Shown: positions 1-64,000 of the stretch, piece by piece | Layout of the letters: every line of letters begins with the position of its first letter | Numbering within the stretch: the stretch's first letter is position 1 | DNA from: Candidatus Omnitrophota bacterium | Lineage (GTDB): Bacteria; Omnitrophota; Gorgyraeia; 2-01-FULL-45-10 | DNA: 64,000 nt | Assembly (NCBI GenBank): GCA_020057115.1 | Contig: JAGVGJ010000018.1 | Coordinates: forward strand, 6,067 to 70,066 | Direction of reading: 5' to 3' | Notes under the pieces: generated by a model | What the model saw: only the letters and a program-made list of their open reading frames with translations | Databases searched by the model: none | Told to the model about the DNA's origin: nothing | Position numbers and translations under genes: made by a program

Positions 1-841
<841 letters not shown>

Positions 842-869
842 TTATCCTCCGACTTCGCTCAGGATTTTA

Positions 870-1880
870 TTATTTTCTTTCTATATTTACGCTCAATAAA
901 TTGGCCGCAGCGATATGCGGCGGTACCGGATTGATGTAGAACCCGCTGCCCCATTCAAAACCGGCGACCTTCGTCAACTTCGGCATTATCTCTATATGCC
1001 AGTGGAAATCTTCCCTATCGTGCCCTTCTATGGGCGAGGTATGTATGATGAAATTATACGGCGGGTCAGAAAGCAGTTTCTTTATCCGCGCCAGAGAATC
1101 TCTCATGGCCCTGGCAAGACAACCTACAGAGTCCCTCTCGAGACCCGTAAAGTCCGCGCTATGCCTCTTGGGTAATACCCATACCTCGTAAGGAAATCTC
1201 GAAACATAAGGACAGAATGCCAAAAACCTCTCGTCCTCGTATATTATGCGTTCCTTCTCTTCCTTCTCTTGCCGTATTATATCACAAAATATGCATCTTT
1301 CCTTATAATCATAATATTTTGTCGCGCCCTCCAGCTCTTCCTGGACTCGCTTGGGCACTATAGGCAGCGCTATCAGCTGGCTGTGCGCATGCTCCAGGGA
1401 AGCCCCTGCGATCTTGCCGTAGTTCTTGAATATAAGGATATATTTGAAGCGCTTGTCCTGCTTTAAGTCAAGCGACCTCGAAAGATACGCCCATACTACG
1501 TCCTCCATCTCGACATACGAGAAGTCAGCCATATCCTTATAATGGTCCGGCGACTCCACGATTATCTCATGCGCGCCGACGCCGCTCATCATGTCAAAGA
1601 CGCCATCGCCTTCCTTGGTGATCTCTCCCTCGACCCTGAGCGCCGGATATTTGTTAGGCACGACCCGGACGCTCCAACCCGGGGTATTCGGCCCTCCCTG
1701 CTTCCTGTGGGCCGTTATCTCGTGCGGCGTCAGATCCTCCTTGCCGTAACAGAAAGGGCAGTCGTCTTTACCGTTCTTCTTAGGCTGCTCGGCTGCCTTT
1801 AAGGAGGAAGGCGCAGGTATCTTGTCCAGAAAAGTTATTATCCACCTGCCCGTGATCGGATCGCATCTAAGTTCATTCAT
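870..1880 (-). CDS. galT: Galactose-1-phosphate uridylyltransferase-like HIT-family nucleotidyl transferase, paralog 1
   Basis: 336 aa with an N-terminal CPFC zinc-binding motif and an HxHxQ-type active site (EHAHSQLIALP), typical of the GalT/Apa HIT branch. Confidence 0.75.
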   Translation of the reverse strand: MNELRCDPITGRWIITFLDKIPAPSSLKAAEQPKKNGKDDCPFCYGKEDLTPHEITAHRKQGGPNTPGWSVRVVPNKYPALRVEGEITKEGDGVFDMMSGVGAHEIIVESPDHYKDMADFSYVEMEDVVWAYLSRSLDLKQDKRFKYILIFKNYGKIAGASLEHAHSQLIALPIVPKRVQEELEGATKYYDYKERCIFCDIIRQEKEEKERIIYEDERFLAFCPYVSRFPYEVWVLPKRHSADFTGLERDSVGCLARAMRDSLARIKKLLSDPPYNFIIHTSPIEGHDREDFHWHIEIMPKLTKVAGFEWGSGFYINPVPPHIAAANLLSVNIERK

Positions 1881-1885
1881 GGATA

Positions 1886-2920
1886 TCAGGCCTTAATCTC
1901 GTTCAGCATCCTGGCCGCGTCTTCGGGCGGGACAGGATTTATATAGAACCCGCTCCCCCATTCGAATCCGGCCACTCTTGTCAATATCGGCAGTATCTCA
2001 AAATGCCAATGATAATCGTGATCTATCGTCTCCCAGTAGTGTTTTTTGTTCGACTCTCTCCTAAAAGGCGCCGTATGCAGCACGATGTTATACGGAAAGT
2101 CCCCGAGCACCTTCTTCATCCTGGCGAGGACGTCCCTCATGACAAACCCAAGATCCGGCACTTCACCCCTGCTCATCCTGTAAAAATCGCACGAATGCTT
2201 CTTGGGCATGATCCATGTCTCGAAAGGAAAGCGCGACGCGTAATGCGCCATCGCCACAAAATGCTTAGACTCGGAGATCACCCGCTTTCCGGAGGCCATC
2301 TCCTGCTTCATCATGTCGCAAAATATGCACCTCTCCTTATAATCATAGTAGGCCTTGGCGCCCTCGAGCTCCTCTTTCACGCGCTTTAAGTTGACGGGCG
2401 TGCCTATTAGCTGGGATCTGGCGTGCTTTATATGCCCGCCGCCGGCGGCCTTGCCGTAATTCTTAAAAAAAAGGACATATTTTATCCTATTATCTCTTTC
2501 AAGGTCCGCGATCCTGTCTAACGAGACATTTATGACCTTCGAGATCTGCTCGGCGTTCAAGCCAAAATCGTCTGTATGCCTCGGCGACTCTACCACTATT
2601 TCATGGGCGCCTCTTGCGCTCATGAGGTCATACATGCCGTGGCCATGCCTGTCGAGGTCTCCCTCGATCTGCAGGACAGGCGTGATGCTTGGTATTACGC
2701 GCACTTCCCATCCGGGTCCATTGGGCCTGGTCCCATGCTTTCTTAAGGCATATATCTCCGGCGCGGTCATCGACTCATTGCCTTCGCAGAACGGGCATTT
2801 TTCGCCGGGAGACATCGCCTCTTCTTCGGCTATATCCTTGAACTGGTCGGGCCTCGCGGCCCTTTCGGTGGATATTATAACCCACCTTCCTATAACCGGA
2901 TCTCGTCTCAGTTCAGCCAT
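1886..2920 (-). CDS. Galactose-1-phosphate uridylyltransferase-like HIT-family transferase, paralog 2
   Basis: 344 aa. It is collinear with the upstream paralog (CPFC motif, HIKHARSQLIG) and sits 5 nt downstream of it. The pair look like divergent tandem paralogs. Confidence 0.75.
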   Translation of the reverse strand: MAELRRDPVIGRWVIISTERAARPDQFKDIAEEEAMSPGEKCPFCEGNESMTAPEIYALRKHGTRPNGPGWEVRVIPSITPVLQIEGDLDRHGHGMYDLMSARGAHEIVVESPRHTDDFGLNAEQISKVINVSLDRIADLERDNRIKYVLFFKNYGKAAGGGHIKHARSQLIGTPVNLKRVKEELEGAKAYYDYKERCIFCDMMKQEMASGKRVISESKHFVAMAHYASRFPFETWIMPKKHSCDFYRMSRGEVPDLGFVMRDVLARMKKVLGDFPYNIVLHTAPFRRESNKKHYWETIDHDYHWHFEILPILTRVAGFEWGSGFYINPVPPEDAARMLNEIKA

Positions 2921-4227
2921 TACATCCTGCCTTTTAAAAATACGAGGAAATCGCTCGGATTTATGACGCCGAGGATATTGCCGAACTCATCCTTTACTAT
3001 GATAAGCTCGCCCTTCCTTGCGGCGACTTTGTCAAGAGCATGTTTTAGCGACATCTCAGGGCCCACTGCGATGAATTTTCTCTGCATGACCTGGGTGACA
3101 GACGAGTCGAGCTCCTTCATGAGGCCTTCCGGTATCTTGAAAAGGACCTCTTTGTTTATGCTCTTGAGTTTCTCTTTAACGAATTCATAGAATTCTATTA
3201 TCGATATCCTCTTGTAGCTTATGGCCATGGGCTGGAAAGGCCGCCCCTCGATAAAATTAAAATGCGTTTCGATCGTCGACTGCCCGGACTCGGCATCTAT
3301 CGTCAATAAGTATCTTAAGGAACTATCCGGTATATCATCGACTTTGGTCTCCGGTATGGCGGCCAGATACGCAAGCTCGCAGGCATTGACCTCGGTAAGG
3401 TCGAGGAACTTGTAATTCTCTTCTATGTGTCTTGCCAGGGCATTGTCCTGGTCCGTGTAATTCGGGACATACTTCTCAAAAGTATCTATGGCATCTGCCA
3501 TAAATACCCCCAGGGCCACGTCTGCGCTATATAAGATCCCGCTTGTCACTATCGCCGCGTCATCCGACTGGCCGGGCCCTACATGATGGCGGATATAGAG
3601 GTGTTTGATATGTTTGCGGTCATGCTTCATCGCTTTTATGTCTTCCACTATGAGGCCACAGTCCCTGAAAAAGTCGATCCTGTCCTCATTCTCGTGGTGC
3701 GCCAGATCTTCCGCATCGAGGCCCATCTCATCCATTATCCTGGCATTGACGAGATAGCACTTCCCGTATCCTATATTGATCTTATATAACTGCTGTGTCC
3801 TCTTCCTTATTTCCGGATTGTCCCTCAGGCCGCCCAGATAGAGCCCCCTCAATATATCGTGATAATTTACGGTGCGGTCCTTAAAGAATGGTATCCCAAG
3901 AAGCGGCTGCCCCTTCTTGGTGACCAGCCTGTCCCGCGGGTTCTCCGATATGGCGCTATCCACATATTCGAAGATCTCGTCTATCAGGTCCTGCCTCTTT
4001 GCCTTGGTAACCTTCGGGCTCCTGCCGAGGGCTCTCACGACATCGTCTACCGTGGTATTGACATAGGTACGCTTGTTGAAGATGCCGGCGCCATTGTGGG
4101 CCCTGCCCTCTATGGACTGCATGAAGATAAGCTCTTCTATCTTGGGGGATGTGAAGAGCCTTTCGGAGGTCTTCAGATTGCGGAAATCATGCTGTATAAG
4201 TTCTTTTGGAGCTATCTTTTTAGACAT
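2920..4227 (-). CDS. Hypothetical protein with a C-terminal CBS domain. The N-terminal domain of about 370 aa is unrecognised.
   Basis: 435 aa. The C-terminus (…LIIVKDEFGNILGVINPSDFL…) is CBS-like. I could not assign the N-terminal region to a family by eye. Confidence 0.45.
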   Translation of the reverse strand: MSKKIAPKELIQHDFRNLKTSERLFTSPKIEELIFMQSIEGRAHNGAGIFNKRTYVNTTVDDVVRALGRSPKVTKAKRQDLIDEIFEYVDSAISENPRDRLVTKKGQPLLGIPFFKDRTVNYHDILRGLYLGGLRDNPEIRKRTQQLYKINIGYGKCYLVNARIMDEMGLDAEDLAHHENEDRIDFFRDCGLIVEDIKAMKHDRKHIKHLYIRHHVGPGQSDDAAIVTSGILYSADVALGVFMADAIDTFEKYVPNYTDQDNALARHIEENYKFLDLTEVNACELAYLAAIPETKVDDIPDSSLRYLLTIDAESGQSTIETHFNFIEGRPFQPMAISYKRISIIEFYEFVKEKLKSINKEVLFKIPEGLMKELDSSVTQVMQRKFIAVGPEMSLKHALDKVAARKGELIIVKDEFGNILGVINPSDFLVFLKGRM

Positions 4228-4258
4228 AATATTGAAAAATTATACCACTAGGGCCTAT

Positions 4259-5248
4259 TTATGCAAGAGATTTTAAGATCATGCCTTTTTGGATGGGATG
4301 GCCGCGGAGGAATGCATCCGCATCGAGTATCTTTTTGCCCTCTATCTGGAGATATTGGACCAATAAACATCCCGAGCCTGTCTTTACGGCAATACCGCTG
4401 CCCTTGACGATGTTAACGACCTCTCCCGTCTTCGCGGTCCTGGCCGCAGGGTATTCACAGGGCTCGGCCTTCCATATCTTGAGCAGCTTCCCGTCAAGAT
4501 ATGTATAAGCGCTCGGCCACGGGATGAGGCCGCGCACCTTATTAGCGATCTTCTCCGCGCCCTCGGCCCAGTCTATAAGGCCGTCTTCCTTCTTGAGCCT
4601 TGGCGCGAATGTCACTTCACCCTCTTCCTGCCTTACGAAACGCTCCTTCTTGGCGCCTATAAGCTCGATCGCTTCAAGCGCGGCTTTAGCTCCTATCTCC
4701 GCAAGTTTCTCATTTATCGTAATAGCGGTATCATCACTCTCGATAGGTATCTCTTTCTTCAGGATGATATTCCCGGCATCCATCTCCTCATTCATCTTGA
4801 TGATGGTGACGCCCGTCTTCACCTCTCCGCTGGTTATAGCCCAATTGACCGGCGCGGCGCCGCGATATTTCGGTAATAACGAGCTATGGATATTTATCGA
4901 ATAGTATTTGGGTATGGAGAGTATGTCGTATTTTAATATCTGGCCGAAGGCGACCACCACGAAGAGGTCCGCGCCTATCTTGCCGAGCATCTCCTGCGAC
5001 TCTTTAGACGAGGCATTCTCCGGCTGTAAGACGCGAATGCCTTCGGAAATGGCAAGCGCCTTGACCGGAGAAGGCATGAGCTTAAGGCTCCTGCCCTTCT
5101 TCTTGTCTGGCTGGGTCACGACAAGCGGTATATCGTGCCCGGACTTCAGAAGTTCCTTAAGTATGACTTCCGCGAATTCGGATGTGCCGAAAAATACTAT
5201 CTTCACAGGAGGCGCCTTTGTTAAATTTAAGAGGAGCGTTTTAAACAA
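4259..5248 (-). CDS. fmt: Methionyl-tRNA formyltransferase
   Basis: Carries KIVFFGTSEF, the formyltransferase motif HSSLLPKYRGAAPVNWAI, and a C-terminal Fmt domain. The start is ambiguous: TTG at 5248 or GTG at 5206. Confidence 0.9.
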   Translation of the reverse strand: MFKTLLLNLTKAPPVKIVFFGTSEFAEVILKELLKSGHDIPLVVTQPDKKKGRSLKLMPSPVKALAISEGIRVLQPENASSKESQEMLGKIGADLFVVVAFGQILKYDILSIPKYYSINIHSSLLPKYRGAAPVNWAITSGEVKTGVTIIKMNEEMDAGNIILKKEIPIESDDTAITINEKLAEIGAKAALEAIELIGAKKERFVRQEEGEVTFAPRLKKEDGLIDWAEGAEKIANKVRGLIPWPSAYTYLDGKLLKIWKAEPCEYPAARTAKTGEVVNIVKGSGIAVKTGSGCLLVQYLQIEGKKILDADAFLRGHPIQKGMILKSLA

Positions 5249-7320
5249 GCGTAAGAAGCCGCATACAATAGAAAGACCAATATAAGCAGCGCCTTAACGC
5301 CGGTAATGTAAGAGACGGATTCCAGGAGCCCGCCTACAACCGCCCCGATAAGATTCGAGCCAAGGGCTGCGTCCTTCACCTGCGCTTTGTCGAAGCTCAT
5401 TATGAATATAATGCCGGCAAAAAATATGGGCAGGTTAAGGAGCGTTGCGCCGAGTATGGATTTTGTCCAATATCCGAACATGTTCAACGCACCCAGCGGT
5501 ATCATATATACCGTCACCACCGAAAGAAATAGCAGTAGGTAGATGATCTTAATATCCTTGACCTTGACAAAATATACGAACAGGTTGGCTGCCAGAATAA
5601 GCAAGAGTATCGCTGATATTATATACGAATTGACGATCCACGTGGATCCGAAAAGCAGGTTGGCCTTGCTGATGTTCTGGAACTCTAGCAGCAGGAAAGC
5701 GCACCCGAGGAAAAAGAAATGCAAATTTATCTTTGCACCCTGGGAGCCCATCAGGACCTTGTAAACGACGAACAGCATGCACAGGATGGCCGCAGAGACC
5801 AGCAGATAGAGCCTTGGGATCATGGGCTTTTGAATATATAGGTAAGGCCAATCGTCTGTGGTCAATCTGGTGGTACCGGGAAAACCGGCCTGGGCATTTT
5901 TTATGTATTCCATCAGGTCCGGCTGCGATTCGGCGTGCCTTCTTATGCCATCGGGATCATTGCCCGTGACGAACATCACTCCGGCATAATTAAGGGTTGC
6001 GTCGGAGACCGTAAAAGCGTAAGGCACTTCTCCGAAAGTCTTCTTCAGAAGGCCATATATCCTGTCGCCTACCCATAACCTGTCCGGCACCACGTAGAAA
6101 GTCAGTGTAAATACGCCGTCGTCTTTCAAGCGCGCCTTCGCTTCGCGCATGCTCTCCTGGGTATAAACATAATCATCCAGCCTCATATTGTTAAAATTTG
6201 AGGATATCCTGTGGGAGTCCAGAACGCCGAAACTTATAACATCGTATTTCTCTTTCGATTTTTTTAGGAAGGCTCTGGCGTCATCGATAATGATACGGAC
6301 CCTCTTGTCGTCGTAAGGTTTTTCTGGATGCCAGCTGCGTCCTATCTTATATATCCCCTCGTCTATTTCTACGCCGTCCACTATTCCGGCCCCGGACCGC
6401 AATGCTCCGGAGGCATCATTGCCTCCTCCTGCCCCAACCAGCAGGACCGCATCTCTTTTATCGGTAAATTGGTATGGCAATTCATACGTGTTGAATTTCC
6501 TTTTACTAACGTCATATATCTGCGGAGGATATTTTTTGACGAATCCTTCTGACTGGTCCAATAGTGTCATGTAACCGACATTATTGACCTTCAGGACATA
6601 CCCGTTCCTGATGAACGAAAAGTTCGCCAAGGCATTCTCATAAAGCTCTAATTTCTGATATGGGCTCCAGACGGTCAGGATCGAGGACCGCGGCGTGCAG
6701 GTAACGAGGACCGCGGCGATGAGCGCCGCTACTGCAATGATCATATCCTTCCTGTTGCGCGGTACAAAGAATAACAGCGTCGCTATTGAAAAAGCAAACC
6801 ATAGCCAGGGCTGAGTCGAAAAGAAGGAGCATAGATTGAAGGCCCAGATGCCCGCCAGGCTGGCCAGTATATTGACCGAATACCCGATCACAACATTTCC
6901 GTATTCATCGAAGATCCTGCCCAGTATCTGGCCGAGCGGGATAAAAGCAACCAGGATCATCGCAAAGAACGACATTGTAAGCAGGGTGCCATAAAAGACC
7001 ATGGCGGCACCGCCTGTCTTAAACGCGCTGTACCACACCACTGAATCAGAAAACCCGCTCAGAACATCCGTGATCCTTAAGAACGGCTCTGACTGAGACG
7101 CGAGCGCAATAACGAAAAGCATGCCTATCGTTATCGATACATTCGCAGGCTTCTTGGCGTAATAACAACCAAGGCCTATCCCCAGAAAGCAGGCAAGCAG
7201 CGCGAGGTTGCTTAAATACGCGAATATCCTGACCTCCGTAGATATCCACCTTATCAGGAATATCTCGATGAAGAGCATGACAAAACTGACAATAAACAAC
7301 CTGATATTCTTTCCGTTCAT
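5227..7320 (-). CDS. Polytopic membrane protein with an embedded spermidine-synthase-like (polyamine aminopropyltransferase) domain
   Basis: 697 aa. Many hydrophobic helices surround a central Rossmann-type segment (LLVGAGGGNDASGALR…VEIDEGI…IIIDDARAFL…DVISFGVLD) typical of the spermidine synthase family. Confidence 0.65.
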   Translation of the reverse strand: MNGKNIRLFIVSFVMLFIEIFLIRWISTEVRIFAYLSNLALLACFLGIGLGCYYAKKPANVSITIGMLFVIALASQSEPFLRITDVLSGFSDSVVWYSAFKTGGAAMVFYGTLLTMSFFAMILVAFIPLGQILGRIFDEYGNVVIGYSVNILASLAGIWAFNLCSFFSTQPWLWFAFSIATLLFFVPRNRKDMIIAVAALIAAVLVTCTPRSSILTVWSPYQKLELYENALANFSFIRNGYVLKVNNVGYMTLLDQSEGFVKKYPPQIYDVSKRKFNTYELPYQFTDKRDAVLLVGAGGGNDASGALRSGAGIVDGVEIDEGIYKIGRSWHPEKPYDDKRVRIIIDDARAFLKKSKEKYDVISFGVLDSHRISSNFNNMRLDDYVYTQESMREAKARLKDDGVFTLTFYVVPDRLWVGDRIYGLLKKTFGEVPYAFTVSDATLNYAGVMFVTGNDPDGIRRHAESQPDLMEYIKNAQAGFPGTTRLTTDDWPYLYIQKPMIPRLYLLVSAAILCMLFVVYKVLMGSQGAKINLHFFFLGCAFLLLEFQNISKANLLFGSTWIVNSYIISAILLLILAANLFVYFVKVKDIKIIYLLLFLSVVTVYMIPLGALNMFGYWTKSILGATLLNLPIFFAGIIFIMSFDKAQVKDAALGSNLIGAVVGGLLESVSYITGVKALLILVFLLYAASYACLKRSS

Positions 7321-9068
7321 CGGCTCATCCCCCCTAACAATTTCTCAAATTCCGGGTTCCTCGGCTGGCCTAAAGATACGCCCTTCTGGTAATATTTAGC
7401 TGCAAGCGCCCGGTCCCCTGACTCCAAATATAGCTGGGCCAGAAGGGAATAAGCCAGGGCGAAATCCGGGTTCACCTCTATGGCCTTATTGAAGAACTTT
7501 GCCGCTTCATTTCTATTTCCTGATATCTTATGGACAAGTCCCATATTGCTATAGACCCCCGCATTGTTAGGGGCGAGTTCGGCAGATCTAGCATAATATG
7601 CAAGCGCTTCATCGGTCCTTCCCATCACTACGGCTACATTGCCTAGATTCAGATACCCCAGGGCAAAGTTCGGTTTGATCTCAACGGACTTCCTGTATAA
7701 AGCAAACGCGTCGTCATACTTCCCCATCTTGAAATAGACATTGCCGAGGTTATTGTGAGCGCCTGTATACATAGGATCGAGCTCTATCGCGCGCTTAAAA
7801 TACGGCACGGCATCGGCGTCGCGGCCTGCACTGCAAAGGGCATCGCCCAGGTTATCGTAGAGCTTGGGGTTCCAGTTGATGTACTTCACAGTCCTCTCAT
7901 AAAAAGAAACGGGGTTATTCCAATATTCATTCTGCTTCAATGTAATGAATGAATAGAATGATATCAGGGTCGCCGTAATGACGGCTGCGGCGAGGTAAAG
8001 CTTCTTCTTTTCTCCGAGCCAAGTTATGGCCTTCGCCATTAACATGAAAAGCCCTATGCACGGAAGATACAGCCAGTGCTCCGCCATGTAGGCGTTTATG
8101 GGATAGATGTTGGCTACTGGAAAAAGCGTAATCAAAAACCATGCTATCGAAAAGAATGTCAGGCTGGACCTGCGCTTTATTACAAGAAGCGCGAGTATCG
8201 CTATAAATATGAAAATGCCCGTTATTGCGGCAGGGTTATTCCACGGGAATACCGGCGCGCCATATTCTACATGAAGATCGAAAGGCCAGAATAAGATCCT
8301 CGCGTATCCGGTCATGGCTACGAAGAACCCGGGAAGCCTTTCGAGCACTGTCGTGTGTATGGGCAGGTTCTGTATCAGGAATTTCAGCGCCGTCACTCGC
8401 AAGATTATATAAAGGACCGACATACCGAGTATCGGAAGGAAGAGCTTCGGCTTCATCTTCTCTTTTAAAGTATAGTGATAGAGAAGGAACAATAGCGGCA
8501 TTATCATGCAGTTCTCCCTGGCGAGGATAGCCAGGATATAACTTGCGATCATAAAGCCGAATTGCACGGCGTCATCTTTCCGCGTCTGTTTGATATAGAA
8601 GATGAACGTGAAGAGGAAGAATATAAGAGACAGAGGGTCTGACCTTCCCGATATATAGCATATCGCCTCGGTATGCATGGGATGCGCCACGAACAACAGG
8701 CCTGTGATCAGGGAAAGAAGCGGATGACTGAACAGGACCGAGACGAACCAGTATACGGCGATAGCCGCGAGGACATGCAGGATTACATTGGTCAGGTGGT
8801 AGCCGAGCGTCTTCAAGCCCCATATAGAATAATCTGCCATGTAGCTAATCATCTGAAGGGGCCTGTAGAATGAATACGGCTGGTCGGCGCCCGAGCCTAT
8901 ATCCTGGGTGAATACCTTAGGCAGATTCGTCCAGCTCTTCACATACGAGTTATCCTTGACGAGAAATTTATCGTCGTAGATGAACTTGCCGTTCAAGGAA
9001 GGCGCGTAGATGAGAAAACCGAGAACGGCGATCAATATTATAGATATAACAGCTATCTTCTTGTCCAT
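7317..9068 (-). CDS. Integral membrane protein with C-terminal TPR repeats, resembling the PMT/TMTC-like GT-C glycosyltransferase family
   Basis: 583 aa. The N-terminal half has multiple transmembrane segments and the C-terminal 170 aa has canonical TPR repeats (…AIELDPMYTGAHNNLGNVYFKMGKYDDA…). Its start overlaps the upstream stop by 4 nt. Confidence 0.6.
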   Translation of the reverse strand: MDKKIAVISIILIAVLGFLIYAPSLNGKFIYDDKFLVKDNSYVKSWTNLPKVFTQDIGSGADQPYSFYRPLQMISYMADYSIWGLKTLGYHLTNVILHVLAAIAVYWFVSVLFSHPLLSLITGLLFVAHPMHTEAICYISGRSDPLSLIFFLFTFIFYIKQTRKDDAVQFGFMIASYILAILARENCMIMPLLFLLYHYTLKEKMKPKLFLPILGMSVLYIILRVTALKFLIQNLPIHTTVLERLPGFFVAMTGYARILFWPFDLHVEYGAPVFPWNNPAAITGIFIFIAILALLVIKRRSSLTFFSIAWFLITLFPVANIYPINAYMAEHWLYLPCIGLFMLMAKAITWLGEKKKLYLAAAVITATLISFYSFITLKQNEYWNNPVSFYERTVKYINWNPKLYDNLGDALCSAGRDADAVPYFKRAIELDPMYTGAHNNLGNVYFKMGKYDDAFALYRKSVEIKPNFALGYLNLGNVAVVMGRTDEALAYYARSAELAPNNAGVYSNMGLVHKISGNRNEAAKFFNKAIEVNPDFALAYSLLAQLYLESGDRALAAKYYQKGVSLGQPRNPEFEKLLGGMSR

Positions 9069-9125
9069 ATTGGATAATATTTTATCATAGAATCGCGAAA
9101 GGTGGAAATTTTTCGGGCCTCATTC

Positions 9126-9325
9126 ATGGCGGACCTTTTGGGGTAGGTCTGTCGCTTGACGTTCGTTCGGATTAGCCATCCTCACTCACTCCGGAAAAAT
9201 TTTGATGGCCGGCCAACCCGGACTATCTGGAAAGCTCTTGACAGGTTTGTCCGGCCTTTCTAAACCGGCATAAGGTATCAAAATTTTTCAACGGCCACTC
9301 CAGACCTACCCCAGCGGTCCGCCAT
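9126..9325. repeat. About 200-nt nested imperfect palindrome, either a structured RNA or a MITE/REP-like element, within a 448-nt non-coding gap
   Basis: Outer arms 9126-9151 (atggcggacc-ttttg-gggtaggtctg) and 9301-9325 (cagacctacccc-agc-ggtccgccat) are complementary. Nested inside, 9191-9206 (ccggaaaaattttgat) pairs with 9277-9294 (atcaaaatttttcaacgg). Further in are GC-rich stems ggccgg/ccggcc and ccggac/gtccgg. Confidence 0.6.
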
Positions 9326-9419
9326 CGCGTGAAACCGAAAGCATGACTTTAATGAGTGCTCTTGGAGCGAAGCGATTTGATGCCCTCGAGGGGTGGGGTG
9401 TTCTGGAGCGACGTTGAAT

Positions 9420-9447
9420 GTTGCGATTTTTCAACGAAAATCGCAAC
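9420..9447. other. Perfect 11-bp stem, 6-nt loop hairpin (gttgcgatttt-tcaacg-aaaatcgcaac), 70 nt downstream of the priA stop
   Basis: Perfect complementarity was checked base by base. No adjacent U-tract on either strand, so it is not a canonical intrinsic terminator. Confidence 0.6.
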
Positions 9448-9455
9448 CTTCCGAG

Positions 9456-9485
9456 CGAACTTTCCTCTGGAAAGTGAGCGTTCGC
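9456..9485. other. Second hairpin (gcgaac…ctttcc-tct-ggaaag…gttcgc) directly downstream of the priA stop
   Basis: Inner 6-bp stem with a 3-nt loop and an outer 6-bp stem with a bulge. A possible priA 3' stabiliser or terminator component. Confidence 0.45.
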
Positions 9486-9516
9486 GCAAGGACACTCCAC
9501 CCCGAGAGGGCTCACG

Positions 9517-11520
9517 CTACATGGAGACTGGGTCGACGTCGACAGCGATGAGGACGCCGTGGGGTTTTTTGAAGGTTGACTGAACGTCCCTCAGGAGCTT
9601 ACACATGTAGAGGCGCTCTTTGTGTTTGAGGAGCATGTTATAGCGGTAGTATCCGCGCATGCGCGATATGGGCGCCGGCGCGGGTCCTGAGAGCATCATC
9701 TCAGGATCCTTCTGGCGGATCGCGGCGGCAAGCTCCGCAGCTGCATTTTGCGCAACTTCATCATTGCGCGCCCTCACCGTCAACTTTGTAAGATTTATGA
9801 ATGGCGGGAACAGGAGTTCTTTTCTCGTGATTATCTCCTCTTCGTAAAATTTATCATAATCGTGTTTGGACGCGGTCTGTATGGCGTAATGTTCGGGCGT
9901 GTATGTCTGGACGATTACCTCGCCTCCGTGGTCGCCCCGCCCTGCCCTTCCCGCGACCTGGGTAAGGAGATTGAACGTGCGCTCGCTGGACCTGAAATCA
10001 GGGATATTGAGGCTCACGTCTGCCGAGACGACGCCTACGAGCGTCACCTCCGGGAAGTCGAGCCCCTTGGCTATCATCTGAGTGCCGACGAGCATGCTCG
10101 TGTCGCCCACCTTGAAATCTCCGAGTATCTGTTCATGCGAGCCTGCCTTAGAGGTCGTGTCGGAATCCATCCTCGCTATCTTAGCCTGCGGGAAGTTGCG
10201 GCTCACCTCAGACTCTACCTTCTCGGTCCCGAGTCCGAAATAGCTTATGTAGGCGCTTTTACATTTAGGGCATATGTCGGGCGGCGCCGCTTTGTAGTCG
10301 CAGTAGTGGCAGACGAGCCGCTTATCATCAAAATGGTAGACCATCGAAGTGTCGCACCTCTTGCACTTCATCACGAATCCGCACTTCTTGCAGTTTATGA
10401 AGGTCGAAAAGCCGCGCCTGTTCAGGAATATTATCGCCTGCTTGCCGTTCTTTAAGGTCCTCTCCATCGCCTCAAGAAGAACGCGCGAAAATATGGCGAT
10501 GCGCTTTCGCGTCTCAAGCTCCATCCTCATGTCGACTATCTTCACTTTGGGAAGAAGCCTCTCTTCGATCCTCTTGGTCAGCCTTATATGTTTATAATGG
10601 CCGTGTTTTGCCTTGTAATAGGATTCCAATGACGGCGTCGCGCTTCCGAGTATAAGCGGGCAATTGTTGAGGCGGGCGCGCTCTTCTGCGACATCGCGCG
10701 CATGGTAGCGCGGGACATCGTCCTGCTTGTATGATGTCTCGTGCTCCTCGTCTATGATTATGAGGCCGAGGTTATCCATGGGGCTGAAGATGGCCGAGCG
10801 CGCGCCAACGACGATCGACGCCCTTCCGTCTTTTATCTTCTTCCATTCTATGAATCGCCTGGCAGGGGTGAGTTTGGAATGTATGACGGCGACATGATGT
10901 CCGAACCGCGAAACGAACCTCTCAACGGTCTGGGGGGTGAGCGATATCTCCGGGACGAGCATTATCGCCTGCCTGCCCAGCTTTAAGACCTCGTCGATAG
11001 CCTGCAAATACACCTCGGTCTTGCCGCTCGCCGTTATGCCGTGAAGAAGGTATGTCTTGTGCTCTTTCTTCTGTATGGATTCGTTGATGGCCTTGAGGGC
11101 CTTCGACTGCTCTTCGGTAAGGTCGTGGGGAACCGATGACTTATGATCCTCTACTTTTATATGACTATCCTTTATCCTCGTGCCGATCTCAAGCTTCCCC
11201 TTCTTTATGCCTCCCGGGATGGCCGCCTCTATCGCCTCGCCCCATGAGCAGAAATAATTATCCTTGATCCAATGGGTGAGTTTAAGCATCTCGTCTGAGA
11301 GTAGCGGCTCTTTATCGATGACCGAAATTATCTCCTTAAGCTCTCTGGAGGTGTCTACCTCGTCGCCCAGACCCACGACATAGCCTACGACCCTTCTGGG
11401 GCCAAATGGGACAAAGACACGCTTGCCGATAGCGATCTGGTCTTGCGATAGGTCTGGGATCTTGTATTGGAATGTTCGGTCGAGCGGAAGCGAGATGGCG
11501 ATGTCGGCGAATTTATTCAT
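9517..11520 (-). CDS. priA: Primosomal protein N' (replication restart helicase PriA)
   Basis: 667 aa with a Walker A motif (GITASGKTEVYL), a DEEH box (IIIDEEHETSY), the Cys-rich zinc-binding insertion (CKKCGF…CKRCD…CHYCDY…CPKC) and a helicase C-terminal domain. Confidence 0.9.
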   Translation of the reverse strand: MNKFADIAISLPLDRTFQYKIPDLSQDQIAIGKRVFVPFGPRRVVGYVVGLGDEVDTSRELKEIISVIDKEPLLSDEMLKLTHWIKDNYFCSWGEAIEAAIPGGIKKGKLEIGTRIKDSHIKVEDHKSSVPHDLTEEQSKALKAINESIQKKEHKTYLLHGITASGKTEVYLQAIDEVLKLGRQAIMLVPEISLTPQTVERFVSRFGHHVAVIHSKLTPARRFIEWKKIKDGRASIVVGARSAIFSPMDNLGLIIIDEEHETSYKQDDVPRYHARDVAEERARLNNCPLILGSATPSLESYYKAKHGHYKHIRLTKRIEERLLPKVKIVDMRMELETRKRIAIFSRVLLEAMERTLKNGKQAIIFLNRRGFSTFINCKKCGFVMKCKRCDTSMVYHFDDKRLVCHYCDYKAAPPDICPKCKSAYISYFGLGTEKVESEVSRNFPQAKIARMDSDTTSKAGSHEQILGDFKVGDTSMLVGTQMIAKGLDFPEVTLVGVVSADVSLNIPDFRSSERTFNLLTQVAGRAGRGDHGGEVIVQTYTPEHYAIQTASKHDYDKFYEEEIITRKELLFPPFINLTKLTVRARNDEVAQNAAAELAAAIRQKDPEMMLSGPAPAPISRMRGYYRYNMLLKHKERLYMCKLLRDVQSTFKKPHGVLIAVDVDPVSM

Positions 11521-11543
11521 ATTTTCAGCTTAAAGCTTACGGC

Positions 11544-12209
11544 TTATAGCTCTTTCATGACCTTCTTCATATCTTCCCACACCAGCTTCTTGTCATCCGG
11601 ATTGCGCAAGAGATAGGCCGGGTGGAAAGTCGGCATGACCTTTATGCCGTTATAGGACCGGAACTTGCCGCGCAGCGCGCTTATGGGAGTCTCGGTCTTA
11701 AGAAGCGTCTGGCTGGCGAATTTTCCGAGCGTCACGATCATCTTCGGGTTTATGAACTCTATCTGCCTGCGCACATTGTCGCAGCAGGCCAGTATTTCGG
11801 CAGGAAGCGGTGTCCTGTTCTCCGGCGGGCGGCACTTCAGGATATTCGCTATATACACGTCGTCCCTCTTCATGCCCATCGCCTCGATTATCTTGGTAAG
11901 CAGCTGTCCGGCCTTGCCCACGAACGGCAGGCCCTGGATATCCTCATCATGGCCCGGCGCTTCGCCGATGAAAACGAGCTTCGCTTTGGCATTACCCGCT
12001 CCGAATACGACATTCTTCCTCGTAGCGTGAAGATCGCATTCCGTACAGGACGAGACCTCTTTACATAAGTCCTCCAGGCAAGTGGCCCGCAAAAGGCCGG
12101 GTTTTCTCTCTTCGGCGCGGCTAAAAAAAGACTCTTTAAATCCCATCGCTTTCTCAAGCTCAACGTAGGATTTTATGCCTTTTACGATATCCTGCAGTTC
12201 GTCGTTCAT
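11544..12209 (-). CDS. Uracil-DNA glycosylase, family 4 (Fe-S cluster type)
   Basis: 221 aa with a CxxC…C Fe-S ligand pattern and the family-4 motif GEAPGHDEDIQGLPFVGKAG. Confidence 0.85.
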   Translation of the reverse strand: MNDELQDIVKGIKSYVELEKAMGFKESFFSRAEERKPGLLRATCLEDLCKEVSSCTECDLHATRKNVVFGAGNAKAKLVFIGEAPGHDEDIQGLPFVGKAGQLLTKIIEAMGMKRDDVYIANILKCRPPENRTPLPAEILACCDNVRRQIEFINPKMIVTLGKFASQTLLKTETPISALRGKFRSYNGIKVMPTFHPAYLLRNPDDKKLVWEDMKKVMKEL

Positions 12210-13342
12210 GACGCCCCTTTCGCCGTCTCCATGGCCAATTTCGCTATGTCATAAGACGATGTGGGTTTTTTGATCTTCCCGATCGCCTCTTTCATGTTCT
12301 TAAGTCTTTCCGGTGATGACAGCAGCTCTTCCAGTATTGGCCTTATCTCCGAAACATCATCCACCTTAACGGCAGCGCCATGCCCTGTGAGAAAATCGCT
12401 GTTGCGGGTCTCCTGCCCGGGTATCGGCGCTATTATGATGATCGGCAGCTCTTTCGCCAGGCTCTCCGTAGTCGTTATCCCGCCGGCCTTTGATATGAGC
12501 ATGTCGGAGGCCTCCATGAAATCATAAACATTGTCTACAAAACCGACGACTTTAAGGTTGATATTTAAAGCTGCCTTCAATGCCTCCAATTTCTTCGCCA
12601 GTTCTTCATTATGGCCGCAAATAACGACAGCCTGCACAGGCTTAGAAACGCTTGCGATGGCCTTGACTATCCCTTCGATCGGGCCTACCCCGAAACCACC
12701 GCCTATCACAAGCGCCGTGAATGTCTTGCCATCCAGCTTGAGCTTTGATCGGATCGCGAGCCTATCCTGTTTTTTTGCGAAGACAGGATCGATCGGTATG
12801 CCCAGAACATTTATTTTATGGTCAGGCACTCCCCATTTTACGAGGTCTGACTTCGCATCATCCCCTGCTACGACATAGCTGTCTACGCCTTTAGCCACCC
12901 ACCAGGCATGGAGCCTGTAATCGGTAATGACCGTGATAAGCCGCGACTTAAGCCTGCCTTTTACTTTCAGATCCCCCGCCACCTCGCTTAAGAAAAAATG
13001 GGTCGATATTATGACATCGGGACTCGTTTCGATAAGATATTTCGTAAGTTTTTTCGAATAGTACCAGTTATTCAGCCTTCTTACCGGCGCGACGAATATA
13101 TTGACGAAGAAATTATCCGTAAGATAATAGAATATACCCCATACAAGGGCGAGCTTGTTCATCGCAAGAAGATACAGGTCCAGATAGCTCTTCTTGAAGA
13201 GCGGCGTCGTGTAGTCAAGGGCATCTATGAGCTCCACCCGGGTATCCGCGGACTTGAGCTCATCAAAAGCCTTCTTTATGGCCTCTGCTGCCTTCTTATG
13301 CCCCATGCCTGCCGTGGCATATGCGATCAGGATCTTCTTCAC
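12206..13342 (-). CDS. Diacylglycerol glycosyltransferase (MGDG synthase/UgtP-like, GT28 family)
   Basis: 378 aa. The N-terminus ILIAYATAGMGHKKAAEAI fits the MGDG-synthase N-domain. The C-terminus …LISKAGGITTTESLAKELPIIII.PIPGQETRN fits the GT28 C-domain. Confidence 0.7.
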   Translation of the reverse strand: MKKILIAYATAGMGHKKAAEAIKKAFDELKSADTRVELIDALDYTTPLFKKSYLDLYLLAMNKLALVWGIFYYLTDNFFVNIFVAPVRRLNNWYYSKKLTKYLIETSPDVIISTHFFLSEVAGDLKVKGRLKSRLITVITDYRLHAWWVAKGVDSYVVAGDDAKSDLVKWGVPDHKINVLGIPIDPVFAKKQDRLAIRSKLKLDGKTFTALVIGGGFGVGPIEGIVKAIASVSKPVQAVVICGHNEELAKKLEALKAALNINLKVVGFVDNVYDFMEASDMLISKAGGITTTESLAKELPIIIIAPIPGQETRNSDFLTGHGAAVKVDDVSEIRPILEELLSSPERLKNMKEAIGKIKKPTSSYDIAKLAMETAKGAS

Positions 13343-14032
13343 TTAAACCTCCTCGCCGGTCTCTTCGGGCAAGTCTTCGGCGGGCGCATCGACAGCTCCT
13401 TTAATAACGCCCTCCCGCCTCTTATGGGCCCTGTCGGTCTTGCGTCTCTCCTTCGCGAGGAGCCATTTTACCGTCTCAAGCAGGTCTGCAAACACATAGT
13501 CAGGCTTGAGGACCCACTTGCTCATCTCGTCAACCGTCGTCTTGCCGGACCTGACAAATATCGTCCTCATCCCAAGGCTGTAGCCGGCCTGCACATCCAC
13601 TTCGGAGTCGCCGATAAAATACGTCTTTCTCGGGTCAGCGCTGAACTTTCTCGCCGCGGCTTCCAGCATCCCCGGCTTTGGCTTCCTGCAATTGCAGTTA
13701 TCTTCCCTCTTATGGATGCAATAATATACCTCTTCTATCTTGCCGCCGTTCTTATTTATCTCGTCAAGCATGCGGCTGGTGACCTCATTCAGCTCATCTC
13801 TCGTGAAATATCCCTTATTTACGCCTGCCTGGTTCGATATGATGACGACCTTGATACCGTTCCTGTTAAGCAGCCTTAATGCCTGGAATACGCCGGGCAG
13901 GAACTTGAAATCCTTCCACTTCGTCACATAGCTGTATTCGGTCCATCCGCCCGGATCTTTGTTTATTACTCCGTCCCTGTCGATGAATACGATATCTAGC
14001 CGCTTTTTGCCGCGCCTTACGGGCCTTCTCAT
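13343..14032 (-). CDS. gmhB: D-glycero-D-manno-heptose 1,7-bisphosphate phosphatase (HAD-IIIA)
   Basis: Carries the DRDGVIN HAD motif I, the zinc-finger insertion CNCRKPKPGM, and GDSEVD. The start was moved to the internal Met at 14032, which forms an ATGA overlap with the upstream stop. The ORF track extends to 14110. Confidence 0.75.
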   Translation of the reverse strand: MRRPVRRGKKRLDIVFIDRDGVINKDPGGWTEYSYVTKWKDFKFLPGVFQALRLLNRNGIKVVIISNQAGVNKGYFTRDELNEVTSRMLDEINKNGGKIEEVYYCIHKREDNCNCRKPKPGMLEAAARKFSADPRKTYFIGDSEVDVQAGYSLGMRTIFVRSGKTTVDEMSKWVLKPDYVFADLLETVKWLLAKERRKTDRAHKRREGVIKGAVDAPAEDLPEETGEEV

Positions 14033-15402
14033 AAGTCTATATCCTCTTTTAATATTACGGCCATCCAGTAGATCACTAGCGGCAGGAAGTGAAGAAGGAA
14101 TCGCGCCCATGTCTTTGAGACGAAGTAGCTTACCTCGACACTTGATATCATATAGAACAGGATATATCCCGATATCGTAAGAAATAGCGAAAGCGCTATA
14201 TATTTATTTGTGCCGCCGAACGCCTTCTTCAGATTAGATAGTATGGCGAATGCGGCGACCGGCCATACGATGAGCCACTTCTTCGGACCGAAGAACTCTT
14301 TCTGGAACTCGTAAAGGATGACCTTTATCTTATAAAGCTGGTGGACCAGGAACGACGGCGTGATACGGGCCAAGTCTATCTCTTGGTTCGTTATGTGGGC
14401 TCTTGCCTTCGCGATGGCCCAGGGAGATGATATCGCGATAATTATGCCTATATACATAAGCGCAAGATATATCTCTTTTTTCGTAATATTCCTACGGTTC
14501 GCGGCAAGGAACGTGAATAGAACGACTGAGCCTGTAACGCAATAGAGCAGCCCTTCGTTCTTGGTCCAGCCGGCAAGGCCTGCCATGATGGCCGATAGTA
14601 TCAGGAAACCGGGAGAGCTCCTTTCGTCAAACCACAAGAGAAGGAAGAGGACGCTTCCGAAAGTGTAAAAAGATAAGACCATGTCATGATAACCGTTCGT
14701 AGCATAATTACTGAACTGCGGAATACTCGCAAGGAGGAATGCGAAAAGAAGCGCATATGTCCTGGTCGAGAAACGCCTTATCGCATAATATACGAGGCAT
14801 AGCGTCGCTATGAAAAATAGCGGGAATATCAGCTTCACAAGCTGGTCATTCATGCTGCCCATGGAAAGATAGGCCATGACTTCGGCAAGAGGGATATTGA
14901 TAGGATAATCGGGATGAGGGAATATCCTGGCTAGCTCTCCGAAGAAATCTGCGGGGATGGATCTGGCGATATATATGATCTTCGCCTTTATGGCGTATAT
15001 CGCTATAGCGTCATAGGATTCGAGCGGTCTTATAAGCGCCCGGAAAAAAGTGAAGGACACCTGGAAGGCCGTAGCGGCCAAAAGGAATGCGAGGAAAACG
15101 TTATTCTGTTTCTTGTTCTCCTGGCCTGTCGCCATCTCCGGCATCCCCTCTTTAAAATGGGTAAGGGCATTGATGAAAAATAACGGGACCCACGGAGCGA
15201 TTATCTTGCCGAGCTCGAAGCTGACGCCGAAGAAAGAGAATGCGAGCATCTCGAGCGTCACGAAACCAACGCCAAGGCCGTATGACAGGGCGAGGCTTTC
15301 TATAAGATGGAAGCTGGAGCGCCTCAAGAACGCGAAGTAGAGGATGTTCCATCCTATAAATAGAAAAAGCAGCAGCATTATCGACAGGCGGTACATTTCC
15401 AA
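14029..15402 (-). CDS. Polytopic membrane protein, probably a GT-C-type glycosyltransferase (ArnT/PMT-like)
   Basis: 457 aa with about 12 predicted TM helices and charged loops near the N-terminus. The family was assigned by architecture only. Confidence 0.4.
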   Translation of the reverse strand: MEMYRLSIMLLLFLFIGWNILYFAFLRRSSFHLIESLALSYGLGVGFVTLEMLAFSFFGVSFELGKIIAPWVPLFFINALTHFKEGMPEMATGQENKKQNNVFLAFLLAATAFQVSFTFFRALIRPLESYDAIAIYAIKAKIIYIARSIPADFFGELARIFPHPDYPINIPLAEVMAYLSMGSMNDQLVKLIFPLFFIATLCLVYYAIRRFSTRTYALLFAFLLASIPQFSNYATNGYHDMVLSFYTFGSVLFLLLWFDERSSPGFLILSAIMAGLAGWTKNEGLLYCVTGSVVLFTFLAANRRNITKKEIYLALMYIGIIIAISSPWAIAKARAHITNQEIDLARITPSFLVHQLYKIKVILYEFQKEFFGPKKWLIVWPVAAFAILSNLKKAFGGTNKYIALSLFLTISGYILFYMISSVEVSYFVSKTWARFLLHFLPLVIYWMAVILKEDIDL

Positions 15403-15403
15403 G

Positions 15404-15808
15404 TTATCTGGCCCCTATCTTCTTCAATATCGACCTTGAATCATCAAGTTTTTTGAATTCATCATACCCTTCGGCAGAGAAACCCGGGGTATTGTAAATA
15501 AGGATATAACCCGCATCCTCTTTTTCAATCGCCGGATAAAGATAATAAGCGGCGCGCCTCTTCTCGATCGACCCTTCTTCTAGCCCTATAAGCTTATAGC
15601 TAGAGCCTTCCGGCAGGGTGTTGTTCGCAAGAGCTATCAATTCATATAGCTCCTTACCGGTGATGTGGGCGTATTTGCCTTCGAGCGAGAGCTTCGCGAG
15701 GGTCTTATACTCTTTAAGCTGTCCTTTGCCCACAAGCTCCCTCACGGTGAATGAGGCCCACATTATCACCCAGATAAGAAACAGTATCTTTAAGATATTC
15801 TTCTTCAT
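15404..15808 (-). CDS. Small N-terminally anchored hypothetical protein
   Basis: 134 aa with a single N-terminal hydrophobic helix and a soluble domain I could not recognise. Confidence 0.4.
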   Translation of the reverse strand: MKKNILKILFLIWVIMWASFTVRELVGKGQLKEYKTLAKLSLEGKYAHITGKELYELIALANNTLPEGSSYKLIGLEEGSIEKRRAAYYLYPAIEKEDAGYILIYNTPGFSAEGYDEFKKLDDSRSILKKIGAR

Positions 15809-15832
15809 ACGGTTGATCTGCTCTTCTCATTT

Positions 15833-15880
15833 AGGGGACAGGTCTGTCTTATGCCTACTACATGTTCAGACCTGTCCCCT
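15833..15880. repeat. Perfect 14-bp inverted repeat, 20-nt loop hairpin in the 77-nt gap, ending 5 nt before the stop (15886-15888) of the downstream radical SAM gene
   Basis: aggggacaggtctg (15833-15846) is the perfect reverse complement of cagacctgtcccct (15867-15880). It is followed by ttt on the plus strand. The arms share the GGGG..AGGTCTG motif with the 9126-9325 element. Confidence 0.6.
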
Positions 15881-15885
15881 TTTGC

Positions 15886-17271
15886 TCATGTATGCACGAT
15901 CCAGTTCATGAAACGTTTCGCCAGGAATTGAAAATGCCTCAATGACTTCACCGACTTAATATGATACCAGATTATGCCCGGTCTCAGGTAAAATTTAGCG
16001 AAGGCGCGCCTGTGCAGGTTCTTGAGCTCTTTACGCGTAAACGCAGGAAATACATACGCGGCATTCGTGAAATAGAACTTCTCCCAATCGACATCATGGA
16101 GCTCGCCGGTAGCTTTAAGCATCTCGTAAGATTCGGTCCCGGGGAAAGGAAGATAGGTGAAGAAGTTTGCGCGCTGTATCGGAAGGCGCGCCGCGAAATC
16201 TATCGTCTCGTTGGCCGTCTTCACCGTCTCCGTAGGAAACCCGAGTATGAAGAATCCCGCCATGTCTATCCCGGCCTTATGGATGCGGCTGACGCACTCC
16301 TCTATCTTCTTCGTATTAGTCCCCTTCTTCATAAAACTCAATATCTTATCGGAGCCCGACTCTATCCCAAGAGAGATCATATATAGGCCCGTCTCCTTCA
16401 TAAGCCCCAACAGCTCCTCGTCGAGCGTCTCCATCCTGACGCCATTAGGCGTAGACCAGCTGATATCGAGCTTGAGGCATTTAAGTTTCCTCAAAAGGTC
16501 CTTGGCATAGGCTTTGTCCATGGTGAAGTTGTCGTCTATTATGTGAAATTCGCGGATGCCATGGTCATCATAGAGCATCTTCATCTCTTTTAAGACCGAC
16601 TCTGCCTTGCGCTTACGCACCTTTCTTCCCGAGACTATATAGCCTGCGCAAAAAGTGCACTGGTATGGACAGCCGCGCGTCACCATTATCGGGGCGATCG
16701 GGAAATTCTTGAAAAATGCGCCATGCTGGGCTTCGGGATAATTTTCCGGATGGATCATGTCCCATGCGGGAAACCCGAGAGAGTCGAGGTCATCTACCAC
16801 GGCCTTGGGATTCTTCCTTATCGCGCCATTATCGCGCCATACAAGGCCGGGTATATCCGAAAGATCCTTCCTCTTCTTCTCTATAGCCTCCAGTAGCTTA
16901 GGCAGACCAAGCTCCGCTTCGCCTACGAACAAAAAGTCGAGGTCTTTTCCAAACTTTGTTAATGTCTCTTCGGGAAGAGCCGAGGCATGAGGCCCACCGA
17001 TGATCGTAACTATATCTTTATTTATCTTTTTTATTTCCAGCAGGGCCTTTGAGATAAAACCTAGGTCAAAAGTATAACATTGCAATCCAACGACATCCGG
17101 CATAAATTCTTTGATACGGGCCGGCAGGTCTTCAAGCCTGATATTCTCCTTTATGCAATCCAGTATCCGGACATCATGGTCCTTGCGTATGGCCGTGGCT
17201 AAATACCCAAGCCCGAGGGACGGCTGTATATGGTCGCTTCTATTATATGGTTTTACTAAAAGTACTTTCAT
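15886..17271 (-). CDS. B12-binding (class B) radical SAM enzyme
   Basis: 461 aa with an N-terminal cobalamin-binding-like domain and the radical SAM CxxxCxxC motif (CPYQCTFC). Confidence 0.8.
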   Translation of the reverse strand: MKVLLVKPYNRSDHIQPSLGLGYLATAIRKDHDVRILDCIKENIRLEDLPARIKEFMPDVVGLQCYTFDLGFISKALLEIKKINKDIVTIIGGPHASALPEETLTKFGKDLDFLFVGEAELGLPKLLEAIEKKRKDLSDIPGLVWRDNGAIRKNPKAVVDDLDSLGFPAWDMIHPENYPEAQHGAFFKNFPIAPIMVTRGCPYQCTFCAGYIVSGRKVRKRKAESVLKEMKMLYDDHGIREFHIIDDNFTMDKAYAKDLLRKLKCLKLDISWSTPNGVRMETLDEELLGLMKETGLYMISLGIESGSDKILSFMKKGTNTKKIEECVSRIHKAGIDMAGFFILGFPTETVKTANETIDFAARLPIQRANFFTYLPFPGTESYEMLKATGELHDVDWEKFYFTNAAYVFPAFTRKELKNLHRRAFAKFYLRPGIIWYHIKSVKSLRHFQFLAKRFMNWIVHT

Positions 17272-17970
17272 CTAGTTGACGAACCTGTATTTTAACAGGG
17301 CCCATAGCGCCCCGAAACCATGCTTCCAGGATATCTTCTTTCCTTCGGCGTAAGTCCTGCCGTAATACGATATCGGCATCTCATATACCCGCAAGGCCTT
17401 GTTCTTCAGTATCTTTGCCGTAAGCTCTGGTTCTACGGAAAAATCGTTCGACTTTATCGATATCTTGTCTATCACGCCCTTCCTAAACATCTTGTAGCAT
17501 GTCTCCATATCCGTCAGCGTAGAATTGTACAGGAAGTTCGTCAGGAAAGTAAGAAAGCTATTCCCCATTTTGTGCCAAAACATGTGCACCCGCTGTGGCT
17601 TGCCTCCCGAAAGTCTTGAACCATATACGACATCGGCAAATCCGTCCCTGATGGGCTTTATCATCTCGAGGAACTCCTGCGGGTCATACTCAAGGTCCGC
17701 GTCCTGCACGATCACGACATCTAAAGTGGCGTGTTTAAAACCGGTCCTTAATCCCGCTCCTTTGCCTGCATTCTTTTCATGAAACACGAGTTTTACTCTG
17801 GGGTCGAGCTTCGCGCTCTTCAAAACATCCGCCGTGCCGTCCTTTGAACCGTCATCTACCACAATAAGCTCTCCGACGATCGGCACGGACAGGACCTTAT
17901 CGATGATCTTTAATATGGTATTCTTCTCATTATAAACAGGCATCACGACGGACAAACATCTGGGTTCCAT
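17272..17970 (-). CDS. GT2 polyprenyl-phosphate glycosyltransferase (Dpm1/ArnC-like)
   Basis: 232 aa with the SVVMPVYNE…DDGSKDGT…DADL GT-A motifs typical of dolichol/undecaprenol-phosphate sugar transferases. Confidence 0.75.
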   Translation of the reverse strand: MEPRCLSVVMPVYNEKNTILKIIDKVLSVPIVGELIVVDDGSKDGTADVLKSAKLDPRVKLVFHEKNAGKGAGLRTGFKHATLDVVIVQDADLEYDPQEFLEMIKPIRDGFADVVYGSRLSGGKPQRVHMFWHKMGNSFLTFLTNFLYNSTLTDMETCYKMFRKGVIDKISIKSNDFSVEPELTAKILKNKALRVYEMPISYYGRTYAEGKKISWKHGFGALWALLKYRFVN

Positions 17971-17985
17971 ATACAGGCCTTTCAG

Positions 17986-19410
17986 TTAATACGCAACTTC
18001 ATACTTGTGCTGTTTTTTCTTCTTCTTTAACAAGCCCAGCCGGATAAGCGATGCCTTGATAGCATCCTCAACCGCTTTCCAGTAGAACCTGCTGTATCTT
18101 ATGACATCGAGCGCTCCTACGGCAGGCAAGGTCTCTCTCCTGTTAAGCGCCTCGTGGAATATGTTCAAGTTGAGTTTCGAGTTCTCATAGGTGAATATCT
18201 TCCAGTTATAATCCGTAAGCCAGAAATCATCGGCTATAAATCCTACCTTCTTCGCGTGCTCGTATAACTCGGTCCCTGGCAGTACCCTGAGACCATTCGC
18301 AAGGCCTACGTCGTCAGGCTGCGCGCGCTTTAAAAATTCCACAGTCTGGTTTATAGTAGCTCTCGTCTCACCCATATTCCCGGCTATCAAGAGGGCTGAT
18401 GTCCTTATCCCGGCTTCCTTGGTCATCTTTATGGCCTTCTCCGATGTCGCTACGGGAATAGGCTTCTTCATGACCTTCAAAAGCTCTTCCGAACCTGTCT
18501 CTATGCCGAAATTTATCTTAAAACACCCGGCCTTCTTAAGCTTCGCCAACAGCTCAGGGTCAAGACAGTCTGTGCGCGATACTATCTCAAAAACAATGTG
18601 GAGGCCGCGCTTCAAGATCTCGTCGCATAATTCCGCCGCAGCCTTCCTGTTTGCGGTAAACAGGTCATCGTTGAACGCAAGGCGCTTTGCCCCGTAGCTT
18701 TTTACCAAAAGCTCAAGCTCGTCGGCCATATTTTTGGCGGAACGGCCGCGCCATCTCTTCCATAGCAGCTTATCAGCGCAAAAGATGCAAGAACCTATAC
18801 AGCCGCGCGAAAATACTACCGGGACGCACGGCTCTTTGCTTATGTCGATACCGTTACATACGCCTGATCCGTCGGATGGGTATCTCTTTATATCGATAAG
18901 CTCCCAGGCCGGAAACGGTATCTCGTCCAGGTTGGCTACGAGCTTCCTGTCAGGGTTTACGACCGTCTTCCCGTCCGGCGCGCGGTAAGTTATCCCGTCT
19001 ATAGCGCTCGGATCCTTCCCCTGGCACATCTCGAGAAATGTTATCTCGCCCTCTCCTCTCATGACGATATCTATGAAAGGATAATTCTCTATCAATTGCC
19101 TGTGCATAAGGGTCGCATGGGCGCCGCCCACTTCGACCATGATCTTCGGATCTATCCTCTTGGCAAGCCGGGCGACCTCAAGGGCCTTGACCCTGGAATA
19201 TGTATGGCATGTTATTCCGACTATCGTAGGCTTATATGCTCTTATCTTATCCTCGATGCCGCCCCATCCCTCTATATATCCGTCAATGAGATCGACAGGT
19301 ATGCCGTTCTTCTTAAGTGTCCCGGCGATATAGAGAAGCCCGAGCGGAGGCGTCGAATACTCGCCTCTTCCCGATTCAGGAGGGTTTACCAGAAGGACCT
19401 TGTGCATCAT
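17986..19410 (-). CDS. B12-binding (class B) radical SAM enzyme
   Basis: 474 aa with an N-terminal B12-binding-like fold and a CIGSCIFC cluster motif. It is a paralog of 15886..17271. Confidence 0.8.
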   Translation of the reverse strand: MMHKVLLVNPPESGRGEYSTPPLGLLYIAGTLKKNGIPVDLIDGYIEGWGGIEDKIRAYKPTIVGITCHTYSRVKALEVARLAKRIDPKIMVEVGGAHATLMHRQLIENYPFIDIVMRGEGEITFLEMCQGKDPSAIDGITYRAPDGKTVVNPDRKLVANLDEIPFPAWELIDIKRYPSDGSGVCNGIDISKEPCVPVVFSRGCIGSCIFCADKLLWKRWRGRSAKNMADELELLVKSYGAKRLAFNDDLFTANRKAAAELCDEILKRGLHIVFEIVSRTDCLDPELLAKLKKAGCFKINFGIETGSEELLKVMKKPIPVATSEKAIKMTKEAGIRTSALLIAGNMGETRATINQTVEFLKRAQPDDVGLANGLRVLPGTELYEHAKKVGFIADDFWLTDYNWKIFTYENSKLNLNIFHEALNRRETLPAVGALDVIRYSRFYWKAVEDAIKASLIRLGLLKKKKKQHKYEVAY

Positions 19411-20039
19411 CTCTTTGCCACCACTATATATTGCTCCGTCAAATAATCGCTTAAGGCGCCCCTAAGCATCTTGTTGATGAACTTTTTTGATTTCGAACCT
19501 GCGAGCTTCTTCCTGATATTGACTATCTCAAGCTCCGCGTCCTTAAGCAGTTCCTCTATGTTATGAAGCGCGAAGAAGCGCAGATGCGTCTTATCGAAGA
19601 CTCCTCGATCCGTATAGTCCCACTTCTTCTTCCACAGCATCTTTATCGTCCTGTAATGGGCGACATTGGGTATGCTGATGACAACATGCCCCCCCGGCTT
19701 AATAAATTCCCGATGCCTGATGATAAGGCTCCACGGGTCTATCAGGTGCTCGAGCACATCGCCGTAGATTATGCAGTCAAAATACCCTTTTGAGAACGGA
19801 AGCTCAAGCGTCTCTACGTTGCCTACTATGACCTTGTCCAGATTGGCCTTCGCCTGCTCGGCCGCGTCATTCATTATCTCGATACCTGTGACCTCGACCC
19901 GGGAACCGCGTTTCTCTTTTATCGCGCGGCCCGTCAGGCCTGCGCCGCACCCGACCTCCAGGATCTTAAGCGCCCCTTCAGGCAGGACGTCGATTATGTC
20001 ATCCCTTATGGCCGTATAATATTCCGGTTTCTTTTTCAT
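19407..20039 (-). CDS. Class I SAM-dependent methyltransferase
   Basis: 210 aa with a glycine-rich motif I (LEVGCGAGLTG) and an acidic motif II (DCIIYGDVLEH). Confidence 0.75.
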   Translation of the reverse strand: MKKKPEYYTAIRDDIIDVLPEGALKILEVGCGAGLTGRAIKEKRGSRVEVTGIEIMNDAAEQAKANLDKVIVGNVETLELPFSKGYFDCIIYGDVLEHLIDPWSLIIRHREFIKPGGHVVISIPNVAHYRTIKMLWKKKWDYTDRGVFDKTHLRFFALHNIEELLKDAELEIVNIRKKLAGSKSKKFINKMLRGALSDYLTEQYIVVAKR

Positions 20040-20863
20040 TTTTTATTCAGCTTTCCGTAGCATAGCTCTCTATACTTTGCCCATTTCATGAAATTGATAA
20101 ATGAAAAGAGTATCCCGAAGACAAGGCCGTAAAAACCTTCCTTATGCCCCTGTTTCTTAACGTATGATTTCCAGAACATCTTAAGCGATTTGCCTATCAT
20201 ATTCTTGCGGATGGCCTTTTCCGGCAATATGCCTTCGGTCTTGACCAGCTCCTCGGCGGCGATATCCGTGTAGCGGTTCTGCCTGGCGACGAACTGGCCT
20301 ATGCTATCGAAAGGATAATGCTCGATATCTCCGTCGATAGTGCCCATCCTGCCTTTATATACAGGCACTTCGTGTACCACCCCTTCGTACTTTACAGCTT
20401 TGCGGTTTATCAGATTAGGTATAAAGTGGTGGAATCCTCCGTGGTCCATTGGATGGCCCAAAAAGAAGTTCTTGCGCCTGAATTTATAGACCACGATATC
20501 TGTGCCGGCATCTCTTGCGATCGCATCTTCGCACTTCTTCTTGAAATCATCGGTAACAACATCGTCGGCGTCAAGTTGAAGGACCCAGTCATTTCTGGCC
20601 GTATCATTGCCGATATTTCTATCATCGGCGAATGCTCCGGTGAACTTATGCGGTACTACCTTGGCGCTGTATGATGCACATATCTCATGCGTGCGGTCCG
20701 TGCTTAAGCCGTCCACGACTATGACCTCATCGGCCCAACCGGTGATGCTTTTAAGGCAGTTGCCTATCTTCTTCTCTTCGTTCTTTGCGATTATGACAGC
20801 GGATATTTTATTTTTCATTTTTCCCCGGACCCTGGACCCTTGCCCCTTGACCCTCTTTTGCAT
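20036..20863 (-). CDS. GT2 family glycosyltransferase, paralog a
   Basis: The more likely start is the internal Met at 20817 (MKNKISAVIIAKNEE…DAD), because GGAGA abuts the 20863 ATG with no spacer. It is a GT-A fold paralog of the next gene. Confidence 0.7.
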   Translation of the reverse strand: MQKRVKGQGSRVRGKMKNKISAVIIAKNEEKKIGNCLKSITGWADEVIVVDGLSTDRTHEICASYSAKVVPHKFTGAFADDRNIGNDTARNDWVLQLDADDVVTDDFKKKCEDAIARDAGTDIVVYKFRRKNFFLGHPMDHGGFHHFIPNLINRKAVKYEGVVHEVPVYKGRMGTIDGDIEHYPFDSIGQFVARQNRYTDIAAEELVKTEGILPEKAIRKNMIGKSLKMFWKSYVKKQGHKEGFYGLVFGILFSFINFMKWAKYRELCYGKLNKK

Positions 20864-21611
20864 TCTCCAACATTTCTTTGTATTTAATGTAACTCATGAA
20901 CTGGTATGTCGCGCCGGCCCACGATACTACATATCCGAGAAGCCCATCCTTGAAGCCGCCCTTCTGGACATATGCTTTAAGAAAACGGCTCGCGGCCTTC
21001 CTCTTCATCTTTATGAAATTCACCGGCCGGCGCTCTTTGAACCACTTCTTCGCTTCGAGAGTCGTCTGGTTATTAAGGCTTATCAGGAAATCGTGGTAGT
21101 CCTTATATGAATAATGAACAATATCGCTCTTAAGGTGCCCGCATGTCCCGTCGATAAATACCCTGGGATGGACTTCCGCCTCTTCATACTTAAAACAGCT
21201 CTTATCGAACAGCCTCACCTTCGGTGCAGGATACCATCCGGCGTATCTTATCCAGCGCTTGCCTATATATGTCTTTATCGGGATCGTATATGCCTTATGT
21301 TCCATCTTGCTATATAATAGCGCCCTTAACACCTCCGCCAGTTCCGGGCTTATTCTTTCATCGGCATCAAGGCTCAATACCCACGTATTTCTGGCAAGGC
21401 TATAAGCATAATTACGATGCCTTCCTTCGATGTCCATCTTCCGGGTAAACACCTTATCCGTATACCGCTTTGCTATTTCAATGGTCTTGTCCGTAGAATT
21501 ATCGTCAAGCACCACTATCTCATCGGCGAACTGGGCCGACTTCAGGCACAGAGCGATATTATCTTCTTCATTCTTAGTTATTACGACAATTGATATCCGA
21601 ACCTTTTCCAT
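20808..21611 (-). CDS. GT2 family glycosyltransferase, paralog b
   Basis: 267 aa (MEKVRISIVVITKNEE…DDNSTD…DAD). The Gly/Gln-rich C-terminal tail is encoded by repeat R1. Confidence 0.7.
   Translation of the reverse strand: MEKVRISIVVITKNEEDNIALCLKSAQFADEIVVLDDNSTDKTIEIAKRYTDKVFTRKMDIEGRHRNYAYSLARNTWVLSLDADERISPELAEVLRALLYSKMEHKAYTIPIKTYIGKRWIRYAGWYPAPKVRLFDKSCFKYEEAEVHPRVFIDGTCGHLKSDIVHYSYKDYHDFLISLNNQTTLEAKKWFKERRPVNFIKMKRKAASRFLKAYVQKGGFKDGLLGYVVSWAGATYQFMSYIKYKEMLENAKEGQGARVQGPGKNEK
20825..20854. repeat. Heptanucleotide (AGGGTCC on the coding strand) repeat block R1, 8-37 nt upstream of the GT2 paralog-a start
   Basis: ccggaccctggacccttgccccttgaccct is 28/30 nt identical to 21627-21656. 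It lies within the C-terminal tail codons (…EGQGARVQGPGKNEK) of GT2 paralog b. Confidence 0.7.
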
Positions 21612-21626
21612 TATCTCCCCTATTTT

Positions 21627-21656
21627 CTGGACCCTGGACCCTTGCCCCTGGACCCT
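21627..21656. repeat. Heptanucleotide repeat block R2 (ggaccct ggaccct tgcccct ggaccct) in the 45-nt spacer upstream of the GT2 paralog-b start
   Basis: Four tandem 7-mers, one of them variant, directly between the TAA of 21657..22679 and the ATG at 21611. Confidence 0.7.
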
Positions 21657-22679
21657 TTAATAATATCTTACCTTCGCTCTGTGGATGAACCCGAGCTTAT
21701 CCATGACTCGCCCGAACACTTCATTTCCCACATATATCTCATCGAACTTCTTCTTCTTTTTTAATATCCTGAAAGCGGACTTAATATAATAATTATCCTG
21801 ATCGAGGCTCACCTTTATTATATTCGAATGTTCCGGCATGGCCACCGCATCCTTAAAGAAGAACCATACCCAGTTGCCGAGCCTTGCGAGCTTCAATGAT
21901 TCGACTTCGAGACGCTTCAGCTCATTATCATCGCAGGCATCGAGCACATAGGCGATCCTTCTGGGCTTTCCCCACCTGGTCTCGAATATCTCCCTGTTGC
22001 GCTCAAAATCCTCGTTAAACGTCTTCAAGAGTTTGAACGACGCATTCTCCCTGTGATAGACATACGCGCCGCAGGCCCTGACGCATTTAAATCCTTCTTT
22101 AACGGCCCTTCTCGAGTAGTCGGTATCCTCGAAGTTCCCCATGCCGTATATCTCGTCGAACGCGCCTATCCTGTTTATAACTTCGCGCTTAATAAGCATG
22201 CAAAACCCGGTTACAGCGCCCAGCTCTGCGGACCTGTCGGACTCTTTCTTAAGCCTGTGGGCGTACAGCTCGACCGGCTCTCCGGGGTTAGGCCGCTGGC
22301 CTAGATTATTGCTCGAAGGGTTGACCAGGCCTGTCTCTTTCGAGCGGCCCGCTATATCTATCATCGTCTTAAGCCAGCCGTCATAGACTATCGTATCATT
22401 GTTAAGAAGGCAGACATACGGCGCGTCCGAAAGTTCCATCCCTTTATTCACTGCCTTTATGAAGCCTAGATTATTCTCATTTCTTGCGACTTTAACGAGC
22501 GGCTTCTTCAGGGCTTCCAGCTTCTCGAGATAATCTTTTGTCGGCGCGTCGCTCGCATTATCGATCATGATAAGCCGATAATCGACTTCGGTTGTATTCC
22601 TGAATATCGACTCGATGCAGTCCCTGGTGAACTCAAGCTGGTTCCATACAGGTATTATTATGTCGCATTCCGTCATCAT
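21657..22679 (-). CDS. GT2 family glycosyltransferase with a C-terminal extension, first of a tandem triplet
   Basis: 340 aa carrying DIIIPVWNQ…IDNASD…NNDT…EDTDYS motifs. Confidence 0.75.
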   Translation of the reverse strand: MMTECDIIIPVWNQLEFTRDCIESIFRNTTEVDYRLIMIDNASDAPTKDYLEKLEALKKPLVKVARNENNLGFIKAVNKGMELSDAPYVCLLNNDTIVYDGWLKTMIDIAGRSKETGLVNPSSNNLGQRPNPGEPVELYAHRLKKESDRSAELGAVTGFCMLIKREVINRIGAFDEIYGMGNFEDTDYSRRAVKEGFKCVRACGAYVYHRENASFKLLKTFNEDFERNREIFETRWGKPRRIAYVLDACDDNELKRLEVESLKLARLGNWVWFFFKDAVAMPEHSNIIKVSLDQDNYYIKSAFRILKKKKKFDEIYVGNEVFGRVMDKLGFIHRAKVRYY

Positions 22680-23716
22680 TTCCTCGCGGCCTGTCTGACG
22701 AGTTCAGTTATTTTGTCTTGATCATTATGGATATCAGCCAAATAGACATCAGGCCTTATCCTCGACAGCTCTTTTTGGAGATGCTCATCGTCTGTAAAGA
22801 TCATGCTGTAGCGCTTCTCCGGCTTCTTCCGGTTGTTAAGATATACCGCCATATCGAATAACGGCTCACTGAAAAAATATGGGAAACGCCTCTCTCTTAT
22901 ATTGATATGCCTAAAATTAAAAGCTCTTTTTGCGCGCCACAGGTAAACTATATGCTGGTCTCTCGCCATAGAGAACAATGTCTCGGAGAGAAGCGAGCCG
23001 TCCGTGCGCTTAGTTATAATAAATAATAATTTCATCCGCTTGCCCCATTTTGAATAAAATAGCGCTTTATTCTTTTCGTGGAGCTCGCGCCTATGCTCAT
23101 CCTTAAATAACTCGGAAAACGTAGCGTCGCCCAGATGCTCGACAAAGACATTGTTCGCCCTCACGCACCTGTAGCCGGCACGTATGGCCCTCACAGAAAG
23201 GTCGTCATCGTCATAATAGCCAAGCCCGTACGACTCGTCCAGGCCGCCTATCTTCTCCAGCACCTCTCTCTTTATAAGGACACAGTAGCCGCGGCAGAAA
23301 TCTATCTCTATGAATGCTGCATCTCTGGAGATCTTCTTCTTTATCTCGAACCTTGGATTGACAAGCCCTGTCTCTTTGGCGGCTTCGGCGACGTCGACCA
23401 GGGCCGACAGCCACTTGTCCGTACGAACGATCGTGTCATTATTCATTATGCATACATATGGGGCCTTGGATGATCTTATCCCCTGATTTATCGCCTTCAC
23501 CCAGCCAATGTTTTCGGCATTACGCATGAGAGTGATATCTTTATCCGATGCCGCTTCTCTCTCTAAGAGCTCCCTGGCATTCTGGTCGCTGGCATTATCT
23601 ATGATGATCACGCGGTGCGGAAGATCCGAATGCTTCCTGATGCTCTCAAGACAGCCTGCGGTGATCTCAGGCTGATTGTATACCGGGATTATTATATCGA
23701 CCTTGCTATTTGGCAC
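22676..23716 (-). CDS. GT2 family glycosyltransferase, second of the triplet
   Basis: 346 aa carrying DIIIPVYNQ…IDNASD…YYDDDDLS. It has a 4-nt overlap with the downstream gene. Confidence 0.75.
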   Translation of the reverse strand: MPNSKVDIIIPVYNQPEITAGCLESIRKHSDLPHRVIIIDNASDQNARELLEREAASDKDITLMRNAENIGWVKAINQGIRSSKAPYVCIMNNDTIVRTDKWLSALVDVAEAAKETGLVNPRFEIKKKISRDAAFIEIDFCRGYCVLIKREVLEKIGGLDESYGLGYYDDDDLSVRAIRAGYRCVRANNVFVEHLGDATFSELFKDEHRRELHEKNKALFYSKWGKRMKLLFIITKRTDGSLLSETLFSMARDQHIVYLWRAKRAFNFRHINIRERRFPYFFSEPLFDMAVYLNNRKKPEKRYSMIFTDDEHLQKELSRIRPDVYLADIHNDQDKITELVRQAARK

Positions 23717-24887
23717 CCTTATCCCTCGACTCTTTTATCTCTATCGCGGTCCTTCTTCCTTCTTCCAGCTTATTTGACGCGCCATCTGCCAGCGGCGAGG
23801 CCACCAGCCTGACTTTTAAAACCTTCGCCAGGGCCGACAAGACTTTCGGCGTATCGCCTGAAAGCGATATGATCGCGTCGAACCGCTTTGCAGCCATGCG
23901 TTTTCTTATCCTCTCGATAAGTTTCCCAGAAAGTGCCAGGTCATAAACCGCGTCCGGCAGATTGAAATAGTCTATCCTTATATTCTGGTGGGGCGTGAGT
24001 CCTTCGGTCTTCATGCAATCGTTTATCGCCTTTTCAAGCGTCTTGGCATCCCCGGGATAATTTATCCATAGATGGACCCAGGACCACTCGCGAGCCAAGC
24101 CGTAAACGAACTTGACCATATCCGAGACGGGCTTCGGGTCTATCTCTTTAAGCGAAACAGTCGCGCCGAGCCTCAGGTGCTTGCCCCATTTCCCGTAATA
24201 TATTTTCTGGTTGCGCTGGACCCATTCCTCGCGGTTACCGGCCTTATCGAATGACGCGTGCTCCCTGTGATAGACATACGAATCGGCTATTGCCACAGAC
24301 CTGTATCCCGCCTTGTGCGCGCGCATGGAATAGTCCGTATCGTCATAGCCGCCTATCCCGAAAGCCTCATCGAGCGAGCCTATCTTATCGATGATCTCTC
24401 GCTTAACCAGCATGCAGAAGCCCTGGCACTGGTTCATCTCCATGTACTGGCCTTTGCGCTTCTCAAGGCTCCTGGCGTAAGTCGCGACCGGAATATTCCC
24501 GTGGCCGTTACACTGAGGATTTATTAAACCGACATCAGGGTGCGACTGGGCAAAATCAATCATCCTCTCAAGCCAACCAGGCGCAGCGATGGTGTCATTG
24601 TTCATCATGACGACATATGGCGCGGCGGATATAGCGAGCCCCTGGTTTATCGCCTTTATATACCCCAGGTTCTCTTCATTTCTTATGAGCTCCACATCGA
24701 TCGAACGGTCCTTCTTCAGGCCTTCGAGGTAATGCTTGGTATCGTTAGCGCTGGCATTATCTACCAGTATCAGCCTGTAAGGGCATTCTGTATTCTTCGC
24801 GATATTCTCGACGCAATCCTTCGTATATGAAAGATTGTTCCAGACAGGTATGATTATGTCGCACTTGGCATCGCGCTTCGTCGTCAT
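23706..24887 (-). CDS. GT2 family glycosyltransferase, third of the triplet
   Basis: 393 aa carrying DIIIPVWNN…VDNASAND…YDDTDYS and a longer C-terminal domain. Confidence 0.75.
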   Translation of the reverse strand: MTTKRDAKCDIIIPVWNNLSYTKDCVENIAKNTECPYRLILVDNASANDTKHYLEGLKKDRSIDVELIRNEENLGYIKAINQGLAISAAPYVVMMNNDTIAAPGWLERMIDFAQSHPDVGLINPQCNGHGNIPVATYARSLEKRKGQYMEMNQCQGFCMLVKREIIDKIGSLDEAFGIGGYDDTDYSMRAHKAGYRSVAIADSYVYHREHASFDKAGNREEWVQRNQKIYYGKWGKHLRLGATVSLKEIDPKPVSDMVKFVYGLAREWSWVHLWINYPGDAKTLEKAINDCMKTEGLTPHQNIRIDYFNLPDAVYDLALSGKLIERIRKRMAAKRFDAIISLSGDTPKVLSALAKVLKVRLVASPLADGASNKLEEGRRTAIEIKESRDKGAK

Positions 24888-25948
24888 TTCACAAGCCCGC
24901 TCTCTATCAACGCGTCCGACACTTTATCGGAAACGAACTCCGTACCTTTCGGGGAGAGATGGACATAGGTATAGAGCAAGCCTTCTTTTGTGCCATCTAT
25001 ATTGAGCTTATCAAAATCGAGCAGGGGCACATTCTCCTCTTTTGCTATCTGCCTTAAAGTATCTGTTATGAGCTTCTTGGCTTTAGAATAGTGCGAAGGA
25101 TCGATAAGCTGTGTGGCGAGCAAAACCTTTACGTTATTATCTTTAGCGATCCAAAGTATCGTCCTGATGTTTCTTCTGTAGGTTTCTGCAAGATAGGCCA
25201 ACTTCCTGCCCTCGTCCGTGATGAACTCATTATGCTCCGGAGGCACGGGCTTGACATATATATTAGCCGGCACAACCTTAGCATACCATGTTTGCGTCCT
25301 CCATATGGAGCGCAAGCGAAAATCAAAATACGCAAATAGAGCGGAATGCTTATTTAGCCAACTCAAGACAGGCGAGCCGTAAAGCTGGGGGCCGTCATCT
25401 CTCGAATAATACGGTGATAGCTCTGTGTGCGCGTCATTATATGTGCTATACAGCACGATCACATCCGGATGATGTCGCAGGACCCTGTGGTAGAATAGAC
25501 TTAATATCTCGCTCGTGGTATATCCGTATCTGCCGGCATTTACAGACTCTATCTTCTTGCCGAGCTTCTTTGAAAGCTTCTCTCCGACAAGGTTGGCCCA
25601 TGTCTTGTCATCGGCGACATAAGGGTCAAATGTAGCAGACCCTCCGAAACAAAATATCCTGGTGACATCTTTAGGCTTTATCGGGTCATAGTCAGGTGCG
25701 CCCCTGAAACCCCATCTGTTTACAGATATCTTTCGCGGGTTATAAGAGTCGTAGATGATCTTAAGGCCGGGTTGGAGGTCAAAATTAAAATAACCGTTAG
25801 GTATAGCTATGCACTCCGGCATATTATGCGTGTATGGCGGAGTAACGCCTTTAATATGGTCGTACAACCTCAACATCGTTTCTCCCGATACGACAAACAA
25901 GATAAACGAGATCGAGATCGCTATTATCGCGAAAAATAAATTTTTCAT
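24884..25948 (-). CDS. SGNH/GDSL-type hydrolase (putative glycan O-acyl esterase or acyltransferase), membrane anchored
   Basis: 354 aa with an N-terminal TM helix and an FCFGGSAT block I with a catalytic serine. Confidence 0.55.
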   Translation of the reverse strand: MKNLFFAIIAISISFILFVVSGETMLRLYDHIKGVTPPYTHNMPECIAIPNGYFNFDLQPGLKIIYDSYNPRKISVNRWGFRGAPDYDPIKPKDVTRIFCFGGSATFDPYVADDKTWANLVGEKLSKKLGKKIESVNAGRYGYTTSEILSLFYHRVLRHHPDVIVLYSTYNDAHTELSPYYSRDDGPQLYGSPVLSWLNKHSALFAYFDFRLRSIWRTQTWYAKVVPANIYVKPVPPEHNEFITDEGRKLAYLAETYRRNIRTILWIAKDNNVKVLLATQLIDPSHYSKAKKLITDTLRQIAKEENVPLLDFDKLNIDGTKEGLLYTYVHLSPKGTEFVSDKVSDALIESGLVK

Positions 25949-27048
25949 GCAGGCATCACTCCCTTTTTAAGCAGCGTATCGGCGGCCAAGATAACATCTT
26001 TTGGTTTTATATTCTTCAGGCAATCGAATGTGGTACATTTCGAGTATTTAAAGTTCTTATAACATGGTCGGCATGGCTCATGACTGGTCACCGCGATGTG
26101 TTTTTTGCTCGGGGGATATGGCCCGTATATCTTCTCGTTGACCGGGCCGAATATCGCAACGACATTTTTCTTTAAGGCCACAGACATGTGGGACGGCCCG
26201 CCATCATTAGTAAGTATGATGCTGCACCTGTCCAGGAGCGCGGCCAATTGCCCGATAGTAGTCTTGCCACAGACCTGCGTAGAGGGAGCTTTCATGTTTG
26301 CCGTCACATCATCGCAGACGCTCGACTCGCTGCCCTCTCCAAATACCAGGGTCTTATAGCCGTATGTCATGGAGACATGGTCGGCCACTTCCGCAAATTT
26401 CCAAGGAGACCACCTCCTGTAATTAGCATCTTTTCCCCAGCTGGCACCGCATCCGGGTATCACACCGCAGACTTCGTCTTTATCGGATATTCCGTTTTTG
26501 GCGAGAAAATCCCTGGCCCACGCCTTATCGGCGGCCCCAACAAAGAGCTCCATCTCCTTATCGTCGGTATCCAGCCCTAAAAGCCCACCCAAACCGAGAT
26601 AATAATCGATCGCATGCTTATCATTAAATCCTTTGATGTTCAGTTTGTGGGTGAGGAACTTACCGCGGTCCCTGTAATTGAAACCGACCCGGACGGGTAT
26701 GCCGACTACTAAGCCCATGAGCAGGCTGGCCATATAGCCCAGGGAAGCGTCAAAGACAATATCGAACTTCTCTTTTTTTAGCATACGCAGGAACCTGTAA
26801 AGATCCCTCAGGGCGCGGACTTTAGACTCAGCCCATACCTTTCTGTATTCGTCTTTCTCAAAGACATGGAGCTTTGATATCCTGGGATTGGCGATTAGGA
26901 TACCGAGCGCCCTTTTGTTGCACACATATGTTATGTCAGAGCCGGGATACTTCTTCTTGATGGCCTTTACCAGCGGGGTGGAGAATAGGACATCCCCTAT
27001 GCCGAAAGGATTTATGATAAGGACTTTTTTCATTTCGGTCTTTCGCAC
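25945..27048 (-). CDS. GT9 family glycosyltransferase (ADP-heptose:LPS heptosyltransferase-like)
   Basis: 367 aa. The N-terminus KVLIINPFGIGDVLFSTPL is typical of RfaF/RfaC, and the C-terminus has the GT9 pattern …NDGGPSHMSVAL…. Confidence 0.75.
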   Translation of the reverse strand: MRKTEMKKVLIINPFGIGDVLFSTPLVKAIKKKYPGSDITYVCNKRALGILIANPRISKLHVFEKDEYRKVWAESKVRALRDLYRFLRMLKKEKFDIVFDASLGYMASLLMGLVVGIPVRVGFNYRDRGKFLTHKLNIKGFNDKHAIDYYLGLGGLLGLDTDDKEMELFVGAADKAWARDFLAKNGISDKDEVCGVIPGCGASWGKDANYRRWSPWKFAEVADHVSMTYGYKTLVFGEGSESSVCDDVTANMKAPSTQVCGKTTIGQLAALLDRCSIILTNDGGPSHMSVALKKNVVAIFGPVNEKIYGPYPPSKKHIAVTSHEPCRPCYKNFKYSKCTTFDCLKNIKPKDVILAADTLLKKGVMPA

Positions 27049-28304
27049 GATATATTTCCGGCTGCGGCCAAAACGCCTGCCGATATCCAGAATAGCGCCG
27101 CAAGGTTAAGGCTGTAGAGATTCGTGTCAAAGATACTCTGTATAAGATATGCTATTATCCCGAGCACCAGTCCTACCTGCAAAGAACGTAAGAAGGCATC
27201 TTCCGTCCTGATAGCGGAAGACATCCCGCGAAAGATAAGAAACGCTATAAATGCAAGAAAACCGAGCAAGCCGACAATGCCTATGTCTGCAGCCATCTGA
27301 AAATAGCAGTTGTGCGCATACGAGCCTTTTTTGCCCTTATATTCATCATCCCGCACATTCATGTAATTCACGAAGAATGTATTTATGCCGTTTCCTATCA
27401 CTGGATGCTGCTTGAATATCTTCCAGGCATTATTCCACATTGTGCCACGATCGCTCACGCTTGCAAAAGAACCTATGCTTGCCCTCACATCTTTCTTAAG
27501 CAGTAAAGGGCTCATGAGCGCGACGAGCACCAATAGCAGGGCGAGCCCCTTTTTTATGTTGCGAAATCCCAGGAATGGGACTACTAAAAGGCTTACCAAA
27601 AATCCGAGCCATGCTCCTCTTGTCCTGGTAGCCATGAGAAAAAATAGCAACCCCGCGAATATCGCTCCGATACCAGCCCTCTTCCAGACTCCTTTTGCCC
27701 ATAACAGGGTAAATGCGGCGGCCGGGAATATCATTATCAGTATCCATGCCGCAAAATCATTCGGGAACGGGAATGAGGCGGTCGGGAACCCCAAAAATGT
27801 CGTCTTGTACGGCGACATGGCTGTAGCAAAACCAAGCATTGATGCCTGGCAATACTGGAACGACGGATACTGATGGAGTATATCAATATGCGTTACATAA
27901 TACTGTATGTAAGCATCAATCAATATAATGACGCATGATACCAGCATCATTATAGAAAAATTCTCCAGCTTCTCCTTCTTATCAAGGGCTCCCTGGGCCA
28001 CAAGGAATAATGCCGCGAACTTCAGAGTCTTTGAAAATAATGCCCTTAGGCTTAAGCTCATATATTCGGTATTGAAGAAAGACGGCAAGGATACTATCAA
28101 GAATATGATCAGCGCTATATTGACCGAGCTGTTCCTGATAAGAGGCTCACCGCACATGACCTTCTTCAGGACCAGAGCAACGATCCCGATCACGATCATT
28201 ATCTCGACAAATGATTTTGAGAATGGAAGCGTGAATATGAGGATATATAGCGACCACTCGGCTATCTTGTCCAGCGCCTGCACCAGCTGCTCTTTATTCA
28301 ACAT
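27030..28304 (-). CDS. O-antigen ligase family protein (WaaL/Wzy_C-like)
   Basis: 424 aa polytopic membrane protein with a Wzy_C-like loop (…ATRTRGAWLGFL…HNCYFQMAADIGIVG…). Confidence 0.65.
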   Translation of the reverse strand: MLNKEQLVQALDKIAEWSLYILIFTLPFSKSFVEIMIVIGIVALVLKKVMCGEPLIRNSSVNIALIIFLIVSLPSFFNTEYMSLSLRALFSKTLKFAALFLVAQGALDKKEKLENFSIMMLVSCVIILIDAYIQYYVTHIDILHQYPSFQYCQASMLGFATAMSPYKTTFLGFPTASFPFPNDFAAWILIMIFPAAAFTLLWAKGVWKRAGIGAIFAGLLFFLMATRTRGAWLGFLVSLLVVPFLGFRNIKKGLALLLVLVALMSPLLLKKDVRASIGSFASVSDRGTMWNNAWKIFKQHPVIGNGINTFFVNYMNVRDDEYKGKKGSYAHNCYFQMAADIGIVGLLGFLAFIAFLIFRGMSSAIRTEDAFLRSLQVGLVLGIIAYLIQSIFDTNLYSLNLAALFWISAGVLAAAGNISCERPK

Positions 28305-29331
28305 TATAAGCGCCTTTCTTTCTGCCGTACCGCTTGGTATCGATGAAGCTTAGGTATACCCCAAGCGAAAGCATTACGATAAAGGCGAATGCGCCGAATA
28401 TCATCGCCATGAAAGTGCTCACCTTCGTAACCGCGATCCCCATAAGCCCCAGGAAGAGACAGAAGAAATAGATGACTAGCACTGCCCCATATTTCTTGAA
28501 ACCTAAAAGCGCAAGCCTGTGGGAGGAGTGGTCTTTCCCGCCTTCAAATATAGATCTGCCCTCAAGTATCCTCATGACCGTGACTAGCGTGGTGTCGAAT
28601 ATCGGATATCCGAGTATGAGGAGCGGTATCATGAGCGACGTAGTCCAGGTATTGGTCTTCCAGCTGATCAGAACTGACAGCGTGGCAAGTATGTATCCTA
28701 TTATAAGGCTTCCCACATCACCCATAAAGATGTTTGCCTTCGGAAAATTGTGTTTCAAGAATCCAAGAGTGGCTCCGGCAAGCGCAAAGGAGAGCGCGCA
28801 TATCATCGGCTGGCCGTTCATGTATGCGACGACCCCGAGAAAGGCTGCGGCTATTGAAGCTATGCCGGATGACAGGCCATTCATGTTATCCAAAAGATTA
28901 AAGGCATTGGTTATGCCGATTATCCAGAAATACGTGAATATGACATTGAAATAATAGTTGCCCAGGAACTCCGCCCTCACGCCGGCCTTGATCGCTATCA
29001 ATGCCGCGAGAAACTGCCCCAGGAGTTTAAGCTCCGGCATCATGCCAACTTTATCGTCGATGAGGCCTATTGTCAGGAGGAGCAGACAGCCGGCCATCAT
29101 CGCTTTTACCTGGCCTGACGCCATGAGGTTTGTTTTAGTCAATACGGCTATGCTGAAGGCAAGGAATATAGCGACCCCTCCCAACAAAGGCGTAGGATGC
29201 GCGTGGACCTTATTGTCTTTCGGGTGATCAACATAATCAAGTTTTACGGCGGCTTTCTTTATAAATGGCGAGAGCGCGTAAGCCACGACCACTGCTATAA
29301 AAAATGTCTCGATTATCTGTATAATATTCAT
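28294..29331 (-). CDS. Polyprenyl-phosphate N-acetylhexosamine-1-phosphate transferase (WecA/MraY family)
   Basis: 345 aa carrying the NAFNLLDNMNGL motif and a DD-containing cytoplasmic loop (IGLIDDKVGM) typical of the MraY/WecA/TagO family. Confidence 0.8.
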   Translation of the reverse strand: MNIIQIIETFFIAVVVAYALSPFIKKAAVKLDYVDHPKDNKVHAHPTPLLGGVAIFLAFSIAVLTKTNLMASGQVKAMMAGCLLLLTIGLIDDKVGMMPELKLLGQFLAALIAIKAGVRAEFLGNYYFNVIFTYFWIIGITNAFNLLDNMNGLSSGIASIAAAFLGVVAYMNGQPMICALSFALAGATLGFLKHNFPKANIFMGDVGSLIIGYILATLSVLISWKTNTWTTSLMIPLLILGYPIFDTTLVTVMRILEGRSIFEGGKDHSSHRLALLGFKKYGAVLVIYFFCLFLGLMGIAVTKVSTFMAMIFGAFAFIVMLSLGVYLSFIDTKRYGRKKGAYNVE

Positions 29332-29349
29332 ATCGCGTCCGCCGTCTTT

Positions 29350-30327
29350 CTATTTTTTGCGTTTAATATCTTTCGCAACCTTGGCCAGCATCTCATCGAT
29401 AGTCACTGCCGGCTCAAAATCGGTGAACTTTTGAAGCTTGGAAATATCCGGCTCGCGATGCCTCATATCCTCAAAACCTTTCTCATACGCCTTCTCGTAA
29501 GATATGTGCCTTATCGCTGACTTCGAGCCTGTCATCTTCTTTATCTTCTTAGCCAAAGCATTTATGGTGACTTTGTTATGCGGATTGCCTATGTTGAACA
29601 CCTCCCCTACGGCGGTCGGCTCTTCGGCAAGCATCATAACCGCCCGCACTGAGTCTGAGACGTCGGTAAAACACCTGGTCTGCTTGCCATCTCCGTATAT
29701 AGTAATGGGCTCTCCGGCAATCGCCTGTTTTGCGAACCTCGGGACGACCATGCCGTAACGGCCGGTCTGTTTCTCCCCGCACGTATTAAAGAACCGGACT
29801 ATTATCACCGGGAGGTTCTTCTCCTTAAAATACGCGATGCTCAGGAATTCATCGATCGCCTTTGTGCATGAATAGCTCCATCTGACTATCGATGTCGGCC
29901 CCAGTACCCTGTCATCTTCTTCATGGAAGATGCGCTTTCCCGGCCTGTCCTTGCCATAGACCTCGGAGGTCGAGGCTAGGAGCACCTTCTTATTCCCGTA
30001 CTCGTGGGCAAGCGACAAGACTATCTCCGTTCCGCCCACGTTGGTAAGTATAGACTCGAGCGGATGGTCGATGATATATTTGACCCCTACAGCAGCCGCA
30101 AGATGATAGACGATATCACACTTCTCGACAAGCTCCGTCATGAGGGTCTTATTCATTATCGTATCGATATAGTAAGTAAAGTTGTCTTTCCCTTTGAGAT
30201 GCTCTATATTCTCAAGCCTTCCCGTGGAAAGATTATCTATTATCGTCACGCTATGGCCTTTTTTCAAAAGCGCCTCCGCCAGGTGTGATCCTATAAAACC
30301 CGCCCCTCCGGTAATAAGACATTTCAT
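29350..30327 (-). CDS. NAD-dependent nucleotide-sugar epimerase/dehydratase (extended SDR, UXS/GalE-like)
   Basis: Carries GGAGFIGSH and a YxxxK catalytic pair (YSCTK). An AAGGAGA RBS lies upstream. Confidence 0.8.
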   Translation of the reverse strand: MKCLITGGAGFIGSHLAEALLKKGHSVTIIDNLSTGRLENIEHLKGKDNFTYYIDTIMNKTLMTELVEKCDIVYHLAAAVGVKYIIDHPLESILTNVGGTEIVLSLAHEYGNKKVLLASTSEVYGKDRPGKRIFHEEDDRVLGPTSIVRWSYSCTKAIDEFLSIAYFKEKNLPVIIVRFFNTCGEKQTGRYGMVVPRFAKQAIAGEPITIYGDGKQTRCFTDVSDSVRAVMMLAEEPTAVGEVFNIGNPHNKVTINALAKKIKKMTGSKSAIRHISYEKAYEKGFEDMRHREPDISKLQKFTDFEPAVTIDEMLAKVAKDIKRKK

Positions 30328-30405
30328 CTCTTCGTCTCCTTTGTCATTACAAACGCCTGTACTTCATGTGTCATTGCGAGGCCGCGAAGCGGCTGAAGCA
30401 ATCTA

Positions 30406-31566
30406 TCAATTCACGCACTCCTTATACAATTTCTCCATCACCTTAACTAAATTCTCCTTATCAAACTTCTTGCTCGCAGCTAAGGCTGCTTGTCCCAATT
30501 TTTCTCTCAATGGCTTATCGCTCAAGATCCGTATCAAGCTTTCCGAAAAAGCGTCTACGTCACCTTTAGCAACTAATATCCCGGTCTTTCCATTCTCCAC
30601 GATATCAGATACCCCACCCACATCTGTAGCGATGATGGCTTTGCCCATCGCCATGGCCTCTATTAGCGCAAGCGGCGTCCCTTCGTTTAATGACGTTAGG
30701 GCGACTACATCAAGGCCTCTGTATATATTTCCCAGATCTTCGCGCCATCCGAGAAAATAGACTTCTTTCTCCAGGCCGAGCGAAGCGACCGCATTCTTCA
30801 ATTCCGCTTCCAGCTCGCCGCCTCCTATCACCGCATACTTAGCTTTGATGTCCGGCCTCGCTTGCCGGATGCGGCTTGCGGCTTCAAAAAACATCCTATG
30901 GTTCTTTATCGGGACAAGCCGCCCCATTATCCCGACTAAAAGCTCGGCGCCCTGAAGCCCCAGCTCTTTTTTCAATCCGCCATCCCGAACCTGCGCAGTA
31001 TTGAGCCTTGAAAAATCTATGCCGAGCGGTATCACTACGCATTTCGGACCGGGTATTATCCTGAATTCTTTTACAAGCTCCTCTTTCTGCCTGGCCGAGA
31101 CTGTCACCACTTTAGTGGTAAAGAGCCCTAAGAATCTTTCGATAAATATGAATATGGCCGTCTTTAGCCTTCCGAAATAGTGCTTAAAGACATTGCCGTG
31201 AAAAGTATGTATCTTGACCCTCGAGCCGGCAAGTATAGCGGCCATCCTTCCGAGGGTACCGGCTTTTGCCGTGTGGGTATGCACTATATCGGGCTTCTCA
31301 CGCAGCAATATCCGGAATATCTTCCAAAACGCCTTAAAGTCATCTACCGGGCTTATCTCCCTGCCAAGCTCCGGGACGAGTTCCATATCAACGCCTTCGG
31401 CGCGCATGAGATGCTCTAAGCCACCTTCGCCGTCAGCAAGCGACCCGTAAATGACCTTTGTCTGGAAAAGCTCCCTATCCAGAGAAGATGAAAGTATAGA
31501 GGCATTTATAGCCGGCCCACCGATATTGAGACGCGCTATTATCCTTACTATCTTTATCTTAGCCAT
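30406..31566 (-). CDS. GT4 family (GT-B) glycosyltransferase
   Basis: 386 aa carrying the EGTPLALIEAMAMGKAIIATDVGG motif. Confidence 0.8.
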   Translation of the reverse strand: MAKIKIVRIIARLNIGGPAINASILSSSLDRELFQTKVIYGSLADGEGGLEHLMRAEGVDMELVPELGREISPVDDFKAFWKIFRILLREKPDIVHTHTAKAGTLGRMAAILAGSRVKIHTFHGNVFKHYFGRLKTAIFIFIERFLGLFTTKVVTVSARQKEELVKEFRIIPGPKCVVIPLGIDFSRLNTAQVRDGGLKKELGLQGAELLVGIMGRLVPIKNHRMFFEAASRIRQARPDIKAKYAVIGGGELEAELKNAVASLGLEKEVYFLGWREDLGNIYRGLDVVALTSLNEGTPLALIEAMAMGKAIIATDVGGVSDIVENGKTGILVAKGDVDAFSESLIRILSDKPLREKLGQAALAASKKFDKENLVKVMEKLYKECVN

Positions 31567-31871
31567 CTTGAATTTTCTGCCGCGCGGCCGAGCGCGTTCA
31601 TTACCTCGCTGCCATAATATACAGTGCCTGCGAAATTAAATATAAGCACTTTTAATAATACAAGAGAACTTAATGTCACAAAAAGCGCTATAGAGCAGCT
31701 GCCCGCCCTCCTGAACCCGGAACTTACCGATGATGCAAGCGCTCTCAATAGGCCTATGACCGATGAATTCGCATAATAGCCGCCCAGGGCTCTTTCGAGG
31801 CTATTCAGCACCATGACCCAAAATCCCGTCATGCTTCCCAGTATATTTAATACGATGCTGTCATGTTTCAT
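31554..31871 (-). CDS. Small membrane protein, tentatively MotA/TolQ/ExbB-like
   Basis: 105 aa with 2-3 hydrophobic helices. It shows weak resemblance to the ExbB C-terminal helices, and its stop overlaps the next gene's start by 4 nt. Confidence 0.3.
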   Translation of the reverse strand: MKHDSIVLNILGSMTGFWVMVLNSLERALGGYYANSSVIGLLRALASSVSSGFRRAGSCSIALFVTLSSLVLLKVLIFNFAGTVYYGSEVMNALGRAAENSRWLR

Positions 31872-32338
31872 GCTTTGTCGTTCGCCTTCGTATCCATGTC
31901 AAGGATCGTTGCATTCAAGATCGTATAGAGAGGGTTCGAGAACATTATGTTCGAATTTATTTTGATGGCCATGTTGGCGCAATAGTATTCGCCATTCAAT
32001 ATCACGCAGTTCGTCTTTATGAGAACGACCGCATCGCTATACCCCGTATCTTTTTCATTCGCATCCTTCACGGGCCTTATCTCCAGCACCTTTTCTATCC
32101 TGGCATTGCCTCCCATGATCACGTCTCCGGGCCTTAATATCTTCTTGTTATACGCCACCTCGTTCGGAACGCGGCACAATACTTTTACATACATCTCCTG
32201 CGCCGTCTTTTGATGCTTGCTAATGCCGGACAGGTTGACTTTTATAGATATCGCAACACCGATTATCAACAATATCACTAGAAGGTCTATCAGGTTCACA
32301 AGACCGAACAGCTTACCCCTGTCATCTACCAGCCGCAT
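31868..32338 (-). CDS. Small membrane-anchored protein, tentatively ExbD/TolR-like
   Basis: 156 aa. The N-terminal helix GLVNLIDLLVILLIIGV resembles the ExbD/TolR TM signature (…PLIDVMLVLLIIF…). Confidence 0.35.
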   Translation of the reverse strand: MRLVDDRGKLFGLVNLIDLLVILLIIGVAISIKVNLSGISKHQKTAQEMYVKVLCRVPNEVAYNKKILRPGDVIMGGNARIEKVLEIRPVKDANEKDTGYSDAVVLIKTNCVILNGEYYCANMAIKINSNIMFSNPLYTILNATILDMDTKANDKA

Positions 32339-32353
32339 ATGCTCTCCTATCTT

Positions 32354-34201
32354 TTAAATGTACCCTTTTAATTTGTAGTATATGATCCCGGCATACTCAT
32401 GCAGGATCGCCTGGATATGCTTTAATTCGACCTTCTTCTTATCGCCAAAGAATAGGCTGTCCTTCACCGGCTCAGCTATCAGCTCCTTGTCAAGCGCAGC
32501 CTTTTTCCATACAAGAGACACCCTGCGCATGTTGTAGGGCGCGCTTATCACTATAGCTGACCTTAACCCCCTGCCGGTCATGATCTTCGCCGTATTGATC
32601 ACATTCTGATAAGTATTAACCGCCTTATCCTCAAGCATGATATTTGATTCCGGGATATTCAATGATATGGCAAGCGCCTTCATGACATCAGCCTCTTTAA
32701 AGGCGTAGCTATATCCGGAGGAGAATATCAATTTATCCGCGTAGCCCTGTCTGTAAAGATCGACGGCGTATTTGACGCGTTCTTCATATCCCTGCCCGGC
32801 CTTGCCGGATTCGCCGACGCCGCCCGCAAATACAGCTATAACATCCGCTTTTTTAAGCGGGTTCTCGACCTTTAGCGGATACGCCGCCCACCACACCAGC
32901 GGCGTGTGGAACAGGATGATATAGGCCGCAAGAATGCTTGCCGCAAGCGGAATGACTTTGCGCTTCGCCCCGGCATAAAGTTTCAGGATATTGACTTTCC
33001 AGTTAAGCTCCTTCTCCGCCTCTTTCTTCCGTATCTCGTCCTCGATAAGCGCGCTCATCTTCTCTATCTTTATTTTCCATGAGCCTTCGGCTAACGCAAT
33101 ATCCATCCTTCTCTTGCATTCAACCTGATCATGGCTCTTAGAAACGGCCGCCTTTACGAGAGAGGAAAAATCTTCCTTAGTTTTTCCGATGCATATGACA
33201 TTACCGTTGCGCTCGTTATAGGCTTCAACCTCGGGGATCGAAGTCGAGACAACCGCTTTTCCAAGCGAAAAATATTCGTTAAGCTTTGTCGGATAGACGT
33301 TCTTTGTATATTCCGTTAGAAGGTATGGAACAAGACAAACGTCGAAATTCGCCACATAACCGGGGAGCTCGGCATAAGGTTTCTGTCCGAGGAAATGAAC
33401 GTTGGTAAGGCTTTTGAGCCCGCCGACATCTGCCTGCAGCGGCCCGACAAATACAAAAGATATGTCGGGATTCGCCTGGGCAGCATGTTTCACGAGGTCG
33501 AAGTCTATCCATTTATGGACGCCGCCTACATACCCTGCTATCGGATGCTTTATCGGGGCAAGGTCTTTAGGAGGATCGACCTTCTTGCCCCTTGCCTTTT
33601 CGTAGATCTCCGTATTTACACCGAATGGGAATGTGTGAACATTCTTACTGTGCTCGGAGCACCAGTCGTACAGGCTCTTCGCCGTAACGAATACCAGATC
33701 TGAGCGTTCAAGCAGTTTCGACTCTGTCTTGCGGATATTCTTTGCTTTTGGGGAGCTTGCGGCAAAATTATCTATGCAGTAGTATATGACGAGTTTCGAG
33801 TCTATGGAATCGATGATATCCAGGACTATCCCTGTGGGCAGGAATGTCCATATAATGGGTGTTGAAAAACCAACGGATCTTTCCCAGCGCTTTAAGGCTG
33901 ATACCAGAAGCCATCTATTTATCCAGCGCGCTATCTTGGAATACGGGAAGGGCAATATTATGGGAGAGTAAATATAAAGGTTCTCCCTCTCCCTGCGTAT
34001 GCCCTTTACGCTGCCGAGCCAGTTCTTTATCCTGCTTCTTAGCCTCGGCATGTCCCGGAGGCCGGGAGACCTCACGCCTGTATTCTCGATGAAAAGGACC
34101 CTGTTACCGCTTGCGGCAAGCGAGGACATTATCTCCTGGTGCCCCTGCCAGATAAAGCCCCAGTCTATACTGGATATGCATATAATATCTTGATTCTTCA
34201 C
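32354..34201 (-). CDS. Fusion protein: N-terminal GT4-like glycosyltransferase plus C-terminal DUF218 (YdcF/ElyC/SanA) domain
   Basis: 615 aa. The N-terminal 400 aa is a GT-B fold (TuaH-like). A TM segment follows, then …VIAVFAGGVGESGKAGQGYEERVKYAVDLYRQGYADKLIFSSGYS…, which is typical of DUF218. Confidence 0.65.
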   Translation of the reverse strand: MKNQDIICISSIDWGFIWQGHQEIMSSLAASGNRVLFIENTGVRSPGLRDMPRLRSRIKNWLGSVKGIRRERENLYIYSPIILPFPYSKIARWINRWLLVSALKRWERSVGFSTPIIWTFLPTGIVLDIIDSIDSKLVIYYCIDNFAASSPKAKNIRKTESKLLERSDLVFVTAKSLYDWCSEHSKNVHTFPFGVNTEIYEKARGKKVDPPKDLAPIKHPIAGYVGGVHKWIDFDLVKHAAQANPDISFVFVGPLQADVGGLKSLTNVHFLGQKPYAELPGYVANFDVCLVPYLLTEYTKNVYPTKLNEYFSLGKAVVSTSIPEVEAYNERNGNVICIGKTKEDFSSLVKAAVSKSHDQVECKRRMDIALAEGSWKIKIEKMSALIEDEIRKKEAEKELNWKVNILKLYAGAKRKVIPLAASILAAYIILFHTPLVWWAAYPLKVENPLKKADVIAVFAGGVGESGKAGQGYEERVKYAVDLYRQGYADKLIFSSGYSYAFKEADVMKALAISLNIPESNIMLEDKAVNTYQNVINTAKIMTGRGLRSAIVISAPYNMRRVSLVWKKAALDKELIAEPVKDSLFFGDKKKVELKHIQAILHEYAGIIYYKLKGYI

Positions 34202-34221
34202 GTATCTTAATTATCTCCTGA

Positions 34222-34998
34222 TTAATCATAATAGCTCATAAGCTTGTTCGTGAAGTCTGTTATTATATCATATCCGTCTATTTCTGTCCTTCTTAAAATG
34301 AAATTATCCGTTCCTGCCTTGTTAATGCCCTTAAAGGATGAGCAGCCTCCTATGTATCCGCTGGATCTGGCCATATCTACGACCTCATTATTCAGCCTTC
34401 CGTAAGGGTAACTAAAAGTTACCGGTTTTATGCCTGCCTTTTCGACTATCGCTTTTTTCGAACCCTCAAACTGGTGCTGCAGTCCATCCCTGTCGATTGA
34501 CGTCAGGTCCATGTGGTCGACCATGTGAGAGCCTATCTCAAAGCCCATACCCGACAGGCGCCTGATATCGTCCCAATCCATGTACTCCCTATTCCTGCCA
34601 TCGGTCCATTTTTTGCAATTCTTTCCGTCAATATTAGAGGTTGTGATGAAGAATGTCGCCTTTATGCCTCTGGTCTTTAAAGCGGGGGCGGCTTCGGTTA
34701 TATTGTCCTTATAGCCGTCGTCGAACGTCACGACAATGGCCTTCTTCGCTCTCGGCGACATGCCGCTCTTCAGAAGCTCCGAAACTGTCATCGTTTCATA
34801 TCCGATGCGGGATAGCTCATCGAGTTGGTCCCTGAAATTCGCGGCAGGGACCCTGGTCGCGAAACGATGGTCCTCGGGCCTGCCTCCGATAGAATGGTAC
34901 ATGAGTATGCGCACGCCTTCGCTCTTCGGCTTGAAAGTAAGGGTTGATCTTGCTCCGGCAATAAAGCGCTTTATATTCTTCTTTATGATAAATGTCAT
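34222..34998 (-). CDS. Polysaccharide deacetylase (CE4/NodB family)
   Basis: Carries the TFDDGY motif and an HMVDH His motif. The start was placed at the internal Met (MTFIIKK, ATG at 34998-34996), which forms an ATGA overlap with the upstream stop. The ORF track extends to 35220. Confidence 0.75.
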   Translation of the reverse strand: MTFIIKKNIKRFIAGARSTLTFKPKSEGVRILMYHSIGGRPEDHRFATRVPAANFRDQLDELSRIGYETMTVSELLKSGMSPRAKKAIVVTFDDGYKDNITEAAPALKTRGIKATFFITTSNIDGKNCKKWTDGRNREYMDWDDIRRLSGMGFEIGSHMVDHMDLTSIDRDGLQHQFEGSKKAIVEKAGIKPVTFSYPYGRLNNEVVDMARSSGYIGGCSSFKGINKAGTDNFILRRTEIDGYDIITDFTNKLMSYYD

Positions 34999-36044
34999 AA
35001 TCTCATAGTCCTGGGATATGCCGTGCACTCGACACATATGCGCGGGATCTCCTTCGAGCGGAGGGCTTTCCTGAAATCCCGGTATGCGGGGCTGTTCCAG
35101 ATATCGAAAAAATCTGACGTAAATATATTCCCGAAGTTCATAATGCCGGGGTCGGACCCCTGCAGGCAGCAGGGCGTCACGAACCCCTCCGCCGTAATAT
35201 AACAGCTCTTCCATGGCCATTTACAGGCGCGGCTCGAGGCGGGATCCGGAACATTCACGTAATCAAAAGAACCCCCCTCTCTTTCCGCGGTCTTCTTTGC
35301 CATCGCCAATATCCCTCTGACACGGGCGTAGAACGCCATTGAGTACCTGTCTCTCATGTCGCCTTTTATCTTGTCATTAGACCAGTTGTGTTCAAGCTGG
35401 GCGCATACCTTCTTCACTCCAAGGCTCTTTGAGAGCTCGATCACGTCCGGAAGGTCAGTCAGGTTTTCTCTCATCATAACGAACCATACCGAGACATCCG
35501 GCGCCGGAGACTTGCCTTTCATCTCCATGAAACGCTTGATATTCTTCTTCACCGTTTCCAGCTTCGCGCCTTTACGGATCGCTTCATACCTATCCCTGTC
35601 GGCGCTGTCTATAGAGATATTGAGCCAGTCGGCCCCGCTCTCGAGTATATTCTTTGAGCTGGCTTCGTCCAAGAGCATGGCATTTGTGGCAAAACCTATC
35701 ATGATGCCGCGGGACTTTGCATATGTGATCATATCGAAAAGCTCCGGATTCATAAGAGGCTCGCCCGCCCCGACCAGGCTCATCTTCTTTAAATGAGGCA
35801 TGCCGTCGACTATCTTCTTGAATTCTGAAAGCGACATATGTCTCTTCTTGCGGCTGCTTATCGGATTTGCGCACATGACGCATTCGAGATTACAGTGGAC
35901 GGTGGGCTCGATCTGGATCATGATGGGATATGAAGACATCGCGGAGGGCTCAAGCTTAAGGTTCAAATACGCCATAGCAAGGTTTTTCAGGTCCCCTCTT
36001 TTTAAGGACATACCAACTACTTTTAAAGCATCTCGAACATTCAT
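34995..36044 (-). CDS. Radical SAM protein with a C-terminal SPASM-like Cys-rich domain
   Basis: 349 aa with CNLECVMC (CxxxCxxC) and C-terminal cysteines (…TPCCLQGS…CVEC). Confidence 0.75.
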   Translation of the reverse strand: MNVRDALKVVGMSLKRGDLKNLAMAYLNLKLEPSAMSSYPIMIQIEPTVHCNLECVMCANPISSRKKRHMSLSEFKKIVDGMPHLKKMSLVGAGEPLMNPELFDMITYAKSRGIMIGFATNAMLLDEASSKNILESGADWLNISIDSADRDRYEAIRKGAKLETVKKNIKRFMEMKGKSPAPDVSVWFVMMRENLTDLPDVIELSKSLGVKKVCAQLEHNWSNDKIKGDMRDRYSMAFYARVRGILAMAKKTAEREGGSFDYVNVPDPASSRACKWPWKSCYITAEGFVTPCCLQGSDPGIMNFGNIFTSDFFDIWNSPAYRDFRKALRSKEIPRICVECTAYPRTMRL

Positions 36045-36865
36045 CTCTTTTTACCCCACGCTACCCAGCCGCGGTAGTTCACCACATTTATATCGCCGAA
36101 ACCGGCCCTTTCGAACCACGCCCTTGCTTCTTCTTTGTTATAGCGCATCTCTATGGGTGGAGAGAACCTGTCGTAAAGGTCCGAAACTATACAATCGAGT
36201 CTCGTTGTGTGCCTGAACGGTATCCTCTCAGCGAGCTTTTTTGTAAGCGGGATCCTTTTAAATACCTGATACGGTACGCAGCAGAATATGAAGACCAGAG
36301 GCGACATTAAGATACATAAGAGATGCAGGAGCCACGCCGGCATCTTCGTCGTGATAACCCTTAGGGAGTTGACGGTTTTCAATAAATATCTCTCAAGAGC
36401 GGTGCGCTCGGCAAAGTCTTCATATAGATAAACTATGACATAGCCGCCCTTCTTTACCTTATTGCACACGGACCTGAAAGCTTTTTCCGGTTCAGGCAAG
36501 TGGTGGAGCACCCCGAAGCTATATGCAAAATCGAATACATCGTCTCTGAAAGGGAGCTCATAGACATTCGCCTGAGTTACATGTATGCAACCGCTACATT
36601 TTGTATTCCGGCGGGTGATGGCTATAGAGTCTGATATGTCGATGCCGACCATGCGGGCGCCGTACTGCGATATATGCATCATATCGGTCCCAGAGCCACA
36701 TCCAACATCAAGGCCTATTTTGCCCTCACCGCTATAAACCCACCGCGGTATATAGTTCAGGTATGAGAACGAATCCTTATACCAGTCCCGCCCCACTTCC
36801 TTGGCGGCAAACTTCGCCCATCCGAATGAGAACTTTTTCCTGGTCTCGTTTATCATCTTATCCAT
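36041..36865 (-). CDS. Class I SAM-dependent methyltransferase
   Basis: Carries motif I LDVGCGSGTD and motif II-III FDFAYSFGVLHHL. Confidence 0.75.
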   Translation of the reverse strand: MDKMINETRKKFSFGWAKFAAKEVGRDWYKDSFSYLNYIPRWVYSGEGKIGLDVGCGSGTDMMHISQYGARMVGIDISDSIAITRRNTKCSGCIHVTQANVYELPFRDDVFDFAYSFGVLHHLPEPEKAFRSVCNKVKKGGYVIVYLYEDFAERTALERYLLKTVNSLRVITTKMPAWLLHLLCILMSPLVFIFCCVPYQVFKRIPLTKKLAERIPFRHTTRLDCIVSDLYDRFSPPIEMRYNKEEARAWFERAGFGDINVVNYRGWVAWGKKR

Positions 36866-37604
36866 TTGGCTTCTTCACTTTCATGACTAATGTCGTAAGA
36901 TACGGCCCGAGGAGCGGCAGTATGAACTTCATCTCGCCGGAACCGAAACACTTCTTTATTGGCCAGGCGCCTGCGAACTTATGATCGGCATATTCAAAAC
37001 CGCTCCTCACAAGATACCGTGAAAGCGTCCTGAAATCCCACAGGAATATATGATCGAGCTGTGTACCGGTATTACGCGGTTCGGCCTTCAGGGACTCCAC
37101 GAATTTTGCCTGGTCCTTCTTGCGCCATATGAGCAGCTGGTGGAGGATGTTTATGTAAGATACGGCGTTGGGAGTAGAGACTATGAGGCATCCCCCGGGC
37201 TTCAATATCCTGCGGAACTCGTCAAGGAACTTCGCAGGCTCATGCACATGCTCTATCGTCTCCAGGAACAGGACGCAGTCAAATGAATTGTCCGTAAACG
37301 CCATCTTAAAAAGATCGCCGGATTCAAAACTGGTGCCGCTCACCTGATTGAATGTCCTGGCTATCTCTATGGCCGAAGGGAGTATGTCGATACCAAGGAC
37401 ATCTTTGCCCTTCTCCGCTAATATCCTTGAAAGCACGCCGGCATTACAACCTACATCGAGAACCTTCTCTCCGGTCAACATATCCGCTGCCGCGCGGAAC
37501 CTGGAATCGCTTCTTGCGGTGGCAAGCGCCTTCTCCATTATCGCGGCCATCTCGTCCCCAGACTGCTTCTTCCCATCGTAAATAAATTCTTTATTATTGG
37601 ACAT
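36858..37604 (-). CDS. Class I SAM-dependent methyltransferase
   Basis: Carries LDVGCNAGVLS…FDCVLFLETIEH. The start was placed at MSNNKEF (37604), giving a 4-nt overlap with the upstream gene. The ORF track extends to 37682. Confidence 0.7.
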   Translation of the reverse strand: MSNNKEFIYDGKKQSGDEMAAIMEKALATARSDSRFRAAADMLTGEKVLDVGCNAGVLSRILAEKGKDVLGIDILPSAIEIARTFNQVSGTSFESGDLFKMAFTDNSFDCVLFLETIEHVHEPAKFLDEFRRILKPGGCLIVSTPNAVSYINILHQLLIWRKKDQAKFVESLKAEPRNTGTQLDHIFLWDFRTLSRYLVRSGFEYADHKFAGAWPIKKCFGSGEMKFILPLLGPYLTTLVMKVKKPNG

Positions 37605-37606
37605 GT

Positions 37607-38338
37607 TCACCTTCTTGTCGCCTTTATAACCACCGTGGCCCTTAAAAACGGGAATAATTTCGAAAAAATGGCGTCGATACATTTATCAAATGCTGTATCC
37701 CTAAAATAGAAACCGGATCTTCCGATATAAAAATGTAATGAATGGTCAAAACCGCTAACATGGAGAAGGGTGGCCAGAGTAGAAAGATCCCACGCGAACA
37801 GATGAGTGCCCCACTGGAGCGAAGGCTCATGTATCATAAGGCGGGGTTTTTTTCTCAATATGTCGCACATGATCTGACGGCCAAAGAAACGGGAATAATA
37901 TACGTTGTTCGTCGATAAAATAAGCGTGCCGCCGAGTTTTAGAACGCGGTATATCTCTTTAAGGGCCTTCACCGGATCATCCAGGTGCTCTATCACCTCA
38001 AGAAAACAGACGCAATCAAATTCATTATCCGCAAATTTCAGGTCCATGGCGCTCATGACATCAAATGAGAGATTGGAAGTATCCGGATATAGAGCCCTTG
38101 CCATTTCGATCAGGTTATCCTTATAATCTACGCCTATGACCGTTGAGGATGGATAGCACTCAGCAGCGGCATGGGAATAATTGCCTATATTGCAACCCAG
38201 GTCCAATATCTTTTTGCCGCTCAATTCCTTGACGATAGAATTGTGGACCGGCATATAGTTCCTCTTCTTGATAAAATATTTCAACTCGTCCAACGTAAAA
38301 TCCTTGTTCCCACCGCCTGCTATTCTATATTTTTTCAT
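37607..38338 (-). CDS. Class I SAM-dependent methyltransferase
   Basis: Carries LDLGCNIGNYS…FDCVCFLEVIEHL…GGTLILST. Confidence 0.75.
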   Translation of the reverse strand: MKKYRIAGGGNKDFTLDELKYFIKKRNYMPVHNSIVKELSGKKILDLGCNIGNYSHAAAECYPSSTVIGVDYKDNLIEMARALYPDTSNLSFDVMSAMDLKFADNEFDCVCFLEVIEHLDDPVKALKEIYRVLKLGGTLILSTNNVYYSRFFGRQIMCDILRKKPRLMIHEPSLQWGTHLFAWDLSTLATLLHVSGFDHSLHFYIGRSGFYFRDTAFDKCIDAIFSKLFPFLRATVVIKATRR

Positions 38339-39800
38339 CTATTGCCGCCCTTCTGGTGAGCATTGAACCGAACAACACGATCTCTTTGTCCGTAAAGCAC
38401 CCCGTAAGATACAGCGAAATGATATACAGCACAGCGCCCACAGGAACAAAGAAAAGGGCATTTACATTTTGAAATGTCCCCTTAAAAAGATAAAGGCCAA
38501 GGATCATGATAAATGCCGCTAATAATATTTTCGAGACAGTGCTTACCTCTACGGAAAACCTTACAAACCGCTGGCAGTAGATCAGGTTAAAAACGCTATA
38601 TCCCACAAAAGAAAGAAGAAGCGCCACCGCTGCCCCCATAGCCCCCATAGACGGTATGAGGAGAATATTCAGGATCGTGTTCACTATTGCCAGGACCAGG
38701 TATACACGCATGATGAGCACATTCTTATTGAATATCATATTTACATATTCTCCGATAACGCCTATCTGGAAGATGAATATCCCGAATAGAAGTATCGGCA
38801 GGTAGGCGCGCGTCACGAGGAACTCGGGCGTTGAAAATAGCGTCAGCAGCTCTTTTGAAAGGAATGAGATCCCGAAGACAAGCGGTATGCCAGCCACTAA
38901 AAAATACTTCAGAGAGTACCTGAGATATACGGCGGCTTCCCCTAATTCCGATCTATTTATACACCCCGAGAGAGTGGGAAATAATATATAGCCTATGGGA
39001 GTGGCTATTAACGTAACTACGTAGGCAAGAAAATATGCCACAGAATATTTTCCCACCTCTTTCAGGCCCAAAAAATAATTGATGAGGTAACGGTTGCTCC
39101 AGTTCAGGATAAAGAAGAGAAAGCTGGATATTACGAGCGGTATGCCGAATGCCGCATATTTTCTTAAGTCCAGGAATCTAGGGAAAGAAAAACCTATCAC
39201 GCGCGAGACCTGGAAGCTCCTTATCAGGACAAATAATATCCTGACCATCAAGAGGGCTACTACAGCTCCGAGAATTCCATACCCTTTTACCACTGCATAT
39301 GCTATAAAACCGAACTCCAGCAGGGTTTCTACCAGTACGGTCTTGAAATATGTCTTTATATAGCGGAAGGCTTTGAAATATTCCAAAAGTATAAGATTGA
39401 CGGACTCAAATACCAGCAGTACGGCAAGGGCGTTTGCCAGGACATAATATTGAGAGCTACCGAATATCCACGTCGATACGGTACGTGAAAATATGATACA
39501 GACGCATGCAACAACGGCGCTTGCCATGGCTGCGGCAAAGAGGCAGCTGAAGAGATCCTCCCTGATCCTGTCCTTTTTGCTCTCTCCGGCAAGGAACTTC
39601 ACGATCGCCTGGCCTGTGCCGAATGTAAGGAAAGGGACCAGCATCATAACCGTCACCCTGAGCTGCGTCCAGACCCCGTAATCAAGAGCCCCCAGCAGCT
39701 TTGTCAGGATGGGTATGACCATAAAGCTCTTAAAATTATTCAAGAGGTTTACGGCCCCGATCAAGCCGACATCCGAAACGAAATTTTTATATCTTTGCAT
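38325..39800 (-). CDS. Polysaccharide/oligosaccharide flippase (Wzx-like, MOP superfamily)
   Basis: 491 aa with about 12-14 TM helices and Wzx-type topology and length. Confidence 0.65.
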   Translation of the reverse strand: MQRYKNFVSDVGLIGAVNLLNNFKSFMVIPILTKLLGALDYGVWTQLRVTVMMLVPFLTFGTGQAIVKFLAGESKKDRIREDLFSCLFAAAMASAVVACVCIIFSRTVSTWIFGSSQYYVLANALAVLLVFESVNLILLEYFKAFRYIKTYFKTVLVETLLEFGFIAYAVVKGYGILGAVVALLMVRILFVLIRSFQVSRVIGFSFPRFLDLRKYAAFGIPLVISSFLFFILNWSNRYLINYFLGLKEVGKYSVAYFLAYVVTLIATPIGYILFPTLSGCINRSELGEAAVYLRYSLKYFLVAGIPLVFGISFLSKELLTLFSTPEFLVTRAYLPILLFGIFIFQIGVIGEYVNMIFNKNVLIMRVYLVLAIVNTILNILLIPSMGAMGAAVALLLSFVGYSVFNLIYCQRFVRFSVEVSTVSKILLAAFIMILGLYLFKGTFQNVNALFFVPVGAVLYIISLYLTGCFTDKEIVLFGSMLTRRAAIDEKI

Positions 39801-39803
39801 TGT

Positions 39804-40499
39804 TCAAGATCTCTTCCTGGCTATTACGAAGAAATTCCTGCATCGCCTGACCATAATATCATTTTTCATCATCCAAAGGAGTATGTGCCATATGAACGGG
39901 ATCTTCTCCATTACCGCATTCGGCAAAAAGTACGGGAATGTGGGGAATGGATTGAAACCGTATATCTTTATATCGTATCCGTCTTTCAGCAGGTCATTCA
40001 ACATATCGTAATCCAGCCGGTTCGGCTTCTCAGTCCTGGATAGATAGAGCCTGTTGGGCGTAGTTATGACGAGCTCGCCGCCTCTTTTCAATATCCTCGT
40101 CGCTTCATTCAGGCATCTTAGTTTGTCTTCCATGACCGGGAACTCCAGCATGCCGAAAAGGACCACGGCATCCATGGAATCGCTCTTCGCCGGCAGGCTG
40201 AGCATATCGCCTTCAACAAGTTTCGCGGAATCACCGTTCAGCTCGCGGGCTATACGGACAGCGCGGGATGAATTATCAAGGCCTATCTTTAAGTTGCTGT
40301 CATCCATCTCGGAGAGGATTATGCCGATATTACAGCCGACGTCGAAAACCTTCTTGTTCTTCATGTTCCTGACATAGTAGAGCGCCACGAACCGCAGGTC
40401 GAGCCTGTCGCCCCACCATAGGTCCTTGGCGTGCGTCATCCATTTTGTCTTTACCCTCTCCCTGAAGGCCTTAAAATCTTTATGATTAATCTTTATCAT
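39804..40499 (-). CDS. Class I SAM-dependent methyltransferase
   Basis: Carries FDVGCNIGIILS…MDAVVLFGMLEF…GGELVITTPN. Confidence 0.7.
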   Translation of the reverse strand: MIKINHKDFKAFRERVKTKWMTHAKDLWWGDRLDLRFVALYYVRNMKNKKVFDVGCNIGIILSEMDDSNLKIGLDNSSRAVRIARELNGDSAKLVEGDMLSLPAKSDSMDAVVLFGMLEFPVMEDKLRCLNEATRILKRGGELVITTPNRLYLSRTEKPNRLDYDMLNDLLKDGYDIKIYGFNPFPTFPYFLPNAVMEKIPFIWHILLWMMKNDIMVRRCRNFFVIARKRS

Positions 40500-41518
40500 A
40501 GCTTTTTAGAGAATACCCCGTATTCGTAATAATCACCGCCCCACTTCTCCTTGAAGAACTTTATGCCTTCTTCTTCTTTAGTCTTAGGCGACGGCGAAAC
40601 GCCCGCAAGGTCAAAGTACCTGAAGCCGCTCGTCTTGGCCCATTTGATGCACTCCCACATGAGAAGATCACCGGCAGGTATCTTGCCGTCATATGCCTCT
40701 TTTGACTGGACGGGTTTTACGATATGGACCGTCTTATTGAAGCATCTGAGCGGCATATATCCTAAGGCTCCGTCATCCCTGGCTACGGAAAATATCCTGT
40801 AGCCTCCTATCGGCGAAAGCAAATCCCACATATCGAAGAACCGCTTCTTGGGTGGGACTTCGAGCTTCTTCATCCTGCCATGCTCAAGCTCGCACCTGTA
40901 ATAATCGTCTATATCTCCGCGGTGGCATTCCTTGAACTCAAGGTCTAAGGACTCGGCCTTCCTGACAGGCGTCCTGGCAACCTTCGCTTTAAGAGAATCC
41001 CATATCGCTTCAATAGGCTTAGAGAGATCGATCATGTATGTCGCCCAGACGGCCCTCTCATAACCTCTTTTTACAAATACATCCTCAAGCGCCTGCCGCG
41101 AATCTATCATAAGAGGCAATGTCACATCGTAGATCTTCTTCGCGCCCGTTCTCCTGGCGATATTCTCCGCAGCCTCGAGCATCTCCGTCAGTATCTCAGG
41201 CTGATTTTCTTCGGAATAGAATATCGGCCCCTCGCGCCATGAGGCCGCGCAGTTAAAGCGATTTATCATGTCTTTCAAGGCGTTCTTAACGGGGCTATTG
41301 TATCTCTCCGGATACAGGCCTATCCTGTGGAATGCGAGCGACGCTATCCGCCGAGCGCCTTCGTCTTCGGCTACGATCCTGCATGGCCGAGCGCGATAAT
41401 AGCGCTCCACGAAAGAGCCATATGACACTGTCTGTTGAAGCGTCGAATAAGGCTGTCCGGACAGGTTCTCGTCCCAGCCCTCGAGAGACTTTTCATCCAA
41501 TATGCGTATCTTCATCAA
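40496..41518 (-). CDS. FemAB-family (GNAT-fold) aminoacyl- or acyltransferase
   Basis: 340 aa with a two-lobed GNAT-like architecture. The family assignment is tentative and was made by eye. Confidence 0.45.
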   Translation of the reverse strand: MMKIRILDEKSLEGWDENLSGQPYSTLQQTVSYGSFVERYYRARPCRIVAEDEGARRIASLAFHRIGLYPERYNSPVKNALKDMINRFNCAASWREGPIFYSEENQPEILTEMLEAAENIARRTGAKKIYDVTLPLMIDSRQALEDVFVKRGYERAVWATYMIDLSKPIEAIWDSLKAKVARTPVRKAESLDLEFKECHRGDIDDYYRCELEHGRMKKLEVPPKKRFFDMWDLLSPIGGYRIFSVARDDGALGYMPLRCFNKTVHIVKPVQSKEAYDGKIPAGDLLMWECIKWAKTSGFRYFDLAGVSPSPKTKEEEGIKFFKEKWGGDYYEYGVFSKKL

Positions 41519-43173
41519 TCCAAATAACCCAGGTTCTTGAGCCTATCCATGATCTTGGCCTGTTCATCCGGAACGGCCCTCTCATCCTTTATGGCGCCCG
41601 ACGCTTCGGAATACCTGACCTTGTTCGAGGCCCTGAACTCATCCGTGAATATCTCTTCGAGCGGCCTTCCGTCCATATCAGACGGCACCGCCAGGCCCAT
41701 TGCGTAAAGTATGGTCGGCGCGATATCCTGTATCGCCGGGATCCGCAGCTTCCCGGACCTTTTGATCGATCTTCCGCGGCTCAAGAATATGCCCTTCCTT
41801 TCATGATGTGAAAATAGCGCGTTCTCAAAGACCTGCGGCCGCCTCAATCCCCTGTTCAGGGACGGCATATATTCCACATCCAGCTCTATGACGATATCCG
41901 GCATCTCCGGAAGATATTCCCCTTTATATATCTCTTCCTTTTTCCAGGCATTCTTGATGACATGCTTTCCGCTCTTCGGATCTGTTGCGGCCTTAAGCTT
42001 AGCAATGATCTCGTCCCTTGTATCTTCGTAAGCGCCCGAAGAGACTATCCCGCCGGGTTCGCGGCCGGATAGATTTATGTATATGCCGCCGAAATTTCCG
42101 GCTATATCGATATACGGGAAGGCCGTCGTCCTGGCGAAGTCATAGATCATATCATCGCTCAAGTAGGTCTCGTCGCGCTTGGCGCCTTTCATGGGTCTCA
42201 GGAACGGCGCTAGGCGCTTCAGCCAGGGAGCATTCTCCATCGCCCATCTCATTGCGAGGAATACTGTCTTCCTGGACATGCCCGCGATCGCCGATCCGGA
42301 CGACCTGTCTATTTCGGCAAGTTCTTCTCCGAGTTTCGCGCGAAGGCCTTCTTTTATCGCTTCCCCGGACTTGAACGAGAGATATCCGGCCTCCGCCAGC
42401 CATGCGTCTATGCAGAAAGCCTTGCGGTATGTTTTGTGCCCATGGTCAGAATATATGATAACGCATGATACCTCTCCGATATTATGCATGAATTTATTGA
42501 GCGCCTTGTCCGCGCGCTCGTATAAAGGCTCTATGATGGAGAGATCCACGTTCATGAATACATGGTGCGCCTGCTCCAGCTGCTCTATGCCTATGCAAAG
42601 CAGGTCCCATTCGCGTGTCCTTGCGATATCAAGGGCTGATACCAACCTCTTCTCTACGGAGAGGGCGAGGCTCTCAATGTTCCTGCCGTCATGGCAGGCG
42701 AACTCATACTTGATGCCATCCACCACCTCCGGAGCAATCTCGGGAGGATATATCGCTTTTTTGACATCAGTCGTAAAATGGCAGCCGAGCATGATGCCGT
42801 TCATCTTTCGTACTGGATAGGTGAACGGCATGCCTATGACGATGGACCTCTTGCCGCTGTCACCCGCTATCTCCCACACGTCCCTAGACATCCTGTTATC
42901 GGCATTCACGCCGAACCAGCTGTAGCGGCCCTTGAGCCTTTTGAAGAAACCGTATAATCCCGTCTTGCCGGGATTCTTGCCTGTGTATGAACATGACCAT
43001 GCGACAGGTGTGGTCGGCGGAATGGATGATTCGAACGGGCTTGCCGAGCCTTCTTCGACCAGCTTTTTAAATGCCGGCAATTTACCCTTACCGATAAGCT
43101 CGTTAAGATAATCCCACGAAACTCCGTCGACGCCTATTATGACCACCTTATTTACATTCGTTCTTGCTGTCAT
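41515..43173 (-). CDS. Alkaline-phosphatase superfamily protein (type I phosphodiesterase/nucleotide pyrophosphatase family)
   Basis: 552 aa. The N-terminus VVIIGVDGVSWDYL…PPTTPVAWSCSYTG carries a metal-ligand Thr/Ser nucleophile, and IIYSDHGH supplies the second metal site. Confidence 0.7.
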   Translation of the reverse strand: MTARTNVNKVVIIGVDGVSWDYLNELIGKGKLPAFKKLVEEGSASPFESSIPPTTPVAWSCSYTGKNPGKTGLYGFFKRLKGRYSWFGVNADNRMSRDVWEIAGDSGKRSIVIGMPFTYPVRKMNGIMLGCHFTTDVKKAIYPPEIAPEVVDGIKYEFACHDGRNIESLALSVEKRLVSALDIARTREWDLLCIGIEQLEQAHHVFMNVDLSIIEPLYERADKALNKFMHNIGEVSCVIIYSDHGHKTYRKAFCIDAWLAEAGYLSFKSGEAIKEGLRAKLGEELAEIDRSSGSAIAGMSRKTVFLAMRWAMENAPWLKRLAPFLRPMKGAKRDETYLSDDMIYDFARTTAFPYIDIAGNFGGIYINLSGREPGGIVSSGAYEDTRDEIIAKLKAATDPKSGKHVIKNAWKKEEIYKGEYLPEMPDIVIELDVEYMPSLNRGLRRPQVFENALFSHHERKGIFLSRGRSIKRSGKLRIPAIQDIAPTILYAMGLAVPSDMDGRPLEEIFTDEFRASNKVRYSEASGAIKDERAVPDEQAKIMDRLKNLGYLD

Positions 43174-44468
43174 GCATTACCGCCGAAGTGCGCCATTATG
43201 GCGTGAAAAGGGTCCTGTATGGCCCTTACGCCCGATATGTCCAGGTTCACTGCCGCGCAGAAGGCGTCATCAAAAGTATGCATGCCGTCCAGCGCCGTCC
43301 TTTCAAATATCTTATTGCCGCCTGCCTTAGCCTTAAGGTCATAGCCGTCGCGCGGATGGGCTATGATATCGGCCGCGCTTTCGAGACACGGCCCATCGTA
43401 TATCTCTTCTCTGAAGAATACTCTCTCGATGACCTTCTCGCCCGTCGCATCATCCTTTAACGCCATAAGTCTCGTCGTGATATCATTGCGGACCTTGTCG
43501 TAATCGCACTTTCTGACAGACCCCTTCTCCTCCCTGCCTTCAAGGTTCACGAATATCCTTCCCGGTATCAAGGAATATGCAATGCTTGCAGCATCATAAT
43601 TCTCTATCTTCTTTTCCGCGGAAGGGATGAATTTCAAAAGACCCTCTTTCTCAAGCCAGGCATTGATCTGCACCTCGCTCTTTATGCCGCAAAAACCATG
43701 GTCCGACAGTATTAAGAGCCCATCGTCGTTGGAGAGCTTCTCTTTTAACTGCCCTATAAAGCCGTCGAGCCTGGCGAAGAAACGCCTGGTAAAATCATTG
43801 TACGGCCCTTTCTCAAGGGCACTGTAAAAGAAATGGAACAGCCTGTCCGTCTCCATTATATGCAGTTGGAAAAGATCCCACGGCTCTTTATCCATGAGAT
43901 CGAACGCCACTTCAAAACGCTTTTCAAGGGCAAGCATTATCTGGTCGGCGAACTTCTCCTTCGACTCCCGCGCAAGCCAGGCGTCAACGTCTATTATATA
44001 GCCCCTGGACTTAAGATAAGCGCCAAGGCTCGAAGGATAGGCTGCCTTGTCTATGTCCGTACATAGAAAATCCGATATCAGTATGCCGTTCACCTTTTCA
44101 GGAGGATAAGTGAGCGGCACGTTTATCACTATGACCTTCTTGCCGAGCGACGACAATTCGCCCCACAAAGTCTTCGCTTTCCTGTCCCCGGCGATCGGTA
44201 TCTTTATCCTGAAAGGGTTGGGATCTCTGTCGACAAAACCGAGGATACCGTGGATGCCGGGATTCTCGCCTGTCATGTAACTGGCCCATGCGACGGACGA
44301 CACTGTAGGATATGCGGAATTGATACGCTTAAATGCGCCCTTTGAGGCTATCGACTTTAGCGAAGCGAGCTCGCCGCGCTTAAACCTTTCTTCCAGGAAT
44401 GAATGAGAGAGGCCGTCGAGCCCCAGCACAAATATACGCTTCCCGCTCCGGGCAGGCATGGATATCAA
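43170..44468 (-). CDS. Alkaline-phosphatase superfamily protein (type I phosphodiesterase family), paralog
   Basis: 432 aa carrying IFVLGLDGLSHSFL…YPTVSSVAWASYMTG…LILSDHGF. Confidence 0.7.
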   Translation of the reverse strand: MISMPARSGKRIFVLGLDGLSHSFLEERFKRGELASLKSIASKGAFKRINSAYPTVSSVAWASYMTGENPGIHGILGFVDRDPNPFRIKIPIAGDRKAKTLWGELSSLGKKVIVINVPLTYPPEKVNGILISDFLCTDIDKAAYPSSLGAYLKSRGYIIDVDAWLARESKEKFADQIMLALEKRFEVAFDLMDKEPWDLFQLHIMETDRLFHFFYSALEKGPYNDFTRRFFARLDGFIGQLKEKLSNDDGLLILSDHGFCGIKSEVQINAWLEKEGLLKFIPSAEKKIENYDAASIAYSLIPGRIFVNLEGREEKGSVRKCDYDKVRNDITTRLMALKDDATGEKVIERVFFREEIYDGPCLESAADIIAHPRDGYDLKAKAGGNKIFERTALDGMHTFDDAFCAAVNLDISGVRAIQDPFHAIMAHFGGNA

Positions 44469-45724
44469 ACCCCGTCTTCGGCTGTGCCGGTTATTATTCC
44501 TCCGGCACAGATGTTGCCCGAGCGCGACAATACGAACCTTCCGAGGTTCTCGAGCTCGTTAAAAGAAGTAACTACGACCGGTTTTTTGGTCTTTACCGTT
44601 ATCTCGGCCGCTTCCAGATAAGAGAGGGAGTCGGAATCTTTTTCGATGACCTCGAGCGTAGATGAATTTATCCTTCGCGATATCTTTTCGATCCTGCAGC
44701 TTACCTCCTGGGTGGCGCACCTGAATGCCATCTTCTCTTCTTTGGAGAACGGCTGTTTCGACAACCAGAAGAGGTCCGCCTTGAAACGATCGACCACCAT
44801 GGGCGTTCTGCCGGTCTCGGATATTATATCTCCCCTGTCGATGAATATAGGCGTCGTGGTAGTTATGCCTATACATTCCGAAGCGGAAGCCTTCACGGGT
44901 TCCTCGAGGAACTTCTCTATGCTCTTGACATGGGTAACCTGACCGCTTGGCAATGCCTTGACTTCCTGGCCCTCGGATATCCTGCCTGATTCTATCCTGC
45001 CTGCATATATCCTTTTTTCGCCGATTTTGTATATATCCTGGATCGGAAAGACCAGCGACTTTTCGCTCTCGCTCGGGGTGGCAGGCAATGAATCGAGGGC
45101 TTCCATGATCGTGGGGCCATGATACCAGGTCATAAAACCTGATTGAGACGTTATGTTATCCCCTTTCAAGGCGACTATGGGCACGAATAACCGCGGCTTT
45201 ATATTTATGCCTGCAAGGAACTTCTCGGCCTCGACCTTTACGGAATTGAATTTCTTTTCATCGTATCCGACGAGATCCATCTTATTCAATACGGCTATGA
45301 CGTTCTTTATGCCGAGCATCGAGACGAGGTACGCGTGGCGCTTGGTCTGCTCCTGCATGCCTTCGGCAGCGTCTATGATAAGCAGCGCCGCCTCGGCCTG
45401 GGAAGCGCCGGTCATCATGTTCTTCACGAACTCGACGTGTCCCGGAGCGTCGATGATGACGTAATCCCGCTTTGAGCTCCTGAAGAAAACCTGCGTTGTA
45501 TCGATCGTGATACCCTGCTTGCGCTCTTCTTCGAGATGGTCCAAAAGATGCGCGAACTCCGTCTCCCTCCCCAGCCCCTCCGCAGCCTGGCGTATCTCGT
45601 CCAGCTTGTCCGGAGGCAGGGACTGCGTATCATACAGAAGCCTTCCTATAAAAGTCGACTTTCCGTGGTCGACGTGGCCCACTATCACGAACTTTAGTTG
45701 CTTGTTTGTCATGATTGTTTCCAT
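44465..45724 (-). CDS. cysN: Sulfate adenylyltransferase subunit 1 (GTPase)
   Basis: Carries GHVDHGKSTFIGRLL, DxPGH, NKMDLV and RxxxxLGIKxxxVAxNKMDLV, a CysN-type pattern. It sits immediately downstream of cysD. Confidence 0.8.
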   Translation of the reverse strand: METIMTNKQLKFVIVGHVDHGKSTFIGRLLYDTQSLPPDKLDEIRQAAEGLGRETEFAHLLDHLEEERKQGITIDTTQVFFRSSKRDYVIIDAPGHVEFVKNMMTGASQAEAALLIIDAAEGMQEQTKRHAYLVSMLGIKNVIAVLNKMDLVGYDEKKFNSVKVEAEKFLAGINIKPRLFVPIVALKGDNITSQSGFMTWYHGPTIMEALDSLPATPSESEKSLVFPIQDIYKIGEKRIYAGRIESGRISEGQEVKALPSGQVTHVKSIEKFLEEPVKASASECIGITTTTPIFIDRGDIISETGRTPMVVDRFKADLFWLSKQPFSKEEKMAFRCATQEVSCRIEKISRRINSSTLEVIEKDSDSLSYLEAAEITVKTKKPVVVTSFNELENLGRFVLSRSGNICAGGIITGTAEDGV

Positions 45725-46524
45725 TACATATACCCCAGGGATCTTAGTTTCTGCATCATATAAGCCGACTCTTTATCCTGCGCCCTGCCGCTACGCTCCG
45801 ATATCTTCGATACCTTCAATTCCTCAACTATCTTTTCGATCGTGTCGGCTTCCGAATCAACTGGATTACAACATGTCTCGCATCCTATGGACCGGAAGCG
45901 CTTGCCGTTCTTCGCGAAATAAAGGCTCACGATCGGTATCTTCTCTCTCTTTATATATTCCCAGATATCGAGTTCGCGCCAGCCAAGGAGCGGATGGACG
46001 CGGAAATGTTCTTCCTGTTCTGTCTTATTCTTGTACTGGTCCCATATCTCAGGCGGCTGCTCCTTATAATTCCACTCAAAATCCTCGTCGCGCGGAGAGA
46101 ATACGCGTTCTTTTGCCCTTATGCCATGTTCATCGCGGCGTATGCCGAGATAGAGCGCCTTGAATTTATATTTCGCGACTACGGCTTTCAGGGCATTGGT
46201 CTTGAGCTCCGTGCAGCACTCAAGCTTGCCTGTGTTAGGGCTCACGCCGCGGTCGATCGCGGCCTGGTTCTTATAGACGATGAGGTTTAAATCCCATTTC
46301 TTCGCGTATTCATCCCTGTAAGAATATATCTCTTTAAACTTGTAACCTGTATCCAGATGCAGCACGGGAAAAGGCATATTGCCGTAAAAGGCCTTTCTCA
46401 GAAGCCATAAAAGGGTGGTTGAATCCTTCCCTATGGACCAGAGCATGGCTATGTCCTTAAACTGCCTGTAGGCCTCTCTTATGATATATATGCTCTGATT
46501 TTCAAGGTCATTCAGATTTTTCAT
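45724..46524 (-). CDS. cysD: Sulfate adenylyltransferase subunit 2 (PAPS-reductase-like ATP pyrophosphatase fold)
   Basis: Carries the LWSIGKDSTT P-loop variant and is adjacent to cysN. Confidence 0.8.
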   Translation of the reverse strand: MKNLNDLENQSIYIIREAYRQFKDIAMLWSIGKDSTTLLWLLRKAFYGNMPFPVLHLDTGYKFKEIYSYRDEYAKKWDLNLIVYKNQAAIDRGVSPNTGKLECCTELKTNALKAVVAKYKFKALYLGIRRDEHGIRAKERVFSPRDEDFEWNYKEQPPEIWDQYKNKTEQEEHFRVHPLLGWRELDIWEYIKREKIPIVSLYFAKNGKRFRSIGCETCCNPVDSEADTIEKIVEELKVSKISERSGRAQDKESAYMMQKLRSLGYM

Positions 46525-48415
46525 TATCTATTCTTCTCCCTTCAAAAAATATCTTGCGCCATATATTATAACAATAAACGGTCCATAAGATATTAAAATT
46601 GTCGGCTTTGCCTGATACCTGCATATCCCACAGGCGCCTGACAGAAGCCATGTCAAAATACCCCTCTTTATCCCAGTCATCCTTAAACAGATCCGCCTCC
46701 ACCCTCTTTCTCCACACAGTTGAAAACCAGCTGCGCAGAGGGATCGTCTCGCCATATCCGTACTTTTTTCGATTTAAGACGCCTGACGGTAATATCGGCT
46801 TGGAGAGGCGCTTCAATATATACTTTCGGTTTACTCCGTTTATCTTCATCCAGACAGGCAGTGCCATGGCAAACTCGACTATGTGATGGTCCAGGAACGG
46901 CGATCTTAACTCAAGACCGTTAGCCATTCCGGATATATCCGAAAATACGCATATGCCGTGAGTGTCATTGAAGACGAGGTCGGTAAACAAAGTTCCGTCA
47001 AGAAGATGGTCCGGCTTCATCCTGGAATATATCTCCTCGAAAGGCGCGCCGATATCGCAACCGGAGATCCGGTTCTTTAAGTTTTTGGAATAGACCAGGT
47101 TTGCCATATTATCCGCTGCTTTCCTTTTGAAATAAGCCCTCTTCTCTCCGGGCGGAAGGGTCAATGCCTTGAGCACGGATGACGAAAACCTCTCACCCAA
47201 AAAACCCAGGGCAGGAAAGATGGCGGCTCTGGCGGCCTTGTTTTTTGAAAAAAATATATCCATGTCGCCCAGTATCTTCCATAGAAGATATCCCGAGTAG
47301 CCCGCGAAGAGCTCATCAGAGCCGTCTCCGGTGAGCGCAGCCTTTACGCCCTTTTTCACTTCCCGGCAGAACTTCATATTGACCATGGCCTCCGGGATAG
47401 CAAAAGGTTCGTCATAATGCCACACGACACGGCCCAGCTCGTCGATGATATTGGAATCGGCGGTTATCTTATGGTGTTCCATGTTGTAGCGCTCGGCAAC
47501 GCTTGCGGCATATCCGAATTCTTTATCTTTTGATGACGAGTCTTCGAATCCGACCGAGAAGGCATTCAGCCTCGTAGAGGTGTTCTTGGCTATGAACGAT
47601 GCTATCAGGCTCGAGTCAACGCCGCCGGAAAGGAACGCACCGACGGGCACATCGCTTATAAGGCGCATCCTGACAGACTCATCTATGAGCGACTGCAATC
47701 TCTCTACCGCTTCGCCTATGCCCATGGAAAGCTTATCGTTCATTTCCGGCTGCCAGTATCTGCTTATATGCTCGCGTCCATCCTTCACCACCATGACGGA
47801 AGCGGGTGGCAATTTTAATATATTCTTGAACATCGTATTCGGGTAAGGAACGCTCCTATGCGAAAATAGATAATGCACTCCGGCCGGATTGACTTCGGGC
47901 TTGACAGCGCCTGACGCAAGAATAGCTTTAGGCTCGGATGCGAAAAGGAACATGTCTCCTACCCGGGAATAGACCAGCGGCTTCTGTCCTATCCTGTCAC
48001 GCGCCAGGACTAGCTCCTTCTTCCTTGAGTCCCAGATGGCAAAGGCGAACATTCCCCTCAGGTGCTTTACGCAATCCTGCCCCACCTCTTCATAAAGATG
48101 GATGATGGCCTCGGTATCGGAAGCGCTCTTAAAGTGATGGCCCTTTTGCTTCAGGGCGCGGGCAAGTTCTTTGTAATTATATATCATCCCGTTGAAGACA
48201 AGCTTTATGGAGCCGTCTTCATTAGACATGGGCTGGCTGGCATTATTTGAAAGATCTATTATGGAAAGCCGCCTGTGCCCAAGGCCGACGCCCTTATCCG
48301 CAAAGATACCTTCCCCGTCCGGCCCGCGATGGGCAAGCGCGCTCGTCATCCTTTTAAGCGCGGCGGCGTCCAGTCCAGAAACGCCGCTTGATATAAACCC
48401 GCAGATGCCGCACAT
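46508..48415 (-). CDS. asnB: Asparagine synthase (glutamine-hydrolysing) family amidotransferase
   Basis: MCGI N-terminal nucleophile, RGPDGEG, and SGGVDSS PP-loop. Confidence 0.85.
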   Translation of the reverse strand: MCGICGFISSGVSGLDAAALKRMTSALAHRGPDGEGIFADKGVGLGHRRLSIIDLSNNASQPMSNEDGSIKLVFNGMIYNYKELARALKQKGHHFKSASDTEAIIHLYEEVGQDCVKHLRGMFAFAIWDSRKKELVLARDRIGQKPLVYSRVGDMFLFASEPKAILASGAVKPEVNPAGVHYLFSHRSVPYPNTMFKNILKLPPASVMVVKDGREHISRYWQPEMNDKLSMGIGEAVERLQSLIDESVRMRLISDVPVGAFLSGGVDSSLIASFIAKNTSTRLNAFSVGFEDSSSKDKEFGYAASVAERYNMEHHKITADSNIIDELGRVVWHYDEPFAIPEAMVNMKFCREVKKGVKAALTGDGSDELFAGYSGYLLWKILGDMDIFFSKNKAARAAIFPALGFLGERFSSSVLKALTLPPGEKRAYFKRKAADNMANLVYSKNLKNRISGCDIGAPFEEIYSRMKPDHLLDGTLFTDLVFNDTHGICVFSDISGMANGLELRSPFLDHHIVEFAMALPVWMKINGVNRKYILKRLSKPILPSGVLNRKKYGYGETIPLRSWFSTVWRKRVEADLFKDDWDKEGYFDMASVRRLWDMQVSGKADNFNILWTVYCYNIWRKIFFEGRRIDNEKSE

Positions 48416-49963
48416 TTACCTATCCGCTCCTTCCTTCTTCCAGAACAGGAGTTTTGAAAATGCCCTCTTCATGATATTCAGATACTTGATGCCCCTCATC
48501 GCAAGCTGCCATTCATACGGAAATATCCAGAAATTCAGGGCGAGTCTGGCTCGCGCCATAAATGCATATATCTTGCGCTTCAGGTCCATATTCTTCATGA
48601 AATCATAATTCAGCGCCGCTGGGACATAAGTGCTGAGCGCCGTAACGAGCGCCGGCTCTTTTATCCATGGATAGCTCTTCATGGAAAGCTGCCCGAATTT
48701 TCCGGTCTCTTGATTGGCCCAGCCCTCCAGGGTAGTGGGCGATCTATAGCCGTTCTCTGCGCAAAGGTCATAGAGACTGCCTCCGGGATACGGGCGCAGT
48801 ATCTGCGGGCCTGAGAACATCGAGCGCGGGCATATCTTCTTCAATCTCTTCATGAGATCGATGGTCTTCTGCATCTCTTCCCTTGTCTCTCCGGGAATTC
48901 CTATAACGAAAGAGTAAGACGCAACGATATTGAAGGCGTTCATGTCTTCCGCTGTTTTGATTATCTGGTCCACGGTTATGTCCTTGCATATGAGCTTCAA
49001 TATGCGCTCTGAACCCGACTCGGCGCCCACCCCGAGGTACGCGGCCCCAGCGTCAGCTGAATCTTTCAAGAGATCTCTCGATACATGCTTATCGTGGAAA
49101 TAATCAGCGCGGATATTGGCAAACCAGCGTATCCCCATCCCCCTCATGCCGTCTATCACGCCCTTAGCATGCTTGGGATTCACATAGAAGTTCTCATCCC
49201 TGAAACTTATTCCGTTCAGGTTATGCCTGTCTTTAAGGTCCCGGATCTCGTCTAAGACAAGGCTCGGGCTCTTTGAACGCCAGATATTATAGTTGCGCTC
49301 GACATAATTTATGCAGAAGGCGCACCTGTGCGGACAGCCGCGGCTGGTCTGGACCAGTAGCTCACGGCGCAGACCCACAAAAGGATAGTAGGCGTTCACA
49401 TACCTTTCTACGTCAAGGAGTTCGAATGCCTGCGGAGGCACATCGTCCATCTTCATGAGCTCGCGCCTCTTGTTTATTACAGGCTTGCCTCCCGACTTAA
49501 AACCGAGCCCTTTTATGTCGGAATAATCCGCGCGTCCTTCCGAGCCTTCCGCGCGAGAGGCCAGTTCATAAGCGGTTACGTCGCCTTCACCGATAACGAT
49601 GAAGTCCACAAGATCGCTTGCGAGCGTCTGCTCCGGAAAAAGGGTCGGGTGCACCCCGCCCCATACGATCTTGACATCTTTATACTTCGACCTTATATAT
49701 GCGGAAAGCCTTAATGCCTCTTTTATCTGGGCCGTCATGACTGACAATCCGACGAGTCTGGCGCTGCCTATACCGGCATCTATCTTTTCAAATATGCTCT
49801 GGGCTTTATAAAGGCGCGCATCTATGATAGTGACATCCATGCCTTTATGCTTTAGATACGTTCCGATGGCAAGTATAGCCATTGGAGCGCCAAAGTCTAC
49901 TTTAGAGGCTTCGACATATGGGTTTGGATCCGGGTTTATCAGAAGAACTTTCGGCCGTTTCAT
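48416..49963 (-). CDS. B12-binding (class B) radical SAM enzyme
   Basis: 515 aa with an N-terminal B12-binding-like domain and a CPHRCAFC motif. Confidence 0.8.
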   Translation of the reverse strand: MKRPKVLLINPDPNPYVEASKVDFGAPMAILAIGTYLKHKGMDVTIIDARLYKAQSIFEKIDAGIGSARLVGLSVMTAQIKEALRLSAYIRSKYKDVKIVWGGVHPTLFPEQTLASDLVDFIVIGEGDVTAYELASRAEGSEGRADYSDIKGLGFKSGGKPVINKRRELMKMDDVPPQAFELLDVERYVNAYYPFVGLRRELLVQTSRGCPHRCAFCINYVERNYNIWRSKSPSLVLDEIRDLKDRHNLNGISFRDENFYVNPKHAKGVIDGMRGMGIRWFANIRADYFHDKHVSRDLLKDSADAGAAYLGVGAESGSERILKLICKDITVDQIIKTAEDMNAFNIVASYSFVIGIPGETREEMQKTIDLMKRLKKICPRSMFSGPQILRPYPGGSLYDLCAENGYRSPTTLEGWANQETGKFGQLSMKSYPWIKEPALVTALSTYVPAALNYDFMKNMDLKRKIYAFMARARLALNFWIFPYEWQLAMRGIKYLNIMKRAFSKLLFWKKEGADR

Positions 49964-51114
49964 CGCCTGCCCTCCTTGATCACCGAAATTATAACGTCGG
50001 CTTCCTTCTTTTCCATCGCATCTCCCGAGATGGCGCTTACCCGCTCGAAAGCCAGCCTGCCGAGCCGGGACATATTATCGCGGTCTTTTGACAGGCAGCG
50101 GAATGCGTTTTCAAAGCCTTCGGGGCTGCCGTCAGTCACGAGCGCAATATCGCCTACGAGCTCCGGTTTTTCTTCCCACATCGGCTTCTTCGTCACGATG
50201 GGAAGCGATGATGCCATCGCTTCCATGACCGGTTTCGAGACTCCGCCGTAATCATTGACGCAGGCAAATATATCCGCTTCTTTATAATACCGGTCTATCG
50301 CTGAATTCTGGACGGACGTGACGAAATCTACCTTGTCGCTTACACCTATATCGCGCGAAAGCCTTATCATCTTTTCCAGGAACGGCCCGTCTCCTATTAT
50401 CACAAGACTGGCCCTCAGGTTCCTGATAGCCCTTATGATATTCTCCGGGTTCTTTCGTTCAAATACCCGGCCGACGCACAGTATCTTTAACGGCGAAGCG
50501 TTGCTCCCGCTATCCGCCGACCTTTCCTTTCTAAAACGCTCGACATCTATCCTGTGATACACCTCTTCGACCTTATCCGGCCGGACGCCTCTTGATAGCG
50601 CATAATCGGCTGCGAACTTGTACGCCGCGATGACTTTCGACGCATTCCCCAAAGCGGGTTTTTCGAAGAAGATCGATGAATACAGCCAGAACAGTTTCTT
50701 GGCAGGATCGCTCCACTTCAGGTGGGCCCTTACATCCTTATCGAGGTTGGTATGCAAATGGATGATGAGCGGTATGCGGTGCTTTCTGCTTAAGACGGCG
50801 CCTATGAACCCGCCGATATGCGCGTTATGCGCTATTATCACATCTGCTCCGGACGGTTTTACGGAATCTTCTATCCTTTCCAGGTATTTCCCGAGGAACA
50901 ATATGTTTGCAACGGATACTTTGCCGGACGGATATATGCCGAGCCTGGCCGTTCCGGCGATATCTTTCGCTTCACCTGGAGTAACGTCGGAATCGCCCGG
51001 AGAGATGATGTCTATCTCGCTGAAGATATTGTTCGGATTGAAATATCTTGCGACGACTTCGCCTTTTTTCAGGTACTCTTTTATGGGGTCGTTCGGTATT
51101 ATTATCGCTCGCAT
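49960..51114 (-). CDS. GT4 family glycosyltransferase
   Basis: 384 aa with a GT-B fold (…ILCVGRVFERKNPENII…EAMASSLPIV…). Confidence 0.7.
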   Translation of the reverse strand: MRAIIIPNDPIKEYLKKGEVVARYFNPNNIFSEIDIISPGDSDVTPGEAKDIAGTARLGIYPSGKVSVANILFLGKYLERIEDSVKPSGADVIIAHNAHIGGFIGAVLSRKHRIPLIIHLHTNLDKDVRAHLKWSDPAKKLFWLYSSIFFEKPALGNASKVIAAYKFAADYALSRGVRPDKVEEVYHRIDVERFRKERSADSGSNASPLKILCVGRVFERKNPENIIRAIRNLRASLVIIGDGPFLEKMIRLSRDIGVSDKVDFVTSVQNSAIDRYYKEADIFACVNDYGGVSKPVMEAMASSLPIVTKKPMWEEKPELVGDIALVTDGSPEGFENAFRCLSKDRDNMSRLGRLAFERVSAISGDAMEKKEADVIISVIKEGRR

Positions 51115-51116
51115 CT

Positions 51117-52145
51117 CTAAAGCTCTATCACCTTTCCGCCGTCTTTGAGCGACTTTGAAGCCGCCTCGAGGACCTTTACTACTTCAAGCCCGCTATTACC
51201 GTCCGTTGCCGGCTTCTTCCGGGTCTTCACGCAGTCCACAAAGCTCTTCACTTCAGCGCGAAGAGGCTCTTCAAAGTTTATCTTCGGTATCAGGATATCT
51301 CCCGAACGGTGCTTAAAGAGGAATGTCTCGTAATTATCATACTTTCCCAGGTCCGCATTTATATGCTCCTTGTCTATGCCCTTATCGTAGATCATTATCT
51401 TTGAGTCTTCCGAAACATCGTCGTATACGACCATCTTCTTCGATCCTACGATCGTGACGCGCCTTACCTTGTTTGGGTCAAGCCAGCTTACGTGGATATG
51501 CGCACTGACGCCGTTCTTGTACTCTATAGTTATGAACGCGACATCCGCGATATCCTTCCTGAGATAGCAAAACCCGCGCGCTGATACTGATCTCGGCTCT
51601 GAACCTAACAGGTATGACATTATAGATATGTCATGCGGCGCGAGATTCCACATCACATCGACATCATCCCTGACTTTTCCCAGGTTTAGCCTGTGGGAAT
51701 AGATATAATAGACGGATCCTAAAGAGCCGCTGTCTATATATTTCTTCACTTCCTTCACCGCAGAGTTATATATGAATGTGTGGCCGACGAATATTATCCG
51801 TTTCTTCTCATCGGCCAGCTTTATCAGCTCCCGGCATTCGTTCCCCGTCATGGCAAGCGGTTTTTCCACAAATACGTCCTTGCCGGCTTCCAGGGCCTTC
51901 CTGGCATATTCGTAATGGAATTTTGCCGGAAGCGCGATCACGACGGCGTCTATTTCGCCGTCTTTTACAAGGTCGTTGAAATCGGCTGTCGTCTTGACAT
52001 GCGGACGCGTCTTCTTCATCTGGCTAAGCTTCTTCTGGTCAGCGTCGCATATAGCTGCAACCGTTACATCATCCGGCAATCCTTCGAAATTCCTTAAAAG
52101 GTTAGGGCCCCAATATCCCACACCCGCGAAACCTATCTTTGTCAT
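51117..52145 (-). CDS. Gfo/Idh/MocA family NAD(P)-dependent sugar oxidoreductase (WbpB-like)
   Basis: Carries IGFAGVGYWGPN and an EKP motif (VFVEKPLAM). Confidence 0.8.
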   Translation of the reverse strand: MTKIGFAGVGYWGPNLLRNFEGLPDDVTVAAICDADQKKLSQMKKTRPHVKTTADFNDLVKDGEIDAVVIALPAKFHYEYARKALEAGKDVFVEKPLAMTGNECRELIKLADEKKRIIFVGHTFIYNSAVKEVKKYIDSGSLGSVYYIYSHRLNLGKVRDDVDVMWNLAPHDISIMSYLLGSEPRSVSARGFCYLRKDIADVAFITIEYKNGVSAHIHVSWLDPNKVRRVTIVGSKKMVVYDDVSEDSKIMIYDKGIDKEHINADLGKYDNYETFLFKHRSGDILIPKINFEEPLRAEVKSFVDCVKTRKKPATDGNSGLEVVKVLEAASKSLKDGGKVIEL

Positions 52146-52164
52146 ATATCTCCTTATGCGTTAT

Positions 52165-52869
52165 CTACCTGGTGACAAGCTTTTTTAAATAATACGATAT
52201 CCTTCCGGGGAGGCTCTGCCCTTTTACCCGCATCGACGTAGCCTCAAAACGCATCTTGCCTATCTCTTCCAGAAATGACGGTGGATCAAAATTGGGGAGC
52301 GACACCAGGAAAGGCGCAAGATAGGTCGGCTGGGGCCTCAGGTCCTCGACCGGCACAGGATGGCCGCCGTCGTCCCTGGGATAAGCGTTGCCCCATGCTG
52401 AAAAGGCATGCCATTTGCCGCCGAACTTTACGAAAGATATGAAATTATCCTTGCCGGCCGGCGTGCGGAACATTTTATAGAAGGCTTCATAGCCGGCATA
52501 CGTGCACAATATGGTGAATACATCCTCAAGCTGGTCGTCAACGCCATAACCCCTCACGATTATGCTGTACGGGTGATCGTCTATTATGGCCAGCTCCTTC
52601 GGCTGATGTTTGATATTACGGACGCACCAGTCGAATATGGCGACCGCCTTCTCCCCATCGGACGTCTTGCCCGAAACTATCTCCCGCACTATCCTTCTAT
52701 ACTGATAATCCCTGTCAAGGAACTCGATCATCTTTATATATAATGGCATGCTATAGCTGCGAACCTCGTAATTGACCCCTTGTTTCGTAGGCACATGGAC
52801 AAAGATAAGGGCAGCCAGCGTCCCGATAACTAATAATGCCGATATTATCGCCGCCGCTTTTCTTTTCAT
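52165..52869 (-). CDS. Hypothetical N-terminally anchored protein
   Basis: 234 aa with a single N-terminal TM helix and no recognised motif. Confidence 0.35.
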   Translation of the reverse strand: MKRKAAAIISALLVIGTLAALIFVHVPTKQGVNYEVRSYSMPLYIKMIEFLDRDYQYRRIVREIVSGKTSDGEKAVAIFDWCVRNIKHQPKELAIIDDHPYSIIVRGYGVDDQLEDVFTILCTYAGYEAFYKMFRTPAGKDNFISFVKFGGKWHAFSAWGNAYPRDDGGHPVPVEDLRPQPTYLAPFLVSLPNFDPPSFLEEIGKMRFEATSMRVKGQSLPGRISYYLKKLVTR

Positions 52870-54005
52870 GCCGCGCTCCTTGATCCCACGTTCACCAGTG
52901 CCTCTACGAATTTCGGAGCATTGGTTTTCAACGAATATTTTTCAACAGCGGTCGCCCTGCCGGCCTCGCCTATCGAGCGCCTTAAGCCAGCGTCCCCGAC
53001 AAGGCGCGACAGCTTCTCTTCCCATTCTTTGCCGTGGAAAGCCAGATAGCCGTTGACGCCGTCTTTAATTATATCCTTGTTCACCCCTACGGGGGAGACT
53101 ACCACAGGTATCCCCATGCTCATATAAAGTATCGCCTTAAAAGCGCACTTGCCCCTGGTCCAATCGGTGTCAGGCATCGGCATTATGCCTATATCGAAAT
53201 GCGCCATGTCATCCCTCTCCGTCTCGAGAGACCATTCTTTAGCTACCAGCCCATCGTGCCTTAACGAATCGAGCCGGCCTCCGACGATATGCACCTTGAG
53301 CGACCTGTTCTTGTCAAGAAGCGATCGGAAGATATTTTCAAGCTCTTCCAGGAATACCTGGGTCGTGTGGCTGCCTATCCATCCGATCACGATATTGTTT
53401 TTCAGGCCTCCCGGCATGCCGGCTTTGTTATAATTATCGGTATCTATACAGGTAGGTATTATGACCACGTTCTTATTGAGCGGCTTTGTGTGTTCCTTGA
53501 GGAATTCATTGCCGGCTATCACGAGGTCGCTATGTTTTATGATAAAATCTGTCTTCCGCGGGCATTTCAGGATCCCCATGGCCTTGCTGGAACCCTGCGG
53601 CGGAAGATATATAGCGTCATCATAATCAAATATGATCTTATTGCGGGCAAAAAACCGTAAACCGAACAATACTGATTCGAGGATCGGCGGACCTATGGGA
53701 AAAACTTCCCGATGGATAAATATGACGCTGTAGAACGGCGCCGTGAAGACATCGATAAACCGCCGCATTGACGCTGCGAGGAACAAGAATACCTTTTTAG
53801 GGGCATTGCCTTTCTTGTATAGTATCCTGTAAAACGACGCCGTATAGAAAGGCCTTACGGAATAACCGAACCCGGCATTCTCAAGGTACGGGAGGAACTG
53901 CCCTACCCTCAACCGCGCGCTCGCGCCCTCGGTCGGATACGGAACCAGGAACAGTATCTTCCCTTTTGCCTTTATGTCCCGAGATGGTTTCATTACGGCC
54001 CCCAT
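52866..54005 (-). CDS. GT4 family (GT-B) glycosyltransferase
   Basis: 379 aa with a GT-B C-terminal sugar-donor domain (…ILYMSMGIPVVVSPVGVNKDII…). Confidence 0.65.
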   Translation of the reverse strand: MGAVMKPSRDIKAKGKILFLVPYPTEGASARLRVGQFLPYLENAGFGYSVRPFYTASFYRILYKKGNAPKKVFLFLAASMRRFIDVFTAPFYSVIFIHREVFPIGPPILESVLFGLRFFARNKIIFDYDDAIYLPPQGSSKAMGILKCPRKTDFIIKHSDLVIAGNEFLKEHTKPLNKNVVIIPTCIDTDNYNKAGMPGGLKNNIVIGWIGSHTTQVFLEELENIFRSLLDKNRSLKVHIVGGRLDSLRHDGLVAKEWSLETERDDMAHFDIGIMPMPDTDWTRGKCAFKAILYMSMGIPVVVSPVGVNKDIIKDGVNGYLAFHGKEWEEKLSRLVGDAGLRRSIGEAGRATAVEKYSLKTNAPKFVEALVNVGSRSAA

Positions 54006-54748
54006 CTTCGCCTTATGCCCAACTCTATCCTGCCGAATATAAGCTTATCGGTGAATATGCTTATCAATGTTATGGTTATCATTACGGCTATCACCTGGCT
54101 CATGTCGTTAAGCTCCCTTCCCATGGCAAGCAGGTATCCGAGGCCCAGATTGAGGAATAGCAGCTCTCCTGCCATAAGCGAGCGCCAGGCGAACGACCAG
54201 CCCTGCTTCAAGCCGGATATTATCGGCGGCATGGCAGCCGGCATGATGACCTCTATCAAGAGCCTGAACCTTCTGGCGCCCATGTTCCTTCCTGCCTTTA
54301 CATAGAGCTGCGGCAGGTTCTTGACCGCCGAGTAAGTGGCCATGGTTACCGAGAACAATGCTCCGATTATCACTATGAATATTATAGCCTTTTCATTGAG
54401 CCCGAACCATAATAAAGCAAGAGGCAGCCAGCATATGCTCGGCAATGTCTGCAATCCCAGGACCAGCCCGCCCAGCGTATCCTCGACCGTCTTGAACTTG
54501 CTCATAACAAGCCCAAGCAACCCGCCTAGGACTATTGATATGCCGTATCCTATCAATAAGCGCCTCATGCTTATTATTATGCCGAAGATGAACGTGGTGT
54601 CCATGAAACCATGGACTAGCGTATCAAATACTTTCAGTGGCGACGGAAACAGGTATGGCGGCCATATTTTGAGCATGGCCACGATCTGCCACAGCGCCAG
54701 TATCGCAGAATAGAATATTATCTGTTTAACTGTCTTCTTTTGTATCAT
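53993..54748 (-). CDS. ABC transporter permease (NitT/TauT family, SsuC/TauC-like)
   Basis: 251 aa with six TM helices and a binding-protein-dependent permease EAA-like loop. Confidence 0.75.
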   Translation of the reverse strand: MIQKKTVKQIIFYSAILALWQIVAMLKIWPPYLFPSPLKVFDTLVHGFMDTTFIFGIIISMRRLLIGYGISIVLGGLLGLVMSKFKTVEDTLGGLVLGLQTLPSICWLPLALLWFGLNEKAIIFIVIIGALFSVTMATYSAVKNLPQLYVKAGRNMGARRFRLLIEVIMPAAMPPIISGLKQGWSFAWRSLMAGELLFLNLGLGYLLAMGRELNDMSQVIAVMITITLISIFTDKLIFGRIELGIRRRWGP

Positions 54749-55532
54749 ATTCCTCGTGGAAATGTTTGTCTATCTCGAACTTCAGCTCTTTAAGCACCTG
54801 TCTCACGTGCTTCATAAGCCCTTCGTCCTCGATGCGCCTGGGCCTTGGCAGGTCTATCAAAAAACTGGCCTTAACCGCCCCGGGCAGAGACGAAAAAACA
54901 AGGACCCTGTCGCCGAGGCATACCGCTTCTCTGACATTATGGGTAACGAAGATTATGGTCTTCTTCGTCCTCGACCATATTTTCTGCAGCTCGTCATGAA
55001 GGCTGTCCCTGGTCTGTGCATCGAGCGCCGTAAAAGGTTCATCCATCAGCAGTATCTCCGGATCCAAAACGAGCGCCCTTGCCAGGGCTACCCGCTGCTT
55101 CATGCCGCCCGACAACTGGTGTATGTACGAATCCTTGAATTTTGTCAGGTGGACCATGTCGATATACTCGCGCGCCAGTTTTGCCCTCTCTTTCGAAGGC
55201 ATCTTCTTCAGTTTCAATCCGAACTCTACGTTCTTCTGTACCGTAAGCCAGGGAAAGAGCCCAAGCTCCTGGAATATCATGAGCCTGTCAGGTCCTGGTA
55301 TGCCCACCGGCTCGCCTCTGTGGAGGATCTTGCCGGTATGATCAAAGTCAAGGCCTGCCACCATATTGAGCAGCGTAGTTTTGCCGCACCCGGAAGGCCC
55401 TACGATACAGACGAACTCCCCGTCATTTATCTCGAGGTTGATGTCTTTTAAGACATCCAGCCTCTTGCCGTTGTGCGCATAGGACTTGGTTACATTTTCT
55501 ATTTTAAGCATTGCTGGCATACAAGCGTTCAC
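54726..55532 (-). CDS. ABC transporter ATP-binding protein (NitT/TauT family)
   Basis: Walker A GPSGCGKTT, LSGGMKQR signature and Walker B LLMDEPF. Confidence 0.85.
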   Translation of the reverse strand: MNACMPAMLKIENVTKSYAHNGKRLDVLKDINLEINDGEFVCIVGPSGCGKTTLLNMVAGLDFDHTGKILHRGEPVGIPGPDRLMIFQELGLFPWLTVQKNVEFGLKLKKMPSKERAKLAREYIDMVHLTKFKDSYIHQLSGGMKQRVALARALVLDPEILLMDEPFTALDAQTRDSLHDELQKIWSRTKKTIIFVTHNVREAVCLGDRVLVFSSLPGAVKASFLIDLPRPRRIEDEGLMKHVRQVLKELKFEIDKHFHEEYDTKEDS

Positions 55533-56554
55533 TCCGAAATTGGTTCAGCGCCTTTTTCTTTCAATACATCGCTCAGGATCTTCAGGTCGTAAATACCGCT
55601 CAAGTCAGGCATCTTGTCCCCCAGAAATCCCTGCTCAAATGCCCACCGGGCAGAATTGAATAACGAACTCTTTATGGGGTCATATGTCACTTTAAGCCTG
55701 GAAAAAGCGTCATTTATCACGCCTTCGGGAAGCGCCTTGCCTGTAAGGCGCTTTATCTCGGCGTTTACCATATTTTTTGCTTCCGGAAGGTTGGAATTTA
55801 TCCACGCGGTAACTTCAACGTGCGCGGCCAGCCACTTCTTCACAATGTCAGGATGCGCATCGAGGAATTTTTTGCTCGCTATGATATGGGCGGTCACAAA
55901 ATCGCCGTTAGGCCATATCGTACGCTCGTCCAGGAAGAGCCTGCCGTTACCTTCTCTTATGAGGCGGCTCACCCATGGTTCGACCGTCCAGGCGGCGTCT
56001 ATTTCCTTCTTCATGAACAAGGTCAATTGGTCGGGGTTCGCTATGGGCACGACTTGTACATCCCCGCCTTTCTCTTTCAGTTTAAAACCGTTGTCTTTAA
56101 GCCACCCTCTCAGGGCGACGTCCTGGGTGTTCCCAAGCTGAGGAGAGGCAATTTTTCTGCCGTGGAAATCGTCTTTGGTCTTTATGCCGCTGTCATCTCG
56201 CACAACAAGTCCCGCGCCGCCGCTTGTAGCTCCGGCCACGATCCTCAGGGCCACGCCATCAGATTTGACATAACCGTTTATAGCAGGATTCGGCCCTATA
56301 TAAGAGAGGTCTATCTCGCCTGCAAAAAGGGCCTCTATCACCGAAGGCCCTGCATTGAACAGCTTGGTCTCTATCTTCGTGTCATTGCCAAGTTCTTTTT
56401 GGAATGTGCCATTGGCCAGGCCGACCAAAGCCTGGGAATGGGTTATATTAGGGAAATATCCAACGCGTATTACATTCTTCTCTTGGGCATTACATGCGCA
56501 GCAAATGGAAAAGAAGAACATTGTTGCTGCAAAGAATATCGATAACTTTTTCAT
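55529..56554 (-). CDS. ABC transporter substrate-binding protein (NMT1/SsuA/TauA-like), secreted
   Basis: 341 aa with a signal peptide followed by a Cys-rich segment, then a periplasmic-binding fold typical of the sulfonate/nitrate/taurine family. Confidence 0.7.
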   Translation of the reverse strand: MKKLSIFFAATMFFFSICCACNAQEKNVIRVGYFPNITHSQALVGLANGTFQKELGNDTKIETKLFNAGPSVIEALFAGEIDLSYIGPNPAINGYVKSDGVALRIVAGATSGGAGLVVRDDSGIKTKDDFHGRKIASPQLGNTQDVALRGWLKDNGFKLKEKGGDVQVVPIANPDQLTLFMKKEIDAAWTVEPWVSRLIREGNGRLFLDERTIWPNGDFVTAHIIASKKFLDAHPDIVKKWLAAHVEVTAWINSNLPEAKNMVNAEIKRLTGKALPEGVINDAFSRLKVTYDPIKSSLFNSARWAFEQGFLGDKMPDLSGIYDLKILSDVLKEKGAEPISE

Positions 56555-56581
56555 CTTTCGCCTCCTATTCTATTGGCCCGA

Positions 56582-58012
56582 TTAGAATTTCGTGATGACA
56601 TCGAACAAGAGCTGCTCATATGGATCGCGCTTGTCATACGATTTGATCGGTTCCATCCAGTAATATGTTATGTTGCATACCGTGTTCTTGGCCATCTGGT
56701 ATTCCATCATGAGCTTGGTGCCCCTGCCATTAGTGCCGCCTGCCGCGGGAAGCCCGTTCACGTTGGGCACGGTGATCGCGCTGGTATATGTGCCAAAACC
56801 GTAGAAATTGGAGTCGGGCATAAAGTCCGGCACGGCGTCGCGCTGGATATACCTCCACTGGGCGCTAGCCTTCCAATCACCGGGGTCTTTAAGCTTCTTC
56901 TTGCCTATATAACCACCTATGGCAGCGCCCTTGTTGAGGTTCTCATCACTCACGCTTGCATTATATATGAAATCGAACATAAACCCATGAGGTATTTTGA
57001 AATCCCCTATGCTCTGGTTGTCTATCGAGAGCAGGAGGTCAAAAACATTATATTCATACTTATACGTTCCGAGCGATGAAGGGTTTATGCCATAACCATA
57101 ATCCCCGATCCATGTCCTGGAATTCGTGCCGGCGCTGTTGGCATTAGGCGTCTTGCCCTGGAGATTGGCAAAATCATAAATAGTAGCAGAGAGGTTAACC
57201 GTCGAACCCATCGCGCCGAATGATTCTGTCTTTACGCCCGCCTGGAAGGCCCAAAGAATAGGGTCTGTATTGATGTTGGCCGACTCATCTACCCAGAGCA
57301 TGCCAATATTCGAATAGGCGTTCAATGCCGGCAGGAAACCCATATCTACACCCGGCGAAACATATTGGAACGCAAGACCGCCCGGATTTATGTCGGTATC
57401 CCAGACCAGCTCCGTATATTCAAAAGGATTTGAGAACTTGCCTGCCCAAAGCTTCATGTCGCTAAAGTAGCATTTATACTTGTCTACCATCTCCTTGGGC
57501 GCCTCAAATCTCATATAATACTGATCGAACATCACGAAAGGCTTATTGAAATATCCCGCAATAGTGTCATCGGTAGTGCGTGGATTGGTATTGCCTCCCG
57601 CAAACCTCGCTCCTGCATAAGTGATACTGTTGACCTTCCCTTCGATCGTGAAACGGCCGCGGATGCTCTGCTGGATCCTCTGCTTCCTGAGATCGTTTGC
57701 ATTTGTCGGAGCTGTTGTTTGCGGCTGGTTCTGGGCCGTCTTGCCCCAATCACCCCTGGTGCGGTACCTGACATCCCCGCCCATCTTAACCCTCTCGATC
57801 CACTCCGGAACTGTCACGGACGAGGTCTTCGGAAGATCTTTCTGCTCCTTGACTATAGTCTCCTTGAAAGTCTTAGCCTCATCCTGCGTAACTACACCTT
57901 TTACCACCAGAAGATTCAACAGCCGCTCTACTTCCGTCTCGGCGCTTGCAATGGGCGCCAAGAGCATCATGCCAACCAAAACACAACTCGCAACAGCCAA
58001 TATCTTTCCCAT
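56582..58012 (-). CDS. Outer-membrane beta-barrel protein (putative porin)
   Basis: 476 aa with a signal peptide and alternating amphipathic beta-strand character. The C-terminal residue is Phe (…DVITKF), typical of an OMP. An AGGGAGGGA RBS lies upstream. Confidence 0.6.
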   Translation of the reverse strand: MGKILAVASCVLVGMMLLAPIASAETEVERLLNLLVVKGVVTQDEAKTFKETIVKEQKDLPKTSSVTVPEWIERVKMGGDVRYRTRGDWGKTAQNQPQTTAPTNANDLRKQRIQQSIRGRFTIEGKVNSITYAGARFAGGNTNPRTTDDTIAGYFNKPFVMFDQYYMRFEAPKEMVDKYKCYFSDMKLWAGKFSNPFEYTELVWDTDINPGGLAFQYVSPGVDMGFLPALNAYSNIGMLWVDESANINTDPILWAFQAGVKTESFGAMGSTVNLSATIYDFANLQGKTPNANSAGTNSRTWIGDYGYGINPSSLGTYKYEYNVFDLLLSIDNQSIGDFKIPHGFMFDFIYNASVSDENLNKGAAIGGYIGKKKLKDPGDWKASAQWRYIQRDAVPDFMPDSNFYGFGTYTSAITVPNVNGLPAAGGTNGRGTKLMMEYQMAKNTVCNITYYWMEPIKSYDKRDPYEQLLFDVITKF

Positions 58013-58110
58013 CGCTCCCTCCCTTGTTTCGTTGCCCCAGTTGGCTGGTCAACTAACTGTTAATATTTTATTTCTGTGGCCTTATCGCGGATGTCCGCTC
58101 CTGCAAACCG

Positions 58111-58605
58111 CTAGATTAACTTCTCTCCCAAGCTAAGCGCGGTCCTGGCTAGCGATTTAAGCTCTTCTATCTTTTTGATCCTTTGGGAACATATAGAGGC
58201 TACCCTCTTATCTTCTTCGCTGAATTCACTGCCCGTAGATTGAATTATCTCTTTAAACTCATCCGTAATAGCGGACACCTCGTCTATCCTCCTCCTGGCT
58301 CCGGACTTTACTTTACTAAGGATCACTTTCTTGATATCGAGTTCAGCTTCATAATAATCTCTTCGGCATCCCTTGACCCAGATCTTCCTCACAGCCCCCC
58401 ATTTCTCAAGCTCCCTGATATTTATGCTCACGTTACCTTTGCTGACTCCCAGCCTTGCCGCAAGCTCATCCAGACACATATGTTTATCGCTTAGATAGAG
58501 CACTGTATATAGCTGAGCGACAAACTTATTAAGGCCGAAGCTATCGCAAAGTTTTGCTACGCTGTTTATAAACTTGTCCTGCGCCATTTCTAATTTCCTA
58601 TGCAT
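58111..58605 (-). CDS. MarR/GbsR-type winged-helix transcriptional regulator
   Basis: 164 aa. The N-terminal HTH (…LDELAARLGVSKGNVSINIRELEKWGAV…) is GbsR/MarR_2-like. A GAGAGAGG RBS lies upstream. Confidence 0.65.
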   Translation of the reverse strand: MHRKLEMAQDKFINSVAKLCDSFGLNKFVAQLYTVLYLSDKHMCLDELAARLGVSKGNVSINIRELEKWGAVRKIWVKGCRRDYYEAELDIKKVILSKVKSGARRRIDEVSAITDEFKEIIQSTGSEFSEEDKRVASICSQRIKKIEELKSLARTALSLGEKLI

Positions 58606-58649
58606 ATGATCCGCCTCTCTGTTTTCAATGTTTAAAATGTTCTAAACGA

Positions 58650-58678
58650 ATTATACATACGAAACGCACATTCGTCAA
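58650..58678 (-). promoter_or_regulatory. Sigma70-type promoter of the regulator gene, with an overlapping palindromic operator
   Basis: Minus-strand reading shows TTGACG (58678-58673), a 17-nt spacer, then TATAAT (58655-58650). The inverted repeat ACGAA-N7-TTCGT (58659-58675) overlaps the -35 box and the spacer. Confidence 0.65.
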
Positions 58679-58726
58679 CACATTTTTTGTGATTATTTCT
58701 TTAGGATGGAAGGATGTATGACCGCT

Positions 58727-58764
58727 GGAAAAAGCCGTTATCTGAGAATGCGCTTATAAACGGC
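58727..58764 (-). terminator. Candidate intrinsic terminator overlapping the stop codon of GT4 gene 58738..59928
   Basis: Minus-strand RNA forms gccgtttat-(14 nt loop)-ataacggc followed by UUUUU. The TAA stop lies in the descending stem. Confidence 0.5.
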
Positions 58765-59928
58765 CTCATATATCGAGAGACCGAATTTTGAAGACAAATT
58801 TTCGGCCGCTAGTGCTTCGCAGCGCTTTTGAAGGGCCGGGCCTTCTTTGATAAGTAATTCTAGTTCTTTAACAGATCTTGCATATGATCCTTCATCTAAA
58901 CACCTTACAACAACCCCTACCCTATTCTTTATTATCATATCTTCCACATCTCCCATCCCGGCGTTTATCACTATGGGAAGGCCTGCGGCAAGATATTCGG
59001 CGATCTTTATTGGGAATGAGTCGAGCCGTTCGTTAGGACACTTGAAGAGGACGCCTGCTGTAGCGCCCCAAAGATTCTTCGGAACATCTTTGTATGCGGC
59101 TTTCGTAACGGTGACACCATCCAGGCCCTTATCTTTGGCGATGCGCGCAACCAACCCTTCCTTATCGTCTGTCAGGAACAGGCACTCCGAATTCAAACGC
59201 GCAGTCTTTAACGCCTTGAAGAGGTCGAGCATCTCGGGTATCATATACCATCCTGACAATGAACCCAGGTACACAAGCCGCATGTCGCCGCCCGGCTGCA
59301 CATAGGCATGTTCTTTTTTCTCTTCGAAACGCTGGACATCGACGCAGCACGGAAGGACCGTTATTCTTGGGACTTTCTTGCGGCCGCCAAAAAGCTTCTC
59401 AAGCTCTTCCTTGTGAGTTCTGGTCTCGACAATGACCTCGTCGGAATTAAGTACGCATAACTTTTCGAGGGATACAAGCATCCGGTATGTGATGGACTCC
59501 CGTTTTATCCTGCCATTCAGCCTGTAAGCCTCGGCGAGAGAGCTCTTCATGTCGAATATGAACTTCACGCCAGCGAGCTTAGCGGGGATCATGGCTATGC
59601 ATGCGCCCATTATCCCGCGAGCATGGATAATCTTTATCTTCTTTGTAAGGCATGCCCACAAAACGACTATCGAACCTATCTTTATATCAAACCACTTTGC
59701 CAGGAGAAGGGGCCTGGAGTGGAACTTAAGCCTTATCCATTCTATCCCGGCATCATTTAACTGCTTTGATATGTCGGCGCCTTGCGAAAAGTCTTTTTCA
59801 AATGATAAAAAATAGAACTTTATCCCTATTTGCGATAATGCAGATATATAAGGCAGGACCTGCGACCTGACCAGAGGCTCTGTCGCCGCATTGTATGATA
59901 CGAATAAAGCCTTCTTATCTTTTGGCAT
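58738..59928 (-). CDS. GT4 family (GT-B) glycosyltransferase
   Basis: 396 aa with a GT-B fold and a C-terminal donor-binding region (…EYLAAGLPIVINAGMGDVEDMI…). Confidence 0.7.
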   Translation of the reverse strand: MPKDKKALFVSYNAATEPLVRSQVLPYISALSQIGIKFYFLSFEKDFSQGADISKQLNDAGIEWIRLKFHSRPLLLAKWFDIKIGSIVVLWACLTKKIKIIHARGIMGACIAMIPAKLAGVKFIFDMKSSLAEAYRLNGRIKRESITYRMLVSLEKLCVLNSDEVIVETRTHKEELEKLFGGRKKVPRITVLPCCVDVQRFEEKKEHAYVQPGGDMRLVYLGSLSGWYMIPEMLDLFKALKTARLNSECLFLTDDKEGLVARIAKDKGLDGVTVTKAAYKDVPKNLWGATAGVLFKCPNERLDSFPIKIAEYLAAGLPIVINAGMGDVEDMIIKNRVGVVVRCLDEGSYARSVKELELLIKEGPALQKRCEALAAENLSSKFGLSIYEAVYKRILR

Positions 59929-61393
59929 CGGTCTTATTTAACTTTCTAAGTCTAAAAAATGCGTTCACGGTCTTAACGCCTGTGCCCCAGAACTGAGTAG
60001 CCAGGAGGAATATAAGCCTGACGGGATTCTTCATATTATCTTTTATGAAGTTCTTGAGATTTGTAGGAAGGATGACCTTGAAACGGGCCAGTAAATACAT
60101 CTTCTCAAAATCTTCTTTCGACATGGCGGCGTAAGATACGCTCGACATCACCGGGTCGCCTATCTCGTCCCACGGAGGTATGGGCTTGCCGGACTCCTTA
60201 AGTTCCTTATAAACGCTTGTCCCGGGAAGCGGCATAAATATATTGAAGCCGACGTTCGAAGGCTTTATCTTTTCAAGGAACTTTATGGTCTCGGCAAAGT
60301 CCTCTTTAGTCTCGCCTGGATAACCGACTATGATATTCGCTTGAAAACGCATGCCGGCCTTTCTGGTAAGAAGCGCGGCCTGGGTATTCTCTTCGACCTT
60401 CGAGACCTTATTCATGGCATCCAGGATCCTTTGGCTGCCGGACTCAAAACCGTATTCGACCCCGACACAGCCGGCGCGCTTCATGAGCTCGAGCATGGCC
60501 GGATCTATGACATTGACCCTCGCCTGGGCGAACCACTTTAGCTTCTTCGACCACGGCTGTTTTATAAATTCTTCAAGGAGCTCTGTCGCGCGCTTCTTCG
60601 ATGCAAGGAACATGTCCTCGGCGAAATAGAGGGCCTCCGCATTATATTTATTCACCAGGTTGTCTATCTCGGCGATTACCCTTTTCGTTGAATGGTAACG
60701 TACTTTGCCGGGGAATACTATGGGCCCGGCGCAGAAATTACATCTATAGGGACAGCCGCGCGCTGTAAAGATAGACGTGGTCCTAAGGCTCAGGTTCCTA
60801 GACGTGAATCTGCTCGGCCTTAAGTAGAATTCCATGTCGAGCAAGTGGTGCGCGGGCAGCGGCAGGCTGTCCAGGTCTATGATATGCGGCCGCGGATCGT
60901 TCAGCGAGACCTTCCCGTCTTTTCGGTAAGCTATACCTTTTAAGTCCGGAAGTTTTGTGCCTCTCAAGAGATCGAGCCAGGTCTCCTCACCCTCGCCTGC
61001 CATGGCGATATCGAGACTGGAAAATTCTTCAAGCGTCTCTACCGGAAGGGCTGTCGCATGCGGCCCGCCTATGACGATCAGCGTCTCCGGGGTCTCGCGT
61101 TTTATCATCTTCGAGATATCGTTCACGTCGAGCATATTGGGCGTAGTTGCGCTGATCCCGATGAAGTCGGGATTAAAATTATTTATTTCGGACATCATGA
61201 CTTCGTCCGTCTTGTTGAAATCAAGCCCCTCCTTCCTCAAAACGACATCCCTGTCAAAGATCTTGACGGCATGGCCCGCCTTCTCCATGACAGCTGCGAT
61301 ATAGGCCAGGCCAAGCGGCGGCCAGAACTGCTTATTCTCATCGACCTTTGCCCTTTTTCGGGAAAGGAGCGGATATATCAGGAATATCTTCAT
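59915..61393 (-). CDS. B12-binding (class B) radical SAM enzyme
   Basis: 492 aa with an N-terminal B12-binding-like domain and a CPYRCNFC motif. It is the fourth paralog in the window. Confidence 0.8.
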   Translation of the reverse strand: MKIFLIYPLLSRKRAKVDENKQFWPPLGLAYIAAVMEKAGHAVKIFDRDVVLRKEGLDFNKTDEVMMSEINNFNPDFIGISATTPNMLDVNDISKMIKRETPETLIVIGGPHATALPVETLEEFSSLDIAMAGEGEETWLDLLRGTKLPDLKGIAYRKDGKVSLNDPRPHIIDLDSLPLPAHHLLDMEFYLRPSRFTSRNLSLRTTSIFTARGCPYRCNFCAGPIVFPGKVRYHSTKRVIAEIDNLVNKYNAEALYFAEDMFLASKKRATELLEEFIKQPWSKKLKWFAQARVNVIDPAMLELMKRAGCVGVEYGFESGSQRILDAMNKVSKVEENTQAALLTRKAGMRFQANIIVGYPGETKEDFAETIKFLEKIKPSNVGFNIFMPLPGTSVYKELKESGKPIPPWDEIGDPVMSSVSYAAMSKEDFEKMYLLARFKVILPTNLKNFIKDNMKNPVRLIFLLATQFWGTGVKTVNAFFRLRKLNKTDAKR

Positions 61394-62757
61394 TTGACCT
61401 TCCCCCGATCCTTGAAGTCACTGATCTTAACCATCCCATAAGCGGCGAATATGATAAAAACAGGGACTATCATGTCTCTGTGCCTCAGGAGCGTCTCGTA
61501 ATTTGCCTCGGAAAGCCCGATCGTAGAGCTGAACAGCACTGCAACCATGATGAGGGACAGCCTCTCTATCGTCATCTTTTTAAAGCAGGTGCAGACGCCT
61601 GCTGCGGCAAAAACGAGCACCGCATACCAGGCAAGCATCTGCGGCATCACTATAGCCTGGCCGGCCTTATGGAATGCGAAAAGCGATGGTTCGAATAGAA
61701 ACACATACATGGCATTCAGATATCCCGTAAATAGCTGAGGGATGGATATGGCATCCGGCGACATGGCTTTTCCCAGATTTGCATACGAGTAGTAGCTGTC
61801 CGGCAGCAGCCTGAAGGTAAATCCTCCGAGATAGCTCAGCCCCAGATGATAATTCAGCATCAATGCCAGTTTTGTCCTGATAAAAGTGAGGAGCTTGTCG
61901 CTCACCGGCTGGCAAGCGAGCAGCGCTCCGGCGAATGTAAAGGCTACCCATCTGTAGGAATATGCGAACCTGATAAACAGATACAACAGAAGGAACGCGA
62001 TAAGGACGAGCATCGCATTTATCCTTAAAAAATATAAAAACATCAAGCCTACGAATATCCAGACGGCCGCCATGATCAGCTCTTTCGCATTTTCTGTCTT
62101 TCTGATTCGCAGTATCTGTGATATGACCAGAATGGTCGCTAGATTTATCAAAGTGTCTCGCTGGAGGCTAGACGAATAAAGAACGAAGGAAGGCATAAAA
62201 AGCGCTATGGCGAAAGATATGCGGCCGACCTGCTCATCAAAAACCCTGGAAGCGATACGATATGTTATAAAAGCGGTGAGAACGCTTATGCCTCCCATAA
62301 AAAATCGTAACAAAACAGGCGCATAGCCGAATAAAAAATAGAACCAGCCTATTATGTAAGAATACAGCCCAACCCCATACCTTCCCATCGACGGCAATAA
62401 ACCTTCGAAATTCACGATAGTCCCAAACAGGCCGCCTATAATGGAATAGTCGTTCGGCACATATATGGCGGGCAGGATAAAAACATTTAACCCTTTTAAT
62501 ACAAGCGCTATGTACCATCCCATTATGGAGTAAGCCTCGCCGTCAAAAGCATACAAGGGCCTCTTTAAAGCCTCGACAAATATATGGTAATATGCGGTGC
62601 TGAAACAGAACCGCACAAAAAGCGCAAAGATAGCAAGTTTTAAGCAAAACACCGAACTCTTCTCTTCTCTGAATAACTTTCTTAGCATCCTCTGCACCTC
62701 ATCCGGAACATCCAGGAAAAAGATATCCCGAGCATTAGCATAAATATTCCGCCGCAC
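61390..62757 (-). CDS. Polytopic integral membrane protein (possible GT-C glycosyltransferase or polymerase)
   Basis: 455 aa with 12 or more hydrophobic helices. The start may be the internal Met at 62688. Function is unassigned. Confidence 0.4.
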   Translation of the reverse strand: MRRNIYANARDIFFLDVPDEVQRMLRKLFREEKSSVFCLKLAIFALFVRFCFSTAYYHIFVEALKRPLYAFDGEAYSIMGWYIALVLKGLNVFILPAIYVPNDYSIIGGLFGTIVNFEGLLPSMGRYGVGLYSYIIGWFYFLFGYAPVLLRFFMGGISVLTAFITYRIASRVFDEQVGRISFAIALFMPSFVLYSSSLQRDTLINLATILVISQILRIRKTENAKELIMAAVWIFVGLMFLYFLRINAMLVLIAFLLLYLFIRFAYSYRWVAFTFAGALLACQPVSDKLLTFIRTKLALMLNYHLGLSYLGGFTFRLLPDSYYSYANLGKAMSPDAISIPQLFTGYLNAMYVFLFEPSLFAFHKAGQAIVMPQMLAWYAVLVFAAAGVCTCFKKMTIERLSLIMVAVLFSSTIGLSEANYETLLRHRDMIVPVFIIFAAYGMVKISDFKDRGKVK

Positions 62758-64000
62758 AGATAGAGCGACTCGTAAAGCCCCTTCGGCTTAAAGATAAACC
62801 GCACAAACCTGTCGCCCCTCTTCACTTCGACGCCCCTGAAAGCATAGTCAGCCTTCATGACTTTTCGCTCTTTTCCGTCAACATACGCCCGCCATCCCGG
62901 GAAATATGTGTCCGACGCGACAAGCGTACCTGAAGATTTACCTCCGACATCCAGCAATATATCGCTTGGGCCGTACTTTTTTATTTCAGGGTATGTTATG
63001 CCTTTTTGGCCGCTTGCGTAACCGGAAATATCGCTATCCGATACAACCGCTTCCTTCAAAGGATCGAAAGCATCGTCTTGCAATATCCTCCACGCCTCTT
63101 CCGTGTCTTTAGCCAAATGCACCGCGCCTGTCACGAATACGCGCGGCATAACCTTTTCATTCTTATAGATCTTTATCTCTTTATCGTAGACGAGCTGCCA
63201 TCGGTCGGAAGATATGGGGCTCTTCGACATCAGGTATTTCACATTAAGGAATGGGAGGAATCTGCTGTCATGATCATTGAAACGCTCAACCACGATCTCG
63301 TCCGGCTTATCGCCCATTATGAAGCGGTAATACCACCTGGCCTGACCGATATTCTCATAACCTCTTACATCATAAAATCCATATAGCATCCCCGTGTTCG
63401 GGGGATATAGGTCGCCCCTGGGCGACTTATCTCTTTCGGAATAACCCAGGACGCGATACAGAGATCCATCTTTAGATAAAAATTCAGACGACGGCGTCTC
63501 CGGGAATGTGTTCTCAGGCTTTGAATAAGCCGGGAATGCCAGGCCATAATAGAGGAGATCAAATGCCAGGAATATAAGCGCGGCCGTCTGCCAGAACTTT
63601 TTCCTGCCAAAACTTAGGATACACATGATAAGTACCATCGATATCGATGCAAAAGCTATTGGCACCATAGCTTCCCGCGAAAACAAGAGGCTGCTGTTTT
63701 CCTTCTTAAGCATGTTAAGGTATTCCACGAACTTGTAAATACTCTTCAGACTATGCGACCGATCGAATACCATCGAAGAGGCGCTTCTCTCGACCGATAC
63801 GAGGGACGAGCCGATCTTCTTCGAGTCTATATTCGAGAGTATACCGAGCCCAAGGAATACCATGACTATTAATAAAAATACGACGAGCGTTGTCCGCCCC
63901 ATCGCCTTCTTCTTCAGACCCTCGCCAGATATAGCGGTAGCGCCCCATCCTGCCATGACAGCCATTGAGAATGCATAGATCGTCGTGAGCCTGTAATGGT
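62682..64000 (-). CDS. YfhO-family membrane protein. The 5' end lies beyond the window edge.
   Basis: The C-terminal domain (…YFPGWRAYVDGKERKVMKADYAFRGVEV…) resembles the YfhO C-terminus. The reading frame stays open past 64000 with no stop upstream of the listed Met. Confidence 0.55.
   Translation of the reverse strand, partial: HYRLTTIYAFSMAVMAGWGATAISGEGLKKKAMGRTTLVVFLLIVMVFLGLGILSNIDSKKIGSSLVSVERSASSMVFDRSHSLKSIYKFVEYLNMLKKENSSLLFSREAMVPIAFASISMVLIMCILSFGRKKFWQTAALIFLAFDLLYYGLAFPAYSKPENTFPETPSSEFLSKDGSLYRVLGYSERDKSPRGDLYPPNTGMLYGFYDVRGYENIGQARWYYRFIMGDKPDEIVVERFNDHDSRFLPFLNVKYLMSKSPISSDRWQLVYDKEIKIYKNEKVMPRVFVTGAVHLAKDTEEAWRILQDDAFDPLKEAVVSDSDISGYASGQKGITYPEIKKYGPSDILLDVGGKSSGTLVASDTYFPGWRAYVDGKERKVMKADYAFRGVEVKRGDRFVRFIFKPKGLYESLYLCGGIFMLMLGISFSWMFRMRCRGC

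Follow-up and report, generated by a model that had tools for sequence, protein, structure and literature searches.

The gap that follows priA at positions 9069-9516 of the window, i.e., of the whole 64-kb stretch of Omnitrophota DNA analyzed here, is filled by two diverged members of a repeat family, and this conclusion is far better supported than any mechanism by which the family may spread. The family is clade-specific, multi-copy and intergenic, and it is characterized by a conserved branched fold, variable occupancy of sites, terminal inverted repeats and inverted doublets. On balance we favor, with modest confidence, the reading that the element is a non-autonomous, MITE/REPIN-like intergenic repeat moved in trans, mechanism included.

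The gap beside priA and its two modules

A map of the stop-to-stop open reading frames (ORFs) of at least 100 aa bore out an earlier sequence-only reading that had singled out 9069-9516 as the only large intergenic region: it is the sole gap longer than 120 nt across the 64 kb, and the apparent gaps at 15403-15885 and 31567-31867 hold ORFs of 134 aa and 105 aa, respectively. The 58 ORFs of the window that reach 100 aa lie, without exception, on the minus strand. None of the four small ORFs inside 9069-9516 gave a Pfam match, and no tRNA or tmRNA was detected in a scan of the whole window. The gap runs from the stop codon of the upstream gene, priA (primosomal protein N′, with PriA domains; 9517..11520, minus strand), to the start of the downstream gene, which encodes a TPR-repeat protein (7317..9068, minus strand; previously termed a TPR membrane protein), and it contains the two repeat copies and a promoter-like region for the TPR gene. 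Many proteins assigned by name to Omnitrophota share 71-78% identity with the PriA of the window. In most relatives fmt and a CBS-domain gene come immediately after priA; in the window priA is separated from fmt by the gap, the TPR gene and a gene for a SpeE-like membrane protein.

For the TPR gene a candidate promoter of the sigma-70 type, recognized by consensus match only, is located at 9079..9108 on the minus strand (TTTCCA, an 18-nt spacer, and TAAAAT with TG before it). Since this promoter-like site separates the nearer repeat copy (module A) from the TPR start codon, the doublet is more likely to belong to the 3′ region of priA than to a TPR leader. A link of the element to the TPR gene was rejected, because no comparable upstream region was found at TPR orthologues with 67-70% identity. 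The element is not tied to priA either: it often occupies the site that follows the stop codon of priA, but it is missing in most relatives. A riboswitch or another cis-regulatory leader was also discarded, because the neighbors of the copies are unrelated, their orientation is about 1:1, and the TPR orthologues lack the element.

The arms, the inner stems and the 11-bp hairpin that had been placed in the gap by the sequence-only reading were recovered by an inverted-repeat search. The outer arms pair as 9126-9142/9309-9325 and 9139-9151/9301-9313, the second-tier arms as 9194-9206/9277-9289 (complementary at 13 of 13 positions) and the inner GC stems as 9207-9219/9244-9256, and the hairpin 9416-9430/9437-9451 takes in the perfect 11-bp core. 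An additional 30-nt pair, 9382-9411/9482-9511, which surrounds the last two hairpins, had been missed. Folding gave a minimum free energy (MFE) of -182.3 kcal/mol with z -7.8 for the minus strand and, for the plus strand, of -190.9 kcal/mol with z -8.1, and none of the 100 shuffles was as stable in either case. In the MFE structure the modules A and B fold separately. The sequence AAAATTTT occurs twice in the 64 kb, each time within 9069-9516, and tracts of this type are concentrated within the element.

Module A, on the minus strand, is a full-length family member (9108..9342) that is supported by nhmmer (197.7 bits), by the covariance model (CM) R1 of the family (85.5 bits, E ~1e-22) and by its MFE fold; its core, the 200-nt palindrome described before, covers 9126-9325. 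An outer P0 pairing joins ~9335-9341 with 9109-9117. The 5′ strand of P1 lies at 9301..9325 (P1a, 9316-9325, AUGGCGGACC; P1b, 9301-9312, GGGGUAGGUCUG) and its 3′ strand at 9126..9151 (P1b, 9140-9151; P1a, 9126-9135). The junction J1/2 (GAGUGGCCGUUG) occupies 9289..9300, and the CUG before it together with the GAG of J1/2 makes up CUGRAG, a box that the family conserves. P2 extends over 9195..9288, with a stem of 9277-9288 paired to 9195-9206 (AAAAAUUUUGAU/AUCAAAAUUUUU) and the apical extension of the long form at 9207-9276. The P3 hairpin GGAU-GGCUA-AUCC is found at 9169..9181, where its loop corresponds to the GCCUA loop of the family, and the junction J3/1 (GAACGAACGUCAAGCGA, 9152..9168) includes the conserved CAAGCG box.

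Model R1, from which the P2 extension had been removed, was scanned over the 64 kb with filters off, and a second match was obtained at 9376..9514 on the plus strand (48.8 bits, E ~3e-12, spanning the full model from 1 to 160), with a runner-up of 10 bits, so that only two adjacent family copies were detected in the window. This module B is a diverged and shortened member, head-to-head with module A: the two lie 5′ end to 5′ end with ~50 nt between them. The alignment of module B to R1 included the GAUG start, an exact CUGGAGCGAC junction, P2, P3, the GCG..AAG junction and a complementary P1, and module B lacks the P0 motif. Its P1 pairs 9383-9403 with 9491-9510, and it is followed by J1/2 (CUGGAGCGACG, 9403-9413), P2 (9414-9452), P3 (9455-9480) and J3/1 (9481-9490). 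The two extra hairpins of the sequence-only reading, one perfect and one compound, are therefore present where they had been placed, but they are not separate features, since R1 also matches 9376-9514 and they represent P2 and P3 of the second copy. By blastn module B seemed unique, and it took the covariance model to reveal its membership of the family. When both modules were compared by blastn with the fetched loci almost no matches were obtained, and profile and covariance searches were therefore needed.

Doublets of this kind were found elsewhere. Module B is partly homologous to the upstream modules of loci L006, L114 and L093, and an antisense copy of type B with a sense copy of type A behind it was observed in L006 (after priA), L114 and L185 (after the gene for MetRS). 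The extra B-type unit of L185 is flanked by a perfect 13-bp inverted repeat (AAAATTTTTCGAT/ATCGAAAAATTTT), with the same A/T-tract motif that borders most copies. In some subfamilies other modules accompany A, as is the case of a 200-nt rod, termed U, in L083, L115, L145 and L168.

A conserved three-way-junction fold

The 200-nt palindrome had previously been drawn as a rod-like fold. An alignment of 27 members, made with MAFFT and not fitted to structure, instead gave a consensus fold in RNAalifold that is a three-way junction of P1, P2 and P3. P1 is a closing stem of ~25 bp with a conserved outer GGCG/CGCC, an A-rich internal loop and one bulged base; its inner part covaries freely and its outer part is conserved. 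P2 is a 12-bp stem around AAAAUUU that carries the long apical extension in 15 of the 27 copies, and it is joined to P3 by J2/3. The loop of the P3 hairpin, (U)GCCUA(A), is conserved, and the stems of both P2 and P3 have an AAAUUU-type core in most copies. The conserved junction boxes are GAUGGCGGAAC, CUGRAGCGAC, which constitutes J1/2, and GCGRCAAGCGGAAG, which constitutes J3/1.

In the 27-member alignment 95.6% of the cells were paired, compared with 81.7% when the partners were shuffled. Covariation had been proposed beforehand as a check on an RNA, and it was detected: two-sided changes were present in 24 of the 42 pairs, against 15.6 with shuffled partners and at most 9 when the partner was slid by 1-3 columns, and the covariation score was 0.369 against 0.132. 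Because pairing and covariation exceed the controls, the rod drawn from the single sequence corresponds to a branched fold under selection. Between lineages with only ~71-77% identity in PriA, the unpaired bases of the junctions and loops are still highly conserved, and the spacer between modules diverges much faster. The strong covariation together with the conserved unpaired bases indicates that selection also acts on a functional form that is single-stranded and may be RNA. In the sense of the window minus strand for module A, 21 G-U pairs were counted versus 6 A-C mismatches; 8 of the 21 come from one column, and counted by position the ratio is 12 to 6. With much of it due to that one column, the G-U excess is no more than suggestive of RNA-level selection and of the minus strand as the transcribed one for module A. 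In addition, the GGC of the internal loop of P2 and the GCC of the P3 loop change together, as GCC/GGC in the window and AGC/GCU in L108, and this pairing is broken in L142 and L133. Two resemblances to known motifs were dropped. A hammerhead-like junction (CUGAAG versus CUGAUGA) was rejected by inspection, because A6 is G in half of the copies, A9 is missing and J3/1 has 14 nt; an 11-nt tetraloop-receptor (UAUGG/CCUAA) was rejected because the short subfamily lacks UAUGG.

The sequence-only reading had offered a 6S-like RNA, or another single-copy housekeeping or regulatory small RNA between priA and the TPR gene, as one identity of the fold. A length of ~200 nt and the rod-like appearance of the single-sequence fold would suit it, but the covariation favors a three-way junction that has no central bubble, and the family is multi-copy and non-syntenic, with unrelated neighbors and both orientations. 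No Rfam family reached its gathering threshold in the window, and nothing meaningful, 6S (RF00013) included, was obtained even at E<10 in the gap (8950-9650). Among 10 other family loci Rfam gave only tRNAs and chance matches to small RNAs, with no 6S at E<1. We consider a 6S-like RNA extremely improbable.

The conserved fold may also be read as that of structured ncRNAs, protein-binding or catalytic, which are each functional by themselves and form a multi-copy family; the copies would then be paralogous genes, not mobile DNA, and module A would be expressed from the minus strand. The three helices that covary strongly, the invariant unpaired bases of the junctions and loops, the G-U excess in the sense strand and the joint change of the P2 and P3 loops in the window and L108 argue for this reading, as does the lack of an orientation bias with respect to the neighbors, which is as for autonomous genes. 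Moreover, the subfamily of L083, L145, L115 and L168 has a promoter-like TTTAAA-18-TATACT whose end lies 6-7 nt ahead of the conserved GAUGG start, and conservation is 90-99% within the modules, in contrast to the diverging spacer between them. However, a promoter or an intrinsic terminator conserved throughout the family was not found, and the putative -10 lies in the fast-evolving spacer; the G-U excess is largely that of one column, and the loop-loop contact amounts to two compensations and two disruptions. The presence of at least 4 copies in 11.7 kb, the inverted doublets, the truncated and chimeric copies and the assembly breaks are typical of repeats, and the occupancy of orthologous sites is patchy. 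Such a family of ncRNAs is a possibility that we take seriously but do not prefer. That the element constitutes a structured RNA of a new class appears rather unlikely to us. Such an RNA would be a 160-200-nt three-way junction with the invariant junction boxes, the conserved GCCUA hairpin loop and a possible tertiary contact between loops, and it would be biochemically active itself, through self-processing or as the RNA partner of a mobile-element enzyme. This activity would let it spread through the genomes of the Omnitrophota, as elements with ribozymes or guide RNAs do elsewhere.

Copies, neighbors and occupied sites

A pattern derived from the conserved boxes picked out 98 stretches in a metagenome scan. 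By nhmmer and CM searches of Omnitrophota genome and metagenome contigs ~40 family members were confirmed, 31 of which are distinct and full-length, with a unit length of 140-200 nt. A search for further copies had been suggested as a way to recognize a mobile repeat, and the genomes of relatives do carry many, as revealed by these searches where blastn was nearly blank. Wherever the taxonomy could be checked the family was found only in Omnitrophota contigs; it is absent from 528 kb of non-Omnitrophota priA loci, and the viral contigs scanned with two patterns gave 0 matches. We found no description of the family, nor of Omnitrophota repeats or non-coding RNAs, in Rfam or the literature searched. 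Most copies are bordered by the P0 motif AAAWTTTTTCG...CGAAAAAWTTT, an outer A/T-tract inverted repeat (AAAUUUUUCG...CGAAAAAUUU).

Several copies can be present in one contig. At least 4 are located within 11.7 kb in L093 and 2 within 10 kb in L082, and L090 and L114 derive from a single 830-kb contig. Nine contigs end in or beside the repeats (L006, L082, L104, L123, L138, L144, L157, L186 and L187). The flanking genes are unrelated housekeeping genes (for MetRS, ValRS, a HypE-like protein and others). When all ORFs of 41 loci were clustered no recurrent neighbor protein was found near the copies, since only housekeeping genes recurred, and no transposase, RAYT-like protein or recombinase was found near any copy. 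By our own tabulation the copies lie in sense and antisense orientation to the flanking genes in a ratio of ~17 to 16. A copy usually ends close to the stop codon of its neighbor, typically at ~10-35 nt, with distances of 2-36 nt in the window, L083, L124, L090, L134, L159 and L114.

Occupancy was compared between species, not within one population. The priA-fmt site is filled in the window, in L006, in L083 (inverted) and in L004, and it is empty in L086, L003 and L005, where the spacer measures 12 nt (L086) or 43-46 nt (L003 and L005); inserts, related or unrelated, are present at this site in L084, L083, L004 and L006. The homologue of module A that follows priA has the same orientation in L006 and the opposite one in L083. 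A second copy in the species of L083, represented by L082, sits between two glycosyltransferase genes (Glycos_transf_2); L084 has no element at this junction. After the gene for MetRS (87% identical), L185 has a B+A doublet and L090 has A only. No direct repeat that could represent a target-site duplication was recognizable at the borders between filled and empty sites, the empty sites being too diverged for base-exact limits. This patchy occupancy suggests that the element moves.

The copies of L083 and L082b are near-identical, except that a 10-bp inner part of P1 is swapped on both strands and is still complementary. A few P1b classes recur across species, and the P1b of L168 is chimeric, with the 5′ strand of one class and the 3′ strand of another, which is indicative of recombination among the copies. 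Within the U+A subfamily 90-99% identity is kept in the modules, and the 20-nt spacer and the flanks diverge; purifying selection therefore acts on the modules themselves, whether it serves their propagation or a function in the host.

The inverted repeats of 26 nt, which flank ~150 bp, could also delimit an inverton, i.e., an invertible promoter segment that would control the downstream surface-protein genes. The orientation relative to priA is indeed opposite in L083 when compared with the window and L006, and contigs break at the repeats. On the other hand, three assemblies of one species from three samples (L082, L083 and L173) share the same orientation, a recombinase gene was not found nearby, the same element adjoins dozens of unrelated genes, and a conserved internal promoter was not found. 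An inverton is thus very improbable.

The position of the copies directly after stop codons, at 2-36 nt, is what would be expected of a host-domesticated, REP/BIME-like cis element that stabilizes the 3′ ends of mRNAs, insulates transcription between priA and the TPR gene, or serves as a site for a nucleoid protein at its A4T4 tracts. The extreme stability of the fold on both strands, the concentration of the AAAATTTT-type tracts in the element and the separate promoter-like site for the TPR gene, which lies after the element, are in line with such a role. Nevertheless, a generic block to exonucleases or a bend site needs neither conserved loops and junctions nor a three-way junction, a U-tract terminator was not found after either module, and many relatives have no element at all at the same junction, e.g., L086 with its 12-nt priA-fmt spacer. 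A role of this type is unlikely.

A probable mobile-type repeat and its known relatives

The reading that we favor as the most economical is a non-autonomous repeat moved in trans, and the family combines features of mobile repeats and of structured RNAs. As for a MITE, the units are short and non-coding, with many interspersed copies, terminal inverted repeats and presence or absence at orthologous sites; as for REP/REPIN sequences, they are extragenic palindromic units arranged as inverted doublets. The unit is not, however, a simple hairpin of 20-40 nt, nor does the doublet form one long hairpin. As for a structured ncRNA, the secondary structure is conserved and covaries beyond the controls; the conservation of unpaired bases, the G-U excess and the possible covarying loop-loop contact would be expected of a functional RNA and are unusual for a plain MITE. 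The sequence-only reading had set a MITE/REP-type repeat and a structured RNA against each other as exclusive alternatives, an opposition that does not hold here, since evidence of both kinds is present. Its proposal of a MITE/REP-type repeat agrees with the many copies, the variable occupancy of orthologous sites and the assembly breaks. Against it stand the lack of a recognizable target-site duplication, the failure to find a transposase near the copies, and the presence of just two adjacent copies in the 64 kb of the window.

In the proposed mechanism an enzyme encoded elsewhere in the genome would move the copies in trans, and the conserved fold would be the recognized substrate or product, either as single-stranded DNA or as a transcript. 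The doublet in the window would have no dedicated regulatory role and would mark the priA-side border of the 4.3-kb insertion that carries the TPR and SpeE-like genes. As a side effect, it would probably leave the priA transcript with a structured 3′ end of very high stability, ahead of the separate TPR promoter.

The family appears to be previously undescribed, and its closest kinds are the REP/BIME/REPIN sequences and the structured MITE-like repeats. The former, which are mobilized by RAYT in proteobacteria, are likewise extragenic, palindromic and multi-copy and lie just after gene ends, either singly or as inverted doublets, with compensated stems and assembly breaks; they have no target-site duplication, and none was recognizable here. 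In contrast to the simple 20-40-nt hairpins of REP, the unit described here is a three-way junction of 140-200 nt with conserved unpaired boxes, and unlike those of a REPIN the halves of its doublet are too diverged to pair together; in addition, a RAYT gene was not found near the copies and the phylum is a different one. Structured MITE-like repeats include Correia/NEMIS in Neisseria, ERIC/IRU in enterobacteria, BOX and RUP in pneumococcus, and bcr1-bcr18 in the Bacillus cereus group. With these repeats the family shares its nature as non-coding intergenic repeats of 100-200 nt with terminal inverted repeats, a modular or mosaic build and either orientation, and with bcr1 and ERIC the stable predicted RNA folds with compensatory substitutions. 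The MITE-like families have defined target duplications (TA, TTTAT), whereas none was recognizable here, and the Omnitrophota family further differs in that it has no sequence similarity to them, no Rfam match, a more elaborate junction and, as far as searched, a restriction to Omnitrophota.

Two RNA classes are comparable in outline. 6S RNA (RF00013) has a similar length, and a single sequence of the family can likewise be drawn as a long interrupted helix, but the family gave no CM match to it, is branched without a central bubble, is multi-copy and has no conserved synteny. The three-way-junction riboswitches of the purine type are also closed by P1 and have two hairpins whose loops may touch, with conserved nucleotides in the junction. 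This is a resemblance of architecture only: neither the class nor the orientation of the genes downstream of the family is consistent, and its units are multi-copy and much larger, with a P1 of ~25 bp.

If the element is nothing but a selfish repeat, it only adds another family to a kind that is well known. The branched fold and the invariant unpaired bases exceed what is found in ordinary MITEs and REPs, so that the element is a reasonable candidate for an RNA or a single-stranded DNA with a specific protein partner. The Omnitrophota are uncultured, mostly ultra-small bacteria known from metagenomes only. In their genomes the family accounts for assembly breaks at certain intergenic sites and marks the borders of rearrangements, such as the 4.3-kb insertion beside priA, and the covariance model and the alignment can be used to annotate it in new metagenome-assembled genomes.

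Gene order between priA and fmt

In five relatives (L003, L005, L083, L084 and L086; L-numbers denote other contigs or loci, with their own coordinates), fmt was found directly after priA. In the window, a TPR gene (583 aa) and a gene for a SpeE-like membrane protein (697 aa) are located between them, at 5227-9068. These two genes look like a 4.3-kb insertion, with the repeat doublet (modules A and B of the repeat family, head-to-head in the priA-TPR gap) as its priA-side border. On another contig, the TPR orthologue was observed directly upstream of fmt, without priA. As for expression of the TPR gene, only ~10 nt separate the -10 box of its promoter-like site from the ATG, and the gene has no visible Shine-Dalgarno sequence (both at 9068-9108); as read from the sequence, the TPR mRNA may be nearly leaderless.

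The priA-fmt spacer of L084 holds an AT-rich insert bounded by inverted repeats (12020-12200), which is unrelated and gave no match to the repeat-family model. The contig of the sister assembly, L085, breaks exactly at the left inverted repeat of this insert.

Conserved elements flanking module A

A separate rod-like repeat module of 200 nt, bounded by ATATTTAAAGATTT/AAATCTTTAAATAT, was detected in L083 (7649-7855), L115 (624-827), L168 (1906-2109) and L145 (2-108), and as a weak instance in L154 (575-758). In the subfamily formed by the first four loci it is invariably 5′ of module A, and its conservation is 90-99%, in contrast to the divergent 20-nt spacer that separates the two modules.

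Many copies have an additional conserved motif, CCCCATCCCAYGCTCGC ... CACCCGTAAAAA, ~70 nt to the 5′ side of module A (L082, 2370-2435; also L104, L130, L142, L113, L149 and L102). The 3′ flanks of module A copies often carry CTGGGGTGGG, which, by its sequence, could pair with this motif; the same box is the Shine-Dalgarno-like sequence of fmt in L083 and of a glycosyltransferase gene in L082. In addition, tRNA genes were found close to three family copies (L154, 234-305, 35 nt from the copy; L092, 2655-2726; L113, 73-145), cases too few for an association.

A chimeric copy and matches outside the family

In the family copy at L168 1725-1890, the two strands of P1b, the inner part of the closing stem, belong to different classes (5′ strand, GGGTGATTGC; 3′ strand, GATGGCCAC), so that pairing of the stem is lost. 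This chimera suggests recombination between family copies. About half of the 98 metagenome stretches that matched the pattern of conserved boxes were non-members by nhmmer or the covariance model (L088, L095, L096, L100, L101, L103, L112, L121, L125 and others). Many of these are exactly 52 nt long, and they may have another conserved sequence in common.

Strand and composition of the window

In the window (1-64000), every one of the 58 ORFs that reach 100 aa lies on the minus strand. Most 1-kb windows have a negative GC skew, and the cumulative skew drops almost steadily over the 64 kb. A string of glycosyltransferase and cell-envelope genes makes up much of this region.

Follow-up and report, generated by a model that had tools for sequence, protein, structure and literature searches.

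Four class-B radical SAM genes in a probable envelope-glycan mega-locus of a Candidatus Omnitrophota bacterium

Gene content and extent of the locus

The window analysed here, a 64,000-nt stretch of DNA from a Candidatus Omnitrophota bacterium, holds 57 genes that all run in one direction (every feature described below lies on the minus strand), and 38 of its 56 gene junctions overlap or abut. Glycan genes occupy the window from about position 12206 to its end at 64000. An initial annotation had placed a glycan cluster at 15886-61393; the glycan locus itself stands, but its extent had to be revised to more than 50 kb. At the left edge lies a GT28/MGDG-synthase-like glycolipid glycosyltransferase (12206..13342; PF06925, 114.7 bits), whose top NCBIfam model, diglucosyl-DAG synthase, reaches 233 bits against a cut-off of 500. 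It adjoins a GmhB-type heptose 1,7-bisphosphate phosphatase for an LPS core precursor (13343..14110; NF006506, 178.4 bits against a cut-off of 178), a GT-C fold membrane glycosyltransferase of the PMT_2 type with nine transmembrane (TM)-like segments (PMT2a, 14029..15402; PF13231, 40.8 bits), and a 134-aa protein with one N-terminal TM-like segment (15404..15808) for which searches of Pfam and NCBIfam returned zero matches.

Beyond the first two class-B radical SAM genes lie five consecutive GT2 genes (20036-20863, 20808-21611, 21657-22679, 22676-23716 and 23706-24887; PF00535) and an SGNH/GDSL esterase or acyl-modifying enzyme with an N-terminal TM-like segment (24884..25948; PF13472), which is replaced by a B12 radical SAM gene in the related locus L007. 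An LPS block follows, comprising a heptosyltransferase-type GT9 (25945-27048; PF01075; heptosyltransferase II model, 124.4 bits against a cut-off of 134.6), a Wzy_C ligase/polymerase-type protein (27030-28304; PF04932) and a WecA/MraY-type initiator (28294-29331; PF00953); the block (25945..29331) is syntenic in L007. Pfam assignments then give a run of five genes (29350..34201) encoding an NDP-sugar epimerase/dehydratase, a GT4, a 105-aa protein, a DUF4330 protein and a GT1+DUF218 protein. Next comes a polysaccharide deacetylase (34222..35220; PF01522 at residues 157-289), whose true start is probably further downstream, because the listed reading frame overlaps the neighbouring gene by 226 nt. 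That neighbour encodes a SPASM-domain radical SAM enzyme (34995..36044; PF04055 + PF13186) that reaches no NCBIfam cut-off and has weak PDB matches to PqqE, BtrN and DesII; SPASM radical SAM genes also occur in L008, L010, L015, L070, L071 and L073. Three class-I SAM methyltransferases (MT2, MT3 and MT4; 36041-36865, 36858-37682 and 37607-38338), a Wzx-type flippase with nine TM-like segments (38325..39800; PF01943, PF13440), a further class-I methyltransferase (MT5, 39804-40499) and a FemAB-like/Acetyltransf_6 protein (40496-41518) complete this part of the locus, the methyltransferases and the FemAB-like protein being Pfam assignments.

The remainder includes a sulfur module. Two cytoplasmic members of the alkaline-phosphatase/NPP superfamily (AlkP1, 41515-43173; AlkP2, 43170-44468; PF01663) are 25% identical, keep the GxDG, PT(V/T)S..AW and SDHG motifs and have no TM segment by TM-like segment prediction. 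They adjoin the sulfate adenylyltransferase genes CysN (44465-45724) and CysD (45724-46524), which together (44465..46524) pass TIGR02034 (348.7 bits, cut-off 336.1) and NF003587 (353.5 bits, cut-off 195), and the order CysD-CysN-AlkP2 is kept in L069 and L070. Further along lie an SsuA-family sulfonate ABC importer (permease, ATPase and binding protein; TIGR01728, 225.5 bits against a cut-off of 163.5), a Porin_5 protein and a MarR-type regulator (53993..58605; the last two by Pfam). The conserved CysD-CysN-alkaline-phosphatase-like module beside the importer hints at sulfation, without a known sulfotransferase. Between these two blocks sit an AsnB-type glutamine-dependent amidotransferase (46508..48415; TIGR01536, 454.7 bits against a cut-off of 267.1), in which the catalytic Cys2 is present since the N-terminus reads MCGI, the third class-B radical SAM gene, and four genes assigned by Pfam as GT4, a GFO/IDH/MocA sugar dehydrogenase, a membrane-anchored transglutaminase-like protein and GT1 (49960..54005). 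At the right end, beyond the fourth class-B gene and its GT4 neighbour, are two more GT-C fold membrane proteins with TM-like segments, PMT2b (61390-62757; PF13231) and a YfhO protein (62682-63965; PF09586).

All the types of gene named in the initial annotation are present by Pfam: GT2/GT4 transferases, a WecA-type initiator, a flippase, a ligase-type gene, a deacetylase, an SGNH esterase, asnB and a FemAB-like gene, together with its single SPASM radical SAM gene and its five SAM methyltransferases, all class I (the four above and MT1, described below). Absent from its list were CysD/CysN, the two alkaline-phosphatase-family genes, the sulfonate ABC transporter, the porin and the MarR-type regulator, as were the GT9 transferase, GmhB, two PMT_2 proteins and the YfhO protein; it had thus overlooked the LPS-core block, the GT-C/polyprenyl-phosphate-sugar modules and the CysD-CysN-alkaline-phosphatase-like module with the sulfonate importer alongside. 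Given WecA, Wzx, Wzy_C, GT9 and GmhB, its claim of a heavily tailored surface glycan or LPS is a fair reading, which we word as an LPS-type or envelope glycan.

Four class-B radical SAM paralogs and their partners

Four genes, here rSAM1 (15886..17271), rSAM2 (17986..19410), rSAM3 (48416..49963) and rSAM4 (59915..61393), each encode a B12-binding domain (PF02310, 69-85 bits; Pfam cut-off 32.1), a Radical_SAM domain (PF04055, 73-92 bits; cut-off 29.5) and one CxxxCxxC motif (CPYQCTFC in rSAM1), bearing out their annotation as class-B (B12) radical SAM genes. We infer cobalamin binding from the match to the B12-binding domain by itself. The proteins are only 26-32% identical to one another and are therefore deep paralogs in an unexplored part of the class-B superfamily. 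None reaches a curated family cut-off in NCBIfam (BchE, HpnJ, HpnR, PhpK, ladderane and others): the top models are Sden_1168 (192 bits, cut-off 575) and HpnJ (189, cut-off 578) for rSAM1, HpnJ (155 against 578) for rSAM3, and ApyD (201, cut-off 750) and BchE (193, cut-off 481) for rSAM4, with ApyD ranking second for rSAM2. Membership in the BchE, HpnJ, ApyD or Sden_1168 families was rejected at 155-207 bits against cut-offs of 481-750, and the grouping with BchE-type enzymes or lipid methylases that the initial annotation had considered as an argument against a glycan role was not seen. An AlphaFold2 model of rSAM2 (pLDDT 90) has QCMT/MgmA, TsrM, AprD4, OxsB, CysS and TokK as top Foldseek matches, and AprD4 (6fd2) is the best PDB sequence match for rSAM1 and rSAM4. 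The DxHxxG motif was not found in any of the four, as in most class-B enzymes, and the 64,000-nt window contains no cobalamin riboswitch. TM-like segment prediction gave no TM segments in the four proteins; their C-terminal tails are strongly basic (net +7 to +11 over the last 60 residues), which would fit peripheral membrane binding.

Each paralog can be tied to partners of its own. Between rSAM1 and rSAM2, which flank it, lies a short GT2 of 232 aa (17272..17970) of the polyprenyl-phosphate sugar synthase type. Its top PDB matches are DPMS (5mlz), ArnC and GtrB, and four of its five best NCBIfam models are PpgS, PgfS, ArnC and dolichyl-P hexose transferase, although the single best is the S-layer N-glycosyltransferase AglJ; all five score below cut-off. 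Unlike ArnC and GtrB, it lacks TM helices, and a search for a GtrA- or ArnEF-type flippase for polyprenyl-P-sugar found none. The same short GT2, then an rSAM1 ortholog, occurs in L007, the contexts compared for rSAM1 being those of close relatives, and we tie rSAM1 to this GT2. The partners tied to rSAM2 are a methyltransferase and a GT2. The class-I SAM methyltransferase MT1 (19407..20039; Pfam) overlaps rSAM2 by 4 nt and is 30% identical to the methyltransferase domain of P0074, an rSAM2::methyltransferase fusion with nine member sequences; in L001, L004 and L006 the rSAM2 homologues have a GT2 gene one or two genes away, and its best match in the window is the GT2 at 20808-21611.

For rSAM3 the tie is to the GT4, AsnB and FemAB-like group, a FemAB-like gene directly following the rSAM3 ortholog in L009. 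The partners of rSAM4 are PMT_2 and GT4: PMT2b overlaps it by 4 nt, and the GT4 transferase GT4d (58738..59928; Pfam) by 14 nt. Four rSAM4::GT4 fusions (P0136, P0194, P0212 and P0215) join the two proteins elsewhere; GT4d aligns over its full length to the C-terminal half of P0212 (35% identity, E 1e-76) and is 34% identical to P0194. Two paralogs lie beside GT-C transferases, and two flank the short GT2.

Recurrence in homologous glycan loci

Homologues of three of the paralogs lie in polysaccharide loci on 10 of the 12 independent contigs examined, from several phyla: a Geobacter MAG (L001), a metagenome (L004), Thermodesulfovibrionales (L006), Omnitrophota (L007-L009), L010, Margulisbacteria (L071), L072 and L073. 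Homologues of rSAM2 occur in L001, L004, L006 and L007, and those of rSAM3 in L009, L010 and L073. The order methyltransferase, rSAM, GT2 is found in the window, in Smithella (L015) and in Margulisbacteria (L071), and the order PMT_2, rSAM4, GT4 in the window, L008 and L072; in L008 the rSAM4::GT4 gene is followed by orthologs of the GT1 and transglutaminase-like genes of the window region 49960..54005. Two Omnitrophota contigs (L011 and L012) carry rSAM2 homologues (50% identity) among regulators, a peptidase and GAPDH, with no glycan context; the glycan link is therefore not universal within the family. The initial annotation had also called a cluster of this density uncommon; that claim fails, as in each of the related loci L008, L009, L010 and L017 about 21 kb of DNA hold five to eight genes for B12 radical SAM enzymes.

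Could the apparent supercluster be a pile-up of co-directional but independent operons (LPS core, O-unit, GT-C decoration and sulfur assimilation), with the radical SAM genes as cargo acting on unrelated cellular substrates? The importer/porin/MarR block (53993..58605) does separate glycan genes that adjoin each other in L008, a strong promoter-like sequence (58678-58650), the top sigma-70-like site of the region, lies upstream of the MarR gene, and rSAM2-family members sit outside glycan loci in L011 and L012. LPS and capsule genes were also among the hypervariable-locus cargo in a genome study of Omnitrophota. We nevertheless consider this very improbable: overlaps of 4 and 14 nt join radical SAM genes to their partners, and the fusions and the gene orders repeated across phyla would be difficult to account for if no functional link existed. 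The co-location is beyond chance because it recurs in 10 of 12 loci and two paralogs are fused to the types of gene that neighbour them in the window. That the radical SAM genes would belong functionally to glycan assembly, as the initial annotation proposed, is well supported by conserved synteny (Geobacter, Thermodesulfovibrionales, Margulisbacteria and other Omnitrophota) and by the rSAM::methyltransferase and rSAM::GT4 fusions.

Probable substrates and reactions

On these comparisons, the four enzymes very probably tailor surface sugars. A lipid target (the polyprenyl carrier, lipid A acyl chains or a glycolipid anchor), by analogy with HpnP, HpnR and the GDGT ring synthases and methylases, seems improbable to us. 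Lipid modification is an established activity of class-B radical SAM enzymes, radical SAM genes for membrane-spanning lipids have been reported in Omnitrophota, the basic tails suggest membrane association, and a glycolipid-synthase-like GT28 stands at the locus edge. However, the HpnR model scores 57-104 bits (cut-off 650) and the ladderane lipid model 98-139 bits (cut-off 360), the window contains no fatty-acid, isoprenoid or lipid A genes, and the partners and fusions are glycosyltransferases and methyltransferases rather than lipid-synthesis genes. We give as little credence to a peptide or protein substrate (RiPP-like or a surface glycoprotein) as to the pile-up of operons, even though AsnB, the transglutaminase-like and the FemAB-like proteins could be taken as peptide-processing enzymes. 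PMT_2 family enzymes can glycosylate proteins, the model that leads for rSAM4 and comes second for rSAM2 is that of ApyD, a RiPP radical SAM enzyme, a lasso-peptide cyclase model matches AsnB at 286 bits, and AsnB adjoins a transglutaminase-like gene in L008. Yet the ApyD cut-off of 750 is far off, AsnB passes a genuine asparagine-synthase model with its catalytic cysteine kept, and the transglutaminase-like protein carries a TM segment at its N-terminus. Moreover, neither a gene for a precursor peptide nor a PqqD/RRE-type protein nor a peptidase/exporter set was seen, and the domains fused to the radical SAM proteins are GT4 and methyltransferase.

If sugars are the substrates, the likeliest reaction would be cobalamin-dependent C-methylation, as in GenK, GenD1 and MoeK5. 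We consider this plausible by analogy; according to a 2026 review (PMC12931638), sequence cannot separate methylating from non-methylating class-B members. Radical chemistry without methylation is a possible but doubtful alternative, whether ring contraction to a cyclitol or carbasugar, 1,2-diol dehydration/deoxygenation as in AprD4, or epimerisation. For ring contraction there are two proposed precedents: HpnJ, with hopanoid-linked glucosamine as substrate, and calditol synthase, with a lipid-linked hexose. Among the NCBIfam models, HpnJ comes first or close to first for each of the four paralogs (155-189 bits), and AprD4 leads the sequence matches of rSAM1 and rSAM4 and is among the top fold matches of rSAM2. 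HpnI, HpnK and HpnJ are a GT2, a deacetylase and a radical SAM enzyme, and genes of all three types are present in the locus. A radical SAM enzyme that turns a lipid-linked hexose into calditol has been described (bioRxiv 10.1101/2023.10.20.563219), and the 2026 review assigns non-methylating enzymes to the same large, unresolved group (PMC12931638). Against this, the scores fall far below the cut-offs of HpnJ (577.6) and the AprD4 family (500), and the B12-binding match is strong in all four paralogs, whereas AprD4 binds no cobalamin (PMC12931638). C-methyltransferases also occur in all functionally characterised groups (PMC12931638), and the way class-I methyltransferases recur as neighbours and fusion partners speaks for a methylation theme.

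In the C-methylation scheme, for which we infer the substrate class, cobalamin use and reaction type, each radical SAM enzyme would work next to its partner transferase, on the cytoplasmic side of the membrane, and act at an unactivated carbon of one particular lipid-linked, or just-transferred, sugar residue, while the class-I methyltransferases would supply O- or N-methyl groups. The locus could be divided into modules of four kinds. One is an LPS core/ligase/initiator block made up of GmhB, GT9, Wzy_C and WecA. A second is a Wzx-dependent line that would assemble a lipid-linked oligosaccharide, drawing on about a dozen GT2/GT4 transferases and on methyl, acyl, amide and deacetyl tailoring. 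Side branches would form the third kind, with at least two modules that each pair a GT-C transferase (PMT_2 or YfhO) with an adjacent class-B radical SAM gene; the module on the left has the polyprenyl-phosphate-sugar synthase-type GT2 in addition. The fourth is the sulfur module of sulfonate importer, CysDN and two alkaline-phosphatase-family enzymes. Overall, we lean towards reading the window as a portion of an LPS-type or envelope-glycan mega-locus in which each class-B radical SAM enzyme would tailor sugars with a partner of its own.

A probable LPS/O-antigen-type locus with four class-B radical SAM genes

All 57 substantial ORFs in the window that resemble real genes lie on the minus strand, and 38 of the 56 junctions between them overlap or abut, with a gap of more than 150 nt at a single junction. 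A database protein of 100% identity, on a 93-kb contig, and the nearest relatives indicate Candidatus Omnitrophota. The glycan genes start near 12206, where a GT28-like glycolipid synthase, a GmhB protein at the NCBIfam cut-off (178.4 bits versus 178) and a PMT_2 GT-C membrane protein are encoded, and they extend beyond 63965, with a second PMT_2 protein and a YfhO protein at the right end. An initiator (PF00953, 118 bits), a Wzx flippase (PF01943, 82 bits) and a Wzy_C protein of the WaaL/Wzy kind (PF04932, 81 bits) supply three components of a Wzx-dependent LPS/O-antigen-type locus. The block of GT9, Wzy_C and WecA genes (25945-29331; the GT9 scores 104 bits with Pfam and 124.4 bits with the heptosyltransferase II model, cut-off 134.6), together with GmhB, suggests an LPS-core or ligation character. 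No Wzz, clear second Wzy, lipid A or Kdo genes were found in the window.

The initial annotation had described four class-B radical SAM ORFs within a dense set of glycan genes. These four, which we call rSAM1 (15886-17271), rSAM2 (17986-19410), rSAM3 (48416-49963) and rSAM4 (59915-61393), agree base for base with the ORF list of the window. Pfam likewise recovered the SPASM radical SAM gene (34995-36044) and five class-I methyltransferases where they had been placed, as well as the GT2 and GT4 transferases, the WecA-type initiator, Wzx, Wzy_C, the deacetylase, the SGNH esterase, AsnB and the FemAB-like gene. Judged from its genes, a locus with Wzx, about a dozen GT2/GT4/GT1 transferases, an epimerase/dehydratase, a GFO-type dehydrogenase, a deacetylase, an SGNH esterase, AsnB and a FemAB-like protein would describe a heavily tailored lipid-linked oligosaccharide. 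As listed, the deacetylase ORF overlaps the SPASM gene by 226 nt (34222-36044); its true start codon is probably well downstream, because the Pfam domain begins at residue 157. No cobalamin or SAM riboswitch, no other Rfam family and no tRNA gene was detected in the window, and scans for promoters and terminators gave counts at chance level, with one stand-out site before a MarR-type gene.

The glycan system may also reach left of PriA and UDG. Of two genes between 5227 and 9068, the first encodes a 697-aa protein that has nine TM-like segments and matches the spermine-synthase domain weakly; the second encodes a 583-aa TPR protein with seven TM-like segments, homologs of which occur inside radical SAM glycan loci of Geobacter (L001) and Smithella (L015); it is these homologs that raise the possibility. 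Farther left, a tandem pair of genes from the galactose-1-phosphate uridylyltransferase/HIT family (870-2920; DUF4921/DUF4931 type) possibly represents nucleotide-sugar metabolism tied to the glycan locus.

A check proposed in the initial annotation, a search with PF02310 and PF04055, placed both domains above cut-off in all four radical SAM proteins: the B12-binding domain scored 68.8, 80.8, 69.8 and 85.4 bits (cut-off 32.1), followed downstream by a Radical_SAM domain at 73-92 bits (cut-off 29.5). Each protein has one CxxxCxxC motif about 200 residues in (CPYQCTFC, CIGSCIFC, CPHRCAFC and CPYRCNFC), and the DxHxxG motif is absent from all four. At 26-32% pairwise identity they are ancient paralogs, not the product of recent amplification. 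Their best PDB sequence matches are AprD4 and 9CCB, the latter being the glutamine C-methyltransferase QCMT (PMC12931638). An AlphaFold2 model of rSAM2, the one paralog modelled, has a pLDDT of 90, and Foldseek superposes both of its domains on QCMT, TsrM, AprD4, OxsB, CysS and TokK (E 1e-21 to 5e-26, TM 0.63-0.73, identity 16-22%). All four proteins lack TM segments, and their tails are basic and aromatic-rich, with a net charge of +7 to +11 over the final 60 residues by simple hydropathy and charge counts.

None of the paralogs reached a curated NCBIfam cut-off, the best scores being 155-207 bits against cut-offs of 481-750. The best models were Sden_1168/HpnJ for rSAM1, BchE/ApyD/HpnJ for rSAM2, HpnJ for rSAM3 and ApyD/BchE for rSAM4; those for HpnR, ladderane rSAM, PhpK, KedN5, BzaD and QCMT all scored below the best ones. 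Membership in individual families was rejected on scores given here for rSAM1 to rSAM4 or as ranges: the anaerobic Mg-protoporphyrin cyclase BchE (TIGR02026; 155.7, 206.9, 130.6 and 193.0 bits versus 481.35; chlorophyll genes are absent from the window), HpnJ (TIGR03471; 189.1, 178.2, 155.2 and 175.6 versus 577.6), the P-methyltransferases PhpK (TIGR04479; 86-158 versus 600) and Sden_1168 (NF038361; 92-192 versus 575), and KedN5 (45-89 versus 700). Taken together, the Pfam domains, the CxxxCxxC motifs, the rSAM2 fold and the sub-cut-off NCBIfam scores indicate that, by sequence and predicted structure, the four paralogs have a genuine class-B architecture and fall outside the curated families compared. 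The superfamily is very large: its roughly 83,600 sequences fall into over 100 groups, and the largest of these is unexplored (PMC12931638).

The initial annotation held that the glycan reading would weaken if the paralogs grouped with BchE or with lipid methylases. Model scores give no such grouping, nor do they place the proteins positively among sugar methylases, in a comparison with curated NCBIfam models, which cover BchE, HpnJ, HpnR and the ladderane rSAM and include none for GenK, GenD1, Fom3 or MoeK5. Modification of a lipid by these enzymes is very unlikely: the lipid-modifying HpnR (TIGR04367) reached 57-104 bits versus 650 and the ladderane lipid rSAM (TIGR04072) 98-139 versus 360, in a comparison that took in these two and not HpnP, GrsA/B or Hgm. 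Modification of a peptide or protein is more doubtful still. ApyD is among the best models of two paralogs; the RiPP-enzyme models themselves stayed far below cut-off (ApyD 107-201 versus 750; TIGR03975 92-120 versus 281.85). A lasso-peptide reading of AsnB (46508-48415) and a transglutaminase-like protein was also rejected, as AsnB passes the asparagine-synthase model and retains Cys2, and the transglutaminase-like protein is membrane-anchored.

Gene context and fusions of the homologs

The paralog families are large, with 839, 1293 and 1936 scored matches in the searches. We picked homologs for a context survey by the length of their contigs, regardless of their neighboring genes; the survey comprises twelve independent loci and is not a statistical sample, and for rSAM1 the context is that of the window and close relatives only. 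Ten of the twelve loci are polysaccharide loci.

In the rSAM2 family, a Geobacter MAG (L001) has the order Wzx-rSAM-acyltransferase-GT2-MT-GT2-GT1-MT-GT2-GT4-YfhO (MT, methyltransferase), a Thermodesulfovibrionales locus (L006) has rml genes and Wzm/Wzt followed by rSAM-GT2-MT-GT2-MT-GT1, and an Omnitrophota locus (L007) is syntenic with 15886-30327 of the window. In a metagenome (L004/L005), Wzx is followed by a gene in which the radical SAM protein is fused to a methyltransferase, and then by GT2-MT-GT2; the methyltransferase domain of this fusion matches the window's MT1 (19407-20039), whose gene overlaps rSAM2 by 4 nt. The rSAM4 family repeats the theme with a different partner: four distinct proteins join an rSAM4-type enzyme to a GT4, one of which (P0212, 861 aa) aligns with the entire GT4 that adjoins rSAM4 in the window (35% identity, E 1e-76). 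Two further loci (L008 and L072) keep the window's order PMT_2-rSAM4-GT4, and a Margulisbacteria homolog (L071) lies in Wzx-SPASM-GT4-MT-rSAM-GT2. For rSAM3, the loci read MT-MT-rSAM3-FemAB-like-aminotransferase (L009, which also has six more B12 radical SAM genes, two PMT_2 genes and Wzx), PMT-rSAM-rSAM-MT (L010, with a short GT2 and two SPASM genes) and GT4-rSAM-SPASM-GT-AsnB-MT (L073, with a UDP-sugar dehydrogenase).

The order class-I methyltransferase, B12 radical SAM, GT2 recurs at 17272-20039 of the window (Omnitrophota), at 9186-12136 of L015 (Smithella) and at 7970-11084 of L071 (Margulisbacteria); the radical SAM proteins concerned are about 30-44% identical, and short overlaps of a few bases are frequent between the genes. 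In L008, the radical SAM array has NeuB, an aminotransferase and a gene of the CMP-sugar synthetase type (CTP_transf_3) as its neighbors (20196-22358), which suggests a nonulosonic acid in the related glycan.

The two exceptions (L011, 1005-2432, and L012, 9983-11410) encode 475-aa Omnitrophota proteins that are 50% identical to rSAM2 and lie outside glycan loci, beside response regulators, an M16 peptidase and GAPDH. The L011 homolog is near GAPDH, CBS, Fmt and PriA; genes for CBS, Fmt and PriA also flank the window on its left. The subgroup may represent either the ancestral location or a paralog that acts on a different substrate. The glycan link is accordingly strong and not universal. That the radical SAM genes have no functional link to the glycan genes is a reading with which these two loci would agree; we regard it as highly improbable in view of the other ten loci and the fusions. 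As a rough background, a contig scan with the rSAM2-family alignment and its generic pattern (RGCxGxC[DN]FC) recovered two genuine members of the family; the other 56 radical SAM loci were distant or unrelated and had almost no glycosyltransferase matches.

The claim that a cluster of such density is uncommon did not hold up. Seven B12 radical SAM genes occupy 21.5 kb in the Omnitrophota glycan locus L009, at least six occupy 22 kb in L008 (where the assembly seems to split some genes), five are present in L010, and five stand consecutively in a Bacteroidales MAG (L017, 8508-15649). By these counts, the window's four in 45 kb are ordinary for such loci in these uncultured lineages.

Lipid-linked sugars as candidate substrates

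Between rSAM1 and rSAM2 lies a gene for a 232-aa GT2 (17272-17970), for which the best PDB matches, dolichol-P-mannose synthase, ArnC and GtrB, all belong to the polyprenyl-phosphate glycosyltransferase class. Among NCBIfam models the S-layer N-glycosyltransferase AglJ ranks first, ahead of PpgS, PgfS, ArnC and dolichyl-P hexose transferase; these four are polyprenyl- or dolichyl-phosphate sugar synthases, and all five models score below cut-off (for instance 106 versus 325 and 77 versus 370 bits). A similar short GT2 adjoins B12 radical SAM genes in L007, L010 and the Smithella locus. The multi-TM GT-C proteins of the window (PMT_2, 40.8 and 32.6 bits, cut-off 26.1; YfhO, 57.7, cut-off 28.5) have counterparts with the same placement, GT-C genes adjoining B12 radical SAM genes twice in the window and also in L008, L009, L010 and L072.

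In pairing a short GT2 with PMT_2/YfhO proteins, the window resembles ArnC-ArnD-ArnT, GtrA/B/C, PpgS-Rv3779, CsbB-YfhO and PgfS-PgfM, and ArnD is a precedent for tailoring a lipid-linked sugar before its transfer. Unlike the Gtr- and Arn-type systems, the window has no small flippase of the GtrA or ArnE/F type by Pfam among its 57 proteins (the sole unassigned small proteins have one TM segment each), and the tailoring enzymes would be radical SAM proteins. To our knowledge, such enzymes are without precedent in polyprenyl-P-sugar/GT-C decoration systems, and the literature we searched yielded none. Nor did it yield any account of O-antigen, capsule, polyprenyl-phosphate or GT-C pathways that involve class-B radical SAM enzymes; where a preprint on Omnitrophota genomes mentions radical SAM and glycosyltransferase domains, it does so only for the modules that giant proteins contain.

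The substrate of HpnJ is a lipid-linked amino sugar that a GT2 and a deacetylase produce. The gene is hopanoid-associated, with HpnI (GT2) and HpnK (deacetylase), its model is the best or near-best curated one for all four paralogs, and both partner enzyme types are present in the window. However, the hopanoid genes shc, hpnH and hpnG are absent from the window, and the reaction proposed for HpnJ is a ring contraction, not a methylation. The window also shares the B12-binding and radical SAM architecture, with glycosyltransferases and class-I methyltransferases nearby, with GenK and GenD1 (gentamicin) and MoeK5 (moenomycin), which C-methylate sugars in oligosaccharide or glycolipid pathways, MoeK5 putatively on a lipid-linked sugar; the three are listed as Csp3 methyltransferases (PMC12931638). 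In contrast to these actinomycete antibiotic enzymes, the window's genes sit in a WecA/Wzx/Wzy_C/GT9 envelope-glycan locus, comprise four deep paralogs, and have relatives fused to GT4 or methyltransferase domains. The structurally solved enzymes that share both domains with the rSAM2 model, QCMT/MgmA (9CCB), TsrM, TokK, CysS and OxsB, act on a protein glutamine, tryptophan, a carbapenem, an aryl methoxy group and a nucleotide, none in a glycan context. GenK, GenD1, MoeK5 and HpnJ are the closest known enzymes in probable mode of action.

From sequence, predicted structure and gene context, on which the whole analysis is based, we favor with reasonable though incomplete confidence a radical tailoring of lipid-linked sugars that is coupled to partner enzymes, with cobalamin-dependent C-methylation as the most probable reaction. 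The radical SAM enzymes would work at the membrane surface, beside their partner transferases, on sugars held on a lipid carrier. A sugar chemistry other than methylation, such as an HpnJ- or calditol-type ring contraction or an AprD4-type dehydration, is a lesser possibility that we hold to be rather unlikely. HpnJ and AprD4 are among the best model and PDB matches, and no sequence feature sets non-methylating class-B members apart from methylases (PMC12931638). In AprD4 and ArsL, a related N-terminal domain is without cobalamin (PMC12931638). Within the favored tailoring of lipid-linked sugars, recurrent pairing and fusion with class-I methyltransferases leaves room for an unusual reaction, radical extension of an O-methyl group. 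CysS carries out such an extension on an aryl methoxy group.

A CysD-CysN-AlkP module and the wider reading

AsnB is followed by CysD (45724-46524; NF003587, 353.5 bits versus 195), CysN (44465-45724; TIGR02034, 348.7 versus 336.1) and two cytoplasmic paralogs of the alkaline-phosphatase/NPP family, AlkP2 (43170-44468) and AlkP1 (41515-43173), the whole translationally coupled (41515-46524). A metagenome scan with AlkP2 found two loci, both with CysD-CysN-AlkP2 in polysaccharide loci, one with Wza and Wzc (L069, 2078-6299) and the other with Wzx, GT2 genes, WecA, a B12 radical SAM gene, a sulfatase and a SPASM radical SAM gene (L070, 5990-9179). The order is therefore kept in all three loci seen, AlkP1 being a second paralog in the window. 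The AlkP proteins retain the metal-ligand and nucleophile motifs of the superfamily and belong to a family of 2,473 cluster representatives at E <= 1e-30; PDB sequence searches with either gave at most a weak PhnA match. Neither an APS kinase nor a Sulfotransfer-family enzyme has a Pfam match among the 57 window proteins, and these may be encoded elsewhere in the genome.

In L070, two genes after CysD-CysN-AlkP2 and just before the B12 radical SAM gene and WecA of this biosynthetic glycan locus, a PF00884 sulfatase is followed by the SPASM radical SAM gene (11168-13742), an arrangement like that of an anaerobic sulfatase maturase. We considered the window's SPASM protein as such a maturase for the AlkP proteins. 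No maturase model is among its 25 best NCBIfam matches, and it has no BLASTP similarity to the sulfatase-adjacent SPASM protein of L070, so this reading is unsupported.

At 53993-58605, a GT1 and a GT4 whose orthologs adjoin each other in L008 are separated by an ABC importer for aliphatic sulfonates of the SsuA family, whose binding protein scores above the NCBIfam cut-off, and by a Porin_5 protein and the MarR-type regulator. The best promoter-like site of the region, TTGACG-17-TATAAT (58678-58650), lies before the MarR gene; MarR-type genes also occur inside the L001 and L008 glycan loci.

A known locus for a sulfated capsule of the PAPS-dependent kind, the Cobetia marina CPS cluster, contains cysNC, cysD, cysQ and a sulfotransferase (PMC11766843). 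The window is similar in having cysD and cysN inside a polysaccharide locus, near a sulfur-compound importer (PMC11766843), but lacks an APS kinase, CysQ and a recognizable sulfotransferase and has instead the conserved CysD-CysN-AlkP module. Judged from these genes, sulfation is likely an extra tailoring step. Since no APS kinase or sulfotransferase domain lies near the conserved CysD-CysN-AlkP2, the module may reflect an unrecognized use of APS in glycan sulfation.

A bolder reading joins all of these strands and is, as a whole, unlikely. The radical SAM proteins would constitute several envelope-glycan tailoring families across phyla, working, as the fusions suggest, in a physical complex with a glycosyltransferase or methyltransferase; their substrates would be polyprenyl-phosphate-linked sugars bound for GT-C transfer; the products would be new to LPS and capsules, either C-alkyl-branched or carbocyclic sugars or O-ethyl or O-isopropyl ethers built on the paired methyltransferase's O-methyl; and CysD-CysN-AlkP would perform PAPS-independent sulfation, with the AlkP-superfamily enzyme moving sulfate directly from APS.

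The association of radical SAM enzymes with glycan genes is real, widespread and unstudied, and is neither surprising in kind nor unusual for the lineage. The function of class-B enzymes is not predictable from sequence, and this locus and its relatives give several orphan subfamilies a concrete substrate context that can be tested, in the form of a defined partner transferase for the assembly of a cell-envelope glycan, with natural fusions in some relatives that suit biochemistry. A separate lead is the CysDN-AlkP module, which points to a possibly unrecognized sulfation route. If the products prove to be C-alkylated, carbocyclic or otherwise unusual sugars, the enzymes would offer new biocatalysts for C-H functionalization of sugars and would widen the known surface-glycan chemistry of uncultured anaerobes.

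Follow-up and report, generated by a model that had tools for sequence, protein, structure and literature searches.

The GT2 locus and its two heptamer blocks

The window, meaning the whole stretch of DNA analysed (64 kb), includes a large glycan-biosynthesis cluster in which three glycosyltransferase genes follow one another on the minus strand. All three encode family 2 enzymes (GT2, Pfam Glycos_transf_2), and two blocks built from 7-nt units are found at their junctions. The features of this region, given in the 5' to 3' order of the minus strand, are the following:

21657..22679, minus strand: ORF of the 340-aa GT2 (PF00535, E=4.8e-23), with its TAA stop at 21659-21657 directly before copy B
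21627..21656, minus strand: copy B, units AGGGTCC, AGGGGCA, AGGGTCC, AGGGTCC and a final AG; four G-tracts; intergenic
20808..21611, minus strand: ORF of GT2a, the 267-aa GT2; Shine-Dalgarno AGGGGAG at 21621-21615, ATG at 21611-21609, TAA at 20810-20808
20823..20854, minus strand: copy A, units AGGGTCA, AGGGGCA, AGGGTCC, AGGGTCC and a final GGGG; five G-tracts; codes for part of the GT2a C-terminal tail
20036..20818, minus strand: ORF of GT2b, the 260-aa GT2; ATG at 20818-20816

The earlier note on this DNA had described two nearly identical blocks of tandem 7-mers, one of them intergenic and the other within the tail codons of the upstream paralog, and this description was confirmed for copies B and A, respectively. 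The blocks at 20825-20854 and 21627-21656 are identical at 28 of 30 nt, with AGGGTCC, AGGGGCA and AGGGTCA as the units on the coding strand. Read on that (minus) strand, copy B (21656 to 21627) is AGGGTCCAGGGGCAAGGGTCCAGGGTCCAG and copy A (20854 to 20825) is AGGGTCAAGGGGCAAGGGTCCAGGGTCCGG, and both have the unit order GGGTC(A/C)A, GGGGCAA, GGGTCCA, GGGTCC... Tandem Repeats Finder reported the two copies as period-7 arrays of 4.3-4.6 copies. A 28-mer search allowing up to 3 mismatches found these two sites only in the 64-kb window, and none in 100 shuffles. Both copies also fit the regular expression for a G-quadruplex (G4), which in copy B corresponds to a canonical motif at 21632-21655.

Concerning their position, copy B begins 1 nt past the TAA of the 340-aa GT2 and ends 15 nt short of the GT2a ATG. 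It is followed by 5 nt, the separate AGGGGAG Shine-Dalgarno (SD) sequence, 3 nt and then the ATG. Copy A is located within the last 15 or so codons of GT2a (EGQGARVQGPGKNEK*), where the array corresponds to codons 253-263 of 267. The block ends 8 nt ahead of the GT2b ATG, the GT2a stop overlaps GT2b, and the fifth G-tract (GGGG, 20826-20823) falls 4 nt before that ATG, in the SD position. The two blocks had been proposed to occupy the same position upstream of two start codons, which does not hold, since the SD is separate after copy B and lies within the last G-tract of copy A. The feature common to both copies is instead their placement with respect to where the upstream gene ends. The GT2b frame is also open upstream across copy A to an ATG at 20863, which is why a mechanical ORF call lists GT2b with 275 aa.

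Regarding other signals, no inverted partner was found within 120 nt of either window copy, both copies being single-armed, and no Rho-independent terminator-like site overlaps either array. Promoter signals at the two arrays did not rise above shuffle level. A search of the window against Rfam 15 gave no match at the gathering threshold, and positions 20600-21900 had none at E<=1.

A dispersed family of heptamer arrays

The exact 24-mer core GGGTCNAGGGGCAAGGGTCCAGGG is present at 8 genome loci (seven on Nitrospirota MAG contigs and one in Omnitrophota) and on 25 metagenome contigs, where our own estimate of the chance expectation in the genome scan is about 0.02 matches. The flanks of these 33 external loci are unrelated to one another. 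Because the array itself was the query with which they were fetched, their unit composition and their minimum of four tracts are selection-biased. The dispersal is seen at the level of the lineage, through these 33 loci, and the source genome was sampled as a 64-kb window with two arrays.

The units of the family are GGGTCAA, GGGTCCA and GGGGCAA, of which an array usually has four to five, and their number and order vary continuously in 7-nt steps. Several arrays per 8 kb were found at five of the loci (L003, L006, L007, L008 and L019). In the 292 kb examined for tandem repeats there were 63 period-7 arrays, against at most 6 for any other period; 120 kb of Omnitrophota DNA contained 6 period-7 arrays versus one of period 6, and each shuffle gave about 0.2. 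Among the arrays that had not been selected by the query, a small sample of about 30, four G-tracts were the mode (11 arrays, 0.25 by chance), and the others had three (10 arrays, 6.3 by chance), five (6 arrays) or six tracts (3 arrays). Many arrays in the same genomes consist of heptamers that are unable to form a G4 (GTATTGC, GAAGTCA, AAGAGTT), and therefore the general phenomenon is the heptamer periodicity and not the G4 as such.

The arrays are anchored to the gene that precedes them. In 21 of 30 assessable arrays, a non-redundant sample with a long sense ORF ending nearby, the core starts between -1 and +10 nt of the sense-strand stop codon, mostly at a distance of 0-7 nt. The distance to the next start codon is scattered (about 18 to 360 nt), and some arrays are located between convergent genes. 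The genes whose stops they follow are unrelated, with no tie to glycosyltransferases. An inverted partner was found for 21 of 52 arrays (~40%), always in the order G-arm then C-arm, and the hairpins of these pairs have minimum free energies of -25 to -72 kcal/mol. Some of the paired members could act as intrinsic terminators. Considering all these data, the two blocks are likely to belong to a dispersed family of G-rich heptanucleotide arrays in Omnitrophota and Nitrospirota, placed after stop codons and driven by slippage.

Repeats of this kind have been described in other bacteria. Rehm et al. (2015, PLoS One) reported G-rich heptameric quadruplex-forming repeats, GGGAATC in Xanthomonas and GGGGAYT in Nostoc PCC 7120 (PMC4692102). 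Their units are heterogeneous, with four units preferred, and they lie between co-oriented ORFs, nearer the 5' ORF (a mean of 28 nt versus 160 nt downstream), mostly 0-50 bp from the stop on the coding strand, with some overlapping the stop (PMC4692102). They occur in convergent inverted pairs, differ in length from species to species, fold into G4 in vitro and show neither an association with IS or transposable elements nor a link to a functional gene class (PMC4692102). The present arrays resemble them in their heterogeneous 7-nt units led by G3-4, the mode of four, the mostly intergenic location between co-oriented ORFs and nearer the 5' one, the convergent pairs, the variation of length and sequence at the junctions and the absence of a gene-class link. 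They differ in the units themselves (GGGTCAA, GGGTCCA, GGGGCAA) and in the phyla, Omnitrophota and Nitrospirota. The stop anchoring also looks tighter here (mostly 0-7 nt) than the mean of 28 nt in Xanthomonas and Nostoc, and while G4 formation was shown in vitro for those repeats, the present arrays are known from sequence and in silico folding. Both window copies share with the repeats of Rehm et al. the type of unit, at least four G-tracts, the placement at a stop and the variation at the junction.

In Geobacter metallireducens, four tandem GGGACCG units occur at 49 sites (Gmet_H4##; Aklujkar et al. 2009), which the authors listed as putative regulatory RNA elements, with no analysis of their positions (PMC2700814). 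These are also multicopy elements of four tandem G-rich heptamers, between and within genes, and GGGACCG is close in composition to GGGTCCA; the unit sequence is different, and the elements were not linked to stop codons there. Moreover, tandem heptamers are known from cyanobacteria as the STRR repeats of Calothrix and Nostoc (ref. 39 in PMC4692102), and TAACTGA direct repeats are found in Beggiatoaceae, Cyanobacteria and Bacteroidetes (MacGregor 2015; PMC4679880). According to the accounts given in these sources, both are lineage-wide intergenic tandem heptamers with several unit types per genome, and one unit can appear in distant phyla by no known transfer mechanism, which is also the picture obtained here. 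Nevertheless, the TAACTGA arrays are not G-rich and lie a few nt upstream of start codons, whereas the present arrays are stop-anchored, and the STRR units, as presented in that account, cannot form a G4.

Length change and origin of the arrays

The best named homologs of GT2a (70-80% identity) all belong to Omnitrophica/Omnitrophota, with conserved synteny, in line with Omnitrophota as the likely source of the window; the best other homolog on record is 82% identical, and there is no near-identical contig among the records. The GT2a orthologs are mostly 250-265 aa long and cover only 93-97% of the query, their tails being hypervariable after ...KYKEML. The GT2a/GT2b pair is kept in the orthologous loci, and in L043 a different gene follows GT2a. 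The tandem duplication of these genes is ancient, given the 32% protein identity of the paralogs and the conservation of the pair.

At the GT2a/GT2b junction, the arrays that align with copy A are (GGGTCAA)x4 in L034, with five G-tracts and all units GGGTCAA, a four-tract variant array in L036 and a different heptamer, (GAAGTCR)x7, in L037. L040 has no array there and neither has L041, which shows only GAGGGCCAAG. At the copy B junction, no array of any kind is present in L036, L037, L040 and L041, and L034 carries a hairpin of a different heptamer. L040 and L041, the closest relatives (79-80% identity), have no array at either junction. Among orthologous Nitrospirota and metagenome loci, L005/L014 and L033 differ by exactly 7 nt (one heptamer), and L013 and L021 by exactly 14 nt (two heptamers). 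Slippage on evolutionary time is therefore real. An invariant copy number and the lack of further occurrences, which the earlier note had named as signs of a simple duplication remnant, were thus the opposite of what was found on both counts.

Slippage alone does not make these tracts a switch. The proposed contingency tract, in which 7-nt slippage would toggle the GT2 genes between expression states and so vary a surface glycan, fits a unit length that is not a multiple of three, a location in a glycan-biosynthesis cluster, orthologous loci one or two heptamers apart and a GT2 junction that, depending on the species, has 0, 4 or 5 tracts or another heptamer. Contingency loci, such as the tetranucleotide tracts in the LOS genes of Haemophilus and Neisseria, consist of long, perfect tracts located in a promoter or a 5' coding region, where they turn the gene on or off. 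The present arrays share with them a non-triplet tandem repeat in or near glycosyltransferase genes whose unit number is changed by slippage. However, simulated changes of +/-1 to 3 units gave tail variants or a GT2a-GT2b fusion and never a truncated GT2: -1 or +2 units in copy A fuse the two ORFs (522 or 529 aa), and the other changes shift the tail and its stop relative to the GT2b start. With one array at the very 3' end of GT2a and the other between genes, none of the length states disables a catalytic domain, and a change of units switches the gene on or off at neither of them. Furthermore, they are short (4-5 units) and imperfect, and short, imperfect simple-sequence repeats have lower slippage rates. 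The family follows the stops of unrelated genes, and phase variation was judged unlikely on the same grounds for the Xanthomonas and Nostoc repeats (PMC4692102). Hence the slipped-strand part of the proposal stands, and its phase-variation part is very unlikely.

A role in ribosome loading was also considered, with (AGGG)n as reiterated SD-like sites at which ribosomes would be recruited or held for the GT2 gene downstream. With one G-U wobble, AGGGG is able to pair with the anti-SD. The terminal GGGG of copy A is at the SD position with no other SD there, and the last array unit is the sole SD-like sequence in L034 and L037 too. On the other hand, GT2a has its own AGGGGAG downstream of copy B, orthologs that lack an array have a simple AAAGGAG within a 12-17 nt spacer, and the family is anchored to the upstream stop and not to the next start, with members that also occur as hairpins and between convergent genes. 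What is left of this proposal is the last G-tract of copy A, weak at best, and for the family as a whole we regard it as highly improbable. Taken together, a GT2-specific regulatory device is not supported.

Copy A probably grew in place by slippage from the seed GAGGGYCAAG at the GT2a 3' end, as suggested by one array-free relative, L041; across species, the units at one junction resemble the local ancestral sequence, which argues for growth in place. Its units are free of stop codons in all sense frames, and copy A was therefore absorbed into the GT2a ORF as a Gly/Gln-rich tail. Copy B, judging from the ortholog comparison, is a lineage-specific, clean insertion of ~30 nt right after the preceding GT2 stop, and no seed for it is visible in the otherwise conserved spacer. 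Copy A, 800 nt away, may have served as its template. The unit order common to both copies could be due to chance (roughly 1 in 13 to 1 in 27 by our own estimate) or to copying.

Such an insertion recalls a small mobile or copied element of the REP/MITE type, a block of ~30 nt that template switching or a trans-acting enzyme would move whole to post-stop sites. The identical 24-mer at unrelated loci in two phyla agrees with it, and the convergent inverted pairs are reminiscent of REP doublets. The REP/BIME elements of enterobacteria, which are single imperfect extragenic palindromes linked to RAYT transposases, are likewise multicopy and located just past stops inside operons, and their paired form is a stable hairpin that could stabilise the upstream mRNA. 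However, REPs are not tandem heptamers, and the window copies are single-armed. Copy B has no terminal inverted repeats and no clear target-site duplication, unit number and order change in 7-nt steps, and the units at one junction match the local ancestral sequence. No hits were obtained in 2.9 million viral contigs, and the published analogues are not tied to IS or transposable elements (PMC4692102). An assignment to the REP/MITE-type repeats was rejected on these features, and transposition or copying as whole blocks has little chance of being the explanation.

The scar of a tandem segmental duplication, in which the blocks would be a leftover of the upstream region copied together with the GT2 gene, would account for two direct-orientation copies ~800 nt apart, each upstream of an adjacent GT2 paralog, but it is refuted, since the DNA identity of the blocks is 93% while the paralogs share 32% of their protein sequence, the identity between the two junctions ends at the array edges with flanks that do not align, the GT2a/GT2b pair is conserved in orthologous loci, yet both junctions are array-free in the closest relatives, L040 and L041, and the 24-mer recurs at 33 unrelated loci.

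Possible effect on the mRNA and significance

Gene order suggests that both copies are transcribed inside a long single-strand operon. With the G4 parameters of ViennaRNA, the G4 is favoured in copy A (-13.5 vs -8.2 kcal/mol), and in copy B an imperfect hairpin is favoured or at least as good (-12.4 kcal/mol). The folding Z-scores of the window copies against shuffles are only -1.6 to -2.2. Each copy, with at least four G-tracts, is thus predicted to form a G-quadruplex or an imperfect hairpin in the polycistronic mRNA. This structure would start within the footprint of the ribosome terminating on the upstream gene, and the terminating ribosome could open it, which would make the downstream GT2 dependent for its translation on that of the upstream gene. 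The structure could also, or instead, shield the upstream mRNA segment from 3' decay. A modest structural effect on the polycistronic mRNA, by coupling and/or protection from 3' decay, would be the likeliest effect of the arrays, if they have any, and it is proposed only tentatively. Alternatively, slippage leaves the arrays behind as by-products that are tolerated. Slippage that is purely neutral would not easily explain the stop anchoring, the four-tract mode and the strictly convergent pairing, seen in about 50 arrays.

A more daring version, which we consider doubtful, is that the arrays are read at translation termination. A G-quadruplex, or a complex with a heptamer-binding protein, would sit 0-7 nt past the stop and be opened by each terminating ribosome, setting the coupling or the segmental mRNA stability in very long operons. 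If this were true, the presence of all three units in both Omnitrophota and Nitrospirota would mean that the phyla have a trans-acting factor in common, or that a mechanism which seeds arrays at stops has spread horizontally. Copy B, whose 30 nt were inserted without a seed directly behind a TAA, would then illustrate this seeding.

As regards the glycan cluster, nothing found at these arrays speaks for a switch dedicated to the GT2 genes. By their sequence features, the arrays match a known bacterial repeat class, the G-rich, quadruplex-capable heptamers. Tandem heptamers have been noted since the cyanobacterial STRRs, and then in Xanthomonas, Nostoc, Geobacter and Beggiatoaceae. The present family extends this class to two poorly studied, mostly uncultured phyla and adds a new set of units, GGGTCAA, GGGTCCA and GGGGCAA. 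It also adds, from about 50 arrays, the very tight anchoring to sense-strand stops, the four-G-tract mode and the strictly convergent pairing. Finally, the arrays affect how genes are read in these phyla. As the GT2b frame is open through copy A to the ATG at 20863, they create spurious N-terminal extensions, and these, together with repeat-encoded C-terminal tails and possible ORF fusions, bear on annotation pipelines and protein-family alignments in Omnitrophota and Nitrospirota.

Two heptamer blocks at the ends of GT2 genes

Two blocks of tandem 7-nt units are located at consecutive boundaries between GT2 genes of the window:

Copy B, 21656 to 21627, minus strand: AGGGTCCAGGGGCAAGGGTCCAGGGTCCAG
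Copy A, 20854 to 20825, minus strand: AGGGTCAAGGGGCAAGGGTCCAGGGTCCGG
RNA forms of the array sequence: r(GGGUCCAGGGGCAAGGGUCCAGGG) and r(GGGUCAAGGGGCAAGGGUCCAGGGUCCGGGG)

The copies are identical at 28 of 30 nt, and Tandem Repeats Finder reported both as period-7 arrays of 4.3-4.6 copies. With up to three mismatches allowed, a 28-mer search of the 64 kb matched these two sites and no others; 100 shuffles gave no match. Hence, the blocks are real, as the earlier note had observed. Their common position, however, is not one relative to the start codons, as it had proposed, but the end of the upstream gene.

Copy B begins 1 nt past the TAA (21659-21657) of a 340-aa GT2 gene and is followed by 5 nt, the Shine-Dalgarno sequence AGGGGAG, 3 nt, and the ATG (21611) of the 267-aa gene GT2a. 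Copy A encodes part of the tail of GT2a (EGQGARVQGPGKNEK*). Its fifth G-tract (GGGG, 20826-20823) lies 4 nt ahead of the ATG (20818) of the next gene, GT2b (260 aa), and the GT2a stop codon (20810-20808) falls inside GT2b, the two genes being overlapping. The GT2b frame stays open across copy A as far as an ATG at 20863 (20816-20863, minus strand), and therefore the mechanical ORF has 275 aa (MQKRVKGQGSRVRGK-MKNK...); the alignment of GT2b with its paralog GT2a starts at MKNK. This open frame probably gives rise to wrongly annotated N-terminal extensions.

Pfam identified five GT2 genes in a row and, after them, a methyltransferase and a B12-binding radical SAM enzyme. The stretch studied in detail (~18-25 kb of the window), where no fewer than five GT2 genes follow one another, is a cluster for glycan biosynthesis. 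It is syntenic with contigs of Omnitrophota MAGs in which the cluster extends to UDG and PriA. Throughout positions 1-64000, all ORFs judged likely genes are on the minus strand, and their stops and starts mostly overlap or abut.

A dispersed array family anchored to stop codons

The exact core GGGTCNAGGGGCAAGGGTCCAGGG was found at eight loci of the species-representative genome collection, seven on contigs from Nitrospirota/Nitrospiraceae/Thermodesulfovibrionales MAGs and one from an Omnitrophota MAG, as well as in 25 metagenome contigs. The scan of this 24-mer against viral contigs gave no match, and nothing therefore points to a phage as vector. Its flanks are unrelated between most loci.

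Period 7 dominates the 292 kb examined, with 63 arrays of at least 2.8 copies versus no more than six for any other period. In the 120 kb of Omnitrophota DNA retrieved independently of the repeat query, there were six period-7 arrays versus one, with 0.2 expected per shuffle. Arrays of other heptamers (such as AAGAGTT x9.9, AGTGACG, TTGAATT, GTATTGC, and GAAGTCA) are present in the same genomes. Composite arrays, with different heptamers back to back, were observed on one Nitrospirae MAG contig (L003:76-196 and L003:5891-6007). These include AGTGACG x4.4 and TTGAATT x4.3 followed by G-type units, and a long (AAGAGTT)x9.9 array adjoins (TCACTCG)x4.7.

The position of the arrays was measured from stop codons, which avoids the ambiguity of start codons. 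Among 52 non-redundant G-rich arrays (units GGGTCAA, GGGTCCA, or GGGGCAA), 30 had, close by, the end of an ORF on the sense strand with 100 codons or more. In 21 of these 30 the array starts between -1 and +10 nt from the stop, the majority at 0-7 nt, and two lie inside the last codons of the ORF. The distance to the next gene ranges from about 18 to 360 nt; the suggestion of a Shine-Dalgarno-like element that loads ribosomes proved marginal. Arrays unselected by the query most often have four G-tracts in register. These data establish a family of arrays that is anchored to stop codons and has four tracts as its mode.

In-register G-tracts per array, observed and by chance
3 G-tracts: 10 arrays observed, 6.3 by chance
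4 G-tracts: 11 arrays observed, 0.25 by chance
5 G-tracts: 6 arrays observed, absent from shuffles
6 G-tracts: 3 arrays observed, absent from shuffles

An inverted C-rich array is present within 120 nt of 21 of the 52 arrays, and the remaining 31, copies A and B among them, are unpaired. In every pair the G-arm comes first and the C-arm second on either strand (convergent), and the reverse order was never seen; the hairpins of paired arrays have minimum free energies of -25 to -72 kcal/mol. Convergent inverted pairs occur in L007, L008, L009, L011, L012, L019, L023, L029, and L031. In L019 each arm is directly 3' of the stop of one of two convergent genes.

Length variation, origin, and candidate roles

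Between orthologous loci, whole units have been gained or lost: compared with L033, one extra heptamer is present in L005 and L014, and compared with L021, two are present in L013. In L011 and L018, the partner arm is made of units that differ in sequence from those of L029. Array length therefore changes in 7-nt steps. The junction between GT2a and GT2b also differs from species to species.

Sequence at the GT2a/GT2b junction in the window and in orthologous Omnitrophota loci
Window: five G-tracts
L034: (GGGTCAA)x4 + GGG
L036: GGGTCAA GGGTCAA GGGGTCA GGG
L037: (GAAGTCR)x7
L040: nothing
L041: only AATGAGGGCCAAGAGAAG (NEGQEK)

Local array-free sequence resembles the array units: GAGGGYCAAG is similar to the GGGTCAA arrays, and GAAGAGAAGG to the GAAGTCA array. 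This likeness suggests growth in place, and on the sequences of these few taxa the arrays may have arisen by slippage from a local seed. Copy B might have been templated from copy A. In another Omnitrophota lineage, the junction orthologous to that of copy A (L037:10754-10804, also L038 and L039) carries (GAAGTCR)x7.3; this array encodes the tail EVGSQKSEVRGQKPGVR, and the Shine-Dalgarno sequence of the next gene comes from its final unit (CAGGAGTCAGA).

GT2a orthologs are conserved as far as ...KYKEML and have hypervariable tails beyond, visibly repeat-encoded in 5 of 120. Reading the sequence, the array units contain a stop codon in no sense frame, and an array can therefore be absorbed into an ORF, as copy A has been into that of GT2a. 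A large subset of the orthologs (among P0006-P0044) shares the conserved Cys-rich terminal tail EPKKE(S/G)CxCCHGKD, a possible small motif for metal binding or lipidation. The GT2a of the window lacks it and has the repeat-encoded tail in its place.

When unit changes were simulated in copy A, the loss of one unit or the gain of two brought GT2a into frame with GT2b, so that the fused ORF had 522 or 529 aa, and the other changes (+1, -2, -3, and +3) altered only the tail (260-274 aa). The earlier note had raised the possibility of a slipped-strand tract acting as a phase switch. The 7-nt steps between orthologs support the mutational part of that reading; the switch is not supported, since none of the simulated changes (±1 to 3 units) truncates a GT2 domain.

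The alternative of a scar left by a tandem GT2 duplication is refuted. GT2a and GT2b share 32% identity over 253 residues, the two junctions can be aligned within the array only (alignment A1), and the closest relatives with available DNA (L040 and L041, 79-80% identity) have an array at neither junction. The gene pair itself is kept in orthologous loci of other Omnitrophota, and the best named GT2a homologs (70-80% identity) all belong to Omnitrophica/Omnitrophota, which makes this the likely phylum of the window. No array was found after GT2a in L043. Upstream of GT2a, the junction in four orthologs consists of no more than a short spacer with SD-like GGAG/GGAA (e.g., TATTATTAAAAAGGAGAACCATG in L041), and the window has TATTATTAA[30-nt array]AAAATAGGGGAGATAATG (alignment A2). 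It follows that copy B was inserted in this lineage specifically, directly 3' of the stop codon. Gene tables show a 132-nt gap before GT2a for P0023 and a 103-nt gap after it for P0013.

Other features were observed in these orthologs. The junction orthologous to that of copy B in the Omnitrophota MAG GCA_964352425.1 (L034:9905-9990) holds a hairpin of a different heptamer, (GTATTGC)x4, a T-rich loop, and (GCAATAC)x5, beginning at the TAG stop of the upstream GT2. An intergenic spacer of L041 (5600-5635) has a 10-N run with ATCGTTATC on both flanks, probably a short tandem repeat that collapsed and left a scaffold gap.

Concerning folding, both copies fit the canonical G4 motif, but the window total of three versus a shuffle mean of 1.2 is no significant excess. 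The third motif (GGGAAGGGCAGGGCGGGG, 9935-9952, minus strand) is non-heptameric and lies inside a 667-aa ORF (9517-11520). ViennaRNA with G4 parameters favoured a G4 in copy A (-13.5 vs -8.2 kcal/mol); for copy B an imperfect hairpin (-12.4) was at least equal to the G4, without discrimination between them. The folding z-scores of the arrays are modest or weak. A putative G4 or hairpin, opened by the terminating ribosome, could affect translation coupling or mRNA stability.

Scanning the surroundings of the arrays for promoters and terminators yielded numbers of sites that differ from the shuffle means by no more than about one standard deviation. At the arrays themselves nothing resembles a terminator, and promoter-like sites do not rise above background; the sole nearby site, a weak promoter-like match (9/12), overlaps copy B on the non-coding strand. 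Rfam returned no match at the gathering threshold in the window, nor any near the arrays at E<=1. On reading the sequence, binding of a CsrA-type protein at GGA was rejected because the units have no GGA in loop context; plus-strand coding over the arrays was rejected because those ORFs are antisense to Pfam-supported genes. Tested as a contingency locus, as the remnant of a duplication, as an intrinsic terminator, and as a REP/MITE element, copies A and B failed each time.

Relation to known heptamer repeats

Heptamer repeats have been described in other bacteria. Geobacter metallireducens has 49 copies of four tandem GGGACCG heptamers (PMC2700814). TAACTGA repeats are common to distant phyla (MacGregor 2015, PMC4679880); they sit just 5' of start codons, unlike the stop-anchored arrays described here. 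The literature search gave nothing relevant for the present repeat sequences, for heptamer repeats of Nitrospirae, or for heptamer or other tandem repeats of Omnitrophica.

The same anatomy as in the window is found in the G-rich heptamers GGGAATC of Xanthomonas and GGGGAYT of Nostoc (Rehm et al. 2015, PMC4692102). These are about 90% intergenic, mostly between co-oriented ORFs, with a mean of 28 nt to the 5' ORF versus 160 nt to the next one. Most lie 0-50 bp from the stop on the coding strand, stop overlaps included. They also form convergent inverted pairs, differ in length between related species, and are tied neither to gene function nor to mobile elements. G4 formation was demonstrated in vitro, phase variation was considered unlikely, and the repeats are functionally unexplained (PMC4692102).

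Copies A and B show every defining feature of this class that could be tested from 64 kb of their genome, and belong, as two local cases, to a family of G-rich heptamer arrays that spans the lineage and lies at 3' gene boundaries. The kind of repeat was already known; what is new here are the units and the phyla that carry them.
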